From Spirochaetia bacterium (GTDB lineage Bacteria; Spirochaetota; Spirochaetia; DSM-2461), in assembly GCA_963666985.2 (NCBI GenBank), contig CAXXIA010000001.1:224001-288000 (forward strand): 64,000 nucleotides of DNA, in the 5' to 3' direction. The position numbers and the translations under genes were made by a program. The notes beneath the pieces were generated by a model. It worked only from the letters and a program-made list of their open reading frames with translations, ran no database searches and was not told the origin of the DNA. Positions 1-64,000 of this stretch are shown here, piece after piece. Each line of letters opens with the position of its first letter. Within the stretch, counting starts at the first letter, position 1.

Positions 1-1
1 C

Positions 2-418
2 CACAGACCCTTACGCGTACTGGATCAGGCGTCCGTTTACCTTCTCATCGCGGGCACCTACACGCCTGTTGCGCTTATTGCCTTAAGAGGTTCTTGGGGA
101 TGGAGCATTTTCGGCATTATTTGGGGCCTGGCGATTGCCGGTATTCTGATGAAAACCGTTCTTCTTCCGGGGAAAAACATCGCGTCGGATCTTCTCTACA
201 TCCCTATGGGCTGGCTTATAATCATCGCGTTCAAGCCCTTGCGGGACGCGGCTCCGAACGGATTCGTAATGTGGACCATGCTCGGCGGAGGACTCTATAC
301 CGGCGGGATGGTTTTTTATCTGCTCAAAAAAATGCCGTTCAGTCATGTAATCTGGCATCTTTTTGTGCTGGCCGGCGGCGTTTCGTTTTACCTGGGATTT
401 GCCAAGTATTTAACTTAA
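2..418 (+). CDS. Hemolysin III / PAQR-family membrane protein (5' truncated by window edge)
   Basis: Frame open from base 2: LDQASVYLLIAGTYTP...SHVIWHLFVLAG, HlyIII motifs with several TM helices. Confidence 0.9.
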   Translation, partial: HRPLRVLDQASVYLLIAGTYTPVALIALRGSWGWSIFGIIWGLAIAGILMKTVLLPGKNIASDLLYIPMGWLIIIAFKPLRDAAPNGFVMWTMLGGGLYTGGMVFYLLKKMPFSHVIWHLFVLAGGVSFYLGFAKYLT

Positions 419-501
419 AGAGGTTTTCGGCGCGCGGATGTTTTGTGGGGGCGGTGAGCTTTTACCTTCGACAAAAATGATCGTTCGGGTATAATTCGGC
501 C

Positions 502-1128
502 ATGAACACCGCTCGATACATCGCTGTTCCGGCATCTTCCGGTGATTTTTCCCGTCTGGGACGCATTGAAGCGGCAGGTGATGCTCAGTTCCCGCCGGGG
601 AGATTTCCCGGCGAGCCTGGAAGCGACAATGTTCCTTTAAGTGAATTGGAGAAGGCTCTTTCCGACGGGTTGCTTTGGATAGCCGTTGAAGAACGCGCCG
701 TAGAAGAAAACGCCGAGGCGCCGTGGACCGCGGATGGTGAAGAGCTTCGGGATTCACATAACTCGAGGATTTCCTCCGGCGCGGATCGGGCTTTGGGTTT
801 CGCCGTTTGTATCCGCCGCGCCGATCATCTTCATCTCCGGCAGATTGTCGTTGATCCTCCGTCGCAGCGCCGAGGGATTGGAAAATTGTTGCTTGAGCGG
901 ATTTTCTCCGAAGCTCAGGAGCTGGGCTGCGCGGCGGTTACTCTTACCACATTCGCCGACATTCCGTGGAACGCTCCTTACTACCGCCTCCGCGGTTTTC
1001 TGACTGTCGAAGAGAGCGATTTAACGTCGGCTTTACGGAAAGATTTGGAAGAAGAACGGGCCGCCGGCATGTTTCGCCGCATTGCGATGATTCGGCCGAC
1101 GGGGATGTCATCTTTTTTTATTCCGTAA
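502..1128 (+). CDS. GNAT family N-acetyltransferase
   Basis: Acetyl-CoA motif VDPPSQRRGIGKLLL; LTTFADIPWNAPYY.LRGF. Confidence 0.85.
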   Translation: MNTARYIAVPASSGDFSRLGRIEAAGDAQFPPGRFPGEPGSDNVPLSELEKALSDGLLWIAVEERAVEENAEAPWTADGEELRDSHNSRISSGADRALGFAVCIRRADHLHLRQIVVDPPSQRRGIGKLLLERIFSEAQELGCAAVTLTTFADIPWNAPYYRLRGFLTVEESDLTSALRKDLEEERAAGMFRRIAMIRPTGMSSFFIP

Positions 1129-2290
1129 CCGCCATTTCTACAATAACAACCTCATGCCGGCCCGCTGTCCGGGGATACCAGAGGGAAATTCCCGAACCGC
1201 TGGAAACATCAAGGACTAAAGATCCGATTCGAGAGGTTCCGAAATGCCGCCCTTTCAAAATGTGCCGGAGCATTACATTCATGGGAAAGACCGGGCCGCC
1301 GTGCGTGTGGCCGGAGAGCTGAAGACGGACGCCCGCGGCGGCGGCCTCTTCCGCAAGTATCGGCTTATGGTTGATGAGGATCGTCGGCTGTTCCGTATCC
1401 AGTCCGGCCAGAGTTTTTCGGGCCGCCTTTTCGTCGGCGAGAGAGTACGGACGAAGTCCGACGAAGACGACGCCGTCCATGATAATTGATTCGTTTTCCA
1501 AGAAACGCCAGGGCAGAATGTTCATCACTCGAGCCAGTTGGGAGGTTTCAATAAAGGGCATTTCTTTCCGGTGCCGCTGATTATTCAAGAGCTGCCGGGA
1601 AGAGCCGGGGATGCTCAAGTAGTAGTAGTCATGATTTCCGAGAACCGCCAGCACACCAATCGGTGCTTTTATCCGCGATAAAGTCTTTAATATCGCCTCC
1701 ACATCACCGCCGGGGCCGTCGAAAAGATCTCCCCCGCAGATGATTAAATCCGGTGCCTCTTTCTCAGTTATCTTAACCAGGCGTTCGGCCATGTTCGGGC
1801 CGTTGAGGGAACCGTAATGCGTATCGGAGAAAAACAGGATGCGTCTGCCGTTCCAGGAGTCAGGGAATCCGGCGGCGATAAACGGGACACGCCTGATTGT
1901 CAGACGGCGGGCGTTGATGAGTCCCCAAACAACATGGATCAGGGCGAGAGTATAGATGAGCTTGAAGCCCCAAGCGCTTGTGGGAACGGAAAAGCCGAGG
2001 AAATGGAGCACCGGTAGGGAAATTACCCGAATCGCCAGATACGCCAGAGATGCCATAAAAAGATCCAGAGTCAGTACAAAGGAAATCATGGAAATCCGGT
2101 AGATCATGCGGGCCGCCTGAGTATCTTTTTTAAAGGCGATATCACGGCCGAAAACAAGCAGGAGGGACTGGAACGCCGCAGTTCCGATAACCGCCGGTAT
2201 CCAGTCGCCCGGCGGCAGGGGAGCAAAGCGGATGATGGTCCAGGTCGGGAGGGCGTGCAACAGGAAGACGGCTATGAATTGCGGAATCAT
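1118..2290 (-). CDS. Membrane-anchored metallophosphoesterase (YkuE/YaeI-like)
   Basis: N-terminal TM helices; SDTH, GGDLFD, LGNHD, LSGHTHGG calcineurin-like motifs. Confidence 0.9.
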   Translation of the reverse strand: MIPQFIAVFLLHALPTWTIIRFAPLPPGDWIPAVIGTAAFQSLLLVFGRDIAFKKDTQAARMIYRISMISFVLTLDLFMASLAYLAIRVISLPVLHFLGFSVPTSAWGFKLIYTLALIHVVWGLINARRLTIRRVPFIAAGFPDSWNGRRILFFSDTHYGSLNGPNMAERLVKITEKEAPDLIICGGDLFDGPGGDVEAILKTLSRIKAPIGVLAVLGNHDYYYLSIPGSSRQLLNNQRHRKEMPFIETSQLARVMNILPWRFLENESIIMDGVVFVGLRPYSLADEKAARKTLAGLDTEQPTILINHKPILAEEAAAAGVRLQLSGHTHGGPVFPMNVMLRHILKGRHFGTSRIGSLVLDVSSGSGISLWYPRTAGRHEVVIVEMAVTE

Positions 2291-2714
2291 CGAATGTAGG
2301 ATAACGGCTGGAAAACATGGTGTTCAACCGGCGGGCACGGATTGTCACGGATACATTCGGTGTCGAAGTTTGTTTCGGCGTTCGGCAGAATATTCGCGGC
2401 TTTATACTTCTTTCCTTCTCTTCATAGTAAATCATGAAATGATTACCGAGATAAATAACGAGCCAATAGGAGTTCTTTCCTTGGGAAAAGTGTTTCCATG
2501 CAGGTCGGGTGATTACTAAGTGTCCGACCTGCAAGGAGATATCCAAATTATCGAGTTTAATATGCTCAAACGAAACCTAAGCGGATCAATTCGTCTGATT
2601 TCGGCAGGCTCATCGTAAAGACTCTCTTCGCCGATCGAATCATTTTGACGGGAGATCCTTTCCATGGTTTCGCAGTGGTTGGCTTTTTAAAAATAGTGAG
2701 TATCGAGAACTTTT

Positions 2715-2795
2715 ATGAAACAAATATTTGACATGGTTACATAGCCGGTATAGTATGAATGCCGATGAGAGAAACCGCTTACATATATATATCAT
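2715..2795 (+). promoter_or_regulatory. sigma70 promoter of TRAP-1 operon with shared -35 box and LacI-type operator
   Basis: TTGACA(2728-2733)-17 bp-TAGTAT(2751-2756); operator GAGAAACCGCTTACAT-ATATA-TATCAT at 2769-2795. Confidence 0.8.
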
Positions 2796-2985
2796 TAAGT
2801 CTTCTCTTCCGCTGCCGGATCGACGTGTCCGAAAGGCGGATGTCGGTTGACGGCAAAAAGCAATGGAAAAGACGTCGGCTCGGAATAACGGAATAAGCTT
2901 TTGTTTTATGGTGAAAAGTATAATTATCCCTGTTCTATGAAGGGGAAATTGTATAAAAAAAAACTCAAAAGGAAGAGGAGCAAAA

Positions 2986-4035
2986 ATGAAAAAAGGACTT
3001 TACATCACACTCGCATTGGTTCTTGTTTTCGCGTTTTTAACGGGTTGTGATAATAAGAAGGCTGAGGATACGTCTGATAAGGAGAAAAAGGTAAATCTTA
3101 CATTCGCCATGTATCTGCCTGATTTTGACGCCAGCACCAAGGACTGTGTTAAATACCTTGAAATGATCAAGGAAGCGACCGGCGGAACCGTTGATTACAC
3201 CTTGTATGCCGGCAGTCAGTTGTGTGCCGCCAACGAAGAACTTGACGCCGTGAGAAGCGGACTGGCCGATGTTGCTTTTTTCCCGGTTGCTTACGGCTCC
3301 GGCAACTTGCCTGAAAGCTTCCTTATGGAATATCCCGGCGTCAAATTTGTCAACGGAAAAGCCGCCTCCTATACCGTTATGGACTGGTTCAATCAGGTCC
3401 GACCCGAGGAACTCTCCGACTTCAAGCTTCTGTTTGCGCTGGGGCAGGGCAACGGCTGCGTTATGACGACCTTCCCTGTTGAAAAATTTGAGGATTTGGC
3501 CGGACATCAGATCCGTTCGGGCGACTCTCAGGCTCCCATTATTACGGCTTACGGAGCCACCCCGACCGTTATGGTGTTCTCCGAGGTTTATGAAGGTTTA
3601 AGAACAGGCGTTGTCGAGGGATTCTACGGGCTGGCTTGTGCCGGCAACAGTGTTAAGCTTTATGAAGTTACAGATTACGCCGTTAAAGATCCTTACTACA
3701 TGGGAACCTATATCATGGTTATGAATCAGGATGTCTGGAATTCTCTCTCTGAAGATCAGCAGACAGCAATCACAGAGACGACCGCCACCGCTTTTGAAGA
3801 GTTTCTCGCCGCCGGCAGAGATGCCGACGCGCAGGTTGCATACGACAATTTTAAAGCCAACGGCCTGACGGTCGTAGATTTTGATCAGGAAAACCTTGAG
3901 AAAATGATCGGTGCTTCCGGCTATTTGCAGGAAGATTATGCCGCCGGCCTTGATGCGCAGGGTTTTGACGGCACGGGCAACCTTGAGCTCTTCAAGAAGC
4001 TTGCGGAAAAGTACAACGCTGAATATGCCGACTGA
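2986..4035 (+). CDS. dctP: TRAP transporter substrate-binding lipoprotein
   Basis: Lipobox LTGC; GHQIRS with carboxylate-binding Arg; EVYEGLRTGVVEG; upstream of dctQM. Confidence 0.9.
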   Translation: MKKGLYITLALVLVFAFLTGCDNKKAEDTSDKEKKVNLTFAMYLPDFDASTKDCVKYLEMIKEATGGTVDYTLYAGSQLCAANEELDAVRSGLADVAFFPVAYGSGNLPESFLMEYPGVKFVNGKAASYTVMDWFNQVRPEELSDFKLLFALGQGNGCVMTTFPVEKFEDLAGHQIRSGDSQAPIITAYGATPTVMVFSEVYEGLRTGVVEGFYGLACAGNSVKLYEVTDYAVKDPYYMGTYIMVMNQDVWNSLSEDQQTAITETTATAFEEFLAAGRDADAQVAYDNFKANGLTVVDFDQENLEKMIGASGYLQEDYAAGLDAQGFDGTGNLELFKKLAEKYNAEYAD

Positions 4036-4211
4036 TTTCTGAGAAAGTAATTAATCTATACGGCGTCTGATATTACGCTCACCGGGGCGTCCCAGCGTTT
4101 CGGTGAGTCTTGATTATTGGTTTGCATATCTTAGCAAACGCAAAATATAACTTACCATATCATATGTTGTATGTTATGCCTCGACTTTGAGGCGAGAGAG
4201 GTTGCGGCAAA

Positions 4212-4760
4212 ATGAAAAAATTTGTCTCAATGTTTTCCATGATGACCTCATGGTTAGCAAAGCTATCGGGAATCTTATTGTTTCTTATAAGCATTCTTGT
4301 ATGCGCCCATGTCATACTGCGCGGATTCTTTAACGCCGGTATACTCGGAACGTATGAATTAGTGCAATACGGTATGCTTGTCATTGTCTCGCTGACGCTT
4401 GCGGAAAACGAATTGACGGGCGGCAATATCATCGTCAATTTCGTTCTGGATAAAATGAAGCCTCGCACGGCCAGCGTTATCAGCATCATTATGTATTTTA
4501 TTACAATCATTTTTATGTCATACGTTCTTTACAATCAGGTCGGTATGATAGGAAGGAAGCTGGCCGACGGCTCAGTAACAGGTACGTTGGGCATACCTCA
4601 CTGGATTCTCGTCATCCTAATCTGCATCGGGCTTTTCTTCTTTGTCATCGCTTTTATCATCAGAGTCTACAACATGATTATAAATCACGGAAATATCGAG
4701 AATAAAAAGCTCTCTCGTGATGAAATAGCGGCCAATACCGAAATTAAATCCGAGTTTTAA
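4212..4760 (+). CDS. dctQ: TRAP transporter small permease
   Basis: Four TM helices; lies between dctP and dctM. Confidence 0.85.
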   Translation: MKKFVSMFSMMTSWLAKLSGILLFLISILVCAHVILRGFFNAGILGTYELVQYGMLVIVSLTLAENELTGGNIIVNFVLDKMKPRTASVISIIMYFITIIFMSYVLYNQVGMIGRKLADGSVTGTLGIPHWILVILICIGLFFFVIAFIIRVYNMIINHGNIENKKLSRDEIAANTEIKSEF

Positions 4761-4778
4761 GGAAGGGAAAAAATCGAT

Positions 4779-6092
4779 ATGGACCCTGTAACAATAGGCA
4801 TTTTGATGCTTATCGGATTTGTTGTTTTTATGTTTCTCGGCCTCCCAGTTCCGATCTCAATGATGCTTTTTTCCGTTGTGGGAATGGTTTTAATAAAATC
4901 ACCCGCCGCCGCTTTTCAGGCGGTCGCTTCGGATATCTTCATAAACTTTGCGTCTTATACGCTTACGGTTGCGCCTATATTCGGCCTTATGGGATTTTTA
5001 GCCAGTTATTCGGGTATAGGAGAAAGCCTGTTTAACGCCGCCGACAAATTTATAGGTCATAAGCGAGGCGGTATCGCTTCTTCCGTTCAGGTAGCCAGCG
5101 CCATTTTCGGCGCCATCTGCGGCTCCATTCCCGCCACGATGGGTACGATGGTTACCGTCGCTTTGCCTGAAATGGAAAAGCGTCATTATAAACCGAGTCT
5201 TTCAACCGCCGCTATCGCCGCCGGTTCCTCGCTGGCCGTACTGATTCCGCCCAGCGCCACGATGATCATCTATGGCGTTACCGCGGAGGAATCCATAGGC
5301 AGGCTGTTTATGGCCGGCGTCTTTCCCGGCGTTCTCCTGATGTTATTCCAGATTGCCGCGATCTATATCGTTGTTAAACGGCATCCCGAATATGCGCCCA
5401 TGTCGGAAAAATCCACCTGGGCGGAACGCTGGAACGCGATTCTCAAGGGCGGACTTTTAGAGGTTATCATCATTTTCCTGCTGTCGATCGGCGGTATGTT
5501 CATCGGCTGGTTTACTCCGACCGAAGCTGCGTCCGTCGGAGCCATGGGCATGCTGATTATCGGCCTTGTTGAGCGGAAAATTAATTGGCAGAAGCTTATG
5601 ACCTGCCTTGTCGCTTCCGCCAAACTTGCCGCCATGGTTTTCTTCATAATCACCTGCGGTACACTGTTCGGCCGTATGTTCACGCTTTCCACGATTCCCT
5701 CGGCATTGGCGAACTTCGTAACAACACTCAATGTGGCTCCATGGGTTCTCATGGGCATTATCCTTCTGCTTTATTTTGTGCTGGGTATGTTTATAGACGG
5801 CATAGCGATCATTCTGATTACCGTCCCTATTTTTACGCCCATTTTGAGCGGTCTTGGCTACGATGCCGTCTGGTACGGCGTTCTGATCGTTTTGGTTCTC
5901 TGCCTCGGCGGCCTAACACCGCCAGTCGGACTCAACTGTTTCTATATGAAGGGATTTGCCAAGCATGTTCCGCTTTCCACGATTTTTTCAGGCGTTTGGC
6001 CGTTCGTCTTCTCGATTCTCCTGGCGATGATTGTCATCATGCTCTTTCCGGGGCTGGCCACATGGCTGCCGACGGCTCTTTACGGGGTTTGA
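4779..6092 (+). CDS. dctM: TRAP transporter large permease
   Basis: LIPPS, FTPTEAA and LTPPVGLN motifs; ~12 TM. Confidence 0.95.
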   Translation: MDPVTIGILMLIGFVVFMFLGLPVPISMMLFSVVGMVLIKSPAAAFQAVASDIFINFASYTLTVAPIFGLMGFLASYSGIGESLFNAADKFIGHKRGGIASSVQVASAIFGAICGSIPATMGTMVTVALPEMEKRHYKPSLSTAAIAAGSSLAVLIPPSATMIIYGVTAEESIGRLFMAGVFPGVLLMLFQIAAIYIVVKRHPEYAPMSEKSTWAERWNAILKGGLLEVIIIFLLSIGGMFIGWFTPTEAASVGAMGMLIIGLVERKINWQKLMTCLVASAKLAAMVFFIITCGTLFGRMFTLSTIPSALANFVTTLNVAPWVLMGIILLLYFVLGMFIDGIAIILITVPIFTPILSGLGYDAVWYGVLIVLVLCLGGLTPPVGLNCFYMKGFAKHVPLSTIFSGVWPFVFSILLAMIVIMLFPGLATWLPTALYGV

Positions 6093-6147
6093 CGGTTTTA
6101 AACCGGTCTATATCGGCTGCAATTTTCCGCATCTCTTCAGAGAAATT

Positions 6148-6188
6148 GAAAAGGGGGCTGTCCCATAAAGGGCGGCCCCTTTCTTTTT
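6148..6188 (+). terminator. Intrinsic terminator after TRAP-1
   Basis: GC stem GGGGGCTGTCCC / GGGCGGCCCC followed by TTTCTTTTT. Confidence 0.7.
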
Positions 6189-6277
6189 CCGATAAAAAAA
6201 CTTCCCGTTTTTCAAGAAAATATCTTTTTATGATGAAGCCGAAGAAAACCTCTTGAATTTGGTCGTTCCCTAATAAT

Positions 6278-6320
6278 AAAAAAACGGGGCTGTCTTAAAA
6301 ATGATAAGACAACCCCGTTA
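6278..6320 (-). terminator. Intrinsic terminator of the isomerase gene
   Basis: Stem ACGGGGCTGTCTTA / TAAGACAACCCCGT with an A-run on its left (U-run on minus strand). Confidence 0.7.
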
Positions 6321-6410
6321 AAATAAAACAAGAAAACCTGGCTGAATGCCATCAAGATTGAACGATCACCGATCATCCCATCTTGAAAAGTCAAAACAAA
6401 AGACCTGACC

Positions 6411-7928
6411 TTACACTGTAAGCAGCTCAAAGCCCAGTATTTTACCAAGCCTGACCATTTGATTAAAACAGTCTCCGTAGACCAGCGGCGTGTGGTTGCC
6501 AACTTGGCTTAATTTATCGAAAAAATCATCGGAATCAACAACCTGGAAAATAACTCCCTCGGTACAATTCTGTTTGTCATAGCCAATACCGCAGACCACA
6601 GTCCCTCTGGCAATGAAAAGCTTGCCGCAGGTGGGATCGATTCGACACATGGTGATAGGTTGTCCTTTGTCTTGGTTGAAGTTATAGCGTATGGTTGCTC
6701 CCCAGCCGCTATAGGCAAACGAACGTATCGCATAGGAACCGTTAGGTTTATCGAATCCTTTCAATTTCCGATTGGGAACCGAATGCCAGGTAAGAACCAG
6801 GTTTTCCATATTTTGAAGCTTTTTCTCCACCTCTTTTTCATCAAAATTACCCATCTCATTGTTTTTGATCGGATTGGTAATGGTGTTCCCCATGTAAGGA
6901 GCGGATCGAGCCGTATTCGACAGCATTACCATGGAAAGGAGAGCCGGGATATCATATTCACAGGAGGAGGGGATACCATTTTCATTATTCAGCGAATGGT
7001 TGAGGCAGAACGTAAACTTTTCCTCATTGAATCTTCTGGTGGCGCAGATATCGAAACAGGGAGCGGTAAAGGCGTTGCAGCCGGTTTTTTCCATCAATTT
7101 GTTGATAAGGTAATGGGCTTTCAGTGAGGGATAGACATTCTCGGGCGTCATATCACATTCCTCTGCGCCTTCAATAAACTCATTCGTCAGTCTTTTGATT
7201 TTTGTTTCGTCTGTATCGTTTATGTTGGGCTCATCTTTTCCGGGAGCGGTCGGGTTTTCACCGCTTGGAACATTATGAAGCTGGTCGAAAAACTCATGAA
7301 TATTATAATAAATGAAGCGCACGCCTAATTTGTCACTGACATCATCCAGGGACAGAAAGGCGTCGATCATGCCCGGAGCCCTGCCTGAATTAAGACGGTT
7401 GAACGCCAGAACCCTGGTTTGAGAAAGAGCTTTGCGAACCCTGAGCGCTTTAATAACATCAACAGCATCGTCTATGGTCTGACAGGGATAAACTTCATAT
7501 CCCCTGGCCAGCAGTGAAGCCGTAGATACGGTGTTAAGGCATCTGCCCAGAACGATCATCGGTTTTTTATATTTCCGGGGGAATTCCAACAGTAAATCCG
7601 TTACGGCGCCCTTAAAAATGTACAGGTCAACCTGATCGCTGTCTTTTCCCACCAAATCGAGATCGGCATCGGTTACCAGGAAACTTTCATCATACTGAAA
7701 ATGAATCGGTTCCAGGATATTGGCTTCATCAGTCGGAACCGCGCTCATAACACTCTCTATAAATGATTTATGTTTTTCGTCGTTTGCCCGTAAATCGTGT
7801 TCCTTTTTCAGCTTTTCACCCTCTTCAAAGCGGCAGGGCCCTTCAAATACGTAATTGTGGTACAGGCTGAGCGTTACCGGTCTGACATTGAGTTTGATCC
7901 CGAGGGTTGTGTTGATTTTAAAATCCAT
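6411..7928 (-). CDS. L-fucose/L-arabinose isomerase-like protein (FucI/AraA superfamily)
   Basis: GIPSSCEYD, WHSVP and C-terminal GNHTPLVYG metal-binding motifs; start placed at ATG 7928 after AAAGGA RBS (ORF track starts at 8051). Confidence 0.7.
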   Translation of the reverse strand: MDFKINTTLGIKLNVRPVTLSLYHNYVFEGPCRFEEGEKLKKEHDLRANDEKHKSFIESVMSAVPTDEANILEPIHFQYDESFLVTDADLDLVGKDSDQVDLYIFKGAVTDLLLEFPRKYKKPMIVLGRCLNTVSTASLLARGYEVYPCQTIDDAVDVIKALRVRKALSQTRVLAFNRLNSGRAPGMIDAFLSLDDVSDKLGVRFIYYNIHEFFDQLHNVPSGENPTAPGKDEPNINDTDETKIKRLTNEFIEGAEECDMTPENVYPSLKAHYLINKLMEKTGCNAFTAPCFDICATRRFNEEKFTFCLNHSLNNENGIPSSCEYDIPALLSMVMLSNTARSAPYMGNTITNPIKNNEMGNFDEKEVEKKLQNMENLVLTWHSVPNRKLKGFDKPNGSYAIRSFAYSGWGATIRYNFNQDKGQPITMCRIDPTCGKLFIARGTVVCGIGYDKQNCTEGVIFQVVDSDDFFDKLSQVGNHTPLVYGDCFNQMVRLGKILGFELLTV

Positions 7929-8093
7929 ATTTTTTCCTTTTACATTTTGGGGATGATAAGCAGCAAGCAAAGCGAGGTAAAATCCAAGCTTTTTTAATTT
8001 ATCTCCTCCATGTGCTTTCTTTTGGCGGGAGTCCATTTTTTTAAGTGTCACATTTTCTGAATCTCATAAATTATTTCAGGTTATTAATAGTTT

Positions 8094-8173
8094 ATGATAA
8101 ATAAATGTAAGCGTTATCTCTTATATCCTGCATATTGTACTCCTTTTCCCGTTATGTCAATCAATTGTTACAT
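8094..8173 (-). promoter_or_regulatory. Promoter/operator of the isomerase gene
   Basis: Minus strand ATGTAACAATTGATTGACAT (8173-8154); TACAAT (8139-8134, spacer only 15 bp); operator GAGATAACGCTTACAT-TTATT-TATCAT (8120-8094). Confidence 0.7.
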
Positions 8174-8731
8174 TTGTTACATTTTAACTCTCTGCTTTTA
8201 GGAGTTCACAAAGCCATGCGAGATTGTCGGAAGAATGCATGGTTCAGAGTGATTTTGCCGATGGATGGAACTCTAGAGATGAGTTTTTCGAAATCAGACG
8301 ATATAGCCGTTTTGGGATCTGGATAGGTTTACACGAATCAGGTTCCGGAAAACGATTCACTTCATCAGCTTTTTGTTCAAGCGGTTTTTCCTTCGAAAGG
8401 GAGTGCAAGAATGAATTGTGAGGTGTTTTGGAACCTCATTTTCTTCATACTTCTTTTGAAAATGTATTCAAATGTCTTAAACGGTAAGTTTTTTCATCTT
8501 CGAAATGTACAAAAATGCTGAAAATTTATTTCATCGCCGTCAAAGCCGCCTCTCCGGATTTTGTTATGAAAATGCGGTTTCAGCTAGACATCTTCGGTAT
8601 AATTCCGCGCTTACGGCTGTGGTCCGATTTCGGATTAGAAAGATCTTTGGTTATTAATGATTATCCCTGTTGCTGGAAAACAACCGGAAGTCGGCGCGGT
8701 CATATTTTTGATTGATGCAGCGAACGGTGTA

Positions 8732-8801
8732 CGGAAGCAATTGCTTGACTTCCAATTTGAACAAGTATAGAATCAGGGAAGCGCTTACATAATAGTATCA
8801 T
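8732..8801 (+). promoter_or_regulatory. sigma70 promoter/operator of the OYE1-AOR1 operon
   Basis: TTGACT(8745-8750)-17 bp-TAGAAT(8768-8773); operator AGGGAAGCGCTTACAT-AATAG-TATCAT at 8775-8801. Confidence 0.8.
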
Positions 8802-8973
8802 AAATTGTAGCGGCAAGCTGAAAAGCTTTAATCATATTAAAATGATGAGAAATCAAACAGCGGCTTTTATGGACGCGGCCTGTCGCTGTTTTAAGGCCTG
8901 ATTCGTCCTTATGACAGATTTATGAATGGCCCGTTTCAATCGGCACCGAAAGGTATTGGAGAAGAAAACCATA

Positions 8974-10938
8974 ATGGGAAAATTTGATCATGTGCTGTCA
9001 CCGTTTACAATCGGCAATGTTAAGCTGAAGAACAGGATTGAGCTGGCTCCTGCCTGTTACATGCTCGCCAGTCACGACGGGTATGTTACGCGGGAAATGG
9101 TTGCCTATTACCAGAATCTGGCGCGCGGCGGCGCCGGGATTATTACCATCGGTGAGTCTCCGATCGATCTTGAGTATGCCAGCGGCCATGAATTTCAGCT
9201 GAATCTGAACGATCCCAAGGTGATTAACGGCCTGAGCGTTATAGCCGAGAACGTTCATCGCTATGGAGCCAAGCTGTCGATAGAGATGACGCATTGCGGC
9301 CGTTACGTACTGAACAACAAGCAGACCATCGGCCCGAGCAATATCCCTGCTGAGATGGAAATACTCAAGGCAAGAAGGGAAGGCCGAAAGGTGAGACAAG
9401 TGATCGAGATGGACCAGGATATGATCGACAGAGTCGTCGAGCATTATGCCATCGCGGCCCATAACTGTCAGAGAGCAGGCTTGGAAATGATTATGATTCA
9501 TGCGGCTCACGGACATCTCATCCCCCAGTTCTTATCACCGATGACCAATAAACGGACGGACCGCTACGGCGGGAGCCTCGAAAACAGGGCGAGATTTGCC
9601 GTCGAGATTCTTAATGCCATTCGGGCCAGGGTTGGAAACAAGCTGGCGATTGAATGGCGTATCAGTGCCAACGAGCTTGTACCCGACGGACTGGTTGAAG
9701 AGGATACCATCGAATTCGTAAAGCTTATTGAAGACAAAATCGATTTGCTGCATGTTTCGGCGGGTCTTTTGAATGAGTCTCGCGTTATCCCTCATATGAT
9801 TCAGCCGACATATTTCCCGCATTGCTACAATGTGCACCGTGCCGAGAAGCTGAAAAAGGCTCTGAAGATACCGGTCGCTGCGATTGGGTCCATACACGAT
9901 ATGAGCGAGGCCGAGGAGGTTGTCGCCACGGGAAAGGCCGACATCGTTGCCATGGCCAGGGCCATCCTCGTGGATCCCGAGATTGTGAATAAAGCCAGAG
10001 CGGGTCTGGAAGAAGATATACGGCCTTGCTTGCGCTGCCATAATTGCAACAAATTGACGGCTGCTTTTTATCCGATTCGCTGCGCGGTTAATCCTATTCT
10101 GGGCCGAGAGTTGACATATATCCCGCTGGGTAAAGCCGAGACGAAGAAAAAGGTTGTAATCGTCGGCGGCGGCCCCGGCGGCATGCAGGCGGCGCTGACG
10201 GCCTCCCAAAGAGGACACGATGTTGTCCTGTTTGAAAAAAACGACAAACTCGGCGGTAATCTGCTTTTGGCGGCGGGCCTTAAAATCAAGGCGGATATGA
10301 GAGAATATCTGGCTTGGCTGATCCGTCAGGCTCAAAAAGCCGAAGGTGTTCTCTTGAAGGTGGGAACGGAAGCCACCGTTGATAATGTGAAAGCCGAAAA
10401 GCCGGACGCCATTATCGTCGCGGCCGGTTCCGAACCCCTTATCCCGCGTATCCCCGGATTTGACGGTGAAAATGTCGTCTGGGTCGGTGATGTCGATGCC
10501 GGATGCGCCGCGGTCGGACAAAATGTCGTTATTGCGGGAGGCGGCGCAACGGGTGCCGAGGCGGCACTTCAACTGGCCAAGGACGGCCATAATGTAACGA
10601 TGATCGATATGCTTGATTTTGGTACGCTGACTCCCGAATACCCCAGAGGACTTTTATTCCTGCTGGAGGATTATAAGGTTGATATGCGATTTGGCGTCAA
10701 GCTTGAGGAAATTACCGAGAAAGGCGTTACGGTTCTTGATTCCAAATGGAATCGGGTTGAGATTCCGGCGGATACGGTTGTCCTCTCCTTCGGATTTAAG
10801 CCGCGTACGGCGATGGTTGAAGCGTTTATGGCTTTGGAATCGCCCGTTACAAGGGTTTACCCGGTCGGCGACTGCCTGAAACCGCAGAACATCAAGGATG
10901 CCGTCCACGGTGGGTTCAACACGGCGGTGGAAATTTAA
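8974..10938 (+). CDS. NAD(P)H:flavin oxidoreductase, OYE/enoate reductase (FadH/BaiCD-like) family with FMN, 4Fe-4S and FAD
   Basis: LKNRI..AP, HAAHGHL.QFLSP, RTDRYGGSLENRARF, CLRCHNC-x11-C, GGGPGG Rossmann; start placed at ATG 8974 after GGAG. Confidence 0.9.
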   Translation: MGKFDHVLSPFTIGNVKLKNRIELAPACYMLASHDGYVTREMVAYYQNLARGGAGIITIGESPIDLEYASGHEFQLNLNDPKVINGLSVIAENVHRYGAKLSIEMTHCGRYVLNNKQTIGPSNIPAEMEILKARREGRKVRQVIEMDQDMIDRVVEHYAIAAHNCQRAGLEMIMIHAAHGHLIPQFLSPMTNKRTDRYGGSLENRARFAVEILNAIRARVGNKLAIEWRISANELVPDGLVEEDTIEFVKLIEDKIDLLHVSAGLLNESRVIPHMIQPTYFPHCYNVHRAEKLKKALKIPVAAIGSIHDMSEAEEVVATGKADIVAMARAILVDPEIVNKARAGLEEDIRPCLRCHNCNKLTAAFYPIRCAVNPILGRELTYIPLGKAETKKKVVIVGGGPGGMQAALTASQRGHDVVLFEKNDKLGGNLLLAAGLKIKADMREYLAWLIRQAQKAEGVLLKVGTEATVDNVKAEKPDAIIVAAGSEPLIPRIPGFDGENVVWVGDVDAGCAAVGQNVVIAGGGATGAEAALQLAKDGHNVTMIDMLDFGTLTPEYPRGLLFLLEDYKVDMRFGVKLEEITEKGVTVLDSKWNRVEIPADTVVLSFGFKPRTAMVEAFMALESPVTRVYPVGDCLKPQNIKDAVHGGFNTAVEI

Positions 10939-11048
10939 CCGACAGAAAATCCTCCTGCCCGCCATCCGACGAGAGTTATTGAGCGGCTATTTACGATGAG
11001 GATTTGTGAAAAAATGACTGATATTCTGCCGTAAGTGAGGATATTAAT

Positions 11049-11543
11049 GTGGAAAACTCCGAAACGAAATACGGACGGCACATTGTGCAGTATCCCGCCG
11101 ATGTCTCGTTATGCGCGGGATGCGGGACGTGCGAAGCCGTGTGCGGCCTCATACACGAAGGCGTCACAAGTCCGTCGATAAAAAGAATTTTTTTAGTTCG
11201 CGATACGACGATGACGGAGGACATGCATAAAATTTATGCCTGTCAGCAATGTACCGACCATCCCTGCTATGATGCCTGCCCTAAAAAAGACAGCGCGATG
11301 TGTATTGACGAGGAAACGGGAGTCGTCTATGTCGATGCCGAATACTGTATCGGCTGCAAGCTGTGCTGGAAGGCCTGCCCGTTTGAGCCGAAACGCATTG
11401 CGTTTACCCTTGAAAAGCCGCGTAAGGCCCTGAAGTGCGACCTGTGCCGCGGAAGGCCGGAGGGCCCGGCCTGCGTGGAATACTGTCAGGTGCGCTGCAT
11501 CGGCCTGAGCGATCAGCCCGTACCCGGAAAGGAAGCGGAATAA
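11049..11543 (+). CDS. 4Fe-4S ferredoxin subunit (DmsB/HydN-like) of AOR1
   Basis: CAGCGTCEAVC, CQQC..HPC..AC, CIGCKLCWKACP, CDLC......PACVEYC. Confidence 0.9.
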   Translation: MENSETKYGRHIVQYPADVSLCAGCGTCEAVCGLIHEGVTSPSIKRIFLVRDTTMTEDMHKIYACQQCTDHPCYDACPKKDSAMCIDEETGVVYVDAEYCIGCKLCWKACPFEPKRIAFTLEKPRKALKCDLCRGRPEGPACVEYCQVRCIGLSDQPVPGKEAE

Positions 11544-13615
11544 TGGATCAGCTTTACGGATATGTCGGGAAAATCGCCCGTATTAATCTCACCGACGGGA
11601 AGGTGACCCATGTGCCGACCGCCGATTACGTGCCCAAATACATCGGAGGGCGCGGTGTCTGTAATAAAATTTTCTGGGACGAGGTCGGCCCGGGGGTGGG
11701 GGCCTTCGATACCGAAAACAAGCTGATTTTCATGACCGGCGCAACGACCGCAACGGGTATCCCTACCGGCGGCCGGAGCACCATGTGCTCCATTTCCCCC
11801 AATAACATGCCCGAGCAGTATTGCTGGAGCGGTATCGGCGGCTGGTTCGGCACGATGGTGAAGTTTGCCGGTTACGACGGGTTTATCATTGAAGGAAAGG
11901 CTGCGGAGCCGGCATATATTTTTATCGACGATGATAAAATCACCGTTCACCCCGCCGGAGATTTGTGGGGGATGCTGGTGCATCAGACACAGAAGAAGCT
12001 CGAGGAAATCCTCGGAGACGATATCAACAGCATCGTAATCGGGCCGGCGGGTGAACATCTTGTGCGTAATTCCAGCATCACGACGAGTAACGACAGCGTC
12101 GCCGCCAAAGCGGGTTTCGGTGCCGTATTCGGATCGAAGAATCTCAAAGCCGTCTCCGTGAGGGGTACGGGGCAGGTTAGGGCCGGCAACGTCGAGAAAA
12201 TCCTGAAACTGCATAAAACGATGGGCAAACCGATCGGCAAGTTGAATCCGATCCAATACAAGGATTCGTTCACGCCGAGGCCCCATATTAATTTCCCTGT
12301 GCCCGGCGGCGTTAAGCAAGGCCAAGTGGCATGCAGCTACGGCTGCAATCAGCATTGCAATCTGATTCTTCTGGACGTGAAGGCGGGTATCGGCGGCAAT
12401 GAAAAAGGACGAACCAATGTCGTCAACAAGTGCGTGGGCATCTATGCGTACAAGATGATGGAAGACAGCGGATGGACACCGCAGATGTCCTACAATACGC
12501 CGCAAAACGATTATTCCGGCTGCCGATTCATATCCGGGGACGGTTTCACACCGGACAAGACCGACCCGGCCTTGCAGCAAGGTTATATGGAGCGCCATCT
12601 CGGCGACATCGTCAACTACTGGGACGGCGACTATGACCGGGGCAACGTTATCAACGATCTGTGCACCCAATATGGAATCGATCGTTGGGATGTTGTCGTT
12701 TGGTATATGTCCTGGCTGGCTATGGGGAAAAAGGAAGGCGTCCTGGACGATATCGACTTTGGACTCGGTATGGAGATTGATCCGTCCTCCGAAGAGTTCA
12801 TGAAGCGCTTTTTGGAAATGGTTGTTTACCGCAGGGGGTATTACGGCAACATTTTTGCCGAGGGAATGGCGCGGGCCATACGGACTCTCGGCATGGAGAA
12901 ATACGGCAAGACGATCTATAACGGCCGCATATCCCAGCGGACCGGCAACAAGCAGATGATTCCGATCAGTCTGGAATCGGCCTGGGGGCATTGCTGTCAC
13001 TGGGCCGGGCGCGGTTTTCAGGGTGCCAACGATATTACCTGCTGGCTGCCGATTGCCATGGAGCTGATGACTTCGACACGAGACGCGCAGACGAACACGC
13101 ATCATCATGATTCCTTTGAATATTACCTCGAGGTTAAAAATGACCCTTGCCACAATCCTCGGGTGGCCTCCTCGACGATTTTTAACGAGCATTGCGCCGA
13201 GTTGAAGGAATCGCTCATGAGCTGTGAATTCCAGCTGCCGCAGGTTTTTGATGCGGATATTGAAAGCGAGATGTACGAGGCCGCGACGGGAATAAAGCTG
13301 ACTCATGACGAGATTTATCAGGCGGCCGAACGCAACAAAAATCTCTTCCGCGCCATTTTGATCCGTAACTACGGACGAACGAGAGACCTGGAGGTAGGCC
13401 AGGTTTATCCGATCCTTACATATCCCGACGCCGACGGCCGGACCGTTTCGTGGGAGGATTTCAACGATCTGGTCGACATGTATTACGAGCAGAGAGGCTG
13501 GGACAAGAAGACCGGCTGGCCGACGCGCGAAACATACGAAAAACTGGGACTTAAAGACGTGGCCGACGAGCTGGAGTCCATCGGCAGGCTGCCCGACGAC
13601 CGGGATAAGGCATGA
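11543..13615 (+). CDS. Aldehyde:ferredoxin oxidoreductase (AOR) family W/Mo-bis-MPT enzyme, copy 1
   Basis: GYVGKIARINL, YIGGRG, KFAGYDG, IGPAGE, GAVFGSKNLKA, YYEQRGWD...GWP; ATG overlaps the upstream TAA. Confidence 0.9.
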   Translation: MDQLYGYVGKIARINLTDGKVTHVPTADYVPKYIGGRGVCNKIFWDEVGPGVGAFDTENKLIFMTGATTATGIPTGGRSTMCSISPNNMPEQYCWSGIGGWFGTMVKFAGYDGFIIEGKAAEPAYIFIDDDKITVHPAGDLWGMLVHQTQKKLEEILGDDINSIVIGPAGEHLVRNSSITTSNDSVAAKAGFGAVFGSKNLKAVSVRGTGQVRAGNVEKILKLHKTMGKPIGKLNPIQYKDSFTPRPHINFPVPGGVKQGQVACSYGCNQHCNLILLDVKAGIGGNEKGRTNVVNKCVGIYAYKMMEDSGWTPQMSYNTPQNDYSGCRFISGDGFTPDKTDPALQQGYMERHLGDIVNYWDGDYDRGNVINDLCTQYGIDRWDVVVWYMSWLAMGKKEGVLDDIDFGLGMEIDPSSEEFMKRFLEMVVYRRGYYGNIFAEGMARAIRTLGMEKYGKTIYNGRISQRTGNKQMIPISLESAWGHCCHWAGRGFQGANDITCWLPIAMELMTSTRDAQTNTHHHDSFEYYLEVKNDPCHNPRVASSTIFNEHCAELKESLMSCEFQLPQVFDADIESEMYEAATGIKLTHDEIYQAAERNKNLFRAILIRNYGRTRDLEVGQVYPILTYPDADGRTVSWEDFNDLVDMYYEQRGWDKKTGWPTRETYEKLGLKDVADELESIGRLPDDRDKA

Positions 13616-14979
13616 GCGCCGATACAAAATTATTACTGGAACTCGGCAGGCGGCTGGAATTCATCCGCTATAGCCGATTGCCCCAAAAAACCGTCGACAA
13701 AGCGAAGATTGCCGTATTGAACTTCTTCGGCGGTTGCCTTGCCGGTGCAAGAGATTCATTGGTGCTGGCTGAAAAGGCCCTCTGGAAAAGCCAGAACTGC
13801 GGCGGCGACTGCGTCATACTGGGCAGCCGAGAGAGGATGTCTCCCTTGGCTGCGGCATCCGTCAACGCGCTCATGGGGCAGATTTTCCTTCTGGAGGACT
13901 GCCATGAAAACACAATCAGCCACCCCGGTGTTGTTGTTATTCCCATTGCCCTGGCGCTGGGGCAGAGCCTGAAGACCGACGGTCGTCGGGTTATCGAAGC
14001 GATCGTCGCGGGTTACGAGGGATTGGGACGAATCGGCTCCGTCCTGATCGCGCCGGGCTTCCCGGATTATGGCCTGCGCCCGGCCAGTACAATGGCGCCC
14101 TTTGGAGGCGCGGCCGCGGCGGCAAAGATGATGAATTTGCCGGCCGAAGGTTTCGCAGGCGCCTTGTCGATTGCCGGCAACACGGCGTCCGGAGTTATGG
14201 AATTTGTCAATGCCGGGACGCCTGATATCTGTATCCAAAATTGCTTTGCCGCCCAAAATTCCATGAAGGCGGCGATGCTGGCCGCAAACGGTATTGAAGC
14301 GTCTCCGGCGATATTGGACGGCCGATTCGGCCTGGGCCGGGCCCTAAACAGGCGGGACCTTGACTGGAGCCGTGCATTGGAAGAGCGGCCTGATTTTATG
14401 ATCGATGAATCGTTCATTAAGCGCTTCCCCGGCTGCGGCCATGTATTGGCGACGGCTCAAGCCTCATCGTCACTGGTCGGCCGTTATAAGATTAATCCCG
14501 ATGCTGTGGAGAAGGTGACCGTTTGGGTTCCCAGACATCGAAAGGAATTCCCGGGCGTGGATAATCCAGGGCCGTATTCCGGCACGATATCCGCGATGAT
14601 GAGCCACCAGTTCATGGCTGCCTCGGCCCTCGTTTTCGGGGAAATCAGCGTAAGCACTGTAAAAAAGTATCATCATCCCGAAATTACCCGGATGGCTCAA
14701 AGAGTTTTTATCGAGATCGATGAAGCTTCTCCTGATGGAGAGGGTGGACATGAAGCGGGTTCAAGACTTGAACTCCGGCTTAATAACGGAGAAACGTTCA
14801 CTGATTTTCAGGAGGACCAGCTACCGATGAATGCCGAAGAGGTCATCGTGCGCTTCAAGAAACATGCCGAAAGTTTTATGAAAGAAAATCAGGCTGACGA
14901 GGTTGTCGATAAAACGCTGAATCTTGATTCCCTGGAATCGGTCGGGAGTTTAATGAATCTTTTAGAGGCTGAAAATTAG
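13612..14979 (+). CDS. MmgE/PrpD family protein, copy 1 (divergent active site)
   Basis: AASVNA....LEDCH..TISHPG; AIVAGYE; KRFPGC. Confidence 0.85.
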   Translation: MSADTKLLLELGRRLEFIRYSRLPQKTVDKAKIAVLNFFGGCLAGARDSLVLAEKALWKSQNCGGDCVILGSRERMSPLAAASVNALMGQIFLLEDCHENTISHPGVVVIPIALALGQSLKTDGRRVIEAIVAGYEGLGRIGSVLIAPGFPDYGLRPASTMAPFGGAAAAAKMMNLPAEGFAGALSIAGNTASGVMEFVNAGTPDICIQNCFAAQNSMKAAMLAANGIEASPAILDGRFGLGRALNRRDLDWSRALEERPDFMIDESFIKRFPGCGHVLATAQASSSLVGRYKINPDAVEKVTVWVPRHRKEFPGVDNPGPYSGTISAMMSHQFMAASALVFGEISVSTVKKYHHPEITRMAQRVFIEIDEASPDGEGGHEAGSRLELRLNNGETFTDFQEDQLPMNAEEVIVRFKKHAESFMKENQADEVVDKTLNLDSLESVGSLMNLLEAEN

Positions 14980-15032
14980 CGCTGCATAGCAGGCAAAGAT
15001 TTACGCACAAATCATATTTTGGAGATATAAAA

Positions 15033-15821
15033 ATGGACAGACTTAAAGGTAAAATCGCGATTATAACGGGTGCCGGTTCCGGCATGGGAAAAGCGACGGC
15101 GATCAAATTTGCGCAGGAAGGCGCGAAGGTTGTTGTTGCCGACATTGCAGGCGACAAAGCGGAGACCGTAGCCGCCGAAATACGTGCGGCCGGAGGGCAG
15201 GCCGTGGCCTGCCAAGCCGATATTTCTAAAAGTGAGGACTGCCGGAAGATGGTCAACGAGGCCGTTAAGGCTTTCGGCGGCCTGAATGTTTTGTACAACA
15301 ACGCAGCCTTGCCCCAGAAGGAAATCGAGTTTCAAAACTGCTCGGATGAAGAGTTTGAGCGCATTATGCGTGTTAACGTCCAGGGTGCGTTTATGGCATG
15401 CAAGGCGGCATATCCTCACTTTGTAAAAGCCGGCGGCGGGGCTTTTCTTGCAACGGCTTCCCTCGGCGCGATCATGCCGCGCGGCAAGAGCATCGCGTAT
15501 TCTCCTTCGAAGGCGGCAGTTATCTGTATGTATAAGGTGCTTGCCAGCGAGCTGGCCGGGGACAATATTCGTGCCAACGTGATTCTGCCTGGCCCGACAT
15601 CAAGTCCCATGCTCAAGCAGTTCATGGCAGGTGACCGCGCGTCGATGTCGGATAAGGATATCGCCGATGTCGTCAGTGCTTCGATGCCGTTCGGCAGCTG
15701 CGTCGAACCGACGGATATTGCCGATGCCGCCGTATTCCTCGCTTCCGATGAGGCCAGGATGATTACCGGAGAGACCCTCCTTGTGGACGGCGGACGCAGT
15801 GTTGCCCGCGGCAGGGACTGA
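15033..15821 (+). CDS. SDR family oxidoreductase, copy 1
   Basis: TGAGSGMG, NNAA, YSPSK, ITGETLLVDGG. Confidence 0.95.
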   Translation: MDRLKGKIAIITGAGSGMGKATAIKFAQEGAKVVVADIAGDKAETVAAEIRAAGGQAVACQADISKSEDCRKMVNEAVKAFGGLNVLYNNAALPQKEIEFQNCSDEEFERIMRVNVQGAFMACKAAYPHFVKAGGGAFLATASLGAIMPRGKSIAYSPSKAAVICMYKVLASELAGDNIRANVILPGPTSSPMLKQFMAGDRASMSDKDIADVVSASMPFGSCVEPTDIADAAVFLASDEARMITGETLLVDGGRSVARGRD

Positions 15822-15842
15822 CATATAGGCCTCGTAAACTTT

Positions 15843-15883
15843 AAAAGCCGCCGCGGACTGAAAAGGTTTGTGGCGGCTTTTTT
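15843..15883 (+). terminator. Bidirectional intrinsic terminator between SDR1 and lacI
   Basis: AAAAGCCGCCGC / GTGGCGGCTTTTTT. Confidence 0.8.
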
Positions 15884-16033
15884 ATATGATTGTTAAAGAA
15901 AAACAAGGCTTTGCCGTGAATGAATGAGCCCTTCACGGATTTTACCGCAAAGTGACACGACGATGTCCCTATCGGCGTTAGTGAAAGCCGCAATGGTAAG
16001 AATCTCGGGCAAGCCCCGGGAACTTATATGAAA

Positions 16034-17029
16034 TTAGGTGCTTTCGCGGATAACAAGTTCCGGTGTAACGGATAAAAGTTTTGTCGTCTCCTTTTTTTCC
16101 AAAACCGTCTGGAGCAGCTTGACCGAAAGGCTTCCCATGATATCCGTTTTATTGTCGACGGTAGTCAGCTGCGGATCACAGCAGATGGAAGAAGAGGTGT
16201 TGTTGTAGCCGATAATGGCGACATCTTCGGGAACCTTGTACCCCGCCTTTTTTAATGCGAACAATCCGCCCGCCGCCGTGATATCGTCGCCGAAAATAAT
16301 CGCGGAGAAGCTTTTGCCGGCGGCAATGATTTCCTTTACTGCCGCCAAACCGCCTTCAAAGCTGCGGTAGGTGTTGAAGATGGATTTTTCGTCCACAGGC
16401 AGTCCCAAAAGGTTCATGGCTTCGCGGAAGGCCTGCTTTTTTCGTTCGCCGCTGTACGTATCCGCGTCTTTAATATAAAGAATATTACTGTGACCTTTTT
16501 CCTTAAGATGTTCGACGCACAGTCTTACTCCGTGTGTTTCGTCTATAACGACCGAATACGTATTATTGGCCGGTATCTGGCAGTGGCTGAGTATGAATGG
16601 AATGTTTGAGAATTCGGAAAGCATAATCGTTTCCTGAAGCGTGTTCTTGAAAACGGAACCGATGCAGATGATACCGCAGACGCCAAGGTTGATCAGCATA
16701 TGCAGATATTCTTTGTTTTTTTCTATACTGCCGCCGGTATTGCATAAGATGGAGCTGTAACCGATTTGAAAGAGCTCACGCTCCATGGCGGCGGCCGTTC
16801 TTGTATAGTTGGGCGCCGTAATGTCTGTTGCCAGTATACCGATCGTTTTCGTGTGCTTTAGGACAAGGCCCCTTGCGATCGCGCTGGGACGGTAGCCGAG
16901 CTGACTGATGGCATCCTGAACTTTTTGTCGGGTTTCGGGTGAAACCCTGATTTTATTGTTAAGCACACGAGATACGGTGGCCGTTGAAACGTTTGCGATG
17001 CGGGCCACATCATAAATATTGATCTTCAT
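16034..17029 (-). CDS. LacI family (CcpA-like) transcriptional regulator
   Basis: NIYDVARIANVSTATVSRVLN HTH, YRPSAIARGL hinge, VPEDVAIIGYN, PQLTTV. Confidence 0.95.
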   Translation of the reverse strand: MKINIYDVARIANVSTATVSRVLNNKIRVSPETRQKVQDAISQLGYRPSAIARGLVLKHTKTIGILATDITAPNYTRTAAAMERELFQIGYSSILCNTGGSIEKNKEYLHMLINLGVCGIICIGSVFKNTLQETIMLSEFSNIPFILSHCQIPANNTYSVVIDETHGVRLCVEHLKEKGHSNILYIKDADTYSGERKKQAFREAMNLLGLPVDEKSIFNTYRSFEGGLAAVKEIIAAGKSFSAIIFGDDITAAGGLFALKKAGYKVPEDVAIIGYNNTSSSICCDPQLTTVDNKTDIMGSLSVKLLQTVLEKKETTKLLSVTPELVIREST

Positions 17030-17378
17030 TGAAAAATCACCACTGTTTTTTAGTTTGAGTTATATTCAGATATTGTACAGCCGCATCGGGATAATGCCGT
17101 TCAAAACATAAATAGACACATTATATCTTTATATGAGCAGAGGGCTTTCTGTCAACATTGCGTTGAGGCATTTCGTCACCCCCCATTTTTTTATGCCCAA
17201 AAATCGTAAGACATCATTGTACGGACAATCCCGGTTTCCTGGCCGTGTAACTTTCAAACGCTTTGCCGTCAATCGCCAAATCCTATCCAATTCCATCGCG
17301 GATCGCGAATCCATATTACGTGGTTTTTTGATTTTTTTCTGTATTCATTGCCACTGATTTGGATGCCGAGAAGCTTTC

Positions 17379-17458
17379 ATGTAACAATTGATTGACATGT
17401 TTTCAGAATAAGGGTAATTTTATGAAACAAAGAGGAAACGCTTACATAATAATATCAT
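17379..17458 (+). promoter_or_regulatory. Promoter/operator of the large prpD2...OYE2 operon
   Basis: ATGTAACAATTGATTGACAT (TTGACA 17392-17397)-17 bp-TAATTT; operator GAGGAAACGCTTACAT-AATAA-TATCAT at 17432-17458. Confidence 0.8.
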
Positions 17459-17547
17459 TTCATGTCAAAGAGGCTGCGTCGCGGCCGCATTGTTTTTGCA
17501 TAAATTGAGATCCGTAAAAAAATAATTCTATGAGGAAGACAAAAAAG

Positions 17548-18978
17548 ATGAGTCAACAAGCGAAGGAAACCGTGAATAAGAAACCGATAGCCGAGCAGAT
17601 TGCCGAGATTAGCGTCAATCTGAAGCTGGAGGACATTGACCGGAGAACCTTAGATAATGCGAAGATTTTTTTGCTGGACTGCCTGGGCTGTATCCTTTCC
17701 GGAAGTCAGGTTAATTCGGCCTTGTCGGTAAGAGCGGCCGGAAGCGAAATCGACGGTGACGGCGAGTGTACCATCATCGGGACAAACGGAAAAACAAATC
17801 CGATGCTGGCGGCCTTGATCAACGGAACGACGGGTCATAGTCAGGATTATGACGATGATCACCGTGAGGGTACGCAGCACTCTTCGGTCGCGGTTCTTCC
17901 GGGGGTGCTGGCTCTGGCTGAAAAATATGGGAAGAGCGGAAAAGAGACGCTTTTAGCCTATATTATCGGCTCCGATATGACGATTCGAGCCGGCGAGGCC
18001 TTTAACGGAACGTCGTATTACGCGGGCTGGCATCTGACCGGAACATGCGGCGTTTTCGGTTCGGCGGCCGGCGCGGCCAAAATCATGGGCCTCAACGTTG
18101 AGCAGACGGTCAACGCGCTGGGCGTGGCCGGCAGCACATCGGCCGGTCTGGGGGAATTCAACTCCTGCGGTGCATGGACAAAGCGTTTTCATGCCGGACG
18201 GGCATCCATGGACGGCGTTATGGCGGCTTACATGGGCAAAAATAACTATTTCGGCCCGCCGACGGTCTTTGAAGGTGACGAAGGCTTCCTTGTGTGTTTC
18301 TCGTTTAAGGGCACGGAGGAACATCCGGATCCGAACGGCGACTATAATGCCGATAAACTGATACGGAACTTCGGTAAAAAATGGGAGATGGCGGACAACA
18401 GCATAAAGCTGCACTCCTGCTGCCGTTTTACAAACAACTTCTGTGACTGTGCCATCGACATCAAAAATCAGGGCTGCGACATATCGAAAATTAAATCCAT
18501 TCATGCCGAATGTAATAAATTCACCGATACGAAACTGTGTCGGCCCACGGATGTTAAGCGACATCCTGTCAACATCGTCAACGCGCAGTTCTCACTGTTT
18601 TACGAAATTGCCTGTGGGCTCGTTAAAGGCCGCGTGCTTCCTGAATCATTCACTGAAGAAGCAATCAAGGACAAGGAAATCAATCGTCTGTGCGATCTGA
18701 TTACCTGGGAGATCAACCCCGATTTTGAGGCCGTTTACCCCGAAAAGTATCCGGCCCGTGTAACGGTGACGATGGAAGACGGCTCCACATATGTCGGCGA
18801 GGTGGAGTATCCCAAGGGCGATCCCGAGTACCCCGCAACCCGTGAAGAGGTTGTTGAGAAATTTCGCAACAACGCCGCCAATACAATCGGCAGCGTGAAG
18901 GCCGAGCGCATCATTAAACTCGTGGATAAATTTGAAACGCTTCCCAATCTCGACGAGCTGTTTGAGTGCTTAAAATAA
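17548..18978 (+). CDS. MmgE/PrpD family protein, copy 2
   Basis: HSQDYDDDH....HSS, GWH, KRFHAG, KLHSCC, PKGDPEYP; start 17548 (or 17530). Confidence 0.9.
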   Translation: MSQQAKETVNKKPIAEQIAEISVNLKLEDIDRRTLDNAKIFLLDCLGCILSGSQVNSALSVRAAGSEIDGDGECTIIGTNGKTNPMLAALINGTTGHSQDYDDDHREGTQHSSVAVLPGVLALAEKYGKSGKETLLAYIIGSDMTIRAGEAFNGTSYYAGWHLTGTCGVFGSAAGAAKIMGLNVEQTVNALGVAGSTSAGLGEFNSCGAWTKRFHAGRASMDGVMAAYMGKNNYFGPPTVFEGDEGFLVCFSFKGTEEHPDPNGDYNADKLIRNFGKKWEMADNSIKLHSCCRFTNNFCDCAIDIKNQGCDISKIKSIHAECNKFTDTKLCRPTDVKRHPVNIVNAQFSLFYEIACGLVKGRVLPESFTEEAIKDKEINRLCDLITWEINPDFEAVYPEKYPARVTVTMEDGSTYVGEVEYPKGDPEYPATREEVVEKFRNNAANTIGSVKAERIIKLVDKFETLPNLDELFECLK

Positions 18979-19029
18979 TCTGAGTTCGGTATTTCGGTTT
19001 GTAATGTTATCAATATGGAGGCGGTTGGC

Positions 19030-20178
19030 ATGATTCATTCTGAGAGCATGCGGATTTACTGCGTTATTATGCGGTGCGGGACAAGTAAGGGCATTTTTCT
19101 TAATGAAAACGACCTGCCGCAAAATCCCGTACAGCGCGACAAAGCTATTTTATCTATTTTTGGAAGCCCCGATCCGCGGCAGATTGATGGACTGGGCGGT
19201 GCTGAAATGCTGACCAGTAAGCTGGGACTTGTTTCAGCGACGACGCGGACGGACGCCGACGTGGAATTTTCCTTCGGCCAGGTTGAGATTGACAAGCCCG
19301 AAATTTTCTATGACGGACTCTGCGGCAATATCGCCTCCGGCGTCGGTACATACGCGATAGGGGAGGGGCTTGTTAAAGCTGTTGAGCCTGTAACAAAGGT
19401 GCGCATATACAGCCGGAATACCGACCAGATTTATGTAACGGAGGTCCCCGTCAAAGACGGGCAGCCGCTTGTTAACGGAGATTATGAAATCGCCGGAGTG
19501 CCGGGAACGGGCGCTCAGATTAAGATTGATATGGCCGGGACCGTCGGATCCAGGACCGGGAGGCTTTTACCGACGGGAAATCCCGTGGATAAGCTGGATA
19601 TTGAAGGATTCGGCCCGCTCGATGTGTCCATGCTGGATGTTGTTAACCCCTGTATTTTTGTGCGGGCTTCGGACATCGGCATGAAGGGCGATGAGAAGCC
19701 GTCGGACGTTGATGGAAACGAAGAGCTGATGCGGCTTATCGATAACATTCGCGTCGCGGCCGTTAAGGCAATGGACCTGAAAGGCTGGGAGCTTAAAAAC
19801 CCGACGCCGTTCGTGGTTTTTGTATCACCGCCGAAAGATTACACGGACCATCTTACAGGCAAGTTGATTAAAGCCGGAGATGTTGATTTCCTCGCGCGGA
19901 TGATCATGTTCCGGAAAATGCATCAGACATACGCCGGCAGTGTGTCCTGCGTTACGGGTATGGCGGGCGTCGTGCCCGGCACGGTCGTGAACGAAATGGC
20001 AAAGCCGGCGGCCGATCGGAAGGTTATCCGAATCGGCCACCCCGCCGGGATTATCGATGTCGAGGCGGAGTGCGACTTCACCGAAGATGGCGTTGTGGCG
20101 CGGCGCGTTGCATATTCGCGAACGGCGCGCCGCATAATGGAAGGGTACGTTTTTGTTCCCAACCGTGTTTTTGAGTAA
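19030..20178 (+). CDS. PrpF family isomerase (methylitaconate/aconitate delta-isomerase-like)
   Basis: MRCGTSKG, QIDGLGG...TSK, CGNI, IGHPAG, RTARRIMEG. Confidence 0.9.
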   Translation: MIHSESMRIYCVIMRCGTSKGIFLNENDLPQNPVQRDKAILSIFGSPDPRQIDGLGGAEMLTSKLGLVSATTRTDADVEFSFGQVEIDKPEIFYDGLCGNIASGVGTYAIGEGLVKAVEPVTKVRIYSRNTDQIYVTEVPVKDGQPLVNGDYEIAGVPGTGAQIKIDMAGTVGSRTGRLLPTGNPVDKLDIEGFGPLDVSMLDVVNPCIFVRASDIGMKGDEKPSDVDGNEELMRLIDNIRVAAVKAMDLKGWELKNPTPFVVFVSPPKDYTDHLTGKLIKAGDVDFLARMIMFRKMHQTYAGSVSCVTGMAGVVPGTVVNEMAKPAADRKVIRIGHPAGIIDVEAECDFTEDGVVARRVAYSRTARRIMEGYVFVPNRVFE

Positions 20179-20196
20179 TCCGGGAGAAAACTGATA

Positions 20197-21462
20197 ATGG
20201 GAATGACGATGTCGGAAAAAATCCTGGCGCGTCATGCGGGTGTATCGGCGGCCGGCGCCGGCGATATTCTCACGTGCCGGGTGGACGTGGCGGCCTGTCA
20301 CGATATGTTCTTCACGGTTGCCGGACAGATTGATTTTGAACGGGTAAATAAAATTGATAATCCCGATAAATGCGTGGTTCTTTTGGACCATGCGGTACCG
20401 GCTCCGACGGGCAGGGACGCGCTCGGAGCCGTCAAAGCCAGAGAGTTTGTAAAAAAGCACGGGATTAAAAATTTTTATGACGTGGGCGAGCATGCCGTTA
20501 TTCACCAATTGCTCGTTGAAAGGGGTTTTGCCGCACCGGGTAAGCTCATCGCGGCCGGTGATTCGCACACATGCGCGGCCGGTGCGATGAATGCGGCAGC
20601 CCGCGGTTTCGGTCCCGCTGAAATGATGTACGTGTGGTGCAAGGGCGAAACGTGGTATCAGGTTAGCCCAACGCTGTTATACAGGCTGCACGGCGGCTTT
20701 TCGAGCCGAGCCGTAACCGGCAAGGATTTATTTTTATATATTGCCGGCGTATACGGCGACGCAACCAACATGAACGTGGAGTTCGGCGGCGAGGGAGTGG
20801 GCAATCTGACCATTCCTCAGCGTCAGAGCGTTGCGACCATGTGCGCGGAAATTAACGCTGAATTTGCTCTTTTTCCCTGCGACGACAGGCTGCGGGATTT
20901 CCTGAAAGAGCGCGGCGACACGGTGATGGACGGAGTTGATGCGGACGCCGATGCCCTCTATCACGATGTTCGGGATATCGACCTTGACAGCCTTGTGCCC
21001 TACATTGCGCTTCCGCATTTTATCCCGAAAAATTGCCGCCCCGTTACCGAGGTTGAGGGCACGGAAATCCATCAGGTTTTGGTAGGCTCATGCTCAAACG
21101 GCCGCATGGAAGATATCGCGCTGATAGCGGATATCGTTAAAGGAAAACATGTTGCCAAGGGAGTGCGTTTCATCGTAACCCCGGCATCGCAGAAAATTTA
21201 TCTTGAAGCGCTCAAGGCCGGATATCTCGAAACGCTCGTCGAAGCGGGCGCTGTTGTTACAAACGCTACCTGCGGAGCATGCTACGGCGGGCACATGGGT
21301 CTGCTCGGCCCCGGCGAGCGCTGTCTTTCCACTACAACAAGAAACTTCAAAGCGCGGATGGGCGACGCCGCCAGTGAGGTGATGCTGTGTTCGCCGGCTA
21401 CCGCCGCGGCATCGGCCCTGACGGGCAGAATCACCGATCCCAGAGAGATTTTGGTTGCATAG
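20197..21462 (+). CDS. LeuC/DmdA-like aconitase-family hydratase large subunit, copy 1
   Basis: DH, GDSHT, GSCSNGR, CGACYGGH, TTRNFKARMG. Confidence 0.9.
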   Translation: MGMTMSEKILARHAGVSAAGAGDILTCRVDVAACHDMFFTVAGQIDFERVNKIDNPDKCVVLLDHAVPAPTGRDALGAVKAREFVKKHGIKNFYDVGEHAVIHQLLVERGFAAPGKLIAAGDSHTCAAGAMNAAARGFGPAEMMYVWCKGETWYQVSPTLLYRLHGGFSSRAVTGKDLFLYIAGVYGDATNMNVEFGGEGVGNLTIPQRQSVATMCAEINAEFALFPCDDRLRDFLKERGDTVMDGVDADADALYHDVRDIDLDSLVPYIALPHFIPKNCRPVTEVEGTEIHQVLVGSCSNGRMEDIALIADIVKGKHVAKGVRFIVTPASQKIYLEALKAGYLETLVEAGAVVTNATCGACYGGHMGLLGPGERCLSTTTRNFKARMGDAASEVMLCSPATAAASALTGRITDPREILVA

Positions 21463-21596
21463 GGTGAAAGGTTTTAGGTCGTGCCGCATTGTTCTGTTTT
21501 TTTCCCGCCTTTGGCGGTAGCCGAAATTGACGGACTACCTCCCATGCCCGGGAGGCTCTCAGGGACTGATTACGTAAGGCGCATGGGAGGCAGTAT

Positions 21597-22088
21597 ATGA
21601 AGATTAAAGGCAGAGTTTGGGTGTTCGGGGATGAAATCAACACCGATCTGATATTCCCCCACAGTGCGTTCCGCGTTTCGCCTGAGGAACAGGCAAAGCT
21701 TGTGTTCAGCGACAACAGACCCGGCTGGTCCTCGCTTGTGGAACCGGGCGATATCCTCATTGCCGGGAAAAACTTCGGTACGGGTTCCAGCAGGCCCGGC
21801 GCCGTACTGCTGCGGCGGTTGGGGCTTGCGGGCATGGCGGCGGACAGCATCAACGGGCTTTTTTACCGCAACGCGATCAGTTACGGCTTTTCGGCGCTGC
21901 AATGTCCCGGTGTGTCCGAGATGTTTGAGGAAGGCGATATCGCGGAAATCGATCTTTTGGCCGGAACGGTTAAAAACGAGCGGACCGGTGAGGTGCGCAC
22001 GGGAAGCAGGCTGTCCGAATCGATGGCCGATATCATTACGGCCGGCGGGATTGAGGAGCTGCTCACTCAGCAAGGTTATATGGAATAG
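21597..22088 (+). CDS. LeuD/DmdB-like hydratase small subunit, copy 1
   Basis: FGDEINTDLIFP, NFGTGSSR, LFYRNAI..G. Confidence 0.9.
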   Translation: MKIKGRVWVFGDEINTDLIFPHSAFRVSPEEQAKLVFSDNRPGWSSLVEPGDILIAGKNFGTGSSRPGAVLLRRLGLAGMAADSINGLFYRNAISYGFSALQCPGVSEMFEEGDIAEIDLLAGTVKNERTGEVRTGSRLSESMADIITAGGIEELLTQQGYME

Positions 22089-22149
22089 TGCTTCGTTTCG
22101 CCCGACAAAAAAGGTGCGGCGTAGCGCTTGAAGAGAAGGAGAAGTCCAA

Positions 22150-23034
22150 ATGCTTAAAAATCCAGGAAAAACGCTCAGAGAGCTGCTCGATAAGCCCGGT
22201 ATTATTATGGCACCGGGTGTTTATGACGGCATATCGGCCCGCGTAACGGAACAGGCCGGTTTTAAAGCCGGTTATCTTTCCGGCGCCGGCATCGCCACAA
22301 GCGGTCTCGGGGAGCCGGACATCGGCCTGACGACGATGAGCGATGTGGCAAGCATCGCTCGCACGCTGACGATTAAGGCCGAAATTCCTTATATATGCGA
22401 CGCGGATACCGGTTACGGCAACGCGCTCAATGTCATCCGGACCGTACACGAACTTGAGGCATCGGGCGTCGCGTCGATCCAGCTTGAGGATCAGGTTGCA
22501 CCGAAGCGCTGCGGCCATTTGGCCGGGAAGTCTTGCGTGCCGGCCGAAGAATTTGTTCAGAAAATCCGCGCCGCAAGCCGTGAGCGGTTCTATAAGGACA
22601 CACTGATTACGGCAAGGACCGACGCACGCGCGGTATACAGCCTCGAGGAAGCGATCGAGCGCGGCAAAATGTATATGGATGCCGGCGCGGATATTCTTTT
22701 TATCGAAGCGCCGCAGACGCTCGACGAGGTTGAACTGATCGGTAAAACGTTCGGCCATCAGATACCGCTTCTGGCCAATCAGGTGATCGGCGGAAAAACA
22801 CCCCGCTTAACGGAAAAGGAACTGGAGCAGCTCGGTTTTAAAATCCTGATATTCCCCGATGTGCTCAGCTTCGGCGCCAGCGTTTTGTTCCGTCGGATTC
22901 TCGACAAGGTTTACGCGGAAGGCTGCAGCTGGGACGCCATCCCTGACGCTCCGGACAGCCGCGAGCTGTTCAACACGATGGGAATGGCGGCCTGGCGGGA
23001 GACCGAGCAGCGATATAAGGAAGGCAGCAGATAA
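22150..23034 (+). CDS. Isocitrate lyase/PEP mutase family C-C lyase (PrpB / 2,3-dimethylmalate lyase-like)
   Basis: DADTGYG, QLEDQVAPKRCGH, ARTDAR. Confidence 0.9.
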   Translation: MLKNPGKTLRELLDKPGIIMAPGVYDGISARVTEQAGFKAGYLSGAGIATSGLGEPDIGLTTMSDVASIARTLTIKAEIPYICDADTGYGNALNVIRTVHELEASGVASIQLEDQVAPKRCGHLAGKSCVPAEEFVQKIRAASRERFYKDTLITARTDARAVYSLEEAIERGKMYMDAGADILFIEAPQTLDEVELIGKTFGHQIPLLANQVIGGKTPRLTEKELEQLGFKILIFPDVLSFGASVLFRRILDKVYAEGCSWDAIPDAPDSRELFNTMGMAAWRETEQRYKEGSR

Positions 23035-23056
23035 TTAAAGTTTCTAGGAGGTTGCT

Positions 23057-23788
23057 ATGTCGATATATAAAATTACACCGCTGCATTTGGGTGATATTAC
23101 TCGCCCGAAATCCAACATGATCCAAGACTACGAGGGAGCGGAGGTTTTGGATTTTCCCCTGATCGCTTACTACCTCGAGGGAGAACATAAGATTCTTGTG
23201 GACACCGGAGGCAGTCACCCCGAAAGCGAGCAGGGGAAAAAGGCGGCGCCCTATAAAAGGCCTCCCGAGCAGGAGCTGGACGCCGCGCTGAAGGCCGTCG
23301 GCGTTGATCCGGCTGATATAGACACGGTGATACTGACGCATCTCCATTGGGACCATGCGGCGAATAATCATCTGCTCCCGAACGCGAAATTAATGTGCCA
23401 GAAGATCGAGTACGAATCATTGTTTGATCCGTACACCCCTAAAAAAGGCTATGACACGGACAGTGTCCTTAAATTCACGTACGAACTGCTGGACGGAGAT
23501 CAAAAGGTTTTTGACGGGGTTTCCGTGATGCTTACGCCAGGCCATACGCTGGGAATGCAGAGCGTTATCGTCGATACCGAAATCGGCAAGGTCGTTTTGA
23601 CGGGCGACATGGTTACTCTCAGGGAGAGCCTCAGCTACGACCCGCCGAGAGCCAATGCCCTTCTCTACGATGATTCGGCTATCGGGATTATGCGGGAAAG
23701 CCTTAAAAAAATACTGCCTATTTCTCGGAATATCCTTCCCGGTCATGATCCGTCCGTATTTTCACCGGGAATGGGCCTGACGAAATAA
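23057..23788 (+). CDS. MBL-fold lactonase (AHL-lactonase family), copy 1
   Basis: VDTG, THLHWDHA, PGHT, GD, PGHD. Confidence 0.85.
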   Translation: MSIYKITPLHLGDITRPKSNMIQDYEGAEVLDFPLIAYYLEGEHKILVDTGGSHPESEQGKKAAPYKRPPEQELDAALKAVGVDPADIDTVILTHLHWDHAANNHLLPNAKLMCQKIEYESLFDPYTPKKGYDTDSVLKFTYELLDGDQKVFDGVSVMLTPGHTLGMQSVIVDTEIGKVVLTGDMVTLRESLSYDPPRANALLYDDSAIGIMRESLKKILPISRNILPGHDPSVFSPGMGLTK

Positions 23789-23840
23789 GCCCGATATCGC
23801 GGCATTTTGCCGACATGACACTGCCGGAGGAGATGATGCC

Positions 23841-24356
23841 ATGAATGAAAAGAAACAAGGAATCAAGGACAGGCCGGCAGAGGAGCTGGGCAGGCATATC
23901 ATCCAGTGGGATCCTGACATATCTTTGTGTACCGGCTGCGGTGCATGCGAGATTGTCTGCAGTCTTATCCACGAAGGTGTCAGCGGGTCACGCTCGCGCC
24001 GTATTTTTTTCGAGCACGACAGTGTTCAGCTGATGCACAAGGTTTATGCCTGCCAACAGTGCCTGGATCATCCGTGCTATAACGCCTGCCCGAAAAAAGA
24101 CAGCGCCATGTGCATCGATCCGGAAACGGACATCGTTTACGTCAATCAGGACGCGTGCATCGGCTGCGGCCTGTGTGTCAGGGCTTGCCCGTTCGAGCCT
24201 AAGCGCCTGCAGCTTAACAGGAATAAAAAGGCCGTAAAGTGCGATTTATGCCGCGGCCGGGAAAACGGACCGGCCTGTATCGAATACTGTCAGTGCCTGG
24301 CTATAGGGATGAGCGATGATGAACCGCCCGTGCCCGGCGTCATCGTAAAGGATTAG
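23841..24356 (+). CDS. 4Fe-4S ferredoxin subunit of AOR2
   Basis: Same four Cys clusters as 11049-11543; clear paralogue. Confidence 0.9.
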   Translation: MNEKKQGIKDRPAEELGRHIIQWDPDISLCTGCGACEIVCSLIHEGVSGSRSRRIFFEHDSVQLMHKVYACQQCLDHPCYNACPKKDSAMCIDPETDIVYVNQDACIGCGLCVRACPFEPKRLQLNRNKKAVKCDLCRGRENGPACIEYCQCLAIGMSDDEPPVPGVIVKD

Positions 24357-24368
24357 GGGGGCAGCCGT

Positions 24369-26438
24369 ATGTCGGAACAGAATACTTTACCAAGTTACGG
24401 ATATGTCGGAAAAATCGCATGGATTGATCTGACAAGCCGCTCTTTTAACATGATCCCGACAAGCGATTACGCGCCGAAATTTATCGGGGGCCGCGCCATC
24501 GCCACGAAAATATATTGGGATGTCACAAAGCCCGGCATGAAGGCTCTTGATCCTGAAAATCCGCTGATGTTCATGACGGGCCCCGTCGGTGCTACCGGTA
24601 TTCCGACCGGCGGAAGGACGGCCGTGTGCGCCATGGCTCCCAATAATCTGCCCGAACAGTTTTGCTGGGGTAATATCGGCGGCTGGTTCGGCGCAAAGCT
24701 GAAATTTGCCGGTGTTGACGGAATTGTTCTCGTCGGAAAGGCCGATGAACCGGTTTACGTTGTGATCGACGACGGGGAAATCACGTTTCAGGCCGCCGGG
24801 GATCTGTGGGGCACTCTGACGCACGACTGCCAGGAAAAGCTGCGCGCCGTCTACGGAGGTGACTCCGTGAGTGCCGTAATCGGTCCGGCCGGCGAAAATC
24901 TCTGCCGCAACGCCAGCATCAACACCTCAAACGACAACGTGGCGGCCAAGGCGGGCTTCGGCGCGGTGATGGGCTCGAAAAAACTCAAGGCCGTTGTTGT
25001 ACGAGGCACGGGAGATGTTCGCCCCTACAGCGTCGAGCAGGTTTTAAAGCTTCGGAAAACAATGGGCGATCCGCAGCGTAAGGCCAATCCGGTCGAGCAT
25101 CTGGATCGCTGCGCGTTCAGGGCCCATATCAATTTCGAAACACCACCCGGCGCCGTTAAAAAGGCCAATGTGTCGTGCAGTCATGGCTGCAACATGCGCT
25201 GCAGTCTCTTTGTGCTGGATACGAAATCAGCGTTTCCGCGCAAATATACCAATCAGGTGCACAAATGCATCGGAGTTTACGCATTTCAAATGACGGAAGA
25301 CTGCGGTATGTCGCCGACCATGTTTTTCCATACGGAAAAAAATCATAACCAGGCTTGTCTTGGACAGGGAGCCCAGGTTCCGCCGCCGCCGGACACCTCC
25401 GACCCTCATCTGGAGGAGTTGACGACCCGTCGACGCGGCAGCGATATGGACTTCTGGGACGGTGATTACGACCGAGGCAACGTGATCAACGACTTGTGCA
25501 CGCAGTACGGCATCGATAAATGGGACGTTATCGTGTGGCTGATGACCTGGCTTGTGATGGGAAAGCGTACGGGCGTTTTAAAAGATGTGGACCTCGGTAT
25601 GGAGATTGATCCCGGCAGCGAGGAGTTCATGAAACACCTCTTGGAAATAATCACGTACCGAAAGGGCTATTGGGGCAACCTCTTCGCGGAGGGCATGGCC
25701 CGTACGATCCGTACGCTCGGACAGGAAAAGTACGGCGATACGATCTACAAAGGTATCGTATCCAACGTCGTTCCCGGTTTGCAGCTGGATATCCCGATCA
25801 GCTTCGCGTCCTCGTGGGGTCATTCTTTTCACTGGCAGGGGCGCGGCTTCCAAGGCAGCACACCGCCGGGAGGTTATCTTTCGGCGACGCTGATGCTCAT
25901 GACCAACACGCGCGATGCCCAAACGAATTCCCACGTCCACGGGACACTCGATTATATGAAGGAAACGATGGATGCCCATAAAGCGTGTCGGAACAGGAAG
26001 GTCGCCGAAAACGCCTTTATGGGAGAGATCAAAGCGGAAATGAAGGAGTGTGTGACATGCTGCGACCTTCAAAGCCCGCAGATCTACTGGCCGGACATGG
26101 AGTGCCGGATGCTGGAGGCGGCTACCGGCGTCAAAATGTCGGTTGACGAACTGTATCTGGCCTGCGAGCGCTCTAAAAATCTCTTCAGGGCTATTTTAAT
26201 GCGTGATTCCGATCGTTCAAGGGCTCAGGAAGAGCCTGAGGCGTACAGACCTCTGCAATACCCGGACTGTGAAGGACAGGTTGTCGAACCCGAAGAATTT
26301 TCAAGGCTTGTGGACCTGTATTACGACGTGTGGGGATGGGATAAGGAAACCGGCTGGCCTACCCGTGAGACGTGGCTTCGGTGCGGGCTGGAGGATGTGG
26401 CCGAGGAAATGGAAAAAATCGGCAAGCTCCCGTCCTGA
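24369..26438 (+). CDS. AOR family W/Mo-bis-MPT oxidoreductase, copy 2
   Basis: GYVGKIA, FIGGR, IGPAGEN, GAVMGSKKLKA; paralogue of 11543-13615. Confidence 0.9.
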   Translation: MSEQNTLPSYGYVGKIAWIDLTSRSFNMIPTSDYAPKFIGGRAIATKIYWDVTKPGMKALDPENPLMFMTGPVGATGIPTGGRTAVCAMAPNNLPEQFCWGNIGGWFGAKLKFAGVDGIVLVGKADEPVYVVIDDGEITFQAAGDLWGTLTHDCQEKLRAVYGGDSVSAVIGPAGENLCRNASINTSNDNVAAKAGFGAVMGSKKLKAVVVRGTGDVRPYSVEQVLKLRKTMGDPQRKANPVEHLDRCAFRAHINFETPPGAVKKANVSCSHGCNMRCSLFVLDTKSAFPRKYTNQVHKCIGVYAFQMTEDCGMSPTMFFHTEKNHNQACLGQGAQVPPPPDTSDPHLEELTTRRRGSDMDFWDGDYDRGNVINDLCTQYGIDKWDVIVWLMTWLVMGKRTGVLKDVDLGMEIDPGSEEFMKHLLEIITYRKGYWGNLFAEGMARTIRTLGQEKYGDTIYKGIVSNVVPGLQLDIPISFASSWGHSFHWQGRGFQGSTPPGGYLSATLMLMTNTRDAQTNSHVHGTLDYMKETMDAHKACRNRKVAENAFMGEIKAEMKECVTCCDLQSPQIYWPDMECRMLEAATGVKMSVDELYLACERSKNLFRAILMRDSDRSRAQEEPEAYRPLQYPDCEGQVVEPEEFSRLVDLYYDVWGWDKETGWPTRETWLRCGLEDVAEEMEKIGKLPS

Positions 26439-26486
26439 AAAACCTGAGTTCGAATCATCTGTATCTGTGAAAAAAGGAGACTTGAG

Positions 26487-26795
26487 ATGATATTGCTTCA
26501 TGTGAAATACAAGTTAAAGCCCAATGTGCGCGATGAATTCATCGCCAAGCTGAATAAGCACGACTTGGCCGGCCAGTATAGAAAGTTATCTGGAAATATG
26601 AGTTACGAATACTTTGTCCCGATTGCCGAATCCGACGTTTTGTTCGTAGTCGACGCCTGGAAAGACGAGGCCTCATTCGAAGCCCATCTGACATGCCCGG
26701 CGGCCGACATCCTCGGTCCGCTTAAAAAGGAGTTTGTTCTGGAATCGGAGGTTAAGCGATTCGAGCTCCCGGACAGTCGGTTTCAGACATTGTGA
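26487..26795 (+). CDS. ABM-domain protein (YgiN/LsrG-like)
   Basis: 102 aa; KLKP..RDEF, GNMSY, W.DEASFEAH; GGAG RBS. Confidence 0.75.
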   Translation: MILLHVKYKLKPNVRDEFIAKLNKHDLAGQYRKLSGNMSYEYFVPIAESDVLFVVDAWKDEASFEAHLTCPAADILGPLKKEFVLESEVKRFELPDSRFQTL

Positions 26796-26845
26796 TTCTT
26801 AGTAAGGCAAACACACGTTCGATGCCCTGATGCTTAATTAATGAG

Positions 26846-28234
26846 GTGGATATGTCAGTTGAAGATTTGAGTTACAGCCAAAAAATCGCGCAGTTTTACG
26901 TGAATGCGGACATCGACGCGATTCCGCAGCGCGTTTTCGAACATACGAAGAATGTCATCGCCGACTGGGCCGGATGCGGCATCGGCGGGGCGGATATCGA
27001 ATCGACAAAAATGGTAAAGGAAGTCTTTTTGTCGGATCAGGGTCGACATGAGTGCACTGTGTTCTGCGGCCAGAAAGCCTCTGTGGAGCATGCCGCGTTT
27101 ATCAACGGTGCGGCCAGCCACGGACTGGAAATGGACGATGCAAGCTACGATGCCGGCGGTCATCCGGCCGTTGTTATCCTGCCGGCCGCCATGGCCATGG
27201 CTGAGACTGCGAATTCCAAGGGAAAGGATTTTCTCCTGGCGGTTATCTGGGGCTACGATATGATGACGCGTGTCGGTCGCGGTGTCGTACCGGACAACTG
27301 CTTTGAGCGCGGATGGCATCCCACTGCCGTGTGCGGGATATTCGGGGCGACTGTGGCGGCGGCCTGGCTGTTAAAGCTGGATGCGTTTCAGATTGCCAAT
27401 GCGTTGGGAATCGCCGGCGGTTTTGCATCGGGGAATTTGGAATGTTATGCCGACGGTTCGCTGACAAAACGACTCAATCCCGCCAATGCGGCGATGGGAG
27501 GGGTTAACGCGGCGCGTTTGGCGGCGGCCGGCTATACGGGTCCGAAGTGGGTGTTTGAGGGTAAACACGGATTCTTCCGCTCTTACACGGACAATCCGAC
27601 GCCGGAACGCATGCTTGAAAAGCTGGACACCAGCGAATTCCCCATCGAAATCGCATCTTTCAAGCCGTATGCGTGTTGCCGCTATAATCATGCGCCGATC
27701 GATTCGATCCTGAAAATCATGAGCGATAACAGCCTTAAGGCAGACGATATCGAAAAAATTGTTGTCGATACCTGCAACATGGCCATCAGGGCCGTCGTGG
27801 AACCGGCACAGATTAAGTACAATCCGCCCAACGTGGCTGCGGCGCAGTTCAGTCTGCCGTACACGGCGACATGCGCGGCTCTCTTCGGTGATGTATCCGT
27901 GGAACAGTTTACGGATGAGAAGCTGATCGATCCCTCCGTTAAAGGCTTTATAAACAAGGTTGAGATGGTTCACACCGGCGAGATGGATCAGTATCTGCCG
28001 GATATCTTCGCGGCATTCGTTACGATTCGCACTAAGGACGGCAAGGCTTATACGCAGCTGACGAAGTTCAGTAAGGGCGATCCCGAAAACCCGATGACAA
28101 AGAAGGATATAAAGGAAAAGTTTCTCTCGCTTTCTCAGATGACCGTCAGCGTCAACAAGGCGCGGAAAATTTACGACACGATTATGGACATCGACAATCT
28201 CTCCACGATCAAGGATCTGACAAGGCTTTTATAG
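26846..28234 (+). CDS. MmgE/PrpD family protein, copy 3
   Basis: HGLEMDD....GGHP, GWHPT, KPYACC, KGDPENP. Confidence 0.9.
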   Translation: MDMSVEDLSYSQKIAQFYVNADIDAIPQRVFEHTKNVIADWAGCGIGGADIESTKMVKEVFLSDQGRHECTVFCGQKASVEHAAFINGAASHGLEMDDASYDAGGHPAVVILPAAMAMAETANSKGKDFLLAVIWGYDMMTRVGRGVVPDNCFERGWHPTAVCGIFGATVAAAWLLKLDAFQIANALGIAGGFASGNLECYADGSLTKRLNPANAAMGGVNAARLAAAGYTGPKWVFEGKHGFFRSYTDNPTPERMLEKLDTSEFPIEIASFKPYACCRYNHAPIDSILKIMSDNSLKADDIEKIVVDTCNMAIRAVVEPAQIKYNPPNVAAAQFSLPYTATCAALFGDVSVEQFTDEKLIDPSVKGFINKVEMVHTGEMDQYLPDIFAAFVTIRTKDGKAYTQLTKFSKGDPENPMTKKDIKEKFLSLSQMTVSVNKARKIYDTIMDIDNLSTIKDLTRLL

Positions 28235-28289
28235 AGTAAGCACTGATAAAAAAACGGCGGCGCCGCCGCCTGATGAAAGGAATGGTTTT

Positions 28290-29057
28290 ATGGCTAGACT
28301 GAATAATAAGGTTGCACTGATTACCGGAGCGGGCTCAGGCATGGGCCGCGCATCTTCGCTGCTTTTTTCAAAGGAGGGCGCCAAGATTGTCGTCGTCGAT
28401 TTCAACGAGGAGAACGGCAGAAAAGTTGTTGAGGAAGTCAAGGTCCAGGGCGGCGAGGCCGCTTTTGTCTTTGCCGACGTTTCCAAGGGTGAGTATTGCA
28501 AGGGTGCCGTTGATTTTGCCGTCGAGACGTATGGAAAGCTCGATGTCGTATTCTGTTGCGCCGGTGTGGCTCAGAAAGCTGCGATGATTTGGGATCTGGA
28601 TGAGAGCGAGTTTGACAAGATGATGAATATCAATACGAAATCAAGCTGGCTGATGGCAAAGTATTCCGCATTGGAGCTTAAGAAAAATAACGGTTCGTTA
28701 ATTCTCATCGGCTCCACGGCGGCCGTTCGGCCCCGTGCTACACAAGGTTTGTACGGCGCGTGCAAGGCGGCCAACAACAATTTGGCGATCGGCTTGGCGG
28801 CGGAGCTTGCGCCCGAGGCGCGCTGCAACTGCATCAATCCGGGCCCCACGGCTACGCCGATGCTCCCGACCTTCGTGCAGAGTTATAACGATAATGTGGC
28901 CGACGAAATCGCCGGAAGCACTCTCTTAAAACATCTTGTTGATCCGATGGACATTGCCAATGCCGCGCTGTTTTTCGCCTGTGACGAATCCAGGAGCGTT
29001 ACGGGGGTGTCTATGCTGGTTGATTCCGGAGCGGACAAGGCGCGCGGCAAGAACTGA
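28290..29057 (+). CDS. SDR family oxidoreductase, copy 2
   Basis: TGAGSGMG, YGACK; paralogue of SDR1 with shared C-terminal ARG. Confidence 0.9.
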   Translation: MARLNNKVALITGAGSGMGRASSLLFSKEGAKIVVVDFNEENGRKVVEEVKVQGGEAAFVFADVSKGEYCKGAVDFAVETYGKLDVVFCCAGVAQKAAMIWDLDESEFDKMMNINTKSSWLMAKYSALELKKNNGSLILIGSTAAVRPRATQGLYGACKAANNNLAIGLAAELAPEARCNCINPGPTATPMLPTFVQSYNDNVADEIAGSTLLKHLVDPMDIANAALFFACDESRSVTGVSMLVDSGADKARGKN

Positions 29058-29095
29058 TCCATTGTGTAAACGGGTGTGGAATCGGACCATATGAG

Positions 29096-29917
29096 ATGAT
29101 AACCATAAAAGAAGCGGAACAGGGCAATGTCTACGAGGACTGCAGAGTCGTTGAATTCAATAAAAAAAACGGCTTTGTCACGATGACCGAAACCAAAAGA
29201 AAGGTCATCAAAGAGGTGTCGTTGAAGATTTATGTCAATGAACAGGAGCTCATTCCGGTGATTTGCCTGAACCGGCAGTACAAGGAGCTTGCTCTCGGAC
29301 TGCTGTACAATGAAGGTGTTATCCATTCGATGGACGATATCAAAAGTATCGAATACGGTGAAAAGCCGACGGCCGTCAGGATTCTCCTCAGGGAAGGTCT
29401 CGAGCCGGATCGGCATGAGACCCCGGGGAATATCACATCCGAATTCGGCAAAAGCCAAATGTTCCTAAATCCGTTTAAAAAGAATCCATCTAACACGATC
29501 GCCGACGAAAGAACATATTCGGCCGGTGCTCTTTTAGAGGAGATGGATGCGTTTGTTTCCATGTCCGAGATTTATAATTCGGTCGGCGGAACCCACAGCG
29601 TAAAGTTTTGTTCGGGTGATTATGCATTGCTTATCGACGACATCAGTCGGCACAACTGTTTCGATAAGTTAACAGGCATTCTTCTTGAAGAAAACAAGCT
29701 CGATTTGGCCGTCGGCGGCATCTTGTACGTCAGCGGAAGGCTGACGTCTGAAATGCTGATGAAAATGATGCGTTTGGGGCTGTCCGTCGCCATATCGAAA
29801 TCTTCACCGACATCAGCGGCGCTGAAGCTGGCACGTGAGTTCCATATAACGATACTCGGCTACGTTAAGGGCGATAACGGCATTATTTATTCATGTCCGG
29901 AACGGATTATCCCGTAG
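29096..29917 (+). CDS. fdhD: FdhD/NarQ family cofactor sulfurtransferase homologue
   Basis: ELALGLLYNEG, GGTH, DISRHNCFDKL.G, SGRLTSEM, SSPTSAALKLA. Confidence 0.85.
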   Translation: MITIKEAEQGNVYEDCRVVEFNKKNGFVTMTETKRKVIKEVSLKIYVNEQELIPVICLNRQYKELALGLLYNEGVIHSMDDIKSIEYGEKPTAVRILLREGLEPDRHETPGNITSEFGKSQMFLNPFKKNPSNTIADERTYSAGALLEEMDAFVSMSEIYNSVGGTHSVKFCSGDYALLIDDISRHNCFDKLTGILLEENKLDLAVGGILYVSGRLTSEMLMKMMRLGLSVAISKSSPTSAALKLAREFHITILGYVKGDNGIIYSCPERIIP

Positions 29918-29996
29918 AGTCGGCCGGTGTAGGCCAAGGTATAGGCCAATCTGAATTAGCGTTGAAAGGAGAGCGCGTTGAAACGCGTTATATATT

Positions 29997-31964
29997 ATGG
30001 AAGCTTTAAAATACCCCCATCTTTTTGAACCGATTTCGGTGGCCGGCAGTTTTTTTGCCAACAGAATCATCGCTTCCGCCACCGGTCATCTCGATACCAT
30101 CGGCAGCCGTGAGAGCGGATATTATCATACGCCCCAAAACGCCGCCTATTATGAGCGTCTGGCCGCCGGCGGGGCCGGCATGGTCACCGTGGGAAGCTGC
30201 TACGTAGACAAGAAATACGGCGACTTCGGCAACTATCACGTTTTTTTGGACGATCCCCTATCGATCCACTCGTTTTACAGCATCGCCAATTCCATTACCC
30301 GTTACGGCGCCGTGGCCTCCGCGGAGATTATCCATTGCGGTCTCTACGCCAACAGAGCAACCGGCGAGCCGTCTTACGGACCTGTCGCCATGGAAGACAA
30401 CGGCCGGCCCGTCTTTGAAATGGACGATGCTTATATCATCGCGCTCATTGACCGATTCGCCAATGCAGCCGCTTTTGCCAAAAAATGCGGTTTCGGCATG
30501 GTCACCATTCATGGCGGTCACGGCTGGCTCATCTCCCAGTTCGTCAATCCGGCGCTCAATACCCGAAAGGACAAATGGGGCGGCGCACCGATAGAAAATC
30601 GTGCGCGACTGGCCGTCGAAATCTGTAAGGCCATCCGCAAAAAGACGGGTCCGAGGTTTCCCATAGAGATGCGCATCAGCGGCTCGGAGTGCTACTCGGG
30701 CGGTTACGGGATAGATGAGGGTATCGCCCTGGCCAAACAATTGGACGGCTACGCCGACATGATCCACGTTTCGGCCGGAAGCCACGAACGGGACGAGGTT
30801 TTTACGATTACACACCCCAGCATGTTTCTGGAGGAAGGCTGCAACGCAGTCTACGCGGCCGAAATTAAAAAAAACATCTCGCAGTCGAAGGTCGTCACAG
30901 TTGGGGGGTTCAGCGAACCCGCAATCATGGAGGAGATTCTCGCTTCCGGGCAAGCCGATTTCATCGCAATGGCACGTTCTCTGATAGCCGATCATGATCT
31001 TCCCAACAAGTTCCGTCTGGGGCGGGAGGATGAAATCATCAAGTGCATGCGATGTCTGCACTGTTTTTCAAACGTTCAGACCTACGGTAAGTTCTATTGC
31101 GCCATCAATCCCACGACGGGTCATGAATATGAAGAAAAGTTTGATATCCCCGCCGCGACGAGAAAGAAGGTCCTGGTTGTCGGCGGCGGGATCGGCGGCA
31201 TGCAGGCGGCACTGACGTGCGCCGAGCGCGGGCACGAGGTTACCCTGTGTGAAAAAACATCTCGTCTCGGCGGTGCCTTGCGCTGCGAGGAAAAGGTTCC
31301 GTTCAAAAAGAACTTGGACCGTTATTTAAACGCGCAGGAGAAGGCCGTGATGAACAACCCGGCGATCACGGTGAGGCTGAATACAGCCGTTACGCCGGAG
31401 CTTGCCAAGAGCATCGGCGCCGACGTTCTCATTGCCGCTTTGGGCGCCCGTCCCGTCAAACCGCCTATCAAGGGCATCGACGGCAAAAACGTCATATCGG
31501 CAGAAGACATCTATTTAAATCCGGAGAGGACCGGCGGCTCATGCGTTATTCTCGGGGGAGGGCTTGTGGGCATAGAGCTCGGAATCTTCCTCGCGCAGAT
31601 GGGCAAAAAGATCACCGTCATTGAGATGATGGACGCGCTTAATCATGGCGGTAATCATCTGCATGCCAAGGGACTGGCCGTCCAGATCGAAAAATACGGG
31701 ATAGACGTTAATCTCAACACCAAGGCGCTTGAGATTACAGATAAAGGTGTGATCGGCGAAAGCGACCGAGAACAACGATTGTATGAGGCCGAAACGGTTA
31801 TTTATGCCGTCGGGCAAAGTCCGCTCCAAGAGGAAACAATGGCCCTTCACGACTGTGCGCCGGAATATCATGTACTGGGCGACTGCGTGACGCCCAGAAA
31901 CATAGCCAACGCGACGAGTGCCGCCTATGAGATATCGCGTATGATCGGGAGAAACGGCCTTTAA
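29997..31964 (+). CDS. OYE/enoate reductase family Fe-S flavoenzyme, copy 2
   Basis: HGGHGWL.QF, RKDKWGG..ENRAR, CMRCLHC-x11-C, GGGIGG. Confidence 0.9.
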   Translation: MEALKYPHLFEPISVAGSFFANRIIASATGHLDTIGSRESGYYHTPQNAAYYERLAAGGAGMVTVGSCYVDKKYGDFGNYHVFLDDPLSIHSFYSIANSITRYGAVASAEIIHCGLYANRATGEPSYGPVAMEDNGRPVFEMDDAYIIALIDRFANAAAFAKKCGFGMVTIHGGHGWLISQFVNPALNTRKDKWGGAPIENRARLAVEICKAIRKKTGPRFPIEMRISGSECYSGGYGIDEGIALAKQLDGYADMIHVSAGSHERDEVFTITHPSMFLEEGCNAVYAAEIKKNISQSKVVTVGGFSEPAIMEEILASGQADFIAMARSLIADHDLPNKFRLGREDEIIKCMRCLHCFSNVQTYGKFYCAINPTTGHEYEEKFDIPAATRKKVLVVGGGIGGMQAALTCAERGHEVTLCEKTSRLGGALRCEEKVPFKKNLDRYLNAQEKAVMNNPAITVRLNTAVTPELAKSIGADVLIAALGARPVKPPIKGIDGKNVISAEDIYLNPERTGGSCVILGGGLVGIELGIFLAQMGKKITVIEMMDALNHGGNHLHAKGLAVQIEKYGIDVNLNTKALEITDKGVIGESDREQRLYEAETVIYAVGQSPLQEETMALHDCAPEYHVLGDCVTPRNIANATSAAYEISRMIGRNGL

Positions 31965-32796
31965 CCACCGGCGGTTGATTTATAAGAATAAACGGCCGCC
32001 GAACAACATGAGGTTTTGTTATATTAATATTGAAGCAATGCGGAGAAAGCCTACGAAGATTTCTTTCAAGGTTCCGCAGTAAGTGCTGATTTTTCTTCAC
32101 CTCTTGAATCATTGATGTTATCATAAGGGCATAAATCGCTTCATATTTTTCTTGCTGCGATATATAGGAGAATTCTATTTCGAATATTCTCTTTATTCTA
32201 ATGGGTTTGTTTGCGTAGTCATCGTATCATTCACATCAGGGGCAAGTTTCTCAATATTTTTGTGGTAAGAGTATTTACAGGCGAAAAAGATCTTTTCCAA
32301 ATTATCCTTTCATTACAAAGAATATGGAGTTTAAATCTTTAGAAGTATCCATGTACCGATTTTTCTCCCCGGGGCGATCTAACCAATAACAAGATAATTG
32401 TAAAAATTATTGGTTTTGGTATTCCGGAAAGAGAATTGAATCAATGGTATGGTTTTCTTCTAAGGAGGCTGTTTTAGTTATAACTGAAGGATATTCAATG
32501 CTATAATGTTTGAGAAATACTATTTTGGGAGGTTCCTCAGAAATTCCTACAAAAATGAAATTGAAGGAGAGGTTCCCTGAAGCGTGTATTGCGGATATTT
32601 TTGAAGAATTTATCGATGAAAAGATACAATGCTGTTAATTCAAAGCGGTTTCTCCGGATTGCTTCTATTCAAATTTAAAACTTTCATGAGGAACGGCTTT
32701 TGGATACGTCTATTTTTTTAAGACGCGAAATTCAACTTATCATTTATCTTCCTCAAGGGGGATAAATGTCCACGCCATGTTTTAGGAGTATTCGAA

Positions 32797-34656
32797 GTGA
32801 AGCCCGTTATCGCAGTGATGAGCTATGGTGAATTGACATGTATTGTAGAGAAAAATAAATATAAGTTTTTAGAAAAAGTTGATATAAAAATAATCGATTC
32901 TCTGCTTTCGGATGCAATAAAAACAGCTCAGGAGATGGAAGAAAAGCGGGAAGCGGATGTTTTTGTCTGCTCGGGGAATTCCCGTTTATCACGTTTTGTA
33001 AGCAATCCTTTTATTGAAATCAGAGCTACCGGTTATGATTTGCTTATAGCTCTGAAAAAGGCAAGGGAATATTCTGATCGGGTTGTAATCATGGTGCATG
33101 CTGATAATCGCATCTGTTATTTGGATGAGATTTCGGACATGTTTTCCATTTCCATAGTCCCGCTGACTTATAATAACAATGATGAAATCAGAGAAGTCTT
33201 GTCCAAACTGGTCCTTGACGGCATTAATAATGTAATAGGATCCGGTATTGTCGTGGAAATTGGAAGAGAGCTCGGAATCAACTCGACTCTGATTTATTCC
33301 GAGGATTCCGTGAGAACCGCTCTGGATACGGCAACCAATATTGCCCTTTCAAAAAAGGCGGAGACTGAAAAAGCCGAACGTTTTCGGAAGATAATGGATT
33401 TCTCTTATGAAGGTATCATCGCGACGGACGAGAACGGCATGGTTACGGTTATCAATCCTGCGGCCGAGAAGATACTGAAAATTAATAAAGAATCGATAAC
33501 CGGCAATCCCATACAGAATGTATTTTTGAATAACGAGTTTGAAGAAGTTATTAAAGAAGCAAAAAAGATAACCAACAGAATCCAGACGGTTGGAGATATT
33601 GAAATCCTGGGAAATATTGTTCCCTTTCTATTCAAAAATGAAATATCCGGTGCGGTCGCCACTTTTCAGAATTTCAATACGATACAGAAAGCGGAAGAAC
33701 AGATTAGAAAAAAACAGCACGAAAAGGGCCTTTTTGCCAAGTCCACGTTCAAAGATATACTCGGTCACAGTAATCCCGCAACCGAATGTAAAAGCCGGGC
33801 CTTTCTCTTTGCGAAAAGTGATTCGACTTTATTGATAACAGGAGAATCCGGAACAGGAAAAGAACTCTTCGCCCAGAGCATTCACAATGCGGGAAACAGG
33901 GCATTGAAGCCTTTTGTTGCCATAAACTGCCAGGCTCTGACCGATACTTTGCTGGAGAGTGAACTCTTCGGGTATGAAGACGGGGCTTTTACCGGAGCGA
34001 AGAAAGGCGGAAAGCCGGGTTTTTTTGAGCTTGCTCACAACGGTACCATTTTCCTCGATGAAATCGGAGAGATACCCCCCATGCTTCAATCCAGATTGTT
34101 GCGTGTTCTTGAAGAGCGGGAGGTTATGAGGATCGGAGGGAGTAAGATTATCCCCGTCAACATACGGGTTCTTGCGGCGACAAATGTAGACCTTCTTAAA
34201 AGAGTCTATCAGGGGAAATTTCGTCAGGACCTTTTCTACAGGCTGAATGTACTTGAACTTGATATTCCGCCTTTACGTATGAGGAAAAAAGATCTTCCTC
34301 TACTGGTTTCACGATTTCTCTCGGATTTCAGAAAAGATTTGAATGACGATGAGATAGCTGAAATTGCGAATAATCCGATGTTTTATTCTTACGATTGGCC
34401 AGGGAATATCCGAGAACTCAAAAATATTGTAGAGCGATTTGCCGTTTTATATGACACTACGATTTCCGCATCGGATCTGCTGGACAGTATTTTTTCGAAA
34501 CAGCTCCGTCATCGTTCTGTTGTAAGTGATGAATACACTGAAATTGCCCGTGTTCTGGATGAATTTAAGGGGAATAAAACCGAAGCGGCAAAACACCTCG
34601 GCATGAGCAGGACCACCTTGTGGAAAAAACTAAAGGAATATGCGTTCATTTCGTGA
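32797..34656 (+). CDS. PrpR-like sigma54-dependent activator (PrpR_N-PAS-AAA+-Fis HTH)
   Basis: GESGTGKE, ELFGYEDGAFTGA, FLDEIGE, WPGNIREL, LGMSRTTLWKK; GTG start with AGGAG RBS. Confidence 0.92.
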   Translation: MKPVIAVMSYGELTCIVEKNKYKFLEKVDIKIIDSLLSDAIKTAQEMEEKREADVFVCSGNSRLSRFVSNPFIEIRATGYDLLIALKKAREYSDRVVIMVHADNRICYLDEISDMFSISIVPLTYNNNDEIREVLSKLVLDGINNVIGSGIVVEIGRELGINSTLIYSEDSVRTALDTATNIALSKKAETEKAERFRKIMDFSYEGIIATDENGMVTVINPAAEKILKINKESITGNPIQNVFLNNEFEEVIKEAKKITNRIQTVGDIEILGNIVPFLFKNEISGAVATFQNFNTIQKAEEQIRKKQHEKGLFAKSTFKDILGHSNPATECKSRAFLFAKSDSTLLITGESGTGKELFAQSIHNAGNRALKPFVAINCQALTDTLLESELFGYEDGAFTGAKKGGKPGFFELAHNGTIFLDEIGEIPPMLQSRLLRVLEEREVMRIGGSKIIPVNIRVLAATNVDLLKRVYQGKFRQDLFYRLNVLELDIPPLRMRKKDLPLLVSRFLSDFRKDLNDDEIAEIANNPMFYSYDWPGNIRELKNIVERFAVLYDTTISASDLLDSIFSKQLRHRSVVSDEYTEIARVLDEFKGNKTEAAKHLGMSRTTLWKKLKEYAFIS

Positions 34657-34691
34657 ACGAAAATGAACAATGTCTGAACGATCGATAAACA
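34643..34691 (+). promoter_or_regulatory. Putative upstream activator sequences for the sigma54 activator
   Basis: Palindrome CGTTCA-N5-TGAACG, then TGAACA, TGAACG, TAAACA at 10-11 bp period. Confidence 0.55.
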
Positions 34692-34848
34692 ATAACAAAT
34701 TTTCTTCCGTTCCGGAATCCGAATCCGTTTCTCTTCACTTGTTTGTGAGGGCCTCAATTCATTACATAATGAGTAGAAAACCAAGAAAAAAAGTATTTAT
34801 ATAAGAAAGAAAACTTTTTTTAATGAATTATCCTTTGCTTCCTGTGTG

Positions 34849-34866
34849 TTGGTACGGTTCCTGCTT
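34849..34866 (+). promoter_or_regulatory. sigma54 -24/-12 promoter of block B operon
   Basis: TTGGTACGGTTCCTGCTT has GG-N10-GC spacing; preceded by an A/T tract; downstream of the activator gene. Confidence 0.8.
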
Positions 34867-34978
34867 TATTTCTTAAGTTATTCCAAAATATGATAAACCG
34901 GTATTTGAGATGTGAAGTCATTCCGTCTCAAGGTTATGGTTTCTGCCTATCCAAATGATCAGTTGGGATAAGGGGATT

Positions 34979-35559
34979 ATGAAAGAATTAAACCATGTTA
35001 TGTGTCCAATTTAAAATCGGAAACATAACTGAAAATAGAATCGAACTCACTCCTCTTTGTCCTATGCCGACATTGTTTGGCGGTTTTGTTGCACAGGAGA
35101 TGATAGGGTTTTGCAAAAAAACTCTCAGAGGTATTGTGAGGCTATTAATCATCGGTGAAAGCTTTTTTAATTCCGAGTATGAAAAAGATCATGAGCTTCA
35201 GCAGGCCAGAAGGGTAGAAAAGATAACGGTTCTCAGTGAGCTCAATTCCCAAATCCTATCAATCGAAAGGCAGAGAAAGCATCTGCCTATTCCGGCAGAA
35301 TACGGTGTGTTTTTCATTCCTGAAACGCACATGAAAGAAATCTATAAAAATGGTATCGCGGTAACGAATGCATCTGAACGGAAAATTGCGCTTGCCGTAG
35401 ATTCAATCATCATTTCTATTGGATTCACTTCACGTGAAAAAGCTGTTGAAAAAGCAATTGATAAAGCTTTTAACCTATACCCGGCGGTGACAGTTTTAAA
35501 CGGAAGACTCTATGAGGATAGAGATTCACGGAGGATTTGATACGGTTCCTAGAAACTGA
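34979..35559 (+). pseudogene. Frameshifted, internally deleted OYE-family oxidoreductase remnant
   Basis: MKELNHVMCP then frameshift to FKIGNITENRIELTP...IIGES (OYE1 N-terminus), joined to DSIIISIGF and, in another frame, IHGGFDT (OYE1 C-terminus). Confidence 0.8.
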
Positions 35560-35677
35560 TGAATAGAGTCGGGATTAAGAAACTTTTCAAAGGAGGTGCT
35601 CCGATTTTAAAGGATGTTTAATGGGTTGTGTAGCTACCTTTAATGATTCTAAACGCATAATGAATAAGGAGATGTAA

Positions 35678-36757
35678 ATGCGAAAAGTCAGTATGGTCCT
35701 AATGGTTTCTTTGTTTATGGCTTTTGCCGTTCTCAGCGGCTGTTCAAAGTCGGAATCGGAGGGTTCGGCTGAAGCTGCCGAAGTGAAGGCAGCGGATACT
35801 GTTGTTCTGAAGTTCAACAATTTCATGCCTGATGCAACACCACCGGCTCTTGCCTGTAAGGAAGCCTGTGAAATGATTGAAAAAAACTCGAACGGTGAAA
35901 TTCGGGTGGAACAATATTACGGAGGAAACCTGCTGTCCTTCGACGATTCCATCCAGGGCATTGCGAATGGTGTCGTTGATATCGGGCTGGTAACCCAGGC
36001 TCTTATCGATACCACATTTACTCTGAACCACGTTTTTACGAGACCGTTGGAAGTTACTCCCCCGGACAATGCCAGAACAACGAAAGCGTATCAGGAGCTT
36101 ATTAAGATTGTTCCCGAACTGAATGAAGAACTGGCGAAACAGGGTGTCAGGTGGCTGTCTATTCAGTCTCTGCCTTCTTACAATCTGCATACCGTAAAAG
36201 ATGTTATTAAAACTCCCGATCAGGTAGCGGGTATGAAGCTCGAAACTCAGGGCGGTGTTGAGTACTGGACAAGTCTTAAAGCTGCGGCAATGGTTTTGAA
36301 TCCGGCAGATAATTACATGTCTTTGGAAAGGGGTCTTGTAAAAGGTCAGGTAAGCCACTGGGCGTTATTAAATATTTACAAAACAGGCGAACTTCTTAAG
36401 ACGCACACCATCTTTGGTGAAGGTGATGGGGGGCTGTACTGCCCCGCTATGGGTTATTTCATCAATCTTGATACCTGGAACAGCCTCTCCTCGGAGCACC
36501 AGGTAATCATCGAAGACGCTTTCATTTTTGCATGTGACAAAACTGTTGAGTATGATGCCGCTCCGATTATCAATGAAAAGAAAGTTGCGGAAGAACGCGG
36601 AGATGACTTTGTCTATCTCACCGGTGATACTTTGCAGCCATGGATTGATGCGATGAAGCCATTGAACAAAGCGTGGATTGACGATCTGGAAAGCCAGGGA
36701 CTGGCGGCCCGGAAAGCTTATGGTGAATTGATGCGGTTACTGGAGAAATACAAGTAG
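35678..36757 (+). CDS. dctP: TRAP substrate-binding lipoprotein, copy 2
   Basis: Lipobox LSGC; YMSLERGLVKG; upstream of dctQM. Confidence 0.88.
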   Translation: MRKVSMVLMVSLFMAFAVLSGCSKSESEGSAEAAEVKAADTVVLKFNNFMPDATPPALACKEACEMIEKNSNGEIRVEQYYGGNLLSFDDSIQGIANGVVDIGLVTQALIDTTFTLNHVFTRPLEVTPPDNARTTKAYQELIKIVPELNEELAKQGVRWLSIQSLPSYNLHTVKDVIKTPDQVAGMKLETQGGVEYWTSLKAAAMVLNPADNYMSLERGLVKGQVSHWALLNIYKTGELLKTHTIFGEGDGGLYCPAMGYFINLDTWNSLSSEHQVIIEDAFIFACDKTVEYDAAPIINEKKVAEERGDDFVYLTGDTLQPWIDAMKPLNKAWIDDLESQGLAARKAYGELMRLLEKYK

Positions 36758-36866
36758 TAACAATATGGAGAACGGACAGACGGAAGAGAGCAAAATCGGC
36801 TTTAGTCTGTCCTTCTCCAAATAACCGACATGATTGGTTTTGGCCCTTAAAGTATGGAGGATCGAC

Positions 36867-37346
36867 ATGAAAAATGTCGTGAAAGTAATCGATTGGATTG
36901 TTGATAAAAGTATTTATCTTGGATGCACAGCTGTAGTTTTGATGATGATGACTACGGTTGTTGATGTCGTATTACGTTTTTTTAAGCATCCGCTGAAAGG
37001 CAGTATGGAAATAACGACTGCCCTTATGGTGTGCGTGGTTTTTTTTGGAATGGGACGGTGTTCTCTTCTGGATCTGCATATGAAAGTTGATATTTTTAAG
37101 AAATTTCCCTGGCTCGACAAGGTAAACAAGCTTATTACGACAGCCCTCTGTCTTATTATATGTTGGCAGACGATTATTCAGGCGTTTAAAGCGCAGTCTC
37201 TGAATTCAGTCAGCCAATTATTGAGAATACCCAAATATCCTTTTGTTTTTGTCGCCGCGTACGGTTTTCTGATTATCGCCGCGGCTTTGATTTCAGAATT
37301 CATCCATAACATCATAAGTCGCAAACAGCATGGGGGGGATGCGTGA
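36867..37346 (+). CDS. dctQ: TRAP small permease, copy 2
   Basis: VVDVVLRFF..P..GSMEI, HMKVDIF; GGAGG RBS before ATG 36867. Confidence 0.85.
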   Translation: MKNVVKVIDWIVDKSIYLGCTAVVLMMMTTVVDVVLRFFKHPLKGSMEITTALMVCVVFFGMGRCSLLDLHMKVDIFKKFPWLDKVNKLITTALCLIICWQTIIQAFKAQSLNSVSQLLRIPKYPFVFVAAYGFLIIAAALISEFIHNIISRKQHGGDA

Positions 37347-38650
37347 GCCCGGAAGTAATCGGAACGATTGGTTTAGTAATTCTTGTAATACTCCTTTTTT
37401 CACGAATGTGGATAGGAGCGACAATGCTGCTGGTAGGATTTCTCGGCTGCATTTTACTCGGAGGCTTCAAGTCCGCGGCAACCCTCATCGGTATGGTGCC
37501 CTACAGCGAAAGTGCCAGTTATACAATGGCATGCCTGCCTTTGTTTGTAATGATGGGACTAATTATATCCGTAACCGGTCTTGGAGGAGATCTCTACAAG
37601 GCCGCCAGTAATTGGATAGGGCATATGAAAGGCGGTCTGGCTATCGCTACCACTCTTGCCTGCGGCGTATTTGCCGCGGTCTGCGGCGACAGCATGACTT
37701 CGGCTGTAACCATGAGCAAAGTTGCCTTTCCCGAGATGAAAAAATATAAGTATGACGATGGTCTGGCGGCGAGTTGTATTACTGCCGGCGGTACGATCGG
37801 CATTCTTATTCCGCCGAGTGTCGGTTTTATTATTTACGGTCTTATCACAGAGCAATCGATTGGCAAACTGTTTATAGCAGGTGTTATTCCCGGAATACTT
37901 CAGGTTGTATTCTATATAGTAACAATCAGTGTCCTTTGTCACATAAATCCAAAGTTGAGTACGACGGCACCGAAAGTCAACATGAAAGAACGGGTCAGTT
38001 CCCTGAAGACGGTCTGGCCGGTGCTTGTTATTTTCATAGTAATTGTCGTTGGTATTTATGGAGGAATCGTTACTCCCACGGAGGCGGCTTCTCTTGGTGC
38101 TTTCACCGCTTTGGTAGTCGGTCTGGTATTGAAAAGATTATCGAAAGATAAATTACTCTATGCAGTGAATGAAGCCGTACAGACAACGGCAATGATTTTC
38201 TTTCTTGTAATCGGTGCCCATGTTTTTACCCGGTTTATGGCATACAGTCATCTCCCCGCATCAATTGGAGAGGGTGTTATTGGGTTAAATACGATTTACC
38301 ATGTGCCCCGTTTCGCAATCATGGCGGGAATCATTCTGATGTATATCCTGCTTGGCTGCATCATGGATGTCATGGCGGCTATTTTTCTGACCTTGCCTAT
38401 TATTTATCCGGTCATTATCGGCTTAGGTTACGACCCGATTTGGTTCGGCGTTATTATGGTCAGAGTAATGGAAATCGGAATGATAACACCGCCTTTTGGA
38501 TTGAATCTTTTTATCGTTACAAGGACGAGCGGTGTTCCTATTAAAACACTCTATAAGGGAATTATGCCGTTTATTACTGCGGATATAATACATGTAATTC
38601 TTCTTCTTATTATTCCTGAGCTATCCTTATTCCTGCCCGGATTAATGTAA
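37343..38650 (+). CDS. dctM: TRAP large permease, copy 2
   Basis: LIPPS, TPTEAA, ITPPFGLN. Confidence 0.95.
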   Translation: MSPEVIGTIGLVILVILLFSRMWIGATMLLVGFLGCILLGGFKSAATLIGMVPYSESASYTMACLPLFVMMGLIISVTGLGGDLYKAASNWIGHMKGGLAIATTLACGVFAAVCGDSMTSAVTMSKVAFPEMKKYKYDDGLAASCITAGGTIGILIPPSVGFIIYGLITEQSIGKLFIAGVIPGILQVVFYIVTISVLCHINPKLSTTAPKVNMKERVSSLKTVWPVLVIFIVIVVGIYGGIVTPTEAASLGAFTALVVGLVLKRLSKDKLLYAVNEAVQTTAMIFFLVIGAHVFTRFMAYSHLPASIGEGVIGLNTIYHVPRFAIMAGIILMYILLGCIMDVMAAIFLTLPIIYPVIIGLGYDPIWFGVIMVRVMEIGMITPPFGLNLFIVTRTSGVPIKTLYKGIMPFITADIIHVILLLIIPELSLFLPGLM

Positions 38651-38663
38651 AGATTCTGCAGTT

Positions 38664-38883
38664 ATGAACAATAACGTTTTAGAGGAAAACATATGTAAAT
38701 TAAAGGTGGATTGTACGAGCAAGGATTTTTCCCTTTTCAACGACAATCTTCCTGATAATCCGGTACTAAAAGAAAGAGTAATTCTTTCGAATTCTGGAAG
38801 GCTTCGTTCGGGCGGCATACGGCAGAACATCCGGGATAATTATGGATGGTCATGCATCCATCCTCTGCAATGGATTTCGGTGA
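38664..38883 (+). pseudogene. Internally deleted PrpF remnant
   Basis: CTSKDFSLFNDNLPDNPVLKERVILS matches PrpF N-terminal GTSKGIFLNENDLPQNPVQRDKAILS; in another frame RAAYGRTSGIIMDG matches C-terminal RVAYSRTARRIMEG; same position before leuC. Confidence 0.8.
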
Positions 38884-38919
38884 AGAAATCCTGATGAAAG
38901 GGGGAATGAGGTAGAGCTA

Positions 38920-40179
38920 ATGGGTATGACCATGACAGAGAAAATACTCGCCGATCATTCGGGACAGCGGGTTGTAAAGGCCGGAGATACCGTTACATGC
39001 AGAGTAGACCGGGCGGTCCTCCATGACATGTTTTTTTCCGTAGGCGGACAGGCGGACTTGTATGTCATGAAGAAGCTTTTCAATCCCGAAAGATGTGTCG
39101 TTGTAATGGATCATGCTGTTCCGGCACCAACGGTATATGATGCGGAAGCCGGGGTGAAAATTAGAAAATTTGTCGAACGCCATGGCATTAAACACTTTTT
39201 TGATGTTGGAAATCACGGTGTGATTCATCAGATCCTGGCGGAAAAGGGACTCGCCCTGCCGGGACAGCTTATAACCTGCGGAGATTCCCATACCATGGCT
39301 TCCGGAGCTTTTAACTGTGCCTCCCGCGGCATGGGACCGGTCGATATGGTCTATGTTTTTTGTATGGGAGAAACATGGTTCCAGGTCGGACCAACCATTC
39401 TCTATAACCTTACGGGAAAACTTTCCGACATGGTTACGGGAAAGGATATCTTCCTGTACATTGCCGGAACCTATGGCGAAGTAACAAATAAGAATGTCGA
39501 GTTCGGTGGGGCGGGTATTGAAAATCTTCCTTTATCGGAAAGACAGAGCATTACGACGATGTGTGCGGAAATAAACGCCGATTTTGCCGTTTTCCCCTTT
39601 GATCGGCAGGTGGAAGACTATCTGAAGAACCGGGCTGTGGAACCGTTCTCTCCGGTAAAAAGTGATCCGGATGCCGAATATGAAGATATCCGGACTATCG
39701 ATCTCGACAAAATGGAACCGTATGTCGCTCTTCCTCATTTTATTCCGGGAAATTGTAAACCCGTGAACGAAGTTGAAGGAATGAATATCAATCAAGCAAT
39801 CATTGGTTCCTGTTCCAACGGACGCCTTCAGGATCTGAAAACTGCCGCCAGGATTGTAAAGGGAAAAAAGATAGCTCAGGGTGTGAGATTGATTATAACT
39901 CCGGCATCTCAGGCGGTTTACCGTGAAGCAATCCAGGACGGCTGTATTACCACTCTTCTTGATGCGGGAGCTGTAATTACCAACCCGACCTGCGGGGCCT
40001 GTTACGGCGGACATATGGGATTGATCGGTACCGGTGAGCGCTGTTTGGCTACAACAACCAGAAATTTTAAAGGAAGAATGGGCAGCGCCGACAGCGAGGT
40101 TATGCTTGCTTCTCCGGCAACGGTAGCCGCTTCCGCGTTAACCGGCAAAATTACCGATCCCCGTCGGATTGTGCTTTAG
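38920..40179 (+). CDS. LeuC/DmdA-like hydratase large subunit, copy 2
   Basis: Close paralogue of 20197-21462; all three Fe-S Cys present. Confidence 0.9.
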   Translation: MGMTMTEKILADHSGQRVVKAGDTVTCRVDRAVLHDMFFSVGGQADLYVMKKLFNPERCVVVMDHAVPAPTVYDAEAGVKIRKFVERHGIKHFFDVGNHGVIHQILAEKGLALPGQLITCGDSHTMASGAFNCASRGMGPVDMVYVFCMGETWFQVGPTILYNLTGKLSDMVTGKDIFLYIAGTYGEVTNKNVEFGGAGIENLPLSERQSITTMCAEINADFAVFPFDRQVEDYLKNRAVEPFSPVKSDPDAEYEDIRTIDLDKMEPYVALPHFIPGNCKPVNEVEGMNINQAIIGSCSNGRLQDLKTAARIVKGKKIAQGVRLIITPASQAVYREAIQDGCITTLLDAGAVITNPTCGACYGGHMGLIGTGERCLATTTRNFKGRMGSADSEVMLASPATVAASALTGKITDPRRIVL

Positions 40180-40191
40180 CGAGGTGATGGA

Positions 40192-40683
40192 ATGGTAATA
40201 AAAGGAAAAGTATGGAAATTCGGAGATGATATCAATACGGATTTGATTTTTCCTCATTCGGCATTCCGGGTTCCAGCGGAGGAACAGATTAAATATGTTT
40301 TCAGCGGCAACCGACCCGGATGGGCGGATGAGGTAAAGCCGACGGACATTATTGTTTCGGGACGTAATTTCGGAACAGGGTCGAGCAGACCCGGCGCGGC
40401 ACTATTTAAACGTCTACAGCTTGGTGCCCTGGTTTCCGAAAGCATCAACGGTCTTTTTTTCCGAAACTGCATCAGCTACGGTCTTCCCGCACTGCAATGT
40501 GAGGGAGTGGCTGAAGCCTTTGAGGAAGGTGATGAAGCCGAGGTGAATTTGGAAGAAGGAACGGTTGAAAATTGCAGAACAGGAAAGGTCCTTCAGGGAA
40601 TGAAACTGTCGGGTTTGATGATTGATATCATCAAGCAGGGCGGAATTGAACAACTTTTACGAAAGAATGGGTCCATTGAGTAG
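40192..40683 (+). CDS. LeuD/DmdB-like hydratase small subunit, copy 2
   Basis: INTDLIFPHSAFRV identical to copy 1; NFGTGSSRPG. Confidence 0.9.
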   Translation: MVIKGKVWKFGDDINTDLIFPHSAFRVPAEEQIKYVFSGNRPGWADEVKPTDIIVSGRNFGTGSSRPGAALFKRLQLGALVSESINGLFFRNCISYGLPALQCEGVAEAFEEGDEAEVNLEEGTVENCRTGKVLQGMKLSGLMIDIIKQGGIEQLLRKNGSIE

Positions 40684-40912
40684 GGCATCATCATAAAAAA
40701 AACACCGGAAGGATTGCTCATAAGAAGCGGCTGTGATTATGGCTGCTCGCAGGGTATCCGGCAGCCATATGGTGAGAAAATGAGTAACGGAATCCCGATT
40801 TTTTTCTTGTCGAAAACTGTGGTGGACGCCGGATGATTATAGACGCCTTAGGGCTGATATTACGCGGCAATGAATAATTCAGAGATTTGGATATAAGGAG
40901 ACGTTAAGAGTT

Positions 40913-41722
40913 ATGAAAGGCATAGAATTATATGTTTTACGGAGCGGAATTATTACCGACATGCCGAAGGAAATGCTCATAAGGACCGGTGCGCCTGTAG
41001 ATCCGACGGATGTCGTACAGCTTCCGGTTCAGAGTTATGTGATCAAACATCCTGACGGCGTGATTCTTTATGATGCGGGTCACAGCAGGGAAGAACGTTA
41101 CTTTACTCCAACTCCGGAGAAAGCGAAACCGGCATGGTCCGTACCTGAAGAGGATGAGCTGCCGAACCAGCTTTCCAGGCTCGGAATTAATCCGAAAGAA
41201 GTAAAATGTGTTATCTGTTCCCATCTTCATATTGATCATACCGGCTATCTTGAGTATTTCACCAATGCCGAAATTATTACCAGTGAAGCGGAATTTGCCC
41301 ATATGGCCCAGATGCATGCTTTGGGAACGCTCGGCTATCCCTATGTGAATAAAGATTGGGAAGAATGGCTGAAAGCAAAACTGAACTGGCATCTCGTTGA
41401 AGATAACGAAGATGATATACAGCCTTTTAAGGGATTAAGGATATTCAATTTCGGTTCCGGTCATTCCTTCGGTATGCTCGGTCTTCTGGTGGAACTGGAA
41501 AAATATGGAAATGTTCTCTTGATTTCCGATGCTCTCTACTGCAGTGACAACTTGGGGCCGCCGGTAAAGGTTCCCGGATTTCTTGAAGATTACGACGGAT
41601 TTGTACAGACGGCGGAACGGATTGTAAGGCTGTCGAAACAGTACAACGCCGAAATTTGGTACGGACATGACATGGAGCAGTTTAAAGGTCTGACGCTCAT
41701 GGATGACGGCTTTTACAGCTGA
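40913..41722 (+). CDS. MBL-fold lactonase (AttM/AiiB-like), copy 2
   Basis: SHLHIDHTG, GHSFG, SDALY, YGHD. Confidence 0.85.
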   Translation: MKGIELYVLRSGIITDMPKEMLIRTGAPVDPTDVVQLPVQSYVIKHPDGVILYDAGHSREERYFTPTPEKAKPAWSVPEEDELPNQLSRLGINPKEVKCVICSHLHIDHTGYLEYFTNAEIITSEAEFAHMAQMHALGTLGYPYVNKDWEEWLKAKLNWHLVEDNEDDIQPFKGLRIFNFGSGHSFGMLGLLVELEKYGNVLLISDALYCSDNLGPPVKVPGFLEDYDGFVQTAERIVRLSKQYNAEIWYGHDMEQFKGLTLMDDGFYS

Positions 41723-41776
41723 TTTAGTGAAATTGTATATCTGCTGAAAAATTCAAGTGTGATATCCCGTAAATAG

Positions 41777-41806
41777 CTCCGGATGGATCGATCCATCCAT
41801 CCGGAG
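41777..41806. terminator. 12-bp perfect hairpin between convergent lactonase and MATE genes
   Basis: CTCCGGATGGAT-N6-ATCCATCCGGAG; no clear U-tract. Confidence 0.55.
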
Positions 41807-41974
41807 TGTTCGAATTATGTCATTAGAACCGACTCTTTCTAAATCAACCATTCACCGGAATATACCTTAGTATTCTATGCTAATAGATGCTGATAAAAAT
41901 CAACGTATTAATTTCGTAGAGCTTGAAGCATAGCCGGAGACGAATCTTTATAAAATGTCCCTGGAATTGAACCC

Positions 41975-43348
41975 TTAGGAATTATCCAGCAGATTCCGAT
42001 TGCGCCATCCTCCGAAGCGGTAGCGGAGGAACATCGCGATGCCGAGTGAGAAAACGAATCCGATGAAGATGGACCACATTGGAATTGGAGCGATTTCAGC
42101 CGCTTTAACGGCGTACCAGGCAATGGGCGCGAAGATCCAGTGAAGACTGACTGAAATGAACATAACATATTTCGTGTCGCCGGCGCCTCTGAGCATCCCT
42201 GAGAAAACGACTTGCATCGCATCGGCAAGGACATAGATGGCCGCCATGCGGAGCATGATTTCAGCCAAAGATCGGGTTGCCTCCGGTACGGGATTCGAAA
42301 GCGGCAGGAACAGAGCGACCAGGGGTTTCGCGGCGGTTGCCAATAGGATAATCATGGATGCCGCATAACCCAAGGCGACAAGAAGCGTTAAACGCAGGGA
42401 TTTTTCGGCGGCCGGAATGTTGCGCGCGCCGACATAGCGGCCGCTTAAGGTTGTGGCCGCCAATCCCAATCCCAGCATGGGAACAAAGATCACCGTGTCG
42501 TAATTAAAGGCGATTGTAACCGCCGTGGCCGTATCGGGACCGTAAGAGTTCATGAGCTGTACGAAAAAGTTGAAGACGGCGACATTCAGAAATGATTCAA
42601 GGCCGGCCGGCGATCCGTATTCCAGCAGCAGCTTCATCAAACGTCCGTCGAAACGGAGTTCCTTATGGGTGGAATATTCGCTTCTGTAGCGGGGCGAGAG
42701 ATAAACCCCGAGCAGAATGAACATGATGGAGCCCGAGCCCACAAGAGTCCCGATGGCGGCGCCGCTCATCCCCAGGGCAGGAAGTCCGAACTTCCCGAAG
42801 ACAAGAATCCAATTGGCCGGGATGTTGATGAACATCCCGATGATGTTCGCACTCATCACCACGCGGGTTCGGCCAAGCCCGATGAAGAACCCGGCCAGAG
42901 CCATCTTCATCAGAGCGAAAACGGAACCGAACATAACAATGCGGAAATATCCGTGTTCCAATCCGATGAGTTCCGGAGTATGGCCCATGGCCTGGAAATA
43001 CAGCTTGATGAGCGGAATGGTGAGAATAACGATGGGCCAGGCGAAAAAGGCCAGCCGGGCGGATTGGGCGGTTGCCCGGGCGCAATTCGGCTTGTTTCCC
43101 GCGCCGTCGTTCTGCGCGACAACGGCGTTTACGTAGCCGATGATTCCGAGAAACAGCGACATCACCGTGTAGCTGGTCAGTCCGCCGCTCATGGCTCCCG
43201 CGATGTGCAGAGGGGTAAGCCTTGAGACGAACAGGCGGTCCACGAACATCATCACGGTTTCCGAGGCCTGGCTCACCACGATCGGCAGGGCGATGGAGAT
43301 GATATCGCCGAGGCGGGGATGGGCGCCGGAATGGGATTCGCCGTTCAT
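41975..43348 (-). CDS. MATE family efflux transporter
   Basis: ALPIVVSQ, FVDRLFV, NWILVFGKFGLPALG..GAAI, LRGAGDT; start placed at ATG 43348. Confidence 0.9.
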   Translation of the reverse strand: MNGESHSGAHPRLGDIISIALPIVVSQASETVMMFVDRLFVSRLTPLHIAGAMSGGLTSYTVMSLFLGIIGYVNAVVAQNDGAGNKPNCARATAQSARLAFFAWPIVILTIPLIKLYFQAMGHTPELIGLEHGYFRIVMFGSVFALMKMALAGFFIGLGRTRVVMSANIIGMFINIPANWILVFGKFGLPALGMSGAAIGTLVGSGSIMFILLGVYLSPRYRSEYSTHKELRFDGRLMKLLLEYGSPAGLESFLNVAVFNFFVQLMNSYGPDTATAVTIAFNYDTVIFVPMLGLGLAATTLSGRYVGARNIPAAEKSLRLTLLVALGYAASMIILLATAAKPLVALFLPLSNPVPEATRSLAEIMLRMAAIYVLADAMQVVFSGMLRGAGDTKYVMFISVSLHWIFAPIAWYAVKAAEIAPIPMWSIFIGFVFSLGIAMFLRYRFGGWRNRNLLDNS

Positions 43349-43508
43349 GGTCCGGCGATGATAGAGGTTTGAGGAGGCTTTTGGAAGGGGATGATCCCGA
43401 AGGCGGTTTTGAATCGCGTTGAAGAGGCCGCCGCTTGTTGACTGTGTATGGATTATTCGCCGCAATTGGGGAGTGGATTCCCGGCCGATCAATGATATTC
43501 TGATTTCC

Positions 43509-46500
43509 ATGACTCGGCGTATCATCGGCATCCTTCTCTTTTTAGTTTTCGCAGGTGAAGTCCTGATTGCTTTTCACGGGGATTATTCGTTTACCCGAAA
43601 ACCGTCTCTCATTGTTGCTCCCATTTACGCTCCGGGATTGGAAGCACGGGATGTGGATGAAATCCGCTCGGTTTTGGAGAGGCAAATCGCGCTTACCGGA
43701 ACGCACACGATTTATCCGAAATCGCTCATCGAGAATTTTTATTTGGAGAGGGACAACACCGTCGACGCTTTCGACGGTGTTTTTGTCGGTCATGATGAAG
43801 CTTTGGAACTGGGCGAAGCTCTCGGCGTGGAGCGCGTCGCCCTTGTTTCCATCATCAGGTATTCGGATCGGTGGAATGTTTCCATTACCATTTTTGATGT
43901 CGCGACCGATCAGAAGGTCTGTTTCGCCGTTTTGGAAACCTCAGGACTTGATTCTCTTTTGCGCTGGAGGGATCGGGATGATGCGCCGCTTGATCTTCTT
44001 TCGGCCATGGATATTTCGGTTCCCGGTTTCAGCATAAGCGCCAAGCTGTATTTGGGATGGCTGGCGATAGTTCTATGCATCGCCGCTTTTTTTATTTTGG
44101 GAGACACACCGCCGCGTATTCTCCTCGAGTGTTTGATTGCCGTCGGGGTTCTTTTGGCATTGTTCTCGTGGATTTACGCGCTGAACGGGGATATGGATTA
44201 CGTGCAGCGGTTCGTCGCGACCAGCGGACTGCTCCGAATTGAAGATACCTCTCATGAGCGAATCGCGACGGTTCTGCGTTACGCGGCGCCTCTGCTGCTG
44301 CTCGGCGCTTTGTGGGGGCTTGACGCGCGGGAACGGATTAAGCGGCGGCCGGCGGCCGGCGGCGGGGGAGTCGGAACGGGCGGCGGCACAGGTCTCGGCG
44401 GCGGGCTTCCGAGCGGGGAGGCTGCGTCGGACCGACCGGGGAAGCGACGGAACGCGGCCGCGGCTTCCGGGGTCATCCTGGAAACAACGGCGCCTCTCTG
44501 GGCCGCTTTGTCGGCTTTTCTTTATTCCCTCGCGCTTCCGAATTTTCTCGTTTTGGAAGGAATCCCCGTGCTGGCGTGGGTTGCGACGGCGCCGCTTTAT
44601 ATGGCTCTCAGAGAGGTGCGCTTCGGCCGGGGCGTGTTTTTGCTGATGCTGTTTACGGGTTTGCAGTCCCTGATGATCAATTGGTGGCAGGGGACTTTCA
44701 GTTATGTTTCTCTGCCCTTTACCGTAGCCCTGATGTTGGTTCAATACATTCCGTTTGCGCTGCTTCTGGCCATGACCGTGCGGTGTTTTCCCGCATTCGG
44801 CCTGTTGGCGGCTCCTTTGTTCTGGACGATGTTCGACTGGACGCGGTCTTTGGGCTTTCTCGGATATCCCTGGGGTTTATTGGGTGTGAGTCAGTACGCG
44901 CATCCGGCGCTGATTCAGAGCGCGGCGCTGGGCGGGGTATGGATGGTTTCGGTTTTGCCTCATCTGACGGGCGCGGCTTTGGCGGCGGCTTTGGGCCCCG
45001 GAAAGACTTCGCGGGGGACGATTCCGTCCGAGATGAAGAGGGGCATGAGCTTGCGGTCCGTACAGGAAAGAGTGAAGTGCGCTATTAATGGAAGGCCTTT
45101 GTTCCATGCGGTTCATTCGCCCCGCCGAACGGCTGCTTCTGAGGAAACGGCTGCTTTGCCGCGCCGCCATCGGACCGTTCCGGATGAAAAAGGTCTCCTG
45201 CCGCGCCCTCTTATACGGCCGGGCAAGGATGGCCCGTTTCTTCGCCGCCTCATTCTTCCGGGTGCGGCCCTTGTGGTTCTTCTTCTGATCGCTCTGGCCG
45301 GTTCCCTGACCATACGAATCAGAGATGCGCGAAAAGAGGTTCTCGCGGCGCACGGCGGCCGGACGGTCCGTATTTTGGCCGTTCAGCAGAATACCGATCC
45401 GCGCAAGCACGATTATCAGCTCAGTTTTGATGAACTCTCCAGGCTAACCGAAGAAGCCATCGCCGAAGAAGGCCCCTTCGACCTTGTGGCCTGGCCCGAG
45501 AGCGGCTTTACTCCCGATGTGCGGTTCTGGCTGGATGAAAAGCGAAGCCGCTGGAGACGCGGAAAACTCGTCCGCTCTTTTCTTGATTGGCAGGCCGAAA
45601 CGGAAGTGCCGCTTGTTACGGGCACGCAGGATCATTTCTTTGAAAAGGCGGCATCGGATAAGGGGGAACTTCAAACGCCGTCTCGGAACGGATCGGCGGG
45701 GAATCGGAAAGCTTCGACCGATCCGGCGGGATCCGCCGAACCGGAGATCGCCTCGGACAAATCGGCCGCATTGAAGAACGCCGCGGAACCCTCATCGGCC
45801 GATTTGCCGACCGTATCGGACGCCGCCAAAGCCTCGGAGGTTCCTTCCGAAACACCCCCGGCCGGCCTCGTCGATCCCGCCGCGGCAAAGAACGTCTCGG
45901 TCGAAACCGAGCCGCCCGAAGAGATTAAAAGAATCCAGAATTCAGCGATGTATCTCCCGCCGCACCGCAAAAGCGATAACGAGCGGCAGTATTATTATAA
46001 AATCCATCTGGTACCCTTCACCGAGAACTTTCCCTTTCGGGAAGAATTCCCCTGGGTGGCCGAACTGCTGCATAACTTCAGCACCACCCAATGGACCCCG
46101 GGCACCGAACACATCGTTTTTCAGGCGCCCGCGTTCCGGTTTTCCACTCCCATCTGTTTCGAAGACGTTTTCCCCGACCATCTCAGACGTTTCGCGCGTT
46201 CAGGCGCGGAGGTTTTCGTGAACATGAGCAACGACTACTGGGCCAACACGCCGCTTGAAGGATACCAGCATGCCGCTCACGCCGTATTCAGGACCGTGGA
46301 GAATCGCCGCCCGCTCATTCGCGCCACCTGTTCCGGCTGGACCATTTCGGTGGACACCGAAGGCCGAATCGCACCGGACCGGCCGGACTTCTATACGCCG
46401 GGCCGAATTTCAGCGGACTTCCTTCTGCCCTCAGAACCGGAACTCACCCTCTACGGACGCTGGGGCGACTGGTTCCCCATCCTCTGCGGTGTTCTTTGGC

Positions 46501-48458
46501 TTTTTTTGCTGATCTTTGAGGCCCTTCTAAGAGGGGCCAAGCGCCGGGATAAAGCGGGGTCCGTAGGAGTGATTTTCGGGGCCGACCCCGCCGGCGCGGA
46601 TTTCGGCGGCATCCTATCCGGAGGTTCCGATCACTTCCATCCCGAGGTTGATTCCGCTGTCGCGCGGAGCACAACAGTCAGCGGGGAGTCTTCTGAAAAC
46701 TTTCCCGAGACCGGCATCAATCGATCCTCCTCGGGCATCGGCGAAGCTTCCCTCAAAACCGCCGATGAGCGTGATGCCGACCAGAGCGCCGCCCAGACCA
46801 TCGCCCAAACCGCCGATGAGCGCCTCTGGTGGAAACACGGAGTTCTCTACCAAATCTACCCGCGCAGTTTCTCGGATTCCGACGGCGACGGCATCGGCGA
46901 TCTTGCCGGACTGACGGACAAGCTTGATTATCTGCGGAATCTCGGCGTGGACGGCCTTTGGCTTTCGCCGATTTATCCGTCGCCTATGGCCGATTTCGGC
47001 TACGACATCAGCGATTACCGCGGTATCGACCCCGTGTTCGGCGATCTTGAGGATTTCCGAATCCTGGTGGAAGAAGCCCATCGGCGGGGCATCCGGATGA
47101 TTATGGACATGGTCTTCAATCATTCTTCCGACCGTCATCCCTGGTTTCTGGAATCCCGATCTTCAAAGGCATCGCCGAAACGCGATTGGTATGTCTGGCA
47201 TCCGGGCCGGCCCTCACGGAGCAAAGGCGGGCGGCCGCGGCTTCCCAACAACTGGAGGGGCGCTTTCGGCGGGCCGGCCTGGAGCTGGGATGAAAACACC
47301 GGCGAGTATTACCTTCATTCCTTCCTGCCCGAACAGCCCGATTTAAACTGGCATAATCCCGAGGTACGGGAAGAACTCTATAACGTTCTGCGATTCTGGA
47401 TGGAAATCGGCGTCGACGGTTTCCGCTTCGACGTGATCAATTACATCGCCAAAGATCGGCAATTTCGAAACAACCCGTACCGGATTCATAAGGCTCTGCC
47501 CCGGCGCTTTGAACAGCAGGATCATATTTTCGACCGCTGCAGGCCGGAGTCGCATCTGTACCTGAAGGAACTGCGGAAGGTTCTTGATGAGTACCCCGAA
47601 AGGATGAGTATCGGCGAGGTGTTTCCCAACGAAGGGATTATTGATCAGAAAGCGAGCGCGGCTTATCTCGGGAATGCGGAGTCCGATGGTGAGAAAGAGC
47701 TTCACATGGCCTTTGATTTTTCGCCGAATTTCGCACCGTGGAGCGCATCGTATTTCGCCCGCATCCTCGGCAGACAGTACGAAGCGCTGGAGGCAAAAGG
47801 CTGGCCGGTTCATGTTCTTTCCAATCATGATCAATCACGTTCCGCCGCACGTCTGGCCAAAGGAAATCCTGAAAAAATAAAATTGCTTCTGACTTTGCTG
47901 CTCACCCAGCGCGGTACGCCGTTTCTCTACTATGGAGAGGAAATCGGCATGACCGACGTGAAAATTCCTCGTGCCGCGCTTCAGGACCCGGTGGGCATCA
48001 AGTTCTGGCCTTTTCATCCGGGCCGCGACCCGGAGAGGACGCCGATGCAGTGGAACGGAGAGGAACGGGCCGGTTTTACCGATGGGAAACCCTGGCTGCC
48101 GATTCCGGAATCCGCGCGCTGCGTGAACGTTGGCGCACAAGAAAATGATCCGGATTCCATCCTCTCTCATACCCGCTCCCTTATTGCTCTAAGGCGGGAG
48201 AGAGCGTCGCTGAATCGGGGAAGCTGGGAACTCCTTCCCTCTCCGCGGGGCGTTTTGGCCTACCGGAGAAAGCGCGGAGAAGAAGAGACGACTGTTTATT
48301 TGAACTTCTCCCGGAGAACCAGGATTGTTTCCGTTCCCGAAAAAGCGGAAATAATTTTCAGCAGTGCGTCAACATCCTTCAAGTCCGATATATCAGATGG
48401 CATGATGCGCCTGTGTGGTTTTCAAGCGGTCCTTTTAGTATTGAAAAAGCCATCGTAA
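43509..48458 (+). CDS. lnt: Fusion protein: N-terminal exported domain + apolipoprotein N-acyltransferase + GH13 alpha-glucosidase
   Basis: Lnt: LGYPW..LG.SQ, WPES, YYKIHLVPFTE, PICFED, SNDYW, LYGRWGDW. GH13: YQIYPRSF, DMVFNH, DGFRFDV, IGEV, LSNHD, YYGEEIG. One uninterrupted frame. Confidence 0.85.
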   Translation: MTRRIIGILLFLVFAGEVLIAFHGDYSFTRKPSLIVAPIYAPGLEARDVDEIRSVLERQIALTGTHTIYPKSLIENFYLERDNTVDAFDGVFVGHDEALELGEALGVERVALVSIIRYSDRWNVSITIFDVATDQKVCFAVLETSGLDSLLRWRDRDDAPLDLLSAMDISVPGFSISAKLYLGWLAIVLCIAAFFILGDTPPRILLECLIAVGVLLALFSWIYALNGDMDYVQRFVATSGLLRIEDTSHERIATVLRYAAPLLLLGALWGLDARERIKRRPAAGGGGVGTGGGTGLGGGLPSGEAASDRPGKRRNAAAASGVILETTAPLWAALSAFLYSLALPNFLVLEGIPVLAWVATAPLYMALREVRFGRGVFLLMLFTGLQSLMINWWQGTFSYVSLPFTVALMLVQYIPFALLLAMTVRCFPAFGLLAAPLFWTMFDWTRSLGFLGYPWGLLGVSQYAHPALIQSAALGGVWMVSVLPHLTGAALAAALGPGKTSRGTIPSEMKRGMSLRSVQERVKCAINGRPLFHAVHSPRRTAASEETAALPRRHRTVPDEKGLLPRPLIRPGKDGPFLRRLILPGAALVVLLLIALAGSLTIRIRDARKEVLAAHGGRTVRILAVQQNTDPRKHDYQLSFDELSRLTEEAIAEEGPFDLVAWPESGFTPDVRFWLDEKRSRWRRGKLVRSFLDWQAETEVPLVTGTQDHFFEKAASDKGELQTPSRNGSAGNRKASTDPAGSAEPEIASDKSAALKNAAEPSSADLPTVSDAAKASEVPSETPPAGLVDPAAAKNVSVETEPPEEIKRIQNSAMYLPPHRKSDNERQYYYKIHLVPFTENFPFREEFPWVAELLHNFSTTQWTPGTEHIVFQAPAFRFSTPICFEDVFPDHLRRFARSGAEVFVNMSNDYWANTPLEGYQHAAHAVFRTVENRRPLIRATCSGWTISVDTEGRIAPDRPDFYTPGRISADFLLPSEPELTLYGRWGDWFPILCGVLWLFLLIFEALLRGAKRRDKAGSVGVIFGADPAGADFGGILSGGSDHFHPEVDSAVARSTTVSGESSENFPETGINRSSSGIGEASLKTADERDADQSAAQTIAQTADERLWWKHGVLYQIYPRSFSDSDGDGIGDLAGLTDKLDYLRNLGVDGLWLSPIYPSPMADFGYDISDYRGIDPVFGDLEDFRILVEEAHRRGIRMIMDMVFNHSSDRHPWFLESRSSKASPKRDWYVWHPGRPSRSKGGRPRLPNNWRGAFGGPAWSWDENTGEYYLHSFLPEQPDLNWHNPEVREELYNVLRFWMEIGVDGFRFDVINYIAKDRQFRNNPYRIHKALPRRFEQQDHIFDRCRPESHLYLKELRKVLDEYPERMSIGEVFPNEGIIDQKASAAYLGNAESDGEKELHMAFDFSPNFAPWSASYFARILGRQYEALEAKGWPVHVLSNHDQSRSAARLAKGNPEKIKLLLTLLLTQRGTPFLYYGEEIGMTDVKIPRAALQDPVGIKFWPFHPGRDPERTPMQWNGEERAGFTDGKPWLPIPESARCVNVGAQENDPDSILSHTRSLIALRRERASLNRGSWELLPSPRGVLAYRRKRGEEETTVYLNFSRRTRIVSVPEKAEIIFSSASTSFKSDISDGMMRLCGFQAVLLVLKKPS

Positions 48459-48695
48459 TGTTGTCTTTTGAACGCTTTTCCTTAAGAGATTAGTAATTAT
48501 TTATCCGAATAAGGATTAGACAATTATTCCTTCCAATGAAGGTGTCGCTTTGCATAAAACGATCACCAAAAACACACAATAACTCCAGAACCAGCATTGA
48601 ATTCCATGGAACCCGGACTAAAAATTAATGTGCGGGGAATTCTCTTTCTCGGCCCCATCCCATTTGGCCGCGGAAATTTGAACTGAAGGGACAGC

Positions 48696-51122
48696 ATGGC
48701 GGAAAACACTATTGTCACACGATCTAAAGAACGACAGATTCTCATTACGGTGCTTTTGGGAGTACTTTCCATAGGCTCATCGCTCTATATCGTGTTCTCT
48801 TATTTTAAATCTGTCGATACTCATATCGAGAAAATCGCGGAGAGCTCTCTGATAGGATCGTCTAAGAAAATCGACGATTGGCTTTACTCAAAGCAGAACA
48901 GTATCGATCTTATCGCAAAGAGCATCAGTTTTTTCTCCGACGATCCCGAAAGGCTGCAGCCGCTTCTGCAGATTGTCAGACAGGAAGATAAAGATTTTAT
49001 CGACATTTTCTACGGAACCGCCGCTTCTCCGAAGGATAAGGGATTTGCGGTTTACGCGACAAATTGGGTAATTCCCGAAGACTACGACTGGACGACGAGG
49101 ACATGGTTCAGAGAAGCCGTCCAAAACGGTACTTTAACCGTTATTCCTCCTTATAAGGATCTGCAGACCGGAAAGATCATCATTTCCATTTCAAAACCCG
49201 TAGCGATTAACGGACGGTTCTCCGGCGTTATTTCATCCGATATTTCAACGGATATTGTTTTGGAGATTATCCAGAATCTCTACACGGCGAATGACACATT
49301 TTTCGAATTGGTGGATGCTGAGGGACATTACCTTACAAACAACGGGTACGGAAGCTCGGCCGGATCGGATCTCTTCGATTTCGATCGGCTGGGTGAGAAT
49401 AAGGATCGGATTCTTGCCGGCGGCTTTCACATGAAATCTCGGCCGTTGAAGAACAGTTATACGGCCTATATAGGGCTCGAAAGTCTCGGATGGCTTGTTA
49501 TTGCCGACGGTTCCCTTTCAAGTTTCGAAAACGTTCGGGCAACAATGCTTCGCTTTCTGCTGGTTCTGCTGTTCATAGCGGGTTTGTTTATCTTTATGCT
49601 GCTTAGAACATGGAAAGTTAACGAGCGGCTGATTATCGCAACCGAAGCCATTGAACGGGCGAACCGGGATTTGGAAAAAACGATTGATGAAAGAACGGCC
49701 TCCCTGCGGAACATTCTCGATGCCGCTGAAGAAGGCTTCTTAACTTTCGGCGAATCCTACATTATCGATCCAAGCTATTCTCAAGGATGCCTGGAGATTT
49801 TCGGCAAGGATATCAAAGGACTTTCGGTTCCTGATGTCCTGTTCCCGGGGAGGCAGGATACAATCGAGGAGTTCCGTCAGGGATTTGACTTGTATTTCCA
49901 GGGAAAATCGAAGTCGGACATTATTTTCGACCTGACGGAGAGGCGGACGGTTATCAAAGGCCGTCAAATCAGCATTAAGTACAAAGAAACCGCGAACAAT
50001 CGTATTCTCTGCATACTGGACGACATCACTCTGGAACTGGAAGTGGCGGAAAAAAATTGCAGAGAATCTGAAACACAGATGCGGATTTTACGGGCCATTC
50101 ATAATAAGCATTTTTTCGCCCAGTATTTGGAATCTGCGGACTCCTTATTTGAAAATCTGGAGGTTTACGCGGAGAATCATCCCGTCGATGAAGAAATGAA
50201 AGCGATTATGAGAGAAATCCATACCTTTAAAGGTGACGCGGGTTTCTTCGGTTTTGGGGAAACGCAAAACATTGCCCACGAATCCGAAACGCTGATAAGC
50301 GACAGCGTTCATTTATCTATGGATTTATCCTATAAGGAAATATTAATCCAACTGCGGAAGGCTTATTTAAAAGAATTAAAAACAATTACCGATACCATGG
50401 GAGAAAACTGGCTGGATGAATCAGGCGGAGTTATCCTTCCCCGTGAGGATTTTAAGAAGCTGTCGCTGTACCTTAAGAAAAAAGATCCCGATGATAAAAA
50501 ACTGCTGTTCTATCTCGATTCGTTCCGAAAAATATCGTTGTCGGAACTTTTTTCACGACTTCCGTTCGCCGCGTCGGTGGCTGCCGAACGGTTGGGTAAA
50601 AAAATCAAACCGATGAGCATCATCGGCGGGACGCTGAGGATTGTACCGGATCGATATTTACCGCTGGTCGAAGCATGTCTTCATATCGTCAATAACATGG
50701 TCGATCACGGAATTGAGTATCCCTACGAAAGAGAAGCTCTTCAGAACCCCCCCGAAGGGAACATCGAACTCATCATTACCATTGAGAAATCGTTGCTGGT
50801 TTTGGAATTCAGCGACGACGGAAGAGGACTGAATCCAAGGATTATCGAGCATACCGCAAAACGTAAGGGGCTTATCGACGAGAATAGAAAAATGCAGAAC
50901 GCGGAACTGTTCAATATTATTTTTAAAGACGGTTTTACGACGCGGGATGAAGCGTCGATGACATCAGGGCGGGGCATCGGTCTCGCCGCGGTTAAGAAGG
51001 TTGTGACTTCATTGAACGGAACTATTGAAGTTCGCTCAAAACTGGGGAAAGGCACCACATTCGAAATTGCCATTCCGATGACGACGAATAAGAAATCCAG
51101 TCAGCATAAGGAGAATACATGA
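48696..51122 (+). CDS. Membrane sensor kinase: TM-dCache-TM-coiled coil/PAS-like-HPt-CheA-type HATPase, no CheW domain
   Basis: Cache YDWTTRTWF..PPYKD..TG; HPt IHTFKG; N-box HIVNNMVDHGIE; DDGRGL; FKDGFTT; GRGIGL; ends right after the ATPase domain. Confidence 0.85.
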   Translation: MAENTIVTRSKERQILITVLLGVLSIGSSLYIVFSYFKSVDTHIEKIAESSLIGSSKKIDDWLYSKQNSIDLIAKSISFFSDDPERLQPLLQIVRQEDKDFIDIFYGTAASPKDKGFAVYATNWVIPEDYDWTTRTWFREAVQNGTLTVIPPYKDLQTGKIIISISKPVAINGRFSGVISSDISTDIVLEIIQNLYTANDTFFELVDAEGHYLTNNGYGSSAGSDLFDFDRLGENKDRILAGGFHMKSRPLKNSYTAYIGLESLGWLVIADGSLSSFENVRATMLRFLLVLLFIAGLFIFMLLRTWKVNERLIIATEAIERANRDLEKTIDERTASLRNILDAAEEGFLTFGESYIIDPSYSQGCLEIFGKDIKGLSVPDVLFPGRQDTIEEFRQGFDLYFQGKSKSDIIFDLTERRTVIKGRQISIKYKETANNRILCILDDITLELEVAEKNCRESETQMRILRAIHNKHFFAQYLESADSLFENLEVYAENHPVDEEMKAIMREIHTFKGDAGFFGFGETQNIAHESETLISDSVHLSMDLSYKEILIQLRKAYLKELKTITDTMGENWLDESGGVILPREDFKKLSLYLKKKDPDDKKLLFYLDSFRKISLSELFSRLPFAASVAAERLGKKIKPMSIIGGTLRIVPDRYLPLVEACLHIVNNMVDHGIEYPYEREALQNPPEGNIELIITIEKSLLVLEFSDDGRGLNPRIIEHTAKRKGLIDENRKMQNAELFNIIFKDGFTTRDEASMTSGRGIGLAAVKKVVTSLNGTIEVRSKLGKGTTFEIAIPMTTNKKSSQHKENT

Positions 51123-51589
51123 AAGCACAATATGCCAATCCGTTTATCACGGCGGCGGTAAAAACGTTTAAACAAGAGCTTGGAGTCGATTTGGCTCGAA
51201 ATTCCATGAATGTGAAGAGTTCTCCGGTTCCTTCGAAGGCTCTTTCCATCATCATCGGTGTAACCGGGCTCGTGAAGGGACAAGTCGTTTATTCCATGGA
51301 TGAGAACGTCGCCCTCTCGGTAGCCAAGGCCATGCTTCCCGATCGATTGCCGGTCGAATTGAAGAAACATACCAACAGCGCGGTTTCGGAATTGGCTAAC
51401 ATCATAACCGGGCAGGCAAGTATCATACTTGCCGGAGAAACCGAACGGATTGATATTACGCCTCCGGCGGTGTTCAGCGGCGGGTCGTCGTTTATTGATT
51501 TTCTAACCATCCAAACGATATGTCTTTCCTTTCTTTCCGAAATCGGTTCGTTTGAAATCAATATCGCGCTCACGGAGGAGACCCTATGA
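51119..51589 (+). CDS. cheX: Chemotaxis phosphatase CheX
   Basis: YANPFI, IIGVTG..KG, SAVSELANIITG, ITPP. Confidence 0.9.
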   Translation: MKAQYANPFITAAVKTFKQELGVDLARNSMNVKSSPVPSKALSIIIGVTGLVKGQVVYSMDENVALSVAKAMLPDRLPVELKKHTNSAVSELANIITGQASIILAGETERIDITPPAVFSGGSSFIDFLTIQTICLSFLSEIGSFEINIALTEETL

Positions 51590-51942
51590 AAAGAGGATTG
51601 ATTGTCGATGATGCCGCGGTAATGAGAATGCGCTTACGCGACATCCTTTCTTCAAGATATATGATTGTTTCCGAAGCCGAGAACGGACGACAGGCTATAG
51701 AACGTTACAGACAATACAAGCCGGATTTCGTCACAATGGATATCTCAATGGCCGAAATGAACGGCATGGAAGCCCTCAAAGGCCTGCTCGCCGAATTCCC
51801 GGATGCCAAAATCGTCATGGTGAGTGCCGTAGGACAAAAGGCTCAAGTCTTCGAGGCTCTCAGCTGCGGAGCCAAGGACTTTATTATCAAACCTTTCGAG
51901 GTGGAAAGGGTTCTCATAGCGATAGACAGATTGTTCGGATGA
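51586..51942 (+). CDS. cheY: CheY-like single-domain response regulator
   Basis: IVDD, TMDISM, MVSA, IIKPF. Confidence 0.85.
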   Translation: MKRGLIVDDAAVMRMRLRDILSSRYMIVSEAENGRQAIERYRQYKPDFVTMDISMAEMNGMEALKGLLAEFPDAKIVMVSAVGQKAQVFEALSCGAKDFIIKPFEVERVLIAIDRLFG

Positions 51943-52060
51943 TTTCCCGACGGAAGGATTCTTTGAAGTAAAAAGTCTGCATTGGTATACTCTTTTTACA
52001 GTAGCTCTCCGCTTCCGGACTGCAAGAGCGAAGAATTCGAAAAAAGGGGTTGTCCCGGTT

Positions 52061-53278
52061 GTGTGGAAGAATAAGCAGTCGGCTTCCGGCGATTCACTGA
52101 TTAATGTGGATCTCCGCGCATGGCGGGCCAAAATCAGCGACGCTGTTTTCTTTTTCTTTACCACAATAGGTCTTGTTACCGGCATCCCCAGTGTGATTCA
52201 TTCCCTCCGCGAGGGTTTTTACGGCCTTGCTGCCGCGACGGTCGTTATTTACGTAATATGCGTTTTCCTTACCCTGGTTAGGCGTATTCCTTACGCGGTT
52301 CGGGCCGTTTTCGGAGCGCTCATTTTTTTTTCGATCGGCGTGATTCTTCTGGCGCAGGTCGGTCCCCGAGGCGTCGGCTATGTCTGGCTTTTCTCCGCGC
52401 CGATTCTGGTTTCTCTGCTTCTCGGAAATCGCGCCGGAGCGGCGGCGGCCGGGCTGACCGCGGTCATTTTGTCGGTTTTCTATCTGCTCTTGAGAAGAGG
52501 AACTCCGGCTTGGGGGCCGCATTACGGAATCGATGCGGCATCATGGCTGGTGACTTCCATCAACATCGTGCTTCTCGACGCCGTTCTCCTTCTCTGCCTC
52601 GGAATCCTTACCAGGGGATTTCGATCGCTGATTATCCGGTCGATCGAGACACGGAACGCGTCGATTGTCGGACTCGCCAAACTCGCCGAGCACCGCGACA
52701 AAGATACCGGCGACCACCTGATGCGCATTCAGAACTACGTGGTGCTGCTTGCAAGAGCTCTCGCCGAGAAACCCTCATACCGTAAGTACATTACCGAAGA
52801 CTACATCGAGGATCTTAAGATTTCGTCGATACTGCATGATATCGGTAAGGTCGGGATACTCGATGCGATCCTTTTAAAGCCCGGTCCCCTTACGGATACC
52901 GAGTTTTCGGCCATCAAAAAACATCCCGTTATCGGTGTTGATGTAATCAAGGAAATTGAAAAGGGTATTAAGGGTGTTTCCCTTTACACCTTGGGAAAGG
53001 AAATCGCGCTTTCTCATCATGAAAGGTGGGACGGAACCGGATACCCGAACGGACTTGCGGGGAACGAAATTCCCTTATCCGCGAGAATCGCCGCGCTGGC
53101 GGATGTGTATGACGCACTGACGTCGAAGCGGGTTTACAAGGATTCCATCCCGCATCTTGAGGCCGTACGAATGATAGCTGCCGGGCGGGGAACTCAATTC
53201 GATCCGGAAATTGTCGACGTGTTCCTGCGTGTCGCCGATGAATTCTCCGCGGAATCGACTCCGTATTCCGGTCACTGA
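52061..53278 (+). CDS. Membrane-bound HD-GYP cyclic-dinucleotide phosphodiesterase
   Basis: N-terminal TM bundle; TGDH..R, LHDIGK, HHERWDGTGYP, ADVYDAL. Confidence 0.9.
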   Translation: MWKNKQSASGDSLINVDLRAWRAKISDAVFFFFTTIGLVTGIPSVIHSLREGFYGLAAATVVIYVICVFLTLVRRIPYAVRAVFGALIFFSIGVILLAQVGPRGVGYVWLFSAPILVSLLLGNRAGAAAAGLTAVILSVFYLLLRRGTPAWGPHYGIDAASWLVTSINIVLLDAVLLLCLGILTRGFRSLIIRSIETRNASIVGLAKLAEHRDKDTGDHLMRIQNYVVLLARALAEKPSYRKYITEDYIEDLKISSILHDIGKVGILDAILLKPGPLTDTEFSAIKKHPVIGVDVIKEIEKGIKGVSLYTLGKEIALSHHERWDGTGYPNGLAGNEIPLSARIAALADVYDALTSKRVYKDSIPHLEAVRMIAAGRGTQFDPEIVDVFLRVADEFSAESTPYSGH

Positions 53279-54312
53279 TCGGCATCAAGCATATCGGTCA
53301 GATTCTCGCCGAGATTATCGATATTCCGTTCGACACTGAGCGCCTTGTCGCCGTAGAGGTCTTTATCGACAAACTTAAGAATCGTATCCGAATCGGTTCC
53401 GCTTCCCACGTGAATGCCGATGCTCAAACCGATTGAGATTGCTGATTTTTCGTTATGTTTATCAAGCCGCCGTCGAATGCGGCCCTTTGCATGCTGAGCG
53501 CCTTCTTCTGAGATTCCGGGCATGATGACGATGAACTCATCACCTCCGTACCGGCACACGACATCGGTTTTTCTCAGTCCTTGCTGAAGAATGGAACCGA
53601 CATCTTTGAGAACCTCATCTCCGGCCACATGGCCGTACGTGTCGTTAATCCCTTTGAATCCGTCAACATCAATCATCATGATCGCCAGATTCTCTCCGCT
53701 GCGTTTCGACCGTTCAATTTCACGATCCAGAAATTGTTGGAACGCTCTCCGGTTGTAAAGGCCGGTAAGGGCATCGATACTCGCTATCCGCTTCAGAGCA
53801 CGGACATAATACGCCTTTTCGATGGCGATCGCGGCGAAGTCGGCTATGGTTCGCAGGATGCTCAATTCGAACATGTCGAACGGCATTCCGTCGAGTTTAT
53901 TAATCAGTTCGATCACACCGAAGACTTTGCTGCCGCTCTTGAGCGGTACGCCGATAATCGATTTGGTTTCAAACTGAGTCAGTTCATCCATGCTGGAATC
54001 GAAACGTTTGTCTTTCGATACGTCTTCGATGATAAGAGCTTCGCCGTTTTCCGCAATCCATCCGGCCACTCCATGCCCTTTCGGAAGAATGCGTCCTTCG
54101 AGTTCTTCCACGCCGCTTCCGATAACGATTGCAAATCGTAATTCTCCGGTTGACGGGATTCGAAGAAGCAGCGACCAGTATGCGGGCGCGAAAACCTCAC
54201 CGATCTGCTTCATAACTTCCGAGAGTGTTTCTTTAAGAGTGGAAGCGGTTGAGATTGCTTTACCAACGTTGGTGAAGAATGAGAGTTTAACCAGTTCTTC
54301 GCTGTCTGACAT
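53272..54312 (-). CDS. GAF-GGDEF diguanylate cyclase
   Basis: GAF (GVAGW..ENG, SIIGVPL, VIELINK); DALTGLYNRR; RKTD I-site; GGDEF. Confidence 0.92.
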   Translation of the reverse strand: MSDSEELVKLSFFTNVGKAISTASTLKETLSEVMKQIGEVFAPAYWSLLLRIPSTGELRFAIVIGSGVEELEGRILPKGHGVAGWIAENGEALIIEDVSKDKRFDSSMDELTQFETKSIIGVPLKSGSKVFGVIELINKLDGMPFDMFELSILRTIADFAAIAIEKAYYVRALKRIASIDALTGLYNRRAFQQFLDREIERSKRSGENLAIMMIDVDGFKGINDTYGHVAGDEVLKDVGSILQQGLRKTDVVCRYGGDEFIVIMPGISEEGAQHAKGRIRRRLDKHNEKSAISIGLSIGIHVGSGTDSDTILKFVDKDLYGDKALSVERNIDNLGENLTDMLDADQ

Positions 54313-54738
54313 AAGCTGCCTCTACCGAATATTAATGCTGAAGCGGTCCTTTGGAATGTTATGACGGTTTCCGATTGTTCTCAAACAAATACGCAATTTT
54401 TTTTGTTTCGTCGGCCCCGAAAATCCCATTCTCAAAGGATTCTTTTCAAACCGCCCGCCGCGGCGGCCGCTGATTTCGGGTATTTACCCGGCGGCAAGAG
54501 TAATATGGTATAAAATCTCTTGCAATATCACCTTAATCGAAGAATCGGTTATTCGGCTTTATTCACAGGAATTTTAAAGAGCATGCCGAAGGATGGTCGG
54601 TATAATATCTTGATGAACGATGTGAAAAACGTTCAAGCTCTTTTCCATGAAATTGCTGAGAAGAAGATTTGTTAGGCAGTGAATAAACCAATTGATGCCG
54701 AATGGTATATCTTATCTTCATGAGGTTTCTTGCAGAGT

Positions 54739-55317
54739 ATGAACAGCGATGATTTTGTTTCGGAAGAAGAGCTTGTTTCACTGGATTTCTCATCCGACGA
54801 CTTAGTCGGCAGGCAATACGAAAAATGTCGATTTAAATCCTGTACTTTTCAGGAAACGGACCTTCGTTCCACGGTTTTTGATGCCTGTTCCTTTTTACAG
54901 TGTAGTTTTATCTTGCCGAAAGTGAACGGTCTTGTTTTACGTAATGCCGTTTTTAAAGATTCACGGCTTATAGGAATACCGTTCGGAGAATGCAATCAAT
55001 TCGGATTCAACCCTGAGTTCTCAGATTGTCTGATGGACAGCTGCGTATTTGTCGATCTCAAGATGATAAAAAAGAATATGCCGAATAATCATTTTCGAAA
55101 TTCGGACTTTATGAATTGTGATTTTCGGGAGGTCTCTTTCAACGGCTCTCGTTTCGAGAATACCCAGTTTGAGAATTGTGATCTTCGGGATGCCGATTTT
55201 CGAGAGGCCCGGGATTACCGTATCAATCCGGAAGGGAACAGAGTGAAGGGCAGCCGGCATTGTCTGCCGGGTGCTTTATCGTTTCTTCCTTTTCTCGGGA
55301 TTGAATTGGAAATCTAA
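54739..55317 (+). CDS. Pentapeptide repeat protein
   Basis: Repeats such as FKSCTFQETDLRSTVFDACSF and FENCDLRDADFREA. Confidence 0.85.
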   Translation: MNSDDFVSEEELVSLDFSSDDLVGRQYEKCRFKSCTFQETDLRSTVFDACSFLQCSFILPKVNGLVLRNAVFKDSRLIGIPFGECNQFGFNPEFSDCLMDSCVFVDLKMIKKNMPNNHFRNSDFMNCDFREVSFNGSRFENTQFENCDLRDADFREARDYRINPEGNRVKGSRHCLPGALSFLPFLGIELEI

Positions 55318-55376
55318 TCGCCGCCGTATCGGCGGAACAACTGGAAAAAAAGCACTGCTTTCGTCACAATCTGCCA

Positions 55377-56414
55377 ATGACGTCCGCTTTTCCTTTGCAG
55401 TCCCGACCTTATACCAAGCAGCCGATCAGTTTGGCCCCGATGATTGATAAAACCAATAGAGACTGGCGCTGGGTTATGCGGCGTATCACAAAGCGATCTC
55501 TGCTCTACACGGAAATGATTGCGGCCCCGGCGGTATTGAGGGGAGATCGGAAGCGAATTCTTTCTTTCGATTCTTCGGAGAAGCCGCTGGTCCTGCAGCT
55601 CGGCTGGGACGAAGCGGAGGATTTGGCCGAAGTTTGCCGAATCGCGGAGGATTATGGCTACGACGAAATCAATCTGAATTGCGGCTGTCCCAGCGACAAG
55701 GTGCAGCGCCATGACTTCGGCGCCTGCCTGATGGCCAGACCGGATCATGTGGCCCGGCTTATCGAAGCCATGTCGGGTGCCACGAGTCTGCCGATAACGG
55801 TTAAGAACAGAATCGGCATCAGATCGAAAAAAACCGGATTGAGTCTGGAAGCTTACGGGGATTTAAAGAATTTTACGCGAATCGTGGCCGGCGCCGGCTG
55901 CGGAAAATTCATCGTTCATGCGCGTATCGCGGTTTTGGAGGGATTAAGTCCGCGGGAAAATCGAGATGTTCCCCCGCTGAGGTATGACGATGTTTTTCGG
56001 CTGAAACGGGATTTTCCAGACCTTTTCATCGAGATTAACGGAGGTTTCACGGAAGCCGAGGCTGTTGATGAAGCTTTGAAATCCGTGGATGCCGTTATGC
56101 TGGGCCGCATAGCTCTCGATAATCCCTGGATGCTTTCCGGAGCCGACAGCCGGTGGTTCGGAGATTCTTCGCGGCCTCCTTCCCGCCGTGAAGTACTTGA
56201 AGTGATTCTGCCTTATTTGGCCCGGCGAGCTTGTGAGGGAGCGTCCGCGGGAAATCTTATTCAGCCTCTTATGGGATTTTTTGCTGGAAAACGAGGCGCA
56301 AAAGCCTGGAAAAGAGCCTTAACGAAGATTCCGTCCGCCTCCCCGGCGTCGTTCGAGTCCTTGCTTAGGAACGCTCTCGGTATGATGGACGGTGAGGTTC
56401 TGGATATTCGATAA
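55377..56414 (+). CDS. dusA: tRNA dihydrouridine(20/20a) synthase
   Basis: LAPM, YTEM, EINLNCGCPS, VHARIA.L.GLSPRENR.VPPL.Y, INGG. Confidence 0.92.
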   Translation: MTSAFPLQSRPYTKQPISLAPMIDKTNRDWRWVMRRITKRSLLYTEMIAAPAVLRGDRKRILSFDSSEKPLVLQLGWDEAEDLAEVCRIAEDYGYDEINLNCGCPSDKVQRHDFGACLMARPDHVARLIEAMSGATSLPITVKNRIGIRSKKTGLSLEAYGDLKNFTRIVAGAGCGKFIVHARIAVLEGLSPRENRDVPPLRYDDVFRLKRDFPDLFIEINGGFTEAEAVDEALKSVDAVMLGRIALDNPWMLSGADSRWFGDSSRPPSRREVLEVILPYLARRACEGASAGNLIQPLMGFFAGKRGAKAWKRALTKIPSASPASFESLLRNALGMMDGEVLDIR

Positions 56415-56483
56415 CGGCCGTTCTTATATCCTAAGACATATAATTTGCGCGGATGATTATGAAGACCTAATCTTTATTGAGAG

Positions 56484-57752
56484 GTGTTCATGAAAATTCT
56501 CCATTTGGAAATGAGTCGTTTTTTCAGCAGAGTCATTCAAAGTGTGGCGGTTTCGGAATGTTTTGAATATAGAAACGAGCGGTCCATTGAGGATGGAATC
56601 GCGGCACTCGGCGAATGGGATTTTGATCTTATCATCACGGCTCATATTCTTGCGGACGGACGGGCCGAAGATTTTTTAAGAAAGCTGGCGGAATCGAAAA
56701 AGCACAAGGATCTTCCCGTTATCGTGGTCTCTTCGGACGATTCCATCGAATATCGAGAGACATTCTTTCGATTGGGAGTTGTGGATTATCTGCAGAAGAG
56801 CGATCTCGTACCGGAAAAAATCAGTCAGTACTTCAAGATTATTGCCCGAAACAGCGAGCTCCTTGAGGAATTGAAGAATTTTAAAATAGCGGTTCTTGAC
56901 GACAGTAATTTCAGCTTAACGGTTATCAGAAATCTTTTTCGTTATTTTGGCTTAGAGAATACGTCTTACTTCAATTCTCCGAGGGCCATGCTCGATTCCG
57001 GAGAATACGATTTATACATCATCGATATGGTTATGCCCGAAATGTCCGGTGACGAATTGATTCTCGCCATTCGAAAATTGGGGAATTCGAGGGGAATCAT
57101 CGTTGTTTCGGGGGTTTCGAATCGATTGTCCATAGCACATGCCCTTACCGTCGGCGCGGATGATTTTATAACCAAACCTTTCGACGGCCGTGATTTCATG
57201 GCTCGAGTGAAGGGTGTTGTAAGAAATATGGTTCTTATGCGGGAATTGGAGGAAAAAAGCAGGCTGATGGAAGAAGCGTCTCTCAGGGACAGCCTGACGA
57301 ATTTGTGGAATCATGGTCATATTCATTTCATACTCGATTCGCATGTTCCTTCCGATGAAGCGAAATTATTGGCGGCGCTTCTCTTTGATTTGGATAATTT
57401 TAAGTCGATCAACGACCGTTTTGGTCATCCCGTCGGAGATAAGGTCCTCCTGGCGGCTACGAGAATTTTGTTGTCCGTCGTTGGTAAGAAAGGAGATGTG
57501 GGACGTTACGGCGGTGAGGAATTTCTCGTTATTCTTCCTTGTATCGGGTCCGAAGAAGGACGAAAAGTGGCGGAGGAAATACTGGAGAATTTTCGTAAGG
57601 AACAATTCGATATTCCCGAATTGAAGATGACCGCGAGCTGCGGAATGGCTCTGTATTCGGAAGTCGATAACGCCGAAGACTTGGTTGAGAAGGCGGACGA
57701 GCGGCTCTATAAAGCTAAAAAAACAGGCAAGGACCGGGTTGTCGACGCATAA
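56484..57752 (+). CDS. REC-REC-GGEEF diguanylate cyclase
   Basis: Two receiver folds; DSLTNLWN; DLDNFK.IND..GH; RYGGEEF. Confidence 0.88.
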   Translation: MFMKILHLEMSRFFSRVIQSVAVSECFEYRNERSIEDGIAALGEWDFDLIITAHILADGRAEDFLRKLAESKKHKDLPVIVVSSDDSIEYRETFFRLGVVDYLQKSDLVPEKISQYFKIIARNSELLEELKNFKIAVLDDSNFSLTVIRNLFRYFGLENTSYFNSPRAMLDSGEYDLYIIDMVMPEMSGDELILAIRKLGNSRGIIVVSGVSNRLSIAHALTVGADDFITKPFDGRDFMARVKGVVRNMVLMRELEEKSRLMEEASLRDSLTNLWNHGHIHFILDSHVPSDEAKLLAALLFDLDNFKSINDRFGHPVGDKVLLAATRILLSVVGKKGDVGRYGGEEFLVILPCIGSEEGRKVAEEILENFRKEQFDIPELKMTASCGMALYSEVDNAEDLVEKADERLYKAKKTGKDRVVDA

Positions 57753-57807
57753 GATTTGTCCTGAAGTGTTCTTGCCCGTCGATTCTTATGAGGCTATCAT
57801 CTGGCCC

Positions 57808-59373
57808 ATGTCGGGAACTATTCTGCCGGATGATTTAAATGGATATGCGGTTCATCTTATCGGTGTTAAAGGAACGGGAATGTGCGCTTTGGCCGAGTTC
57901 CTTACGGCGGCCGGAGCCGAAGTCTCCGGCTCCGATGTTGAAGAAGAATTCTATACGGATGTCATTCTCGCCGAACTGGGTGTGCCCGTTGTTTCCTTTA
58001 AAAAAGGTGTTCTTTCTCCCGAAACGCGACTGTGCGTCCGTTCCGCGGCATATGACGAATCGAATCCCGTTGTATCCGAAGCGATTGAGCGGGGCTTGCC
58101 GATTGCAACATATCCTGAGGTTTTGGGAGATCTTTCGAAACGCTGTGATTCTTCGGCGGTGGCGGGAGTTCACGGGAAAACGACGACGACCGCTCTGACG
58201 GGAACCCTGCTGCGGTCACTCAATTTGCCCGCGAAGGTGATCGTCGGCAGTGCCGTTTCCGGTTTCGGCGGCCGCTCGTTCTGGAGCGGCGGTGATGATT
58301 ATTTAGTGGCGGAAACCTGCGAATACCGGCGGCATTTTCTGAATTTTCGTCCGCGCCGCATTGTGTTGACCAGCGTGGAAAGCGATCATCAGGATTTTTA
58401 TCCCGATTACAATTCCATCAGAGATGCTTTTATTGATTTTGTTTTATCGCTGCCCGAAGGCGGGGAGCTGATTTATTGCAGCGATGATAAAGGTGCTTGT
58501 GAGGTTGCGGAGTTTGTTGAAGGAAAAAGATCCGATATCCGCTTTATTCCTTATGGTGAAAGCGCTTCCGGGCCGTGGAAAGTAACGTATGAGCCTCCGA
58601 AGGCGGGACGGAACGGATTCGGAGTGGACGGCTATGAGGGGATTTTCGAATTGGCTGTTCCCGGGAAGCATCTCGCTCTGGATGCGGCGGCGGCTTTGGC
58701 TTTGGCCGAATCGATTCGGATCGATTTTGAAGGCCGTCAAATCGAGGCGAATGCAGGCGATGCGGATCGTATGGACTTCAGTTCCGAAGCCGCAGACGGC
58801 GCTATAGAAAAAAAGTTCGAAGATGATGCGGATACTAATGATGTCAATCGGAAAAAACGGTTTCAACTGATCGTCGAAGCATTCGCGGGATTTCGGGGCA
58901 GCAGGCGGCGGAGTGAAATTATCGGCGATGCCGGCGGTGTGCTGGTAATGGATGATTACGCTCATCATCCCACCGCCGTTTCTGCGACTCTGGCGGGTTT
59001 GAAGGCCTTTCATCCGGATCGGCGTCTTATCGTGGATTTCATGCCCCATACATACAGCAGAACCGCGGCCCTTTTAGATGATTTTATATCTTGTTTCGAC
59101 GATGCCGACATTCTGGTTCTGCATCCGATTTACGCATCGGCAAGAGAAGCTTACGGCGGCGGTATTACCGGTAAGGATCTTTTCGAGAGCACAAAAAAAC
59201 GCAGAGGGGAGAAAACGACCGTGTATTGCGAAACACTGGATGAGGCCGAGGTGTTTTGTAGCTCCCGGCTGCGTTCGGGCGATCTTTTCTTAACGCTGGG
59301 AGCCGGAAACAATCGGCCTTTGGGCCGCCGTATTCTGGATGCACTGCGGCAAAAACAAGGTGGAAACTTATGA
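57808..59373 (+). CDS. murC: UDP-N-acetylmuramate--L-alanine ligase
   Basis: HLIGVKGTGM, AGVHGKTTTT, ETCEY, DDYAHHPT, PHTYSRT, LTLGAG. Confidence 0.95.
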   Translation: MSGTILPDDLNGYAVHLIGVKGTGMCALAEFLTAAGAEVSGSDVEEEFYTDVILAELGVPVVSFKKGVLSPETRLCVRSAAYDESNPVVSEAIERGLPIATYPEVLGDLSKRCDSSAVAGVHGKTTTTALTGTLLRSLNLPAKVIVGSAVSGFGGRSFWSGGDDYLVAETCEYRRHFLNFRPRRIVLTSVESDHQDFYPDYNSIRDAFIDFVLSLPEGGELIYCSDDKGACEVAEFVEGKRSDIRFIPYGESASGPWKVTYEPPKAGRNGFGVDGYEGIFELAVPGKHLALDAAAALALAESIRIDFEGRQIEANAGDADRMDFSSEAADGAIEKKFEDDADTNDVNRKKRFQLIVEAFAGFRGSRRRSEIIGDAGGVLVMDDYAHHPTAVSATLAGLKAFHPDRRLIVDFMPHTYSRTAALLDDFISCFDDADILVLHPIYASAREAYGGGITGKDLFESTKKRRGEKTTVYCETLDEAEVFCSSRLRSGDLFLTLGAGNNRPLGRRILDALRQKQGGNL

Positions 59374-60239
59374 TGAACAGTATGACCGGTTTCGGGAGCG
59401 CCGAAGGGGATGGAGCCGGGGTGCATTTCGCGGTGGAAATGAAGTCCCTGAATACACGATATTTGGATTTGATTATTTCTCTGCCTTCCTCCCTGACAAG
59501 TTTGGAAGGGCGCGTTCGGGAAGTTCTGCAGCGCATCTTTTCCCGCGGAAGGATTGAAGTGAATGTTCGCGCCCGTGATATCGAAGAACAGCTTTCCGTC
59601 GCGGTGGATGCCGAGGCTGCTGCGGCGTGGAAGGGCGCTTTGGAAGAACTGGCCGGAATCCTGGACGGAACTCAGGGTGTTACTCTGGATATGCTGATGA
59701 AACAGGAAGGTGTTCTCAAAGTAGAGCGGGTACGGGACACCGAAGCTTATTGGAAGGTTTTGGAGCCGCTTTTACTTTTTACCGGCGAACAGGTGAACGC
59801 GGACCGTGCGCGGGAAGGCGCGGAATTGGCTCTGGATATTGAATCGCAGCTGCAAGCAATGGAGCGCAGCCTCTCTTTCGTAGCCGATTCGGCTCCCGAG
59901 ATGAGGCGGGAAATAGAAGAATCGTTTAAATCGAGGTTTGCCGAGATTCTCGGAGACGATGTGGGCGAACAGCGCATCCTTCTGGAAACCGCGGCGTGGA
60001 TTGCCAAGACGGATATTAACGAGGAAATAGTCAGACTTGAAACGCATATCGGTGCGTTTCGAGATGAGGTGTCCTCGGAAGGTTCCAAGGGAAAGAAACT
60101 TGATTTTCTTGCTCAGGAAATGGGACGGGAGATTAATACGATAGGCTCCAAGAGTCCCAGAGCTGATATCAGCCGGGAAGTCGTGGCCATGAAAGATGCC
60201 TTGGAAAAGGTGAGGGAGCAGCTCCGTAATGTCGAATAA
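59370..60239 (+). CDS. yicC: YicC/YloC family endoribonuclease
   Basis: SMTGFG, SLNTRYLD, GKKLDFLAQEMGREINTIGSK, REQLRNVE. Confidence 0.92.
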   Translation: MMNSMTGFGSAEGDGAGVHFAVEMKSLNTRYLDLIISLPSSLTSLEGRVREVLQRIFSRGRIEVNVRARDIEEQLSVAVDAEAAAAWKGALEELAGILDGTQGVTLDMLMKQEGVLKVERVRDTEAYWKVLEPLLLFTGEQVNADRAREGAELALDIESQLQAMERSLSFVADSAPEMRREIEESFKSRFAEILGDDVGEQRILLETAAWIAKTDINEEIVRLETHIGAFRDEVSSEGSKGKKLDFLAQEMGREINTIGSKSPRADISREVVAMKDALEKVREQLRNVE

Positions 60240-60804
60240 TCTCAAAACACGCCGCAGCGGCGCTGACGGGATACGCATCGCCATTTCCGGCAAGAGCGGA
60301 TGCGGGAATACCACGGTGAGCCGTATGCTGGCCGAACGTCTGGGCCTTAATTTCGTGAATTATACCTTCCGCAGCATTGCCGAGGAGGATGGAATCCCCT
60401 TTGAGGATGTATGCCGTCGGGCCGAGATGTCCGATGATGATGATTTGAGGGTGGATCGGGTTCAGGTGGAATTGGCACGCAGGGAGCCCTGTGTTCTGGG
60501 ATCACGATTGGCCGTCTGGATGCTGAAAGAGGCCGATTTGAAGGTTTTTCTTTCGGGTTCTCTTGAAAACCGGTCCGCTCGTATTACCAATCGGGAGGGC
60601 GGCTCCCATGAAGATCAGCTGGCCGCCACGAAAGCGCGGGACAAACGGGATCACGACAGATACGAAAGACTCTATGAAATCGATAATGATGATTTTTCAC
60701 TGGTTGATTTGGTGGTGAATACCGACAGGCTGGACGCCCAGCAGGTAACGGCAATCATCGAGGCGGCGGCACGAAGCGTGATGGAGAAAACGGACGGCGG
60801 CTGA
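60229..60804 (+). CDS. cmk: Cytidylate kinase (archaeal/spirochaete type)
   Basis: ISGKSGCGNTT P-loop, SRLA.W....ADLKV.L, RI..REG, RY..LY.ID. Confidence 0.85.
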   Translation: MSNNLKTRRSGADGIRIAISGKSGCGNTTVSRMLAERLGLNFVNYTFRSIAEEDGIPFEDVCRRAEMSDDDDLRVDRVQVELARREPCVLGSRLAVWMLKEADLKVFLSGSLENRSARITNREGGSHEDQLAATKARDKRDHDRYERLYEIDNDDFSLVDLVVNTDRLDAQQVTAIIEAAARSVMEKTDGG

Positions 60805-60878
60805 TTTCTCAGGCTAACGTATGAGCGTCCATATTCCGCTATTTCATCAATCCCGATCGGCGGCGTTGAAAACGATGA

Positions 60879-61544
60879 TCAGTCGGCCAATTCCCATCCG
60901 CGGGCGGCCGCACGGTAGAGATCGCCGGAGGTTATCCTTCCTTCGGGTGTCGGGCCCAAGGACTGAATGCGCATCCCTGAATTTAAAGATCGGTCCGATG
61001 GATTCGGCGGATACATTTGGGCGAAGATAATGCCGCTGATGTAGTCGAAATGAACATATTTGACAAGTCCGTCCTCGTCCACCGATACGGCCATTCCGAT
61101 ATGGGTGAGTTCGTCGTCCGCGACTCCGTTCCCGTTCTTATCATAAGAGTTGTCCCAGAAGAGAATATCGCCGGGAGCCGGTTCCTCGGGGCGATAAAGG
61201 AGTTCTTCGTCTTCCATACATTGATAGATTCTGGCGACTCCGTTCCCGGTGTAGCGCGGATAACAGGACTGGAGGTCGATACCGGCGCGCCAGTAGAGGG
61301 CCGATATAACACCGCTGCAGTCCATTTTGAATTTTTTTCCGTTGTTTGAGACATTCGAACGTCCTTCGGCCCAATGAGCCGCGTCAATCAGTGCCTCTTG
61401 GGTTGATGTTATGCCGAGGGCTTTTTCCGCGCGTTTATCGGAGGATTCGGAGGATTCCTGATACGTGGCGCAGGAAGATATGATCATTAAGAAAGCCGCG
61501 GCGGCGAGAAGGGCCTTGTTCGCTTTCTTCGACCGTTCATTCAT
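60879..61544 (-). CDS. NlpC/P60 family lipoprotein
   Basis: Lipobox-like ISSC; DCSG, PAPGDILFW, THIGM. Confidence 0.8.
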   Translation of the reverse strand: MNERSKKANKALLAAAAFLMIISSCATYQESSESSDKRAEKALGITSTQEALIDAAHWAEGRSNVSNNGKKFKMDCSGVISALYWRAGIDLQSCYPRYTGNGVARIYQCMEDEELLYRPEEPAPGDILFWDNSYDKNGNGVADDELTHIGMAVSVDEDGLVKYVHFDYISGIIFAQMYPPNPSDRSLNSGMRIQSLGPTPEGRITSGDLYRAAARGWELAD

Positions 61545-61596
61545 ATTGAAACAGTAGCGCCTGAATCATCCGATCGCAATATAATGGAACATAATA

Positions 61597-61926
61597 ATGG
61601 GACATGATTATTTCGAGAGAAGAATCCTTGATGCTTTAAGATTCGCCGCGCCGGAAATTCTTCAGACGCGCCTTTCCTCCATGGCGGATCGGGATTTGGC
61701 CGTTGCCCTGGATGTTTTGGTTCCGGAAGACAGAGCTGCCGTTCTTTCCCGGCTGCCGGCGGCGAAGGCTGCTCGCGTCGGAGAGGAGCGGGACTATATG
61801 CAACGTCTATTCGTAAGCGATTCTCATCGTCGGATTATGGCCGAACGGCTGGCCGATGTGATGGAAGGTAAAGGGTCGAGAAGGGGCGGAACGTGGATTG
61901 CTCCCGGCGAAGGGCGGGGATCGTAA
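61597..61926 (+). CDS. Stand-alone FliG C-terminal-like protein
   Basis: LSSMADRDLAVAL....EDRAAVLSRLP..KAARV.EE resembles the FliG C-terminal helices. Confidence 0.55.
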   Translation: MGHDYFERRILDALRFAAPEILQTRLSSMADRDLAVALDVLVPEDRAAVLSRLPAAKAARVGEERDYMQRLFVSDSHRRIMAERLADVMEGKGSRRGGTWIAPGEGRGS

Positions 61927-61986
61927 GATTCTCCCGGTATCGTCACGAGCTCTCGCGGAGTTCCGGTTGAAATCCATATATATGAC

Positions 61987-62022
61987 CGCTGCCGCGGATG
62001 AACCGGTGCGGCAGTGATTTTA
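61987..62022 (+). terminator. Probable intrinsic terminator
   Basis: CGCTGCCGC / GCGGCAGTG stem followed by ATTTT. Confidence 0.5.
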
Positions 62023-62102
62023 AATTATTCCTTATATAAGCCGAAAACACGGAACGATTTGCATCATAGCCGCTCCATCACCTCTTCGTTATACTTCCCG
62101 AC

Positions 62103-63071
62103 ATGCAGAACATCCTTTTCGGTCTCGTTACGGTAGGACCTATTTTTCTCATCATAGCCATCGGTGTTATCGTCAGGCGGGTCGGACTCGTCGATGCCGA
62201 TCTGGCGGGCCGATTGTCACGGCTTGTTTTTTATCTGTACCTTCCGGCGCTTATCCTCAAAACGATGATAGGAACGGATTTCATCGCTTTAATGTCCTGG
62301 AGGATTTTCGCGGCGACCTTGGGAACCCTTTTGGTCGGCTTTTTTCTGGCCTGGGCTGCGGCATGGGCGGCGGGGGCCGACCGTGATACGCGGGCTTTCT
62401 TTTCTTCAGGTTCCACATGGGGCAACGTGGCGATTATCGGTTTTGCGCTTGGCGAAGCGCTTTACGGAGAAGAAGGATTGGCACGGGCGGCAATTTATGC
62501 GGCGCTGGTTCTTCCCATGCATCTGATTATCGGGATTTTAGCCTTGGAAAAGCGTTCGTCCGAGACGAAAAGAGATATGTCCGGTGAGAAAGCGCCGAAT
62601 GCGGCAATAGTGTTTCTCCGGCGTTTGGTTCGGAATCCCATTATCCTGGCCGCGGTCGGCGGATTCGCCTTAAGTTTTTTATCCTCCGGCATTCCCTCGA
62701 TAGCCATGGATATCCTGGATCTTTTGGGACGGGCCAGTCTTCCTCTGGCTCTGGTTTCCATCGGCGCCAGTCTTGAAATCACAAAGGATACAAGGGGATT
62801 GGCCGAACCTCTGGGAGCGGTATGCGTGAAACTTATCCTCATGCCTCTAACGGCTTTGGCTTTTACGAAACTTCTCGGCATGAGTGATGAATGGGTTGGA
62901 ACGCTTGTTATCGGATTTTCCTGCCCGACGGCGATTGCTTTTTTCGTTGTTTCACGCGGTCTCGGACACGATGCGTCCCGCGGTGCGGCCATTGTAACGG
63001 CCACGACTTTGGGATCGGCGTTTACGGCGGGAATTGCCGCGGTGCTTTTGAGAAGCTTCGGACTGGCTTAG
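62103..63071 (+). CDS. AEC (auxin efflux carrier) family transporter
   Basis: PIFLII..G, LVFYLYLPALI, GN...IG, NPII, PLALVSIG, KLILMP, PTA. Confidence 0.88.
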   Translation: MQNILFGLVTVGPIFLIIAIGVIVRRVGLVDADLAGRLSRLVFYLYLPALILKTMIGTDFIALMSWRIFAATLGTLLVGFFLAWAAAWAAGADRDTRAFFSSGSTWGNVAIIGFALGEALYGEEGLARAAIYAALVLPMHLIIGILALEKRSSETKRDMSGEKAPNAAIVFLRRLVRNPIILAAVGGFALSFLSSGIPSIAMDILDLLGRASLPLALVSIGASLEITKDTRGLAEPLGAVCVKLILMPLTALAFTKLLGMSDEWVGTLVIGFSCPTAIAFFVVSRGLGHDASRGAAIVTATTLGSAFTAGIAAVLLRSFGLA

Positions 63072-63184
63072 GATAGGCAATTGCGGTCGATTCGAAAAAC
63101 TGCCGTTCTGCGGACGCTTAAGATAAGGTACGGTTCGGCCGCTGAGTACCGGGACGCCGGTTGGATCTTGGGTATAATTCTGTT

Positions 63185-64000
63185 ATGAAGCGCTTTCGTT
63201 CTTCCGGATTTTTTCTTTTTGGGGATTCGTCCGGAATGTTCCCGGCCGCAGCGATTGCGGCGGGGCTCGCCGCTGCCGTCCTTTCCTTGGTACCGGGGCC
63301 GTTATTCGCACAAGATGGCATTGTCTTTGATGCGGTACCGCCGGGAGAACGATGGACAGTTACAACGCGCTGGGACTATAGGATTCGTATCGACGGACGG
63401 TATAAAGGCCATGCCGACAGGGAATTTCGCGAAGTATACTTCCGTTCTGAAGAAGTTCCGGGCGGATGGAGGATTAATGGCGAAGTTCGTGTCCTTGGTA
63501 ATGCGAAGAAGGATGGATTACCGATTGCGGCTCGTCTTGACGATCGGGAAAACATTGATTTCGTTCTTACGGACAACGGTTCCGTTATCGAAGCGGATAA
63601 CGGATATCCTTGGCTCAGAGGGTTCCCGACTTTCCCGGACAAAGAACTGGAAGAAGGGGATGAATGGGAAGCTCCTTTGGATATTCTTGTAATCGGCCCC
63701 GAAGGAGAAAAAGCCGTTCTGCCTCAAACGGCCTCCTACCGATTCATGGGAAGAGGTTCCCACATGGGGAAGGATGCTTATTTTATCGAAGCCCAATGGG
63801 CCGTTCGGTATCGGGGGGGAAATCCTGAAATCAACGAATTTCTTGAAGAACTTGAGGGTTCCCATAGGGTGAACCTTATCCTCGATGCGCGGACCCGCTC
63901 CCCCGTAATGGCTCGTGATCTTTTAAGTGAAACTTGGCACTGGGCTGATTCGCGTGTGGAGGAACGCGAAGGATTCGCGCTGATTTTTTGGGATGGTGTA
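63185..64000 (+). CDS. Exported protein, probably a spirochaete OmpA-family protein (3' truncated; absent from ORF track)
   Basis: Frame open from ATG 63185 to window end; signal peptide ending PLFA-Q; YPWLRGFPTFP....GDEWEA recalled from spirochaete OmpA N-terminal regions; the OmpA domain itself is not in the window. Confidence 0.55.
   Translation, partial: MKRFRSSGFFLFGDSSGMFPAAAIAAGLAAAVLSLVPGPLFAQDGIVFDAVPPGERWTVTTRWDYRIRIDGRYKGHADREFREVYFRSEEVPGGWRINGEVRVLGNAKKDGLPIAARLDDRENIDFVLTDNGSVIEADNGYPWLRGFPTFPDKELEEGDEWEAPLDILVIGPEGEKAVLPQTASYRFMGRGSHMGKDAYFIEAQWAVRYRGGNPEINEFLEELEGSHRVNLILDARTRSPVMARDLLSETWHWADSRVEEREGFALIFWDGV

Follow-up and report, generated by a model that had tools for sequence, protein, structure and literature searches.

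The window analyzed here, a 64,000-nucleotide stretch of a spirochaete contig, contains an insertion of ~40 kb. Of the 11 same-genus genomes in which a MATE match was obtained, 3 (L261, L263, and L276) have its two flanking genes side by side, and this adjacency in three relatives identifies the segment as a true insertion. No full-length orthologue of its aldehyde:ferredoxin oxidoreductases (AORs) was found among 60 relatives, and the cluster likely came to the spirochaete from Bacillota. All gene families listed in a preliminary description of this DNA were recovered at 2986 to 41722 by ORF calls and by Pfam and NCBIfam profiles, namely, two TRAP systems, two OYE Fe-S flavoenzymes, two ferredoxin-AOR pairs, three MmgE/PrpD proteins, two SDRs, PrpF, two LeuC/LeuD pairs, an ICL/PEP-mutase-family protein, two MBL lactonase-type proteins, an ABM-domain protein, FdhD, a LacI-type protein, and a PrpR_N sigma-54 activator. 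The same description reported no CoA ligase or transferase, thiolase, citrate synthase, kinase, or B12 mutase, and the 31 island ORFs of at least 80 aa matched none of these families and no other B12 family. Nor did Pfam or NCBIfam profiles detect any aldolase or sugar dehydratase there. Three further features were an OYE remnant at about 35010 to 35480, four copies of a LacI-type operator, and a break in GC3 at ~32 kb. The island is made up of two units, a left LacI-type regulon of ~30 kb and a right low-GC satellite of ~9 kb. The first entry below is the whole insertion, and the others belong to the left unit.

2291 to 41974, no strand: whole insertion, between metallophosphoesterase (1118 to 2290) and MATE (41975 to 43531) genes
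2772 to 2784, +: LacI-type operator 1, before TRAP1; matching site before DctP1 in L011, L012, and L196
2986 to 6092, +: TRAP system 1 (DctP, 2986 to 4035; DctQ, 4212 to 4760; DctM, 4779 to 6092)
6411 to 8051, -: FucI-fold-like protein, likely start 7928, under a LacI-type operator
8105 to 8117, -: LacI-type operator 2, before the FucI-like gene
8778 to 8790, +: LacI-type operator 3, before operon A; matching site in L019, L020, and L195
8926 to 10938, +: OYE1, FMN/FAD/Fe-S ene-reductase family, His at the usual Tyr position
11049 to 13615, +: ferredoxin 1 and AOR1, likely start 11543
13612 to 14979, +: MmgE1, MmgE/PrpD protein without one carboxylate site
15033 to 15821, +: SDR1, NAD-type short-chain dehydrogenase
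16034 to 17029, -: LacI-family repressor (Pfam, NCBIfam), 84 to 88% orthologues in four genomes
17435 to 17447, +: LacI-type operator 4, before operon B; matching site in L011, L012, L013, L091, and L195
17530 to 18978, +: MmgE2, epimerase-type, best PDB match IDS epimerase
19015 to 20178, +: PrpF-family double-bond isomerase, closest solved relative Mii (3g7k, E = 2e-110)
20197 to 22088, +: LeuC1/LeuD1, Fe-S hydratase of a distinct subfamily
22150 to 23034, +: ICL/PEP-mutase-family C-C lyase, DMML/PDP-like
23057 to 23788, +: MBL1, AiiA-like lactonase fold
23841 to 26438, +: ferredoxin 2 and AOR2, of a clade seen only with this cluster
26487 to 26795, +: ABM-domain protein (Pfam)
26846 to 28234, +: MmgE3, dicarboxylate sites kept, catalytic Tyr replaced by Phe (7 of 7 rows)
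28290 to 29057, +: SDR2 (Pfam)
29096 to 29917, +: FdhD sulfurtransferase-like accessory protein (Pfam, NCBIfam)
29997 to 31964, +: OYE2, Trp at the usual Tyr position

The entire ~39 kb had been proposed to encode one pathway. This did not hold, because the right 9 kb has no LacI-type operator, is lower in GC3, and carries an OYE pseudogene. It would instead represent a separately acquired, decaying satellite serving a related entry substrate, with the following contents.

32797 to 34656, +: PrpR_N sigma-54 activator of the satellite module, GC3 of 0.43
34850 to 34864, +: candidate sigma-54 promoter, plausible in position, match count at chance level
34995 to 35540, +: OYE1-type remnant, ~440 aa deleted internally
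35678 to 38650, +: TRAP system 2, DctP without the carboxylate-binding Arg
38920 to 40683, +: LeuC2/LeuD2, 63 to 64% paralogue of LeuC1/LeuD1 with identical active-site motifs
40913 to 41722, +: MBL2, AhlS-like lactonase fold, 46% homologues in L027 and L210

The LacI-type operator of the left unit was present at orthologous positions in eight loci. Sugars are the commoner ligands of LacI regulators, and the FucI-like gene could be read as a sign of a sugar substrate. That view was not borne out, as the gene occurred in none of the 10 cluster-bearing genomes searched, and its homologues in Eggerthellaceae lie by SufS-like (cysteine desulfurase) genes at 11 of 14 loci and by full-length Mo-enzyme genes at 7 of 14. 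The protein had no Pfam or PDB match, and neither Fucose_iso or AraA domains nor a sugar-catabolic context was found; its label derives from the source names of homologues and an ESM Atlas match (0.96 to a "putative fucose isomerase" cluster), which is a feature-level likeness. TRAP1 has orthologues (51 to 86%) in genomes G061, G062, G105, and G064. DctP1 retains the carboxylate-binding Arg position and weakly matches solved binding proteins (best E value, 7e-27), the ligands of which we take to be aromatic.

Both AORs possess AFOR_N and AFOR_C domains, the conserved cysteines, and a partner ferredoxin, as in the AOR/WOR family, and constitute a separate subfamily that scores under the YdhV cutoff; all 10 members of the AOR2 clade accompany the cluster. 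The three MmgE/PrpD paralogues share 22 to 31% identity. Residue roles were taken from the IDS epimerase as given in the available portion of PMC12290011, in which the characterized MmgE/PrpD substrates all share a C4 1,4-dicarboxylate. MmgE2 is the only paralogue with H85, D/E88, H99, Y145, H150, K198, and K266 (IDS epimerase numbering, from that portion), and its catalytic Tyr is kept in 10 of 11 rows. MmgE1 lacks five of these seven epimerase-type residues; by the same numbering, all 10 orthologue rows have lost H85, D88, and K198, have Arg in place of H150, and keep H99 and K266. We predict from these residues that MmgE1 is of a monocarboxylate type, MmgE2 of an epimerase type, and MmgE3 of a one-base, eliminase type.

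Downstream of MmgE2, the PrpF-family protein retains the catalytic Lys and Cys, and in all 10 cluster rows Leu takes the place of the neighboring Asn. In all 15 cluster rows, LeuD has an Arg where homoaconitase carries its YLRT Arg. The lyase has the KRCGH loop with the catalytic Cys, the Mg-binding Asp/Glu, Arg156, and Glu186 of DMML/PDP-like enzymes; its orthologues retain no succinate-binding Arg, and the two Arg residues of the MICL-type 4iqd alignment are absent. At positions to which we assign pocket roles in the lyase and in Dml, Phe184, Ile234, and Pro236 are conserved in 132 to 133 of 133 orthologues and match 17 of 17 Dml-like enzymes, and Phe270, Met267, and Glu213 of Dml are replaced by Ser, Gly, or Ala, by mostly Ala or Gly, and by Ile, Leu, or Tyr, respectively. 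Conserved polar residues of the pocket are Asp237 (125 of 133) and Arg271 (105 of 133). The predicted products of the lyase are pyruvate and a bulky acid. Its methyl-sized C2 pocket disfavors an intact diaryl lignan, in which C2 and C3 must each carry a benzyl group; a lignan fragment with a single aryl group would fit.

The LeuD Arg and the polar lyase pocket mean that a third carboxylate or a polyol could be present instead of an aryl group. In an alternative reading, the same C4-dicarboxylate funnel would act on a nonaromatic lactone acid, either branched and derived from a sugar or arising by ring fission (of a paraconate, isosaccharinate, or pyrone- or pyrrole-derived type), releasing pyruvate and a hydroxy- or dicarboxylic acid. 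The LeuD Arg, the polar lyase pocket, the LacI regulator, the FucI-like gene, which the same operator precedes in the host, and the basic residues near the N terminus of MBL1 are consistent with such a substrate, as is a paraconate lactonase known beside itaconate genes (available portion of PMC9875883). However, the absence of the FucI-like gene from the carriers searched, the island's lack of kinases, aldolases, and sugar dehydratases, the hydrophobic substitutions found in LeuC, PrpF, and the lyase, and polyphenol neighborhoods in four carriers of three lineages make this proposal unlikely.

Co-occurrence of these families elsewhere, suggested earlier as a check, was observed: the core of the left unit was found in 13 further genomes of anaerobes, 12 from Bacillota (57 to 89% identity) and 1, divergent, from Chloroflexota (36 to 64%). 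In the fetched loci of these genomes, LeuC and the lyase were present in 13 of 13, PrpF, LeuD, and MBL1 in 12, MmgE2 in 11, and an AOR in 12, and Peptococcaceae MAGs showed full synteny (70 to 91%). The exact position of ferredoxin 2-AOR2 is taken in G105 and G065 by an Fe-S aldo-keto reductase (AKR) and a cyclase-family hydrolase, a swap that fits a lactol-cyclizing substrate, i.e., 1,4-related oxidation sites. Such variation could also point to a multisubstrate funnel in which interchangeable upper modules supply a universal core (MBL1, MmgE2, PrpF, LeuCD, and lyase). Those modules would be AOR1/MmgE1/OYE1, AOR2/MmgE3/OYE2, AKR plus cyclase, and the satellite, each for different compounds. 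G592 lacks MmgE1, MmgE3, and close SDRs within 80 kb, the G105 cluster lacks AORs, G067 and G068 show AOR2 only, the G072 variant has a Dml-like small pocket, and transporters differ. We regard this arrangement as improbable, given that many of the gaps fall at contig ends and that Peptococcaceae MAGs, G105, and the window all retain the two upper modules together, highly identical and sharing a single operator.

The neighborhoods of the module bear on the substrate. In G592, it lies among two DesA/LigM-like demethylase homologues, a corrinoid protein, and four Mo enzymes, of which the one searched has acetylene hydratase as its best PDB match; acetylene hydratase is the nearest characterized relative of catechol dehydroxylases according to the available portion of PMC7028382. 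The G105 module adjoins transhydroxylase, PhlG-like hydrolase, cyclase-BKACE, and URO-D methyltransferase genes, and URO-D-family genes lie next to the module in G066 and G064. Genes of the catechol dehydroxylase clade (E ≤ 1e-100) were found in the host and in 7 of 10 carriers searched, with no match in the other 3, compared to 3/149 plus 1/200 (4/349) other genomes of two carrier groups, an enrichment confounded by kinship, MAG incompleteness, and the fewer candidates scored in the background searches. It may reflect lifestyle and not substrate. The host genome gave no URO-D, DesA-like, or corrinoid match. By their gene content, the carriers are evidently polyphenol specialists, and this context favors a polyphenol-derived aryl substrate over the furan-, pyrone-, or pyridine-type candidates named previously.

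Together, these results give about an even chance that the left cluster carries out a CoA-free oxidation of an aryl-bearing butanediol or butyrolactone to a substituted succinate, followed by Mii/DmdAB/Dml-like cleavage. The substrate would most likely be a plant-polyphenol-derived, lignan-type butane-1,4-diol or gamma-butyrolactone; beta-beta lignans as the specific substrate are proposed tentatively. TRAP1 would import the acid, SDR1 and SDR2 with the two ferredoxin-AOR pairs would convert two CH2OH/CHO carbons to COOH, and MBL1 would open a gamma-lactone arising en route. MmgE1, with one carboxylate site, and the one-base type MmgE3 may eliminate an ether oxygen or water from the beta position, and the OYEs would reduce the arylidene, diene, or quinone methide so formed. 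Epimerization at the C3 center by MmgE2, a PrpF-catalyzed shift of an itaconate-type double bond to the maleate position, and hydration by LeuCD would then precede C2-C3 cleavage by the lyase to pyruvate and a bulky acid, e.g., 3-arylpropionate. The gene order MmgE2-PrpF-LeuC-LeuD-lyase is the proposed reaction order, and the pathway would supply the cell with pyruvate and reduced ferredoxin.

It is possible, if still doubtful, that this represents the first O2- and CoA-independent C8-C8' cleavage of beta-beta lignans or lignin dimers, or of their mono-aryl lactone fragments, in which the nicotinate lower branch was redeployed on benzyl-substituted succinates, became distributed across polyphenol-specialist anaerobes of termite guts and biogas reactors, and was passed to a spirochaete. 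If so, a lyase cutting such a backbone would extend the use of lignin-derived carbon by anoxic communities and provide oxygen-free biocatalysts. Whatever the substrate, the cluster defines new subfamilies of AOR, MmgE/PrpD (including the form lacking one carboxylate site), LeuCD, and lyase that carry testable specificity predictions.

A CoA-free free-acid route ending in a Mii/DmdAB/Dml-like branch had been proposed as undescribed, and we concur: no description was found in the literature, and the families are not nicotinate or methylcitrate orthologues. The lower branch of Eubacterium barkeri nicotinate fermentation (Mii, DmdAB, and Dml) likewise uses a PrpF-family isomerase, a LeuCD-type hydratase, and an ICL-family lyase on free acids, and Dml-like enzymes share the methyl-pocket residues of the island lyase, to which the island adds a lactonase, three MmgE/PrpD proteins, SDR-AOR pairs, and OYEs. 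The 2-methylcitrate cycle has family membership in common for PrpF, MmgE/PrpD, the ICL-family lyase, and the PrpR_N activator. A rearranged form of either pathway would agree with the best solved relatives, which are Mii, DMML/PDP, and PrpB-type lyases, and with the PrpR-like activator, but is scarcely credible. True nicotinate clusters (L204 and L244) are just 29 to 51% identical (lyase, 45%; isomerase, 50 to 51%; hydratase, 29 to 35%), compared to 57 to 89% inside the cluster family, with different diagnostic residues; both carry Mo-hydroxylase, amidohydrolase, and B12 mutase genes that the island lacks, and the nicotinate Mo-hydroxylase, 6-hydroxynicotinate reductase, enamidase (amidohydrolase), and Hgd, present in control locus L204, are absent from the island, which together rule out nicotinate fermentation. 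The L204 B12-dependent 2-methyleneglutarate mutase (Mgm) gave no tblastn match in the host genome. Neither 2-methylcitrate synthase (PrpC), PrpE, nor propionyl-CoA supply families occur among the island ORFs, and the PrpB, PrpD, and PrpF equivalog cutoffs were missed (265/354, 54/458, and 281/441 bits). Anaerobic degradation of pyridoxine (vitamin B6) or another pyridine, in which two CH2OH groups would be oxidized via pyridoxolactones, the ring reduced by OYEs, and a nicotinate-like lower branch follow, would account for the two SDR-AOR pairs, the Mii-like isomerase, and the weak 4-pyridoxolactonase matches of two lactonases. Those matches score 76 and 108 bits against a cutoff of 325, no amidohydrolase, deaminase, transaminase, or Mo-hydroxylase is found in the island, and the context is one of polyphenols, leaving this explanation very unlikely. 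Every listed catalytic and carboxylate-binding residue of the (S)-(R)-methylsuccinate isomerase/IDS epimerase is common to MmgE2 (as listed in the available portion of PMC12290011), but the pseudomonad itaconate/methylsuccinate route proceeds via CoA esters, whereas the island has three divergent paralogues and no CoA enzymes.

For the proposed lignan-type substrate, gut lignan conversion (Ber, Glm, Cldh, and Edl) is similarly anoxic, with SDR-type diol-to-lactone oxidation (Edl2 is an SDR; bioRxiv 10.1101/357640), and the cluster carriers have demethylase- and dehydroxylase-like genes. However, that route, as described, stops at enterodiol and enterolactone with the backbone uncut, and Ber is of a fumarate reductase type not in the island. 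No Ber- or PinZ-like (NmrA-like) entry reductase was found in the island, and an L029 query gave no NmrA-like match in the host. In the bacterial routes described for splitting beta-beta dimers, the last steps depend on oxygen. Among these, aerobic pinoresinol catabolism (PinZYXWVU, Novosphingobium rhizosphaerae LY; Pseudomonas SG-MS2) resembles the proposed pathway in that CH2OH is oxidized to carboxylate, the furan ring is opened, and a beta-beta dimer finally undergoes C-C scission (available portion of PMC12997858). The pinoresinol route ends with an O2-dependent dioxygenase, whereas the island encodes other enzyme families, and the proposed scission would be of a retro-aldol type catalyzed by the lyase.

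The metallophosphoesterase gene (1118-2290) and the MATE gene (41975-43531) that flank the insertion sit side by side in the same orientation in 3 of the 11 same-genus genomes that have a MATE match, which sets the limits of the island at 2291-41974. The host is a spirochaete, with a FlaA match over the cut-off, and full-length orthologues of the island's aldehyde:ferredoxin oxidoreductases (AORs) were found in 0 of 60 relatives. The inner and right junctions were spanned by contigs of two read runs, which are possibly the source sample and hence not independent, and the read mapping speaks to contig continuity only. In the satellite TRAP genes, a contig of run X1 is one base short at 37093 and again at 37332, which may be an assembly error or a variant. 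At 43419-48458, a 1,679-aa ORF carries apolipoprotein N-acyltransferase and alpha-amylase domains in-frame, either as a fusion or as run-together genes.

ORF calling and family scans recovered, between 2986 and 41722, every family named in the preliminary description, and its observation that CoA-handling, kinase, citrate-synthase and B12 families are missing held, with zero matches among the 31 island ORFs scanned. PDB searches of OYE2 (an Fe-S flavoenzyme), AOR and the lactonase-type MBL1, and NCBIfam scans of the SDRs, returned no specific function. An assignment of the OYE proteins as Ber orthologues was rejected, as Ber is of the fumarate-reductase type. The regulatory sites and one gene remnant are as follows.

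2772: 13-base LacI-type site before the TRAP1 transporter
8105-8117, minus strand: 13-base LacI-type site before the FucI-like gene
8778: 13-base LacI-type site before operon A
17435: 13-base LacI-type site before operon B
34995-35540: remnant of an OYE1-type gene, with only the N-terminal and C-terminal ends left

The operator pattern was derived from these four sites, and its chance figure of 0.07 is thus no independent test; an independent check came from other genomes, where the operator occurs at matching positions in L011, L012, L013, L019, L020, L091, L195 and L196 and was not seen in L015, L017, L056, L027 and L241-243. Genome-wide, the island sites account for 4 of 10 matches. The satellite (32797-41722) contains zero LacI-type sites, its GC3 is 0.43 to 0.49 versus 0.56 to 0.67 in the core (FucI-like gene, 0.49; genome mean, 0.57), and three of its four measured genes fall within the lowest 8% for codon fit. 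It also carries a second LeuCD, 63 to 64% identical to the first and with identical motifs. The island of about 39 kb thus comprises two units rather than one. A sigma-54 pattern matched 8 times, against a chance expectation of 11, and the candidate site is one by position only.

The protein encoded at 6411-8051 has no Pfam or PDB match, and its FucI label came from language-model features and source names. Though under the operator in the host, the gene was found in 0 of 10 carriers, in searches run without a positive control genome, and in 0 of 13 genomes when only fetched loci were considered; on the carrier result, with that same qualification, it was rejected as evidence for a sugar substrate. 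An exact 20-bp inverted copy (8154-8173 and 17379-17398) is common to the FucI-like-gene and operon B promoter regions and suggests that the FucI-like gene came under the control of a duplicated promoter. In Eggerthellaceae, 46 of 251 genomes carry homologues, often paired. Among 14 fetched loci, which come from related genomes and are not independent, a SufS-like desulfurase lies nearby in 11 and full-length dehydroxylase-clade Mo enzymes in 7; PucR-type regulators also adjoin these loci (L297-L310). A role as a Mo/W-enzyme accessory protein, like that of FdhD, is as plausible as sugar isomerization, and the family may be an unrecognized Mo-enzyme accessory or phenolic-modifying family.

AOR-anchored scans yielded 80 genome and 80 metagenome loci, and the lyase search covered 50 of the 68 AOR loci first listed, one per genome. 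Operons with unchanged order and 68 to 91% identity were found in three Peptococcaceae MAGs and one metagenome contig, in which PrpF is not in place and a 57 to 58% identical PrpF lies elsewhere. Rearranged versions occur in Oscillospiraceae and Family XIII MAGs, a Papillibacter MAG, genomes G105 and G592, and a Dehalococcoidaceae MAG. Of the 50 AOR-bearing genomes searched, 11 had a lyase orthologue with 57% identity or more, as did G592, and such orthologues were scarce in group samples (1/401, 4/112 and 3/251); at least 119 further lyase clusters fall at 60 to 89% identity. Across fetched loci of 13 genomes, LeuC and the lyase were present in all 13, PrpF, LeuD, MBL1 and AOR in 12 each, and MmgE2 in 11, bearing out the expectation that the island families co-occur elsewhere. 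In a FastTree tree, AOR1 and AOR2 form separate clades, and all 10 AOR2-clade rows are cluster linked. Glycyl radical enzymes near two clusters were only 29% alike and hence were not counted as part of the cluster. In Peptococcaceae MAGs (L209, L210, L212 and L242), PrpF has a divergently oriented LysR neighbour that resembles, at its N terminus, the LysR inside the G592 cluster, which hints that the module has a second lineage under LysR control. A wide AOR subfamily (L011-L105; 45 to 60% identical to the island AORs) accompanies ferredoxin and SDR genes in Sporobacter, Papillibacter, Acetobacterium, Syntrophaceticus and Coriobacteriia, and demethylase- or dehydroxylase-like genes frequently lie close by; its members are candidate aryl-aldehyde oxidoreductases.

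According to PMC12290011, which lists the key residues, all characterized MmgE/PrpD substrates have a C4 1,4-dicarboxylate in common. MmgE2 retains every one of these residues (Tyr in 10/11 rows), MmgE3 has Tyr replaced by Phe (7/7 rows), and MmgE1 has lost H85, D88 and K198, has Arg for H150 and lacks the Tyr (10/10 rows); by inference, the three would be of epimerase, one-base eliminase and monocarboxylate type, respectively. PrpF keeps its Lys and Cys, with Asn replaced by Leu beside the Cys (10/10 rows). The catalytic loop of the lyase is complete, and position 237 is mostly Asp among 133 orthologues. From the MICL, DMML and PDP structures, we take positions 184, 234 and 236 to line the C2-methyl pocket and 241 and 270 to lie on the C3 side. 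The former are Phe, Ile and Pro in both the 133 orthologues and 17 Dml-like sequences, and Met267, Phe270 and Glu213 of the Dml-like sequences become small or hydrophobic in the orthologues. These substitutions and pocket roles, with pocket sizes judged from alignments and presumed residue roles, lead us to predict pyruvate and a larger acid as the products. LeuC and LeuD have HDMFF-type and SSRP-type motifs, neither seen in DmdAB-like rows. The LeuD Arg aligns with the Arg of the homoaconitase YLRT motif (15/15 rows), which would count against a purely hydrophobic substituent. The Dehalococcoidaceae variant (L027), with a Dml-like Phe270 in the lyase and no LeuD Arg, suggests a smaller substrate there. 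An Fe-S aldo-keto reductase and a cyclase-family hydrolase occupy the ferredoxin2-AOR2 slot in G105 and G065, a swap that a lactol-forming 1,4-skeleton would allow. We take the PDB matches of the TRAP1 binding protein, DctP1, to be bound to aromatic ligands.

The genomic context includes polyphenol-type genes. G592 carries PrpF-LeuCD-lyase and MmgE2-MBL1 amid two DesA/LigM-like homologues, a corrinoid protein and a vinylphenol-reductase-like flavoprotein, all under cut-off. Four Mo enzymes surround its module genes, 39 to 55% identical to five Eggerthellaceae enzymes and one Coriobacteriales enzyme. The closest PDB match of the one after MBL1 is acetylene hydratase, which PMC7028382 gives as the nearest characterized relative of catechol dehydroxylases. 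Next to the G105 cluster lie transhydroxylase-, PhlG-, cyclase/BKACE- and URO-D-type genes, which presumably represent a phloroglucinol route. Transhydroxylase-, BKACE- and dehydroxylase-like genes are also present in the host, and a demethylase had no match there. Host loci L253 and L313 (G000:C2, about 2.69-2.71 Mb), L312 and L314 hold pyrogallol-transhydroxylase-like, cyclase, BKACE, CoA-transferase and catechol-dehydroxylase-like genes, an apparently unusual set for spirochaetes. Dehydroxylase-clade genes occurred in 7 of 10 carriers searched versus 3 of 149 and 1 of 200 others, a difference inflated by kinship, incompleteness and fewer scored candidates.

Among plant polyphenols, it is the lignans, together with beta-beta lignin dimers, that have a 2,3-disubstituted butane-1,4-diol or butyrolactone. 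Cleavage of an intact diaryl lignan would yield arylpyruvate and arylpropionate, and such a substrate conflicts with the predicted methyl pocket of the lyase. A mono-aryl resinol lactone fragment could pass through lactonase, SDR-AOR, two eliminases, OYE, epimerase, PrpF, LeuCD and lyase to pyruvate and arylpropionate; it would fit the predicted pockets, and its natural supply is uncertain. From the genomic context, this chemistry and the diaryl and mono-aryl pocket fits, we consider the chances evenly balanced that the substrate is aryl-bearing and polyphenol derived and, within that reading, regard beta-beta lignans as a tentative, rather doubtful choice. No description of this cluster or of anaerobic lignan backbone cleavage was found in searches of the open full-text literature.

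The cluster is real, conserved, horizontally moved and catabolic, with known families in an undescribed arrangement, for which we infer the substrate and all reactions. Of the CoA-free pathway originally proposed, a conserved cluster distinct from the nicotinate and methylcitrate pathways stands; the single unit and the FucI-like gene as a sign of sugar are not supported. The methylcitrate cycle is very unlikely, as Prp equivalog cut-offs were missed. The lyase searches also recovered true nicotinate clusters (L204 and L244-246), in which genes for a Mo-hydroxylase, an amidohydrolase and a B12 mutase are present. Nicotinate-fermentation-type clusters (L204, L207 and L244-L246, plus short loci among L216-L236) come from several genomes of the class of G062 as well as from a Thermacetogenium MAG and a Family XIII MAG, and in L246 DmdAB is missing from its place. 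Nicotinate fermentation is likewise very unlikely for the island, whose lower-branch enzymes are only 29 to 51% identical to their true-cluster counterparts: the lyase is 45% identical to Dml, the isomerase 50 to 51% to Mii and the hydratase 29 to 35% to DmdAB.
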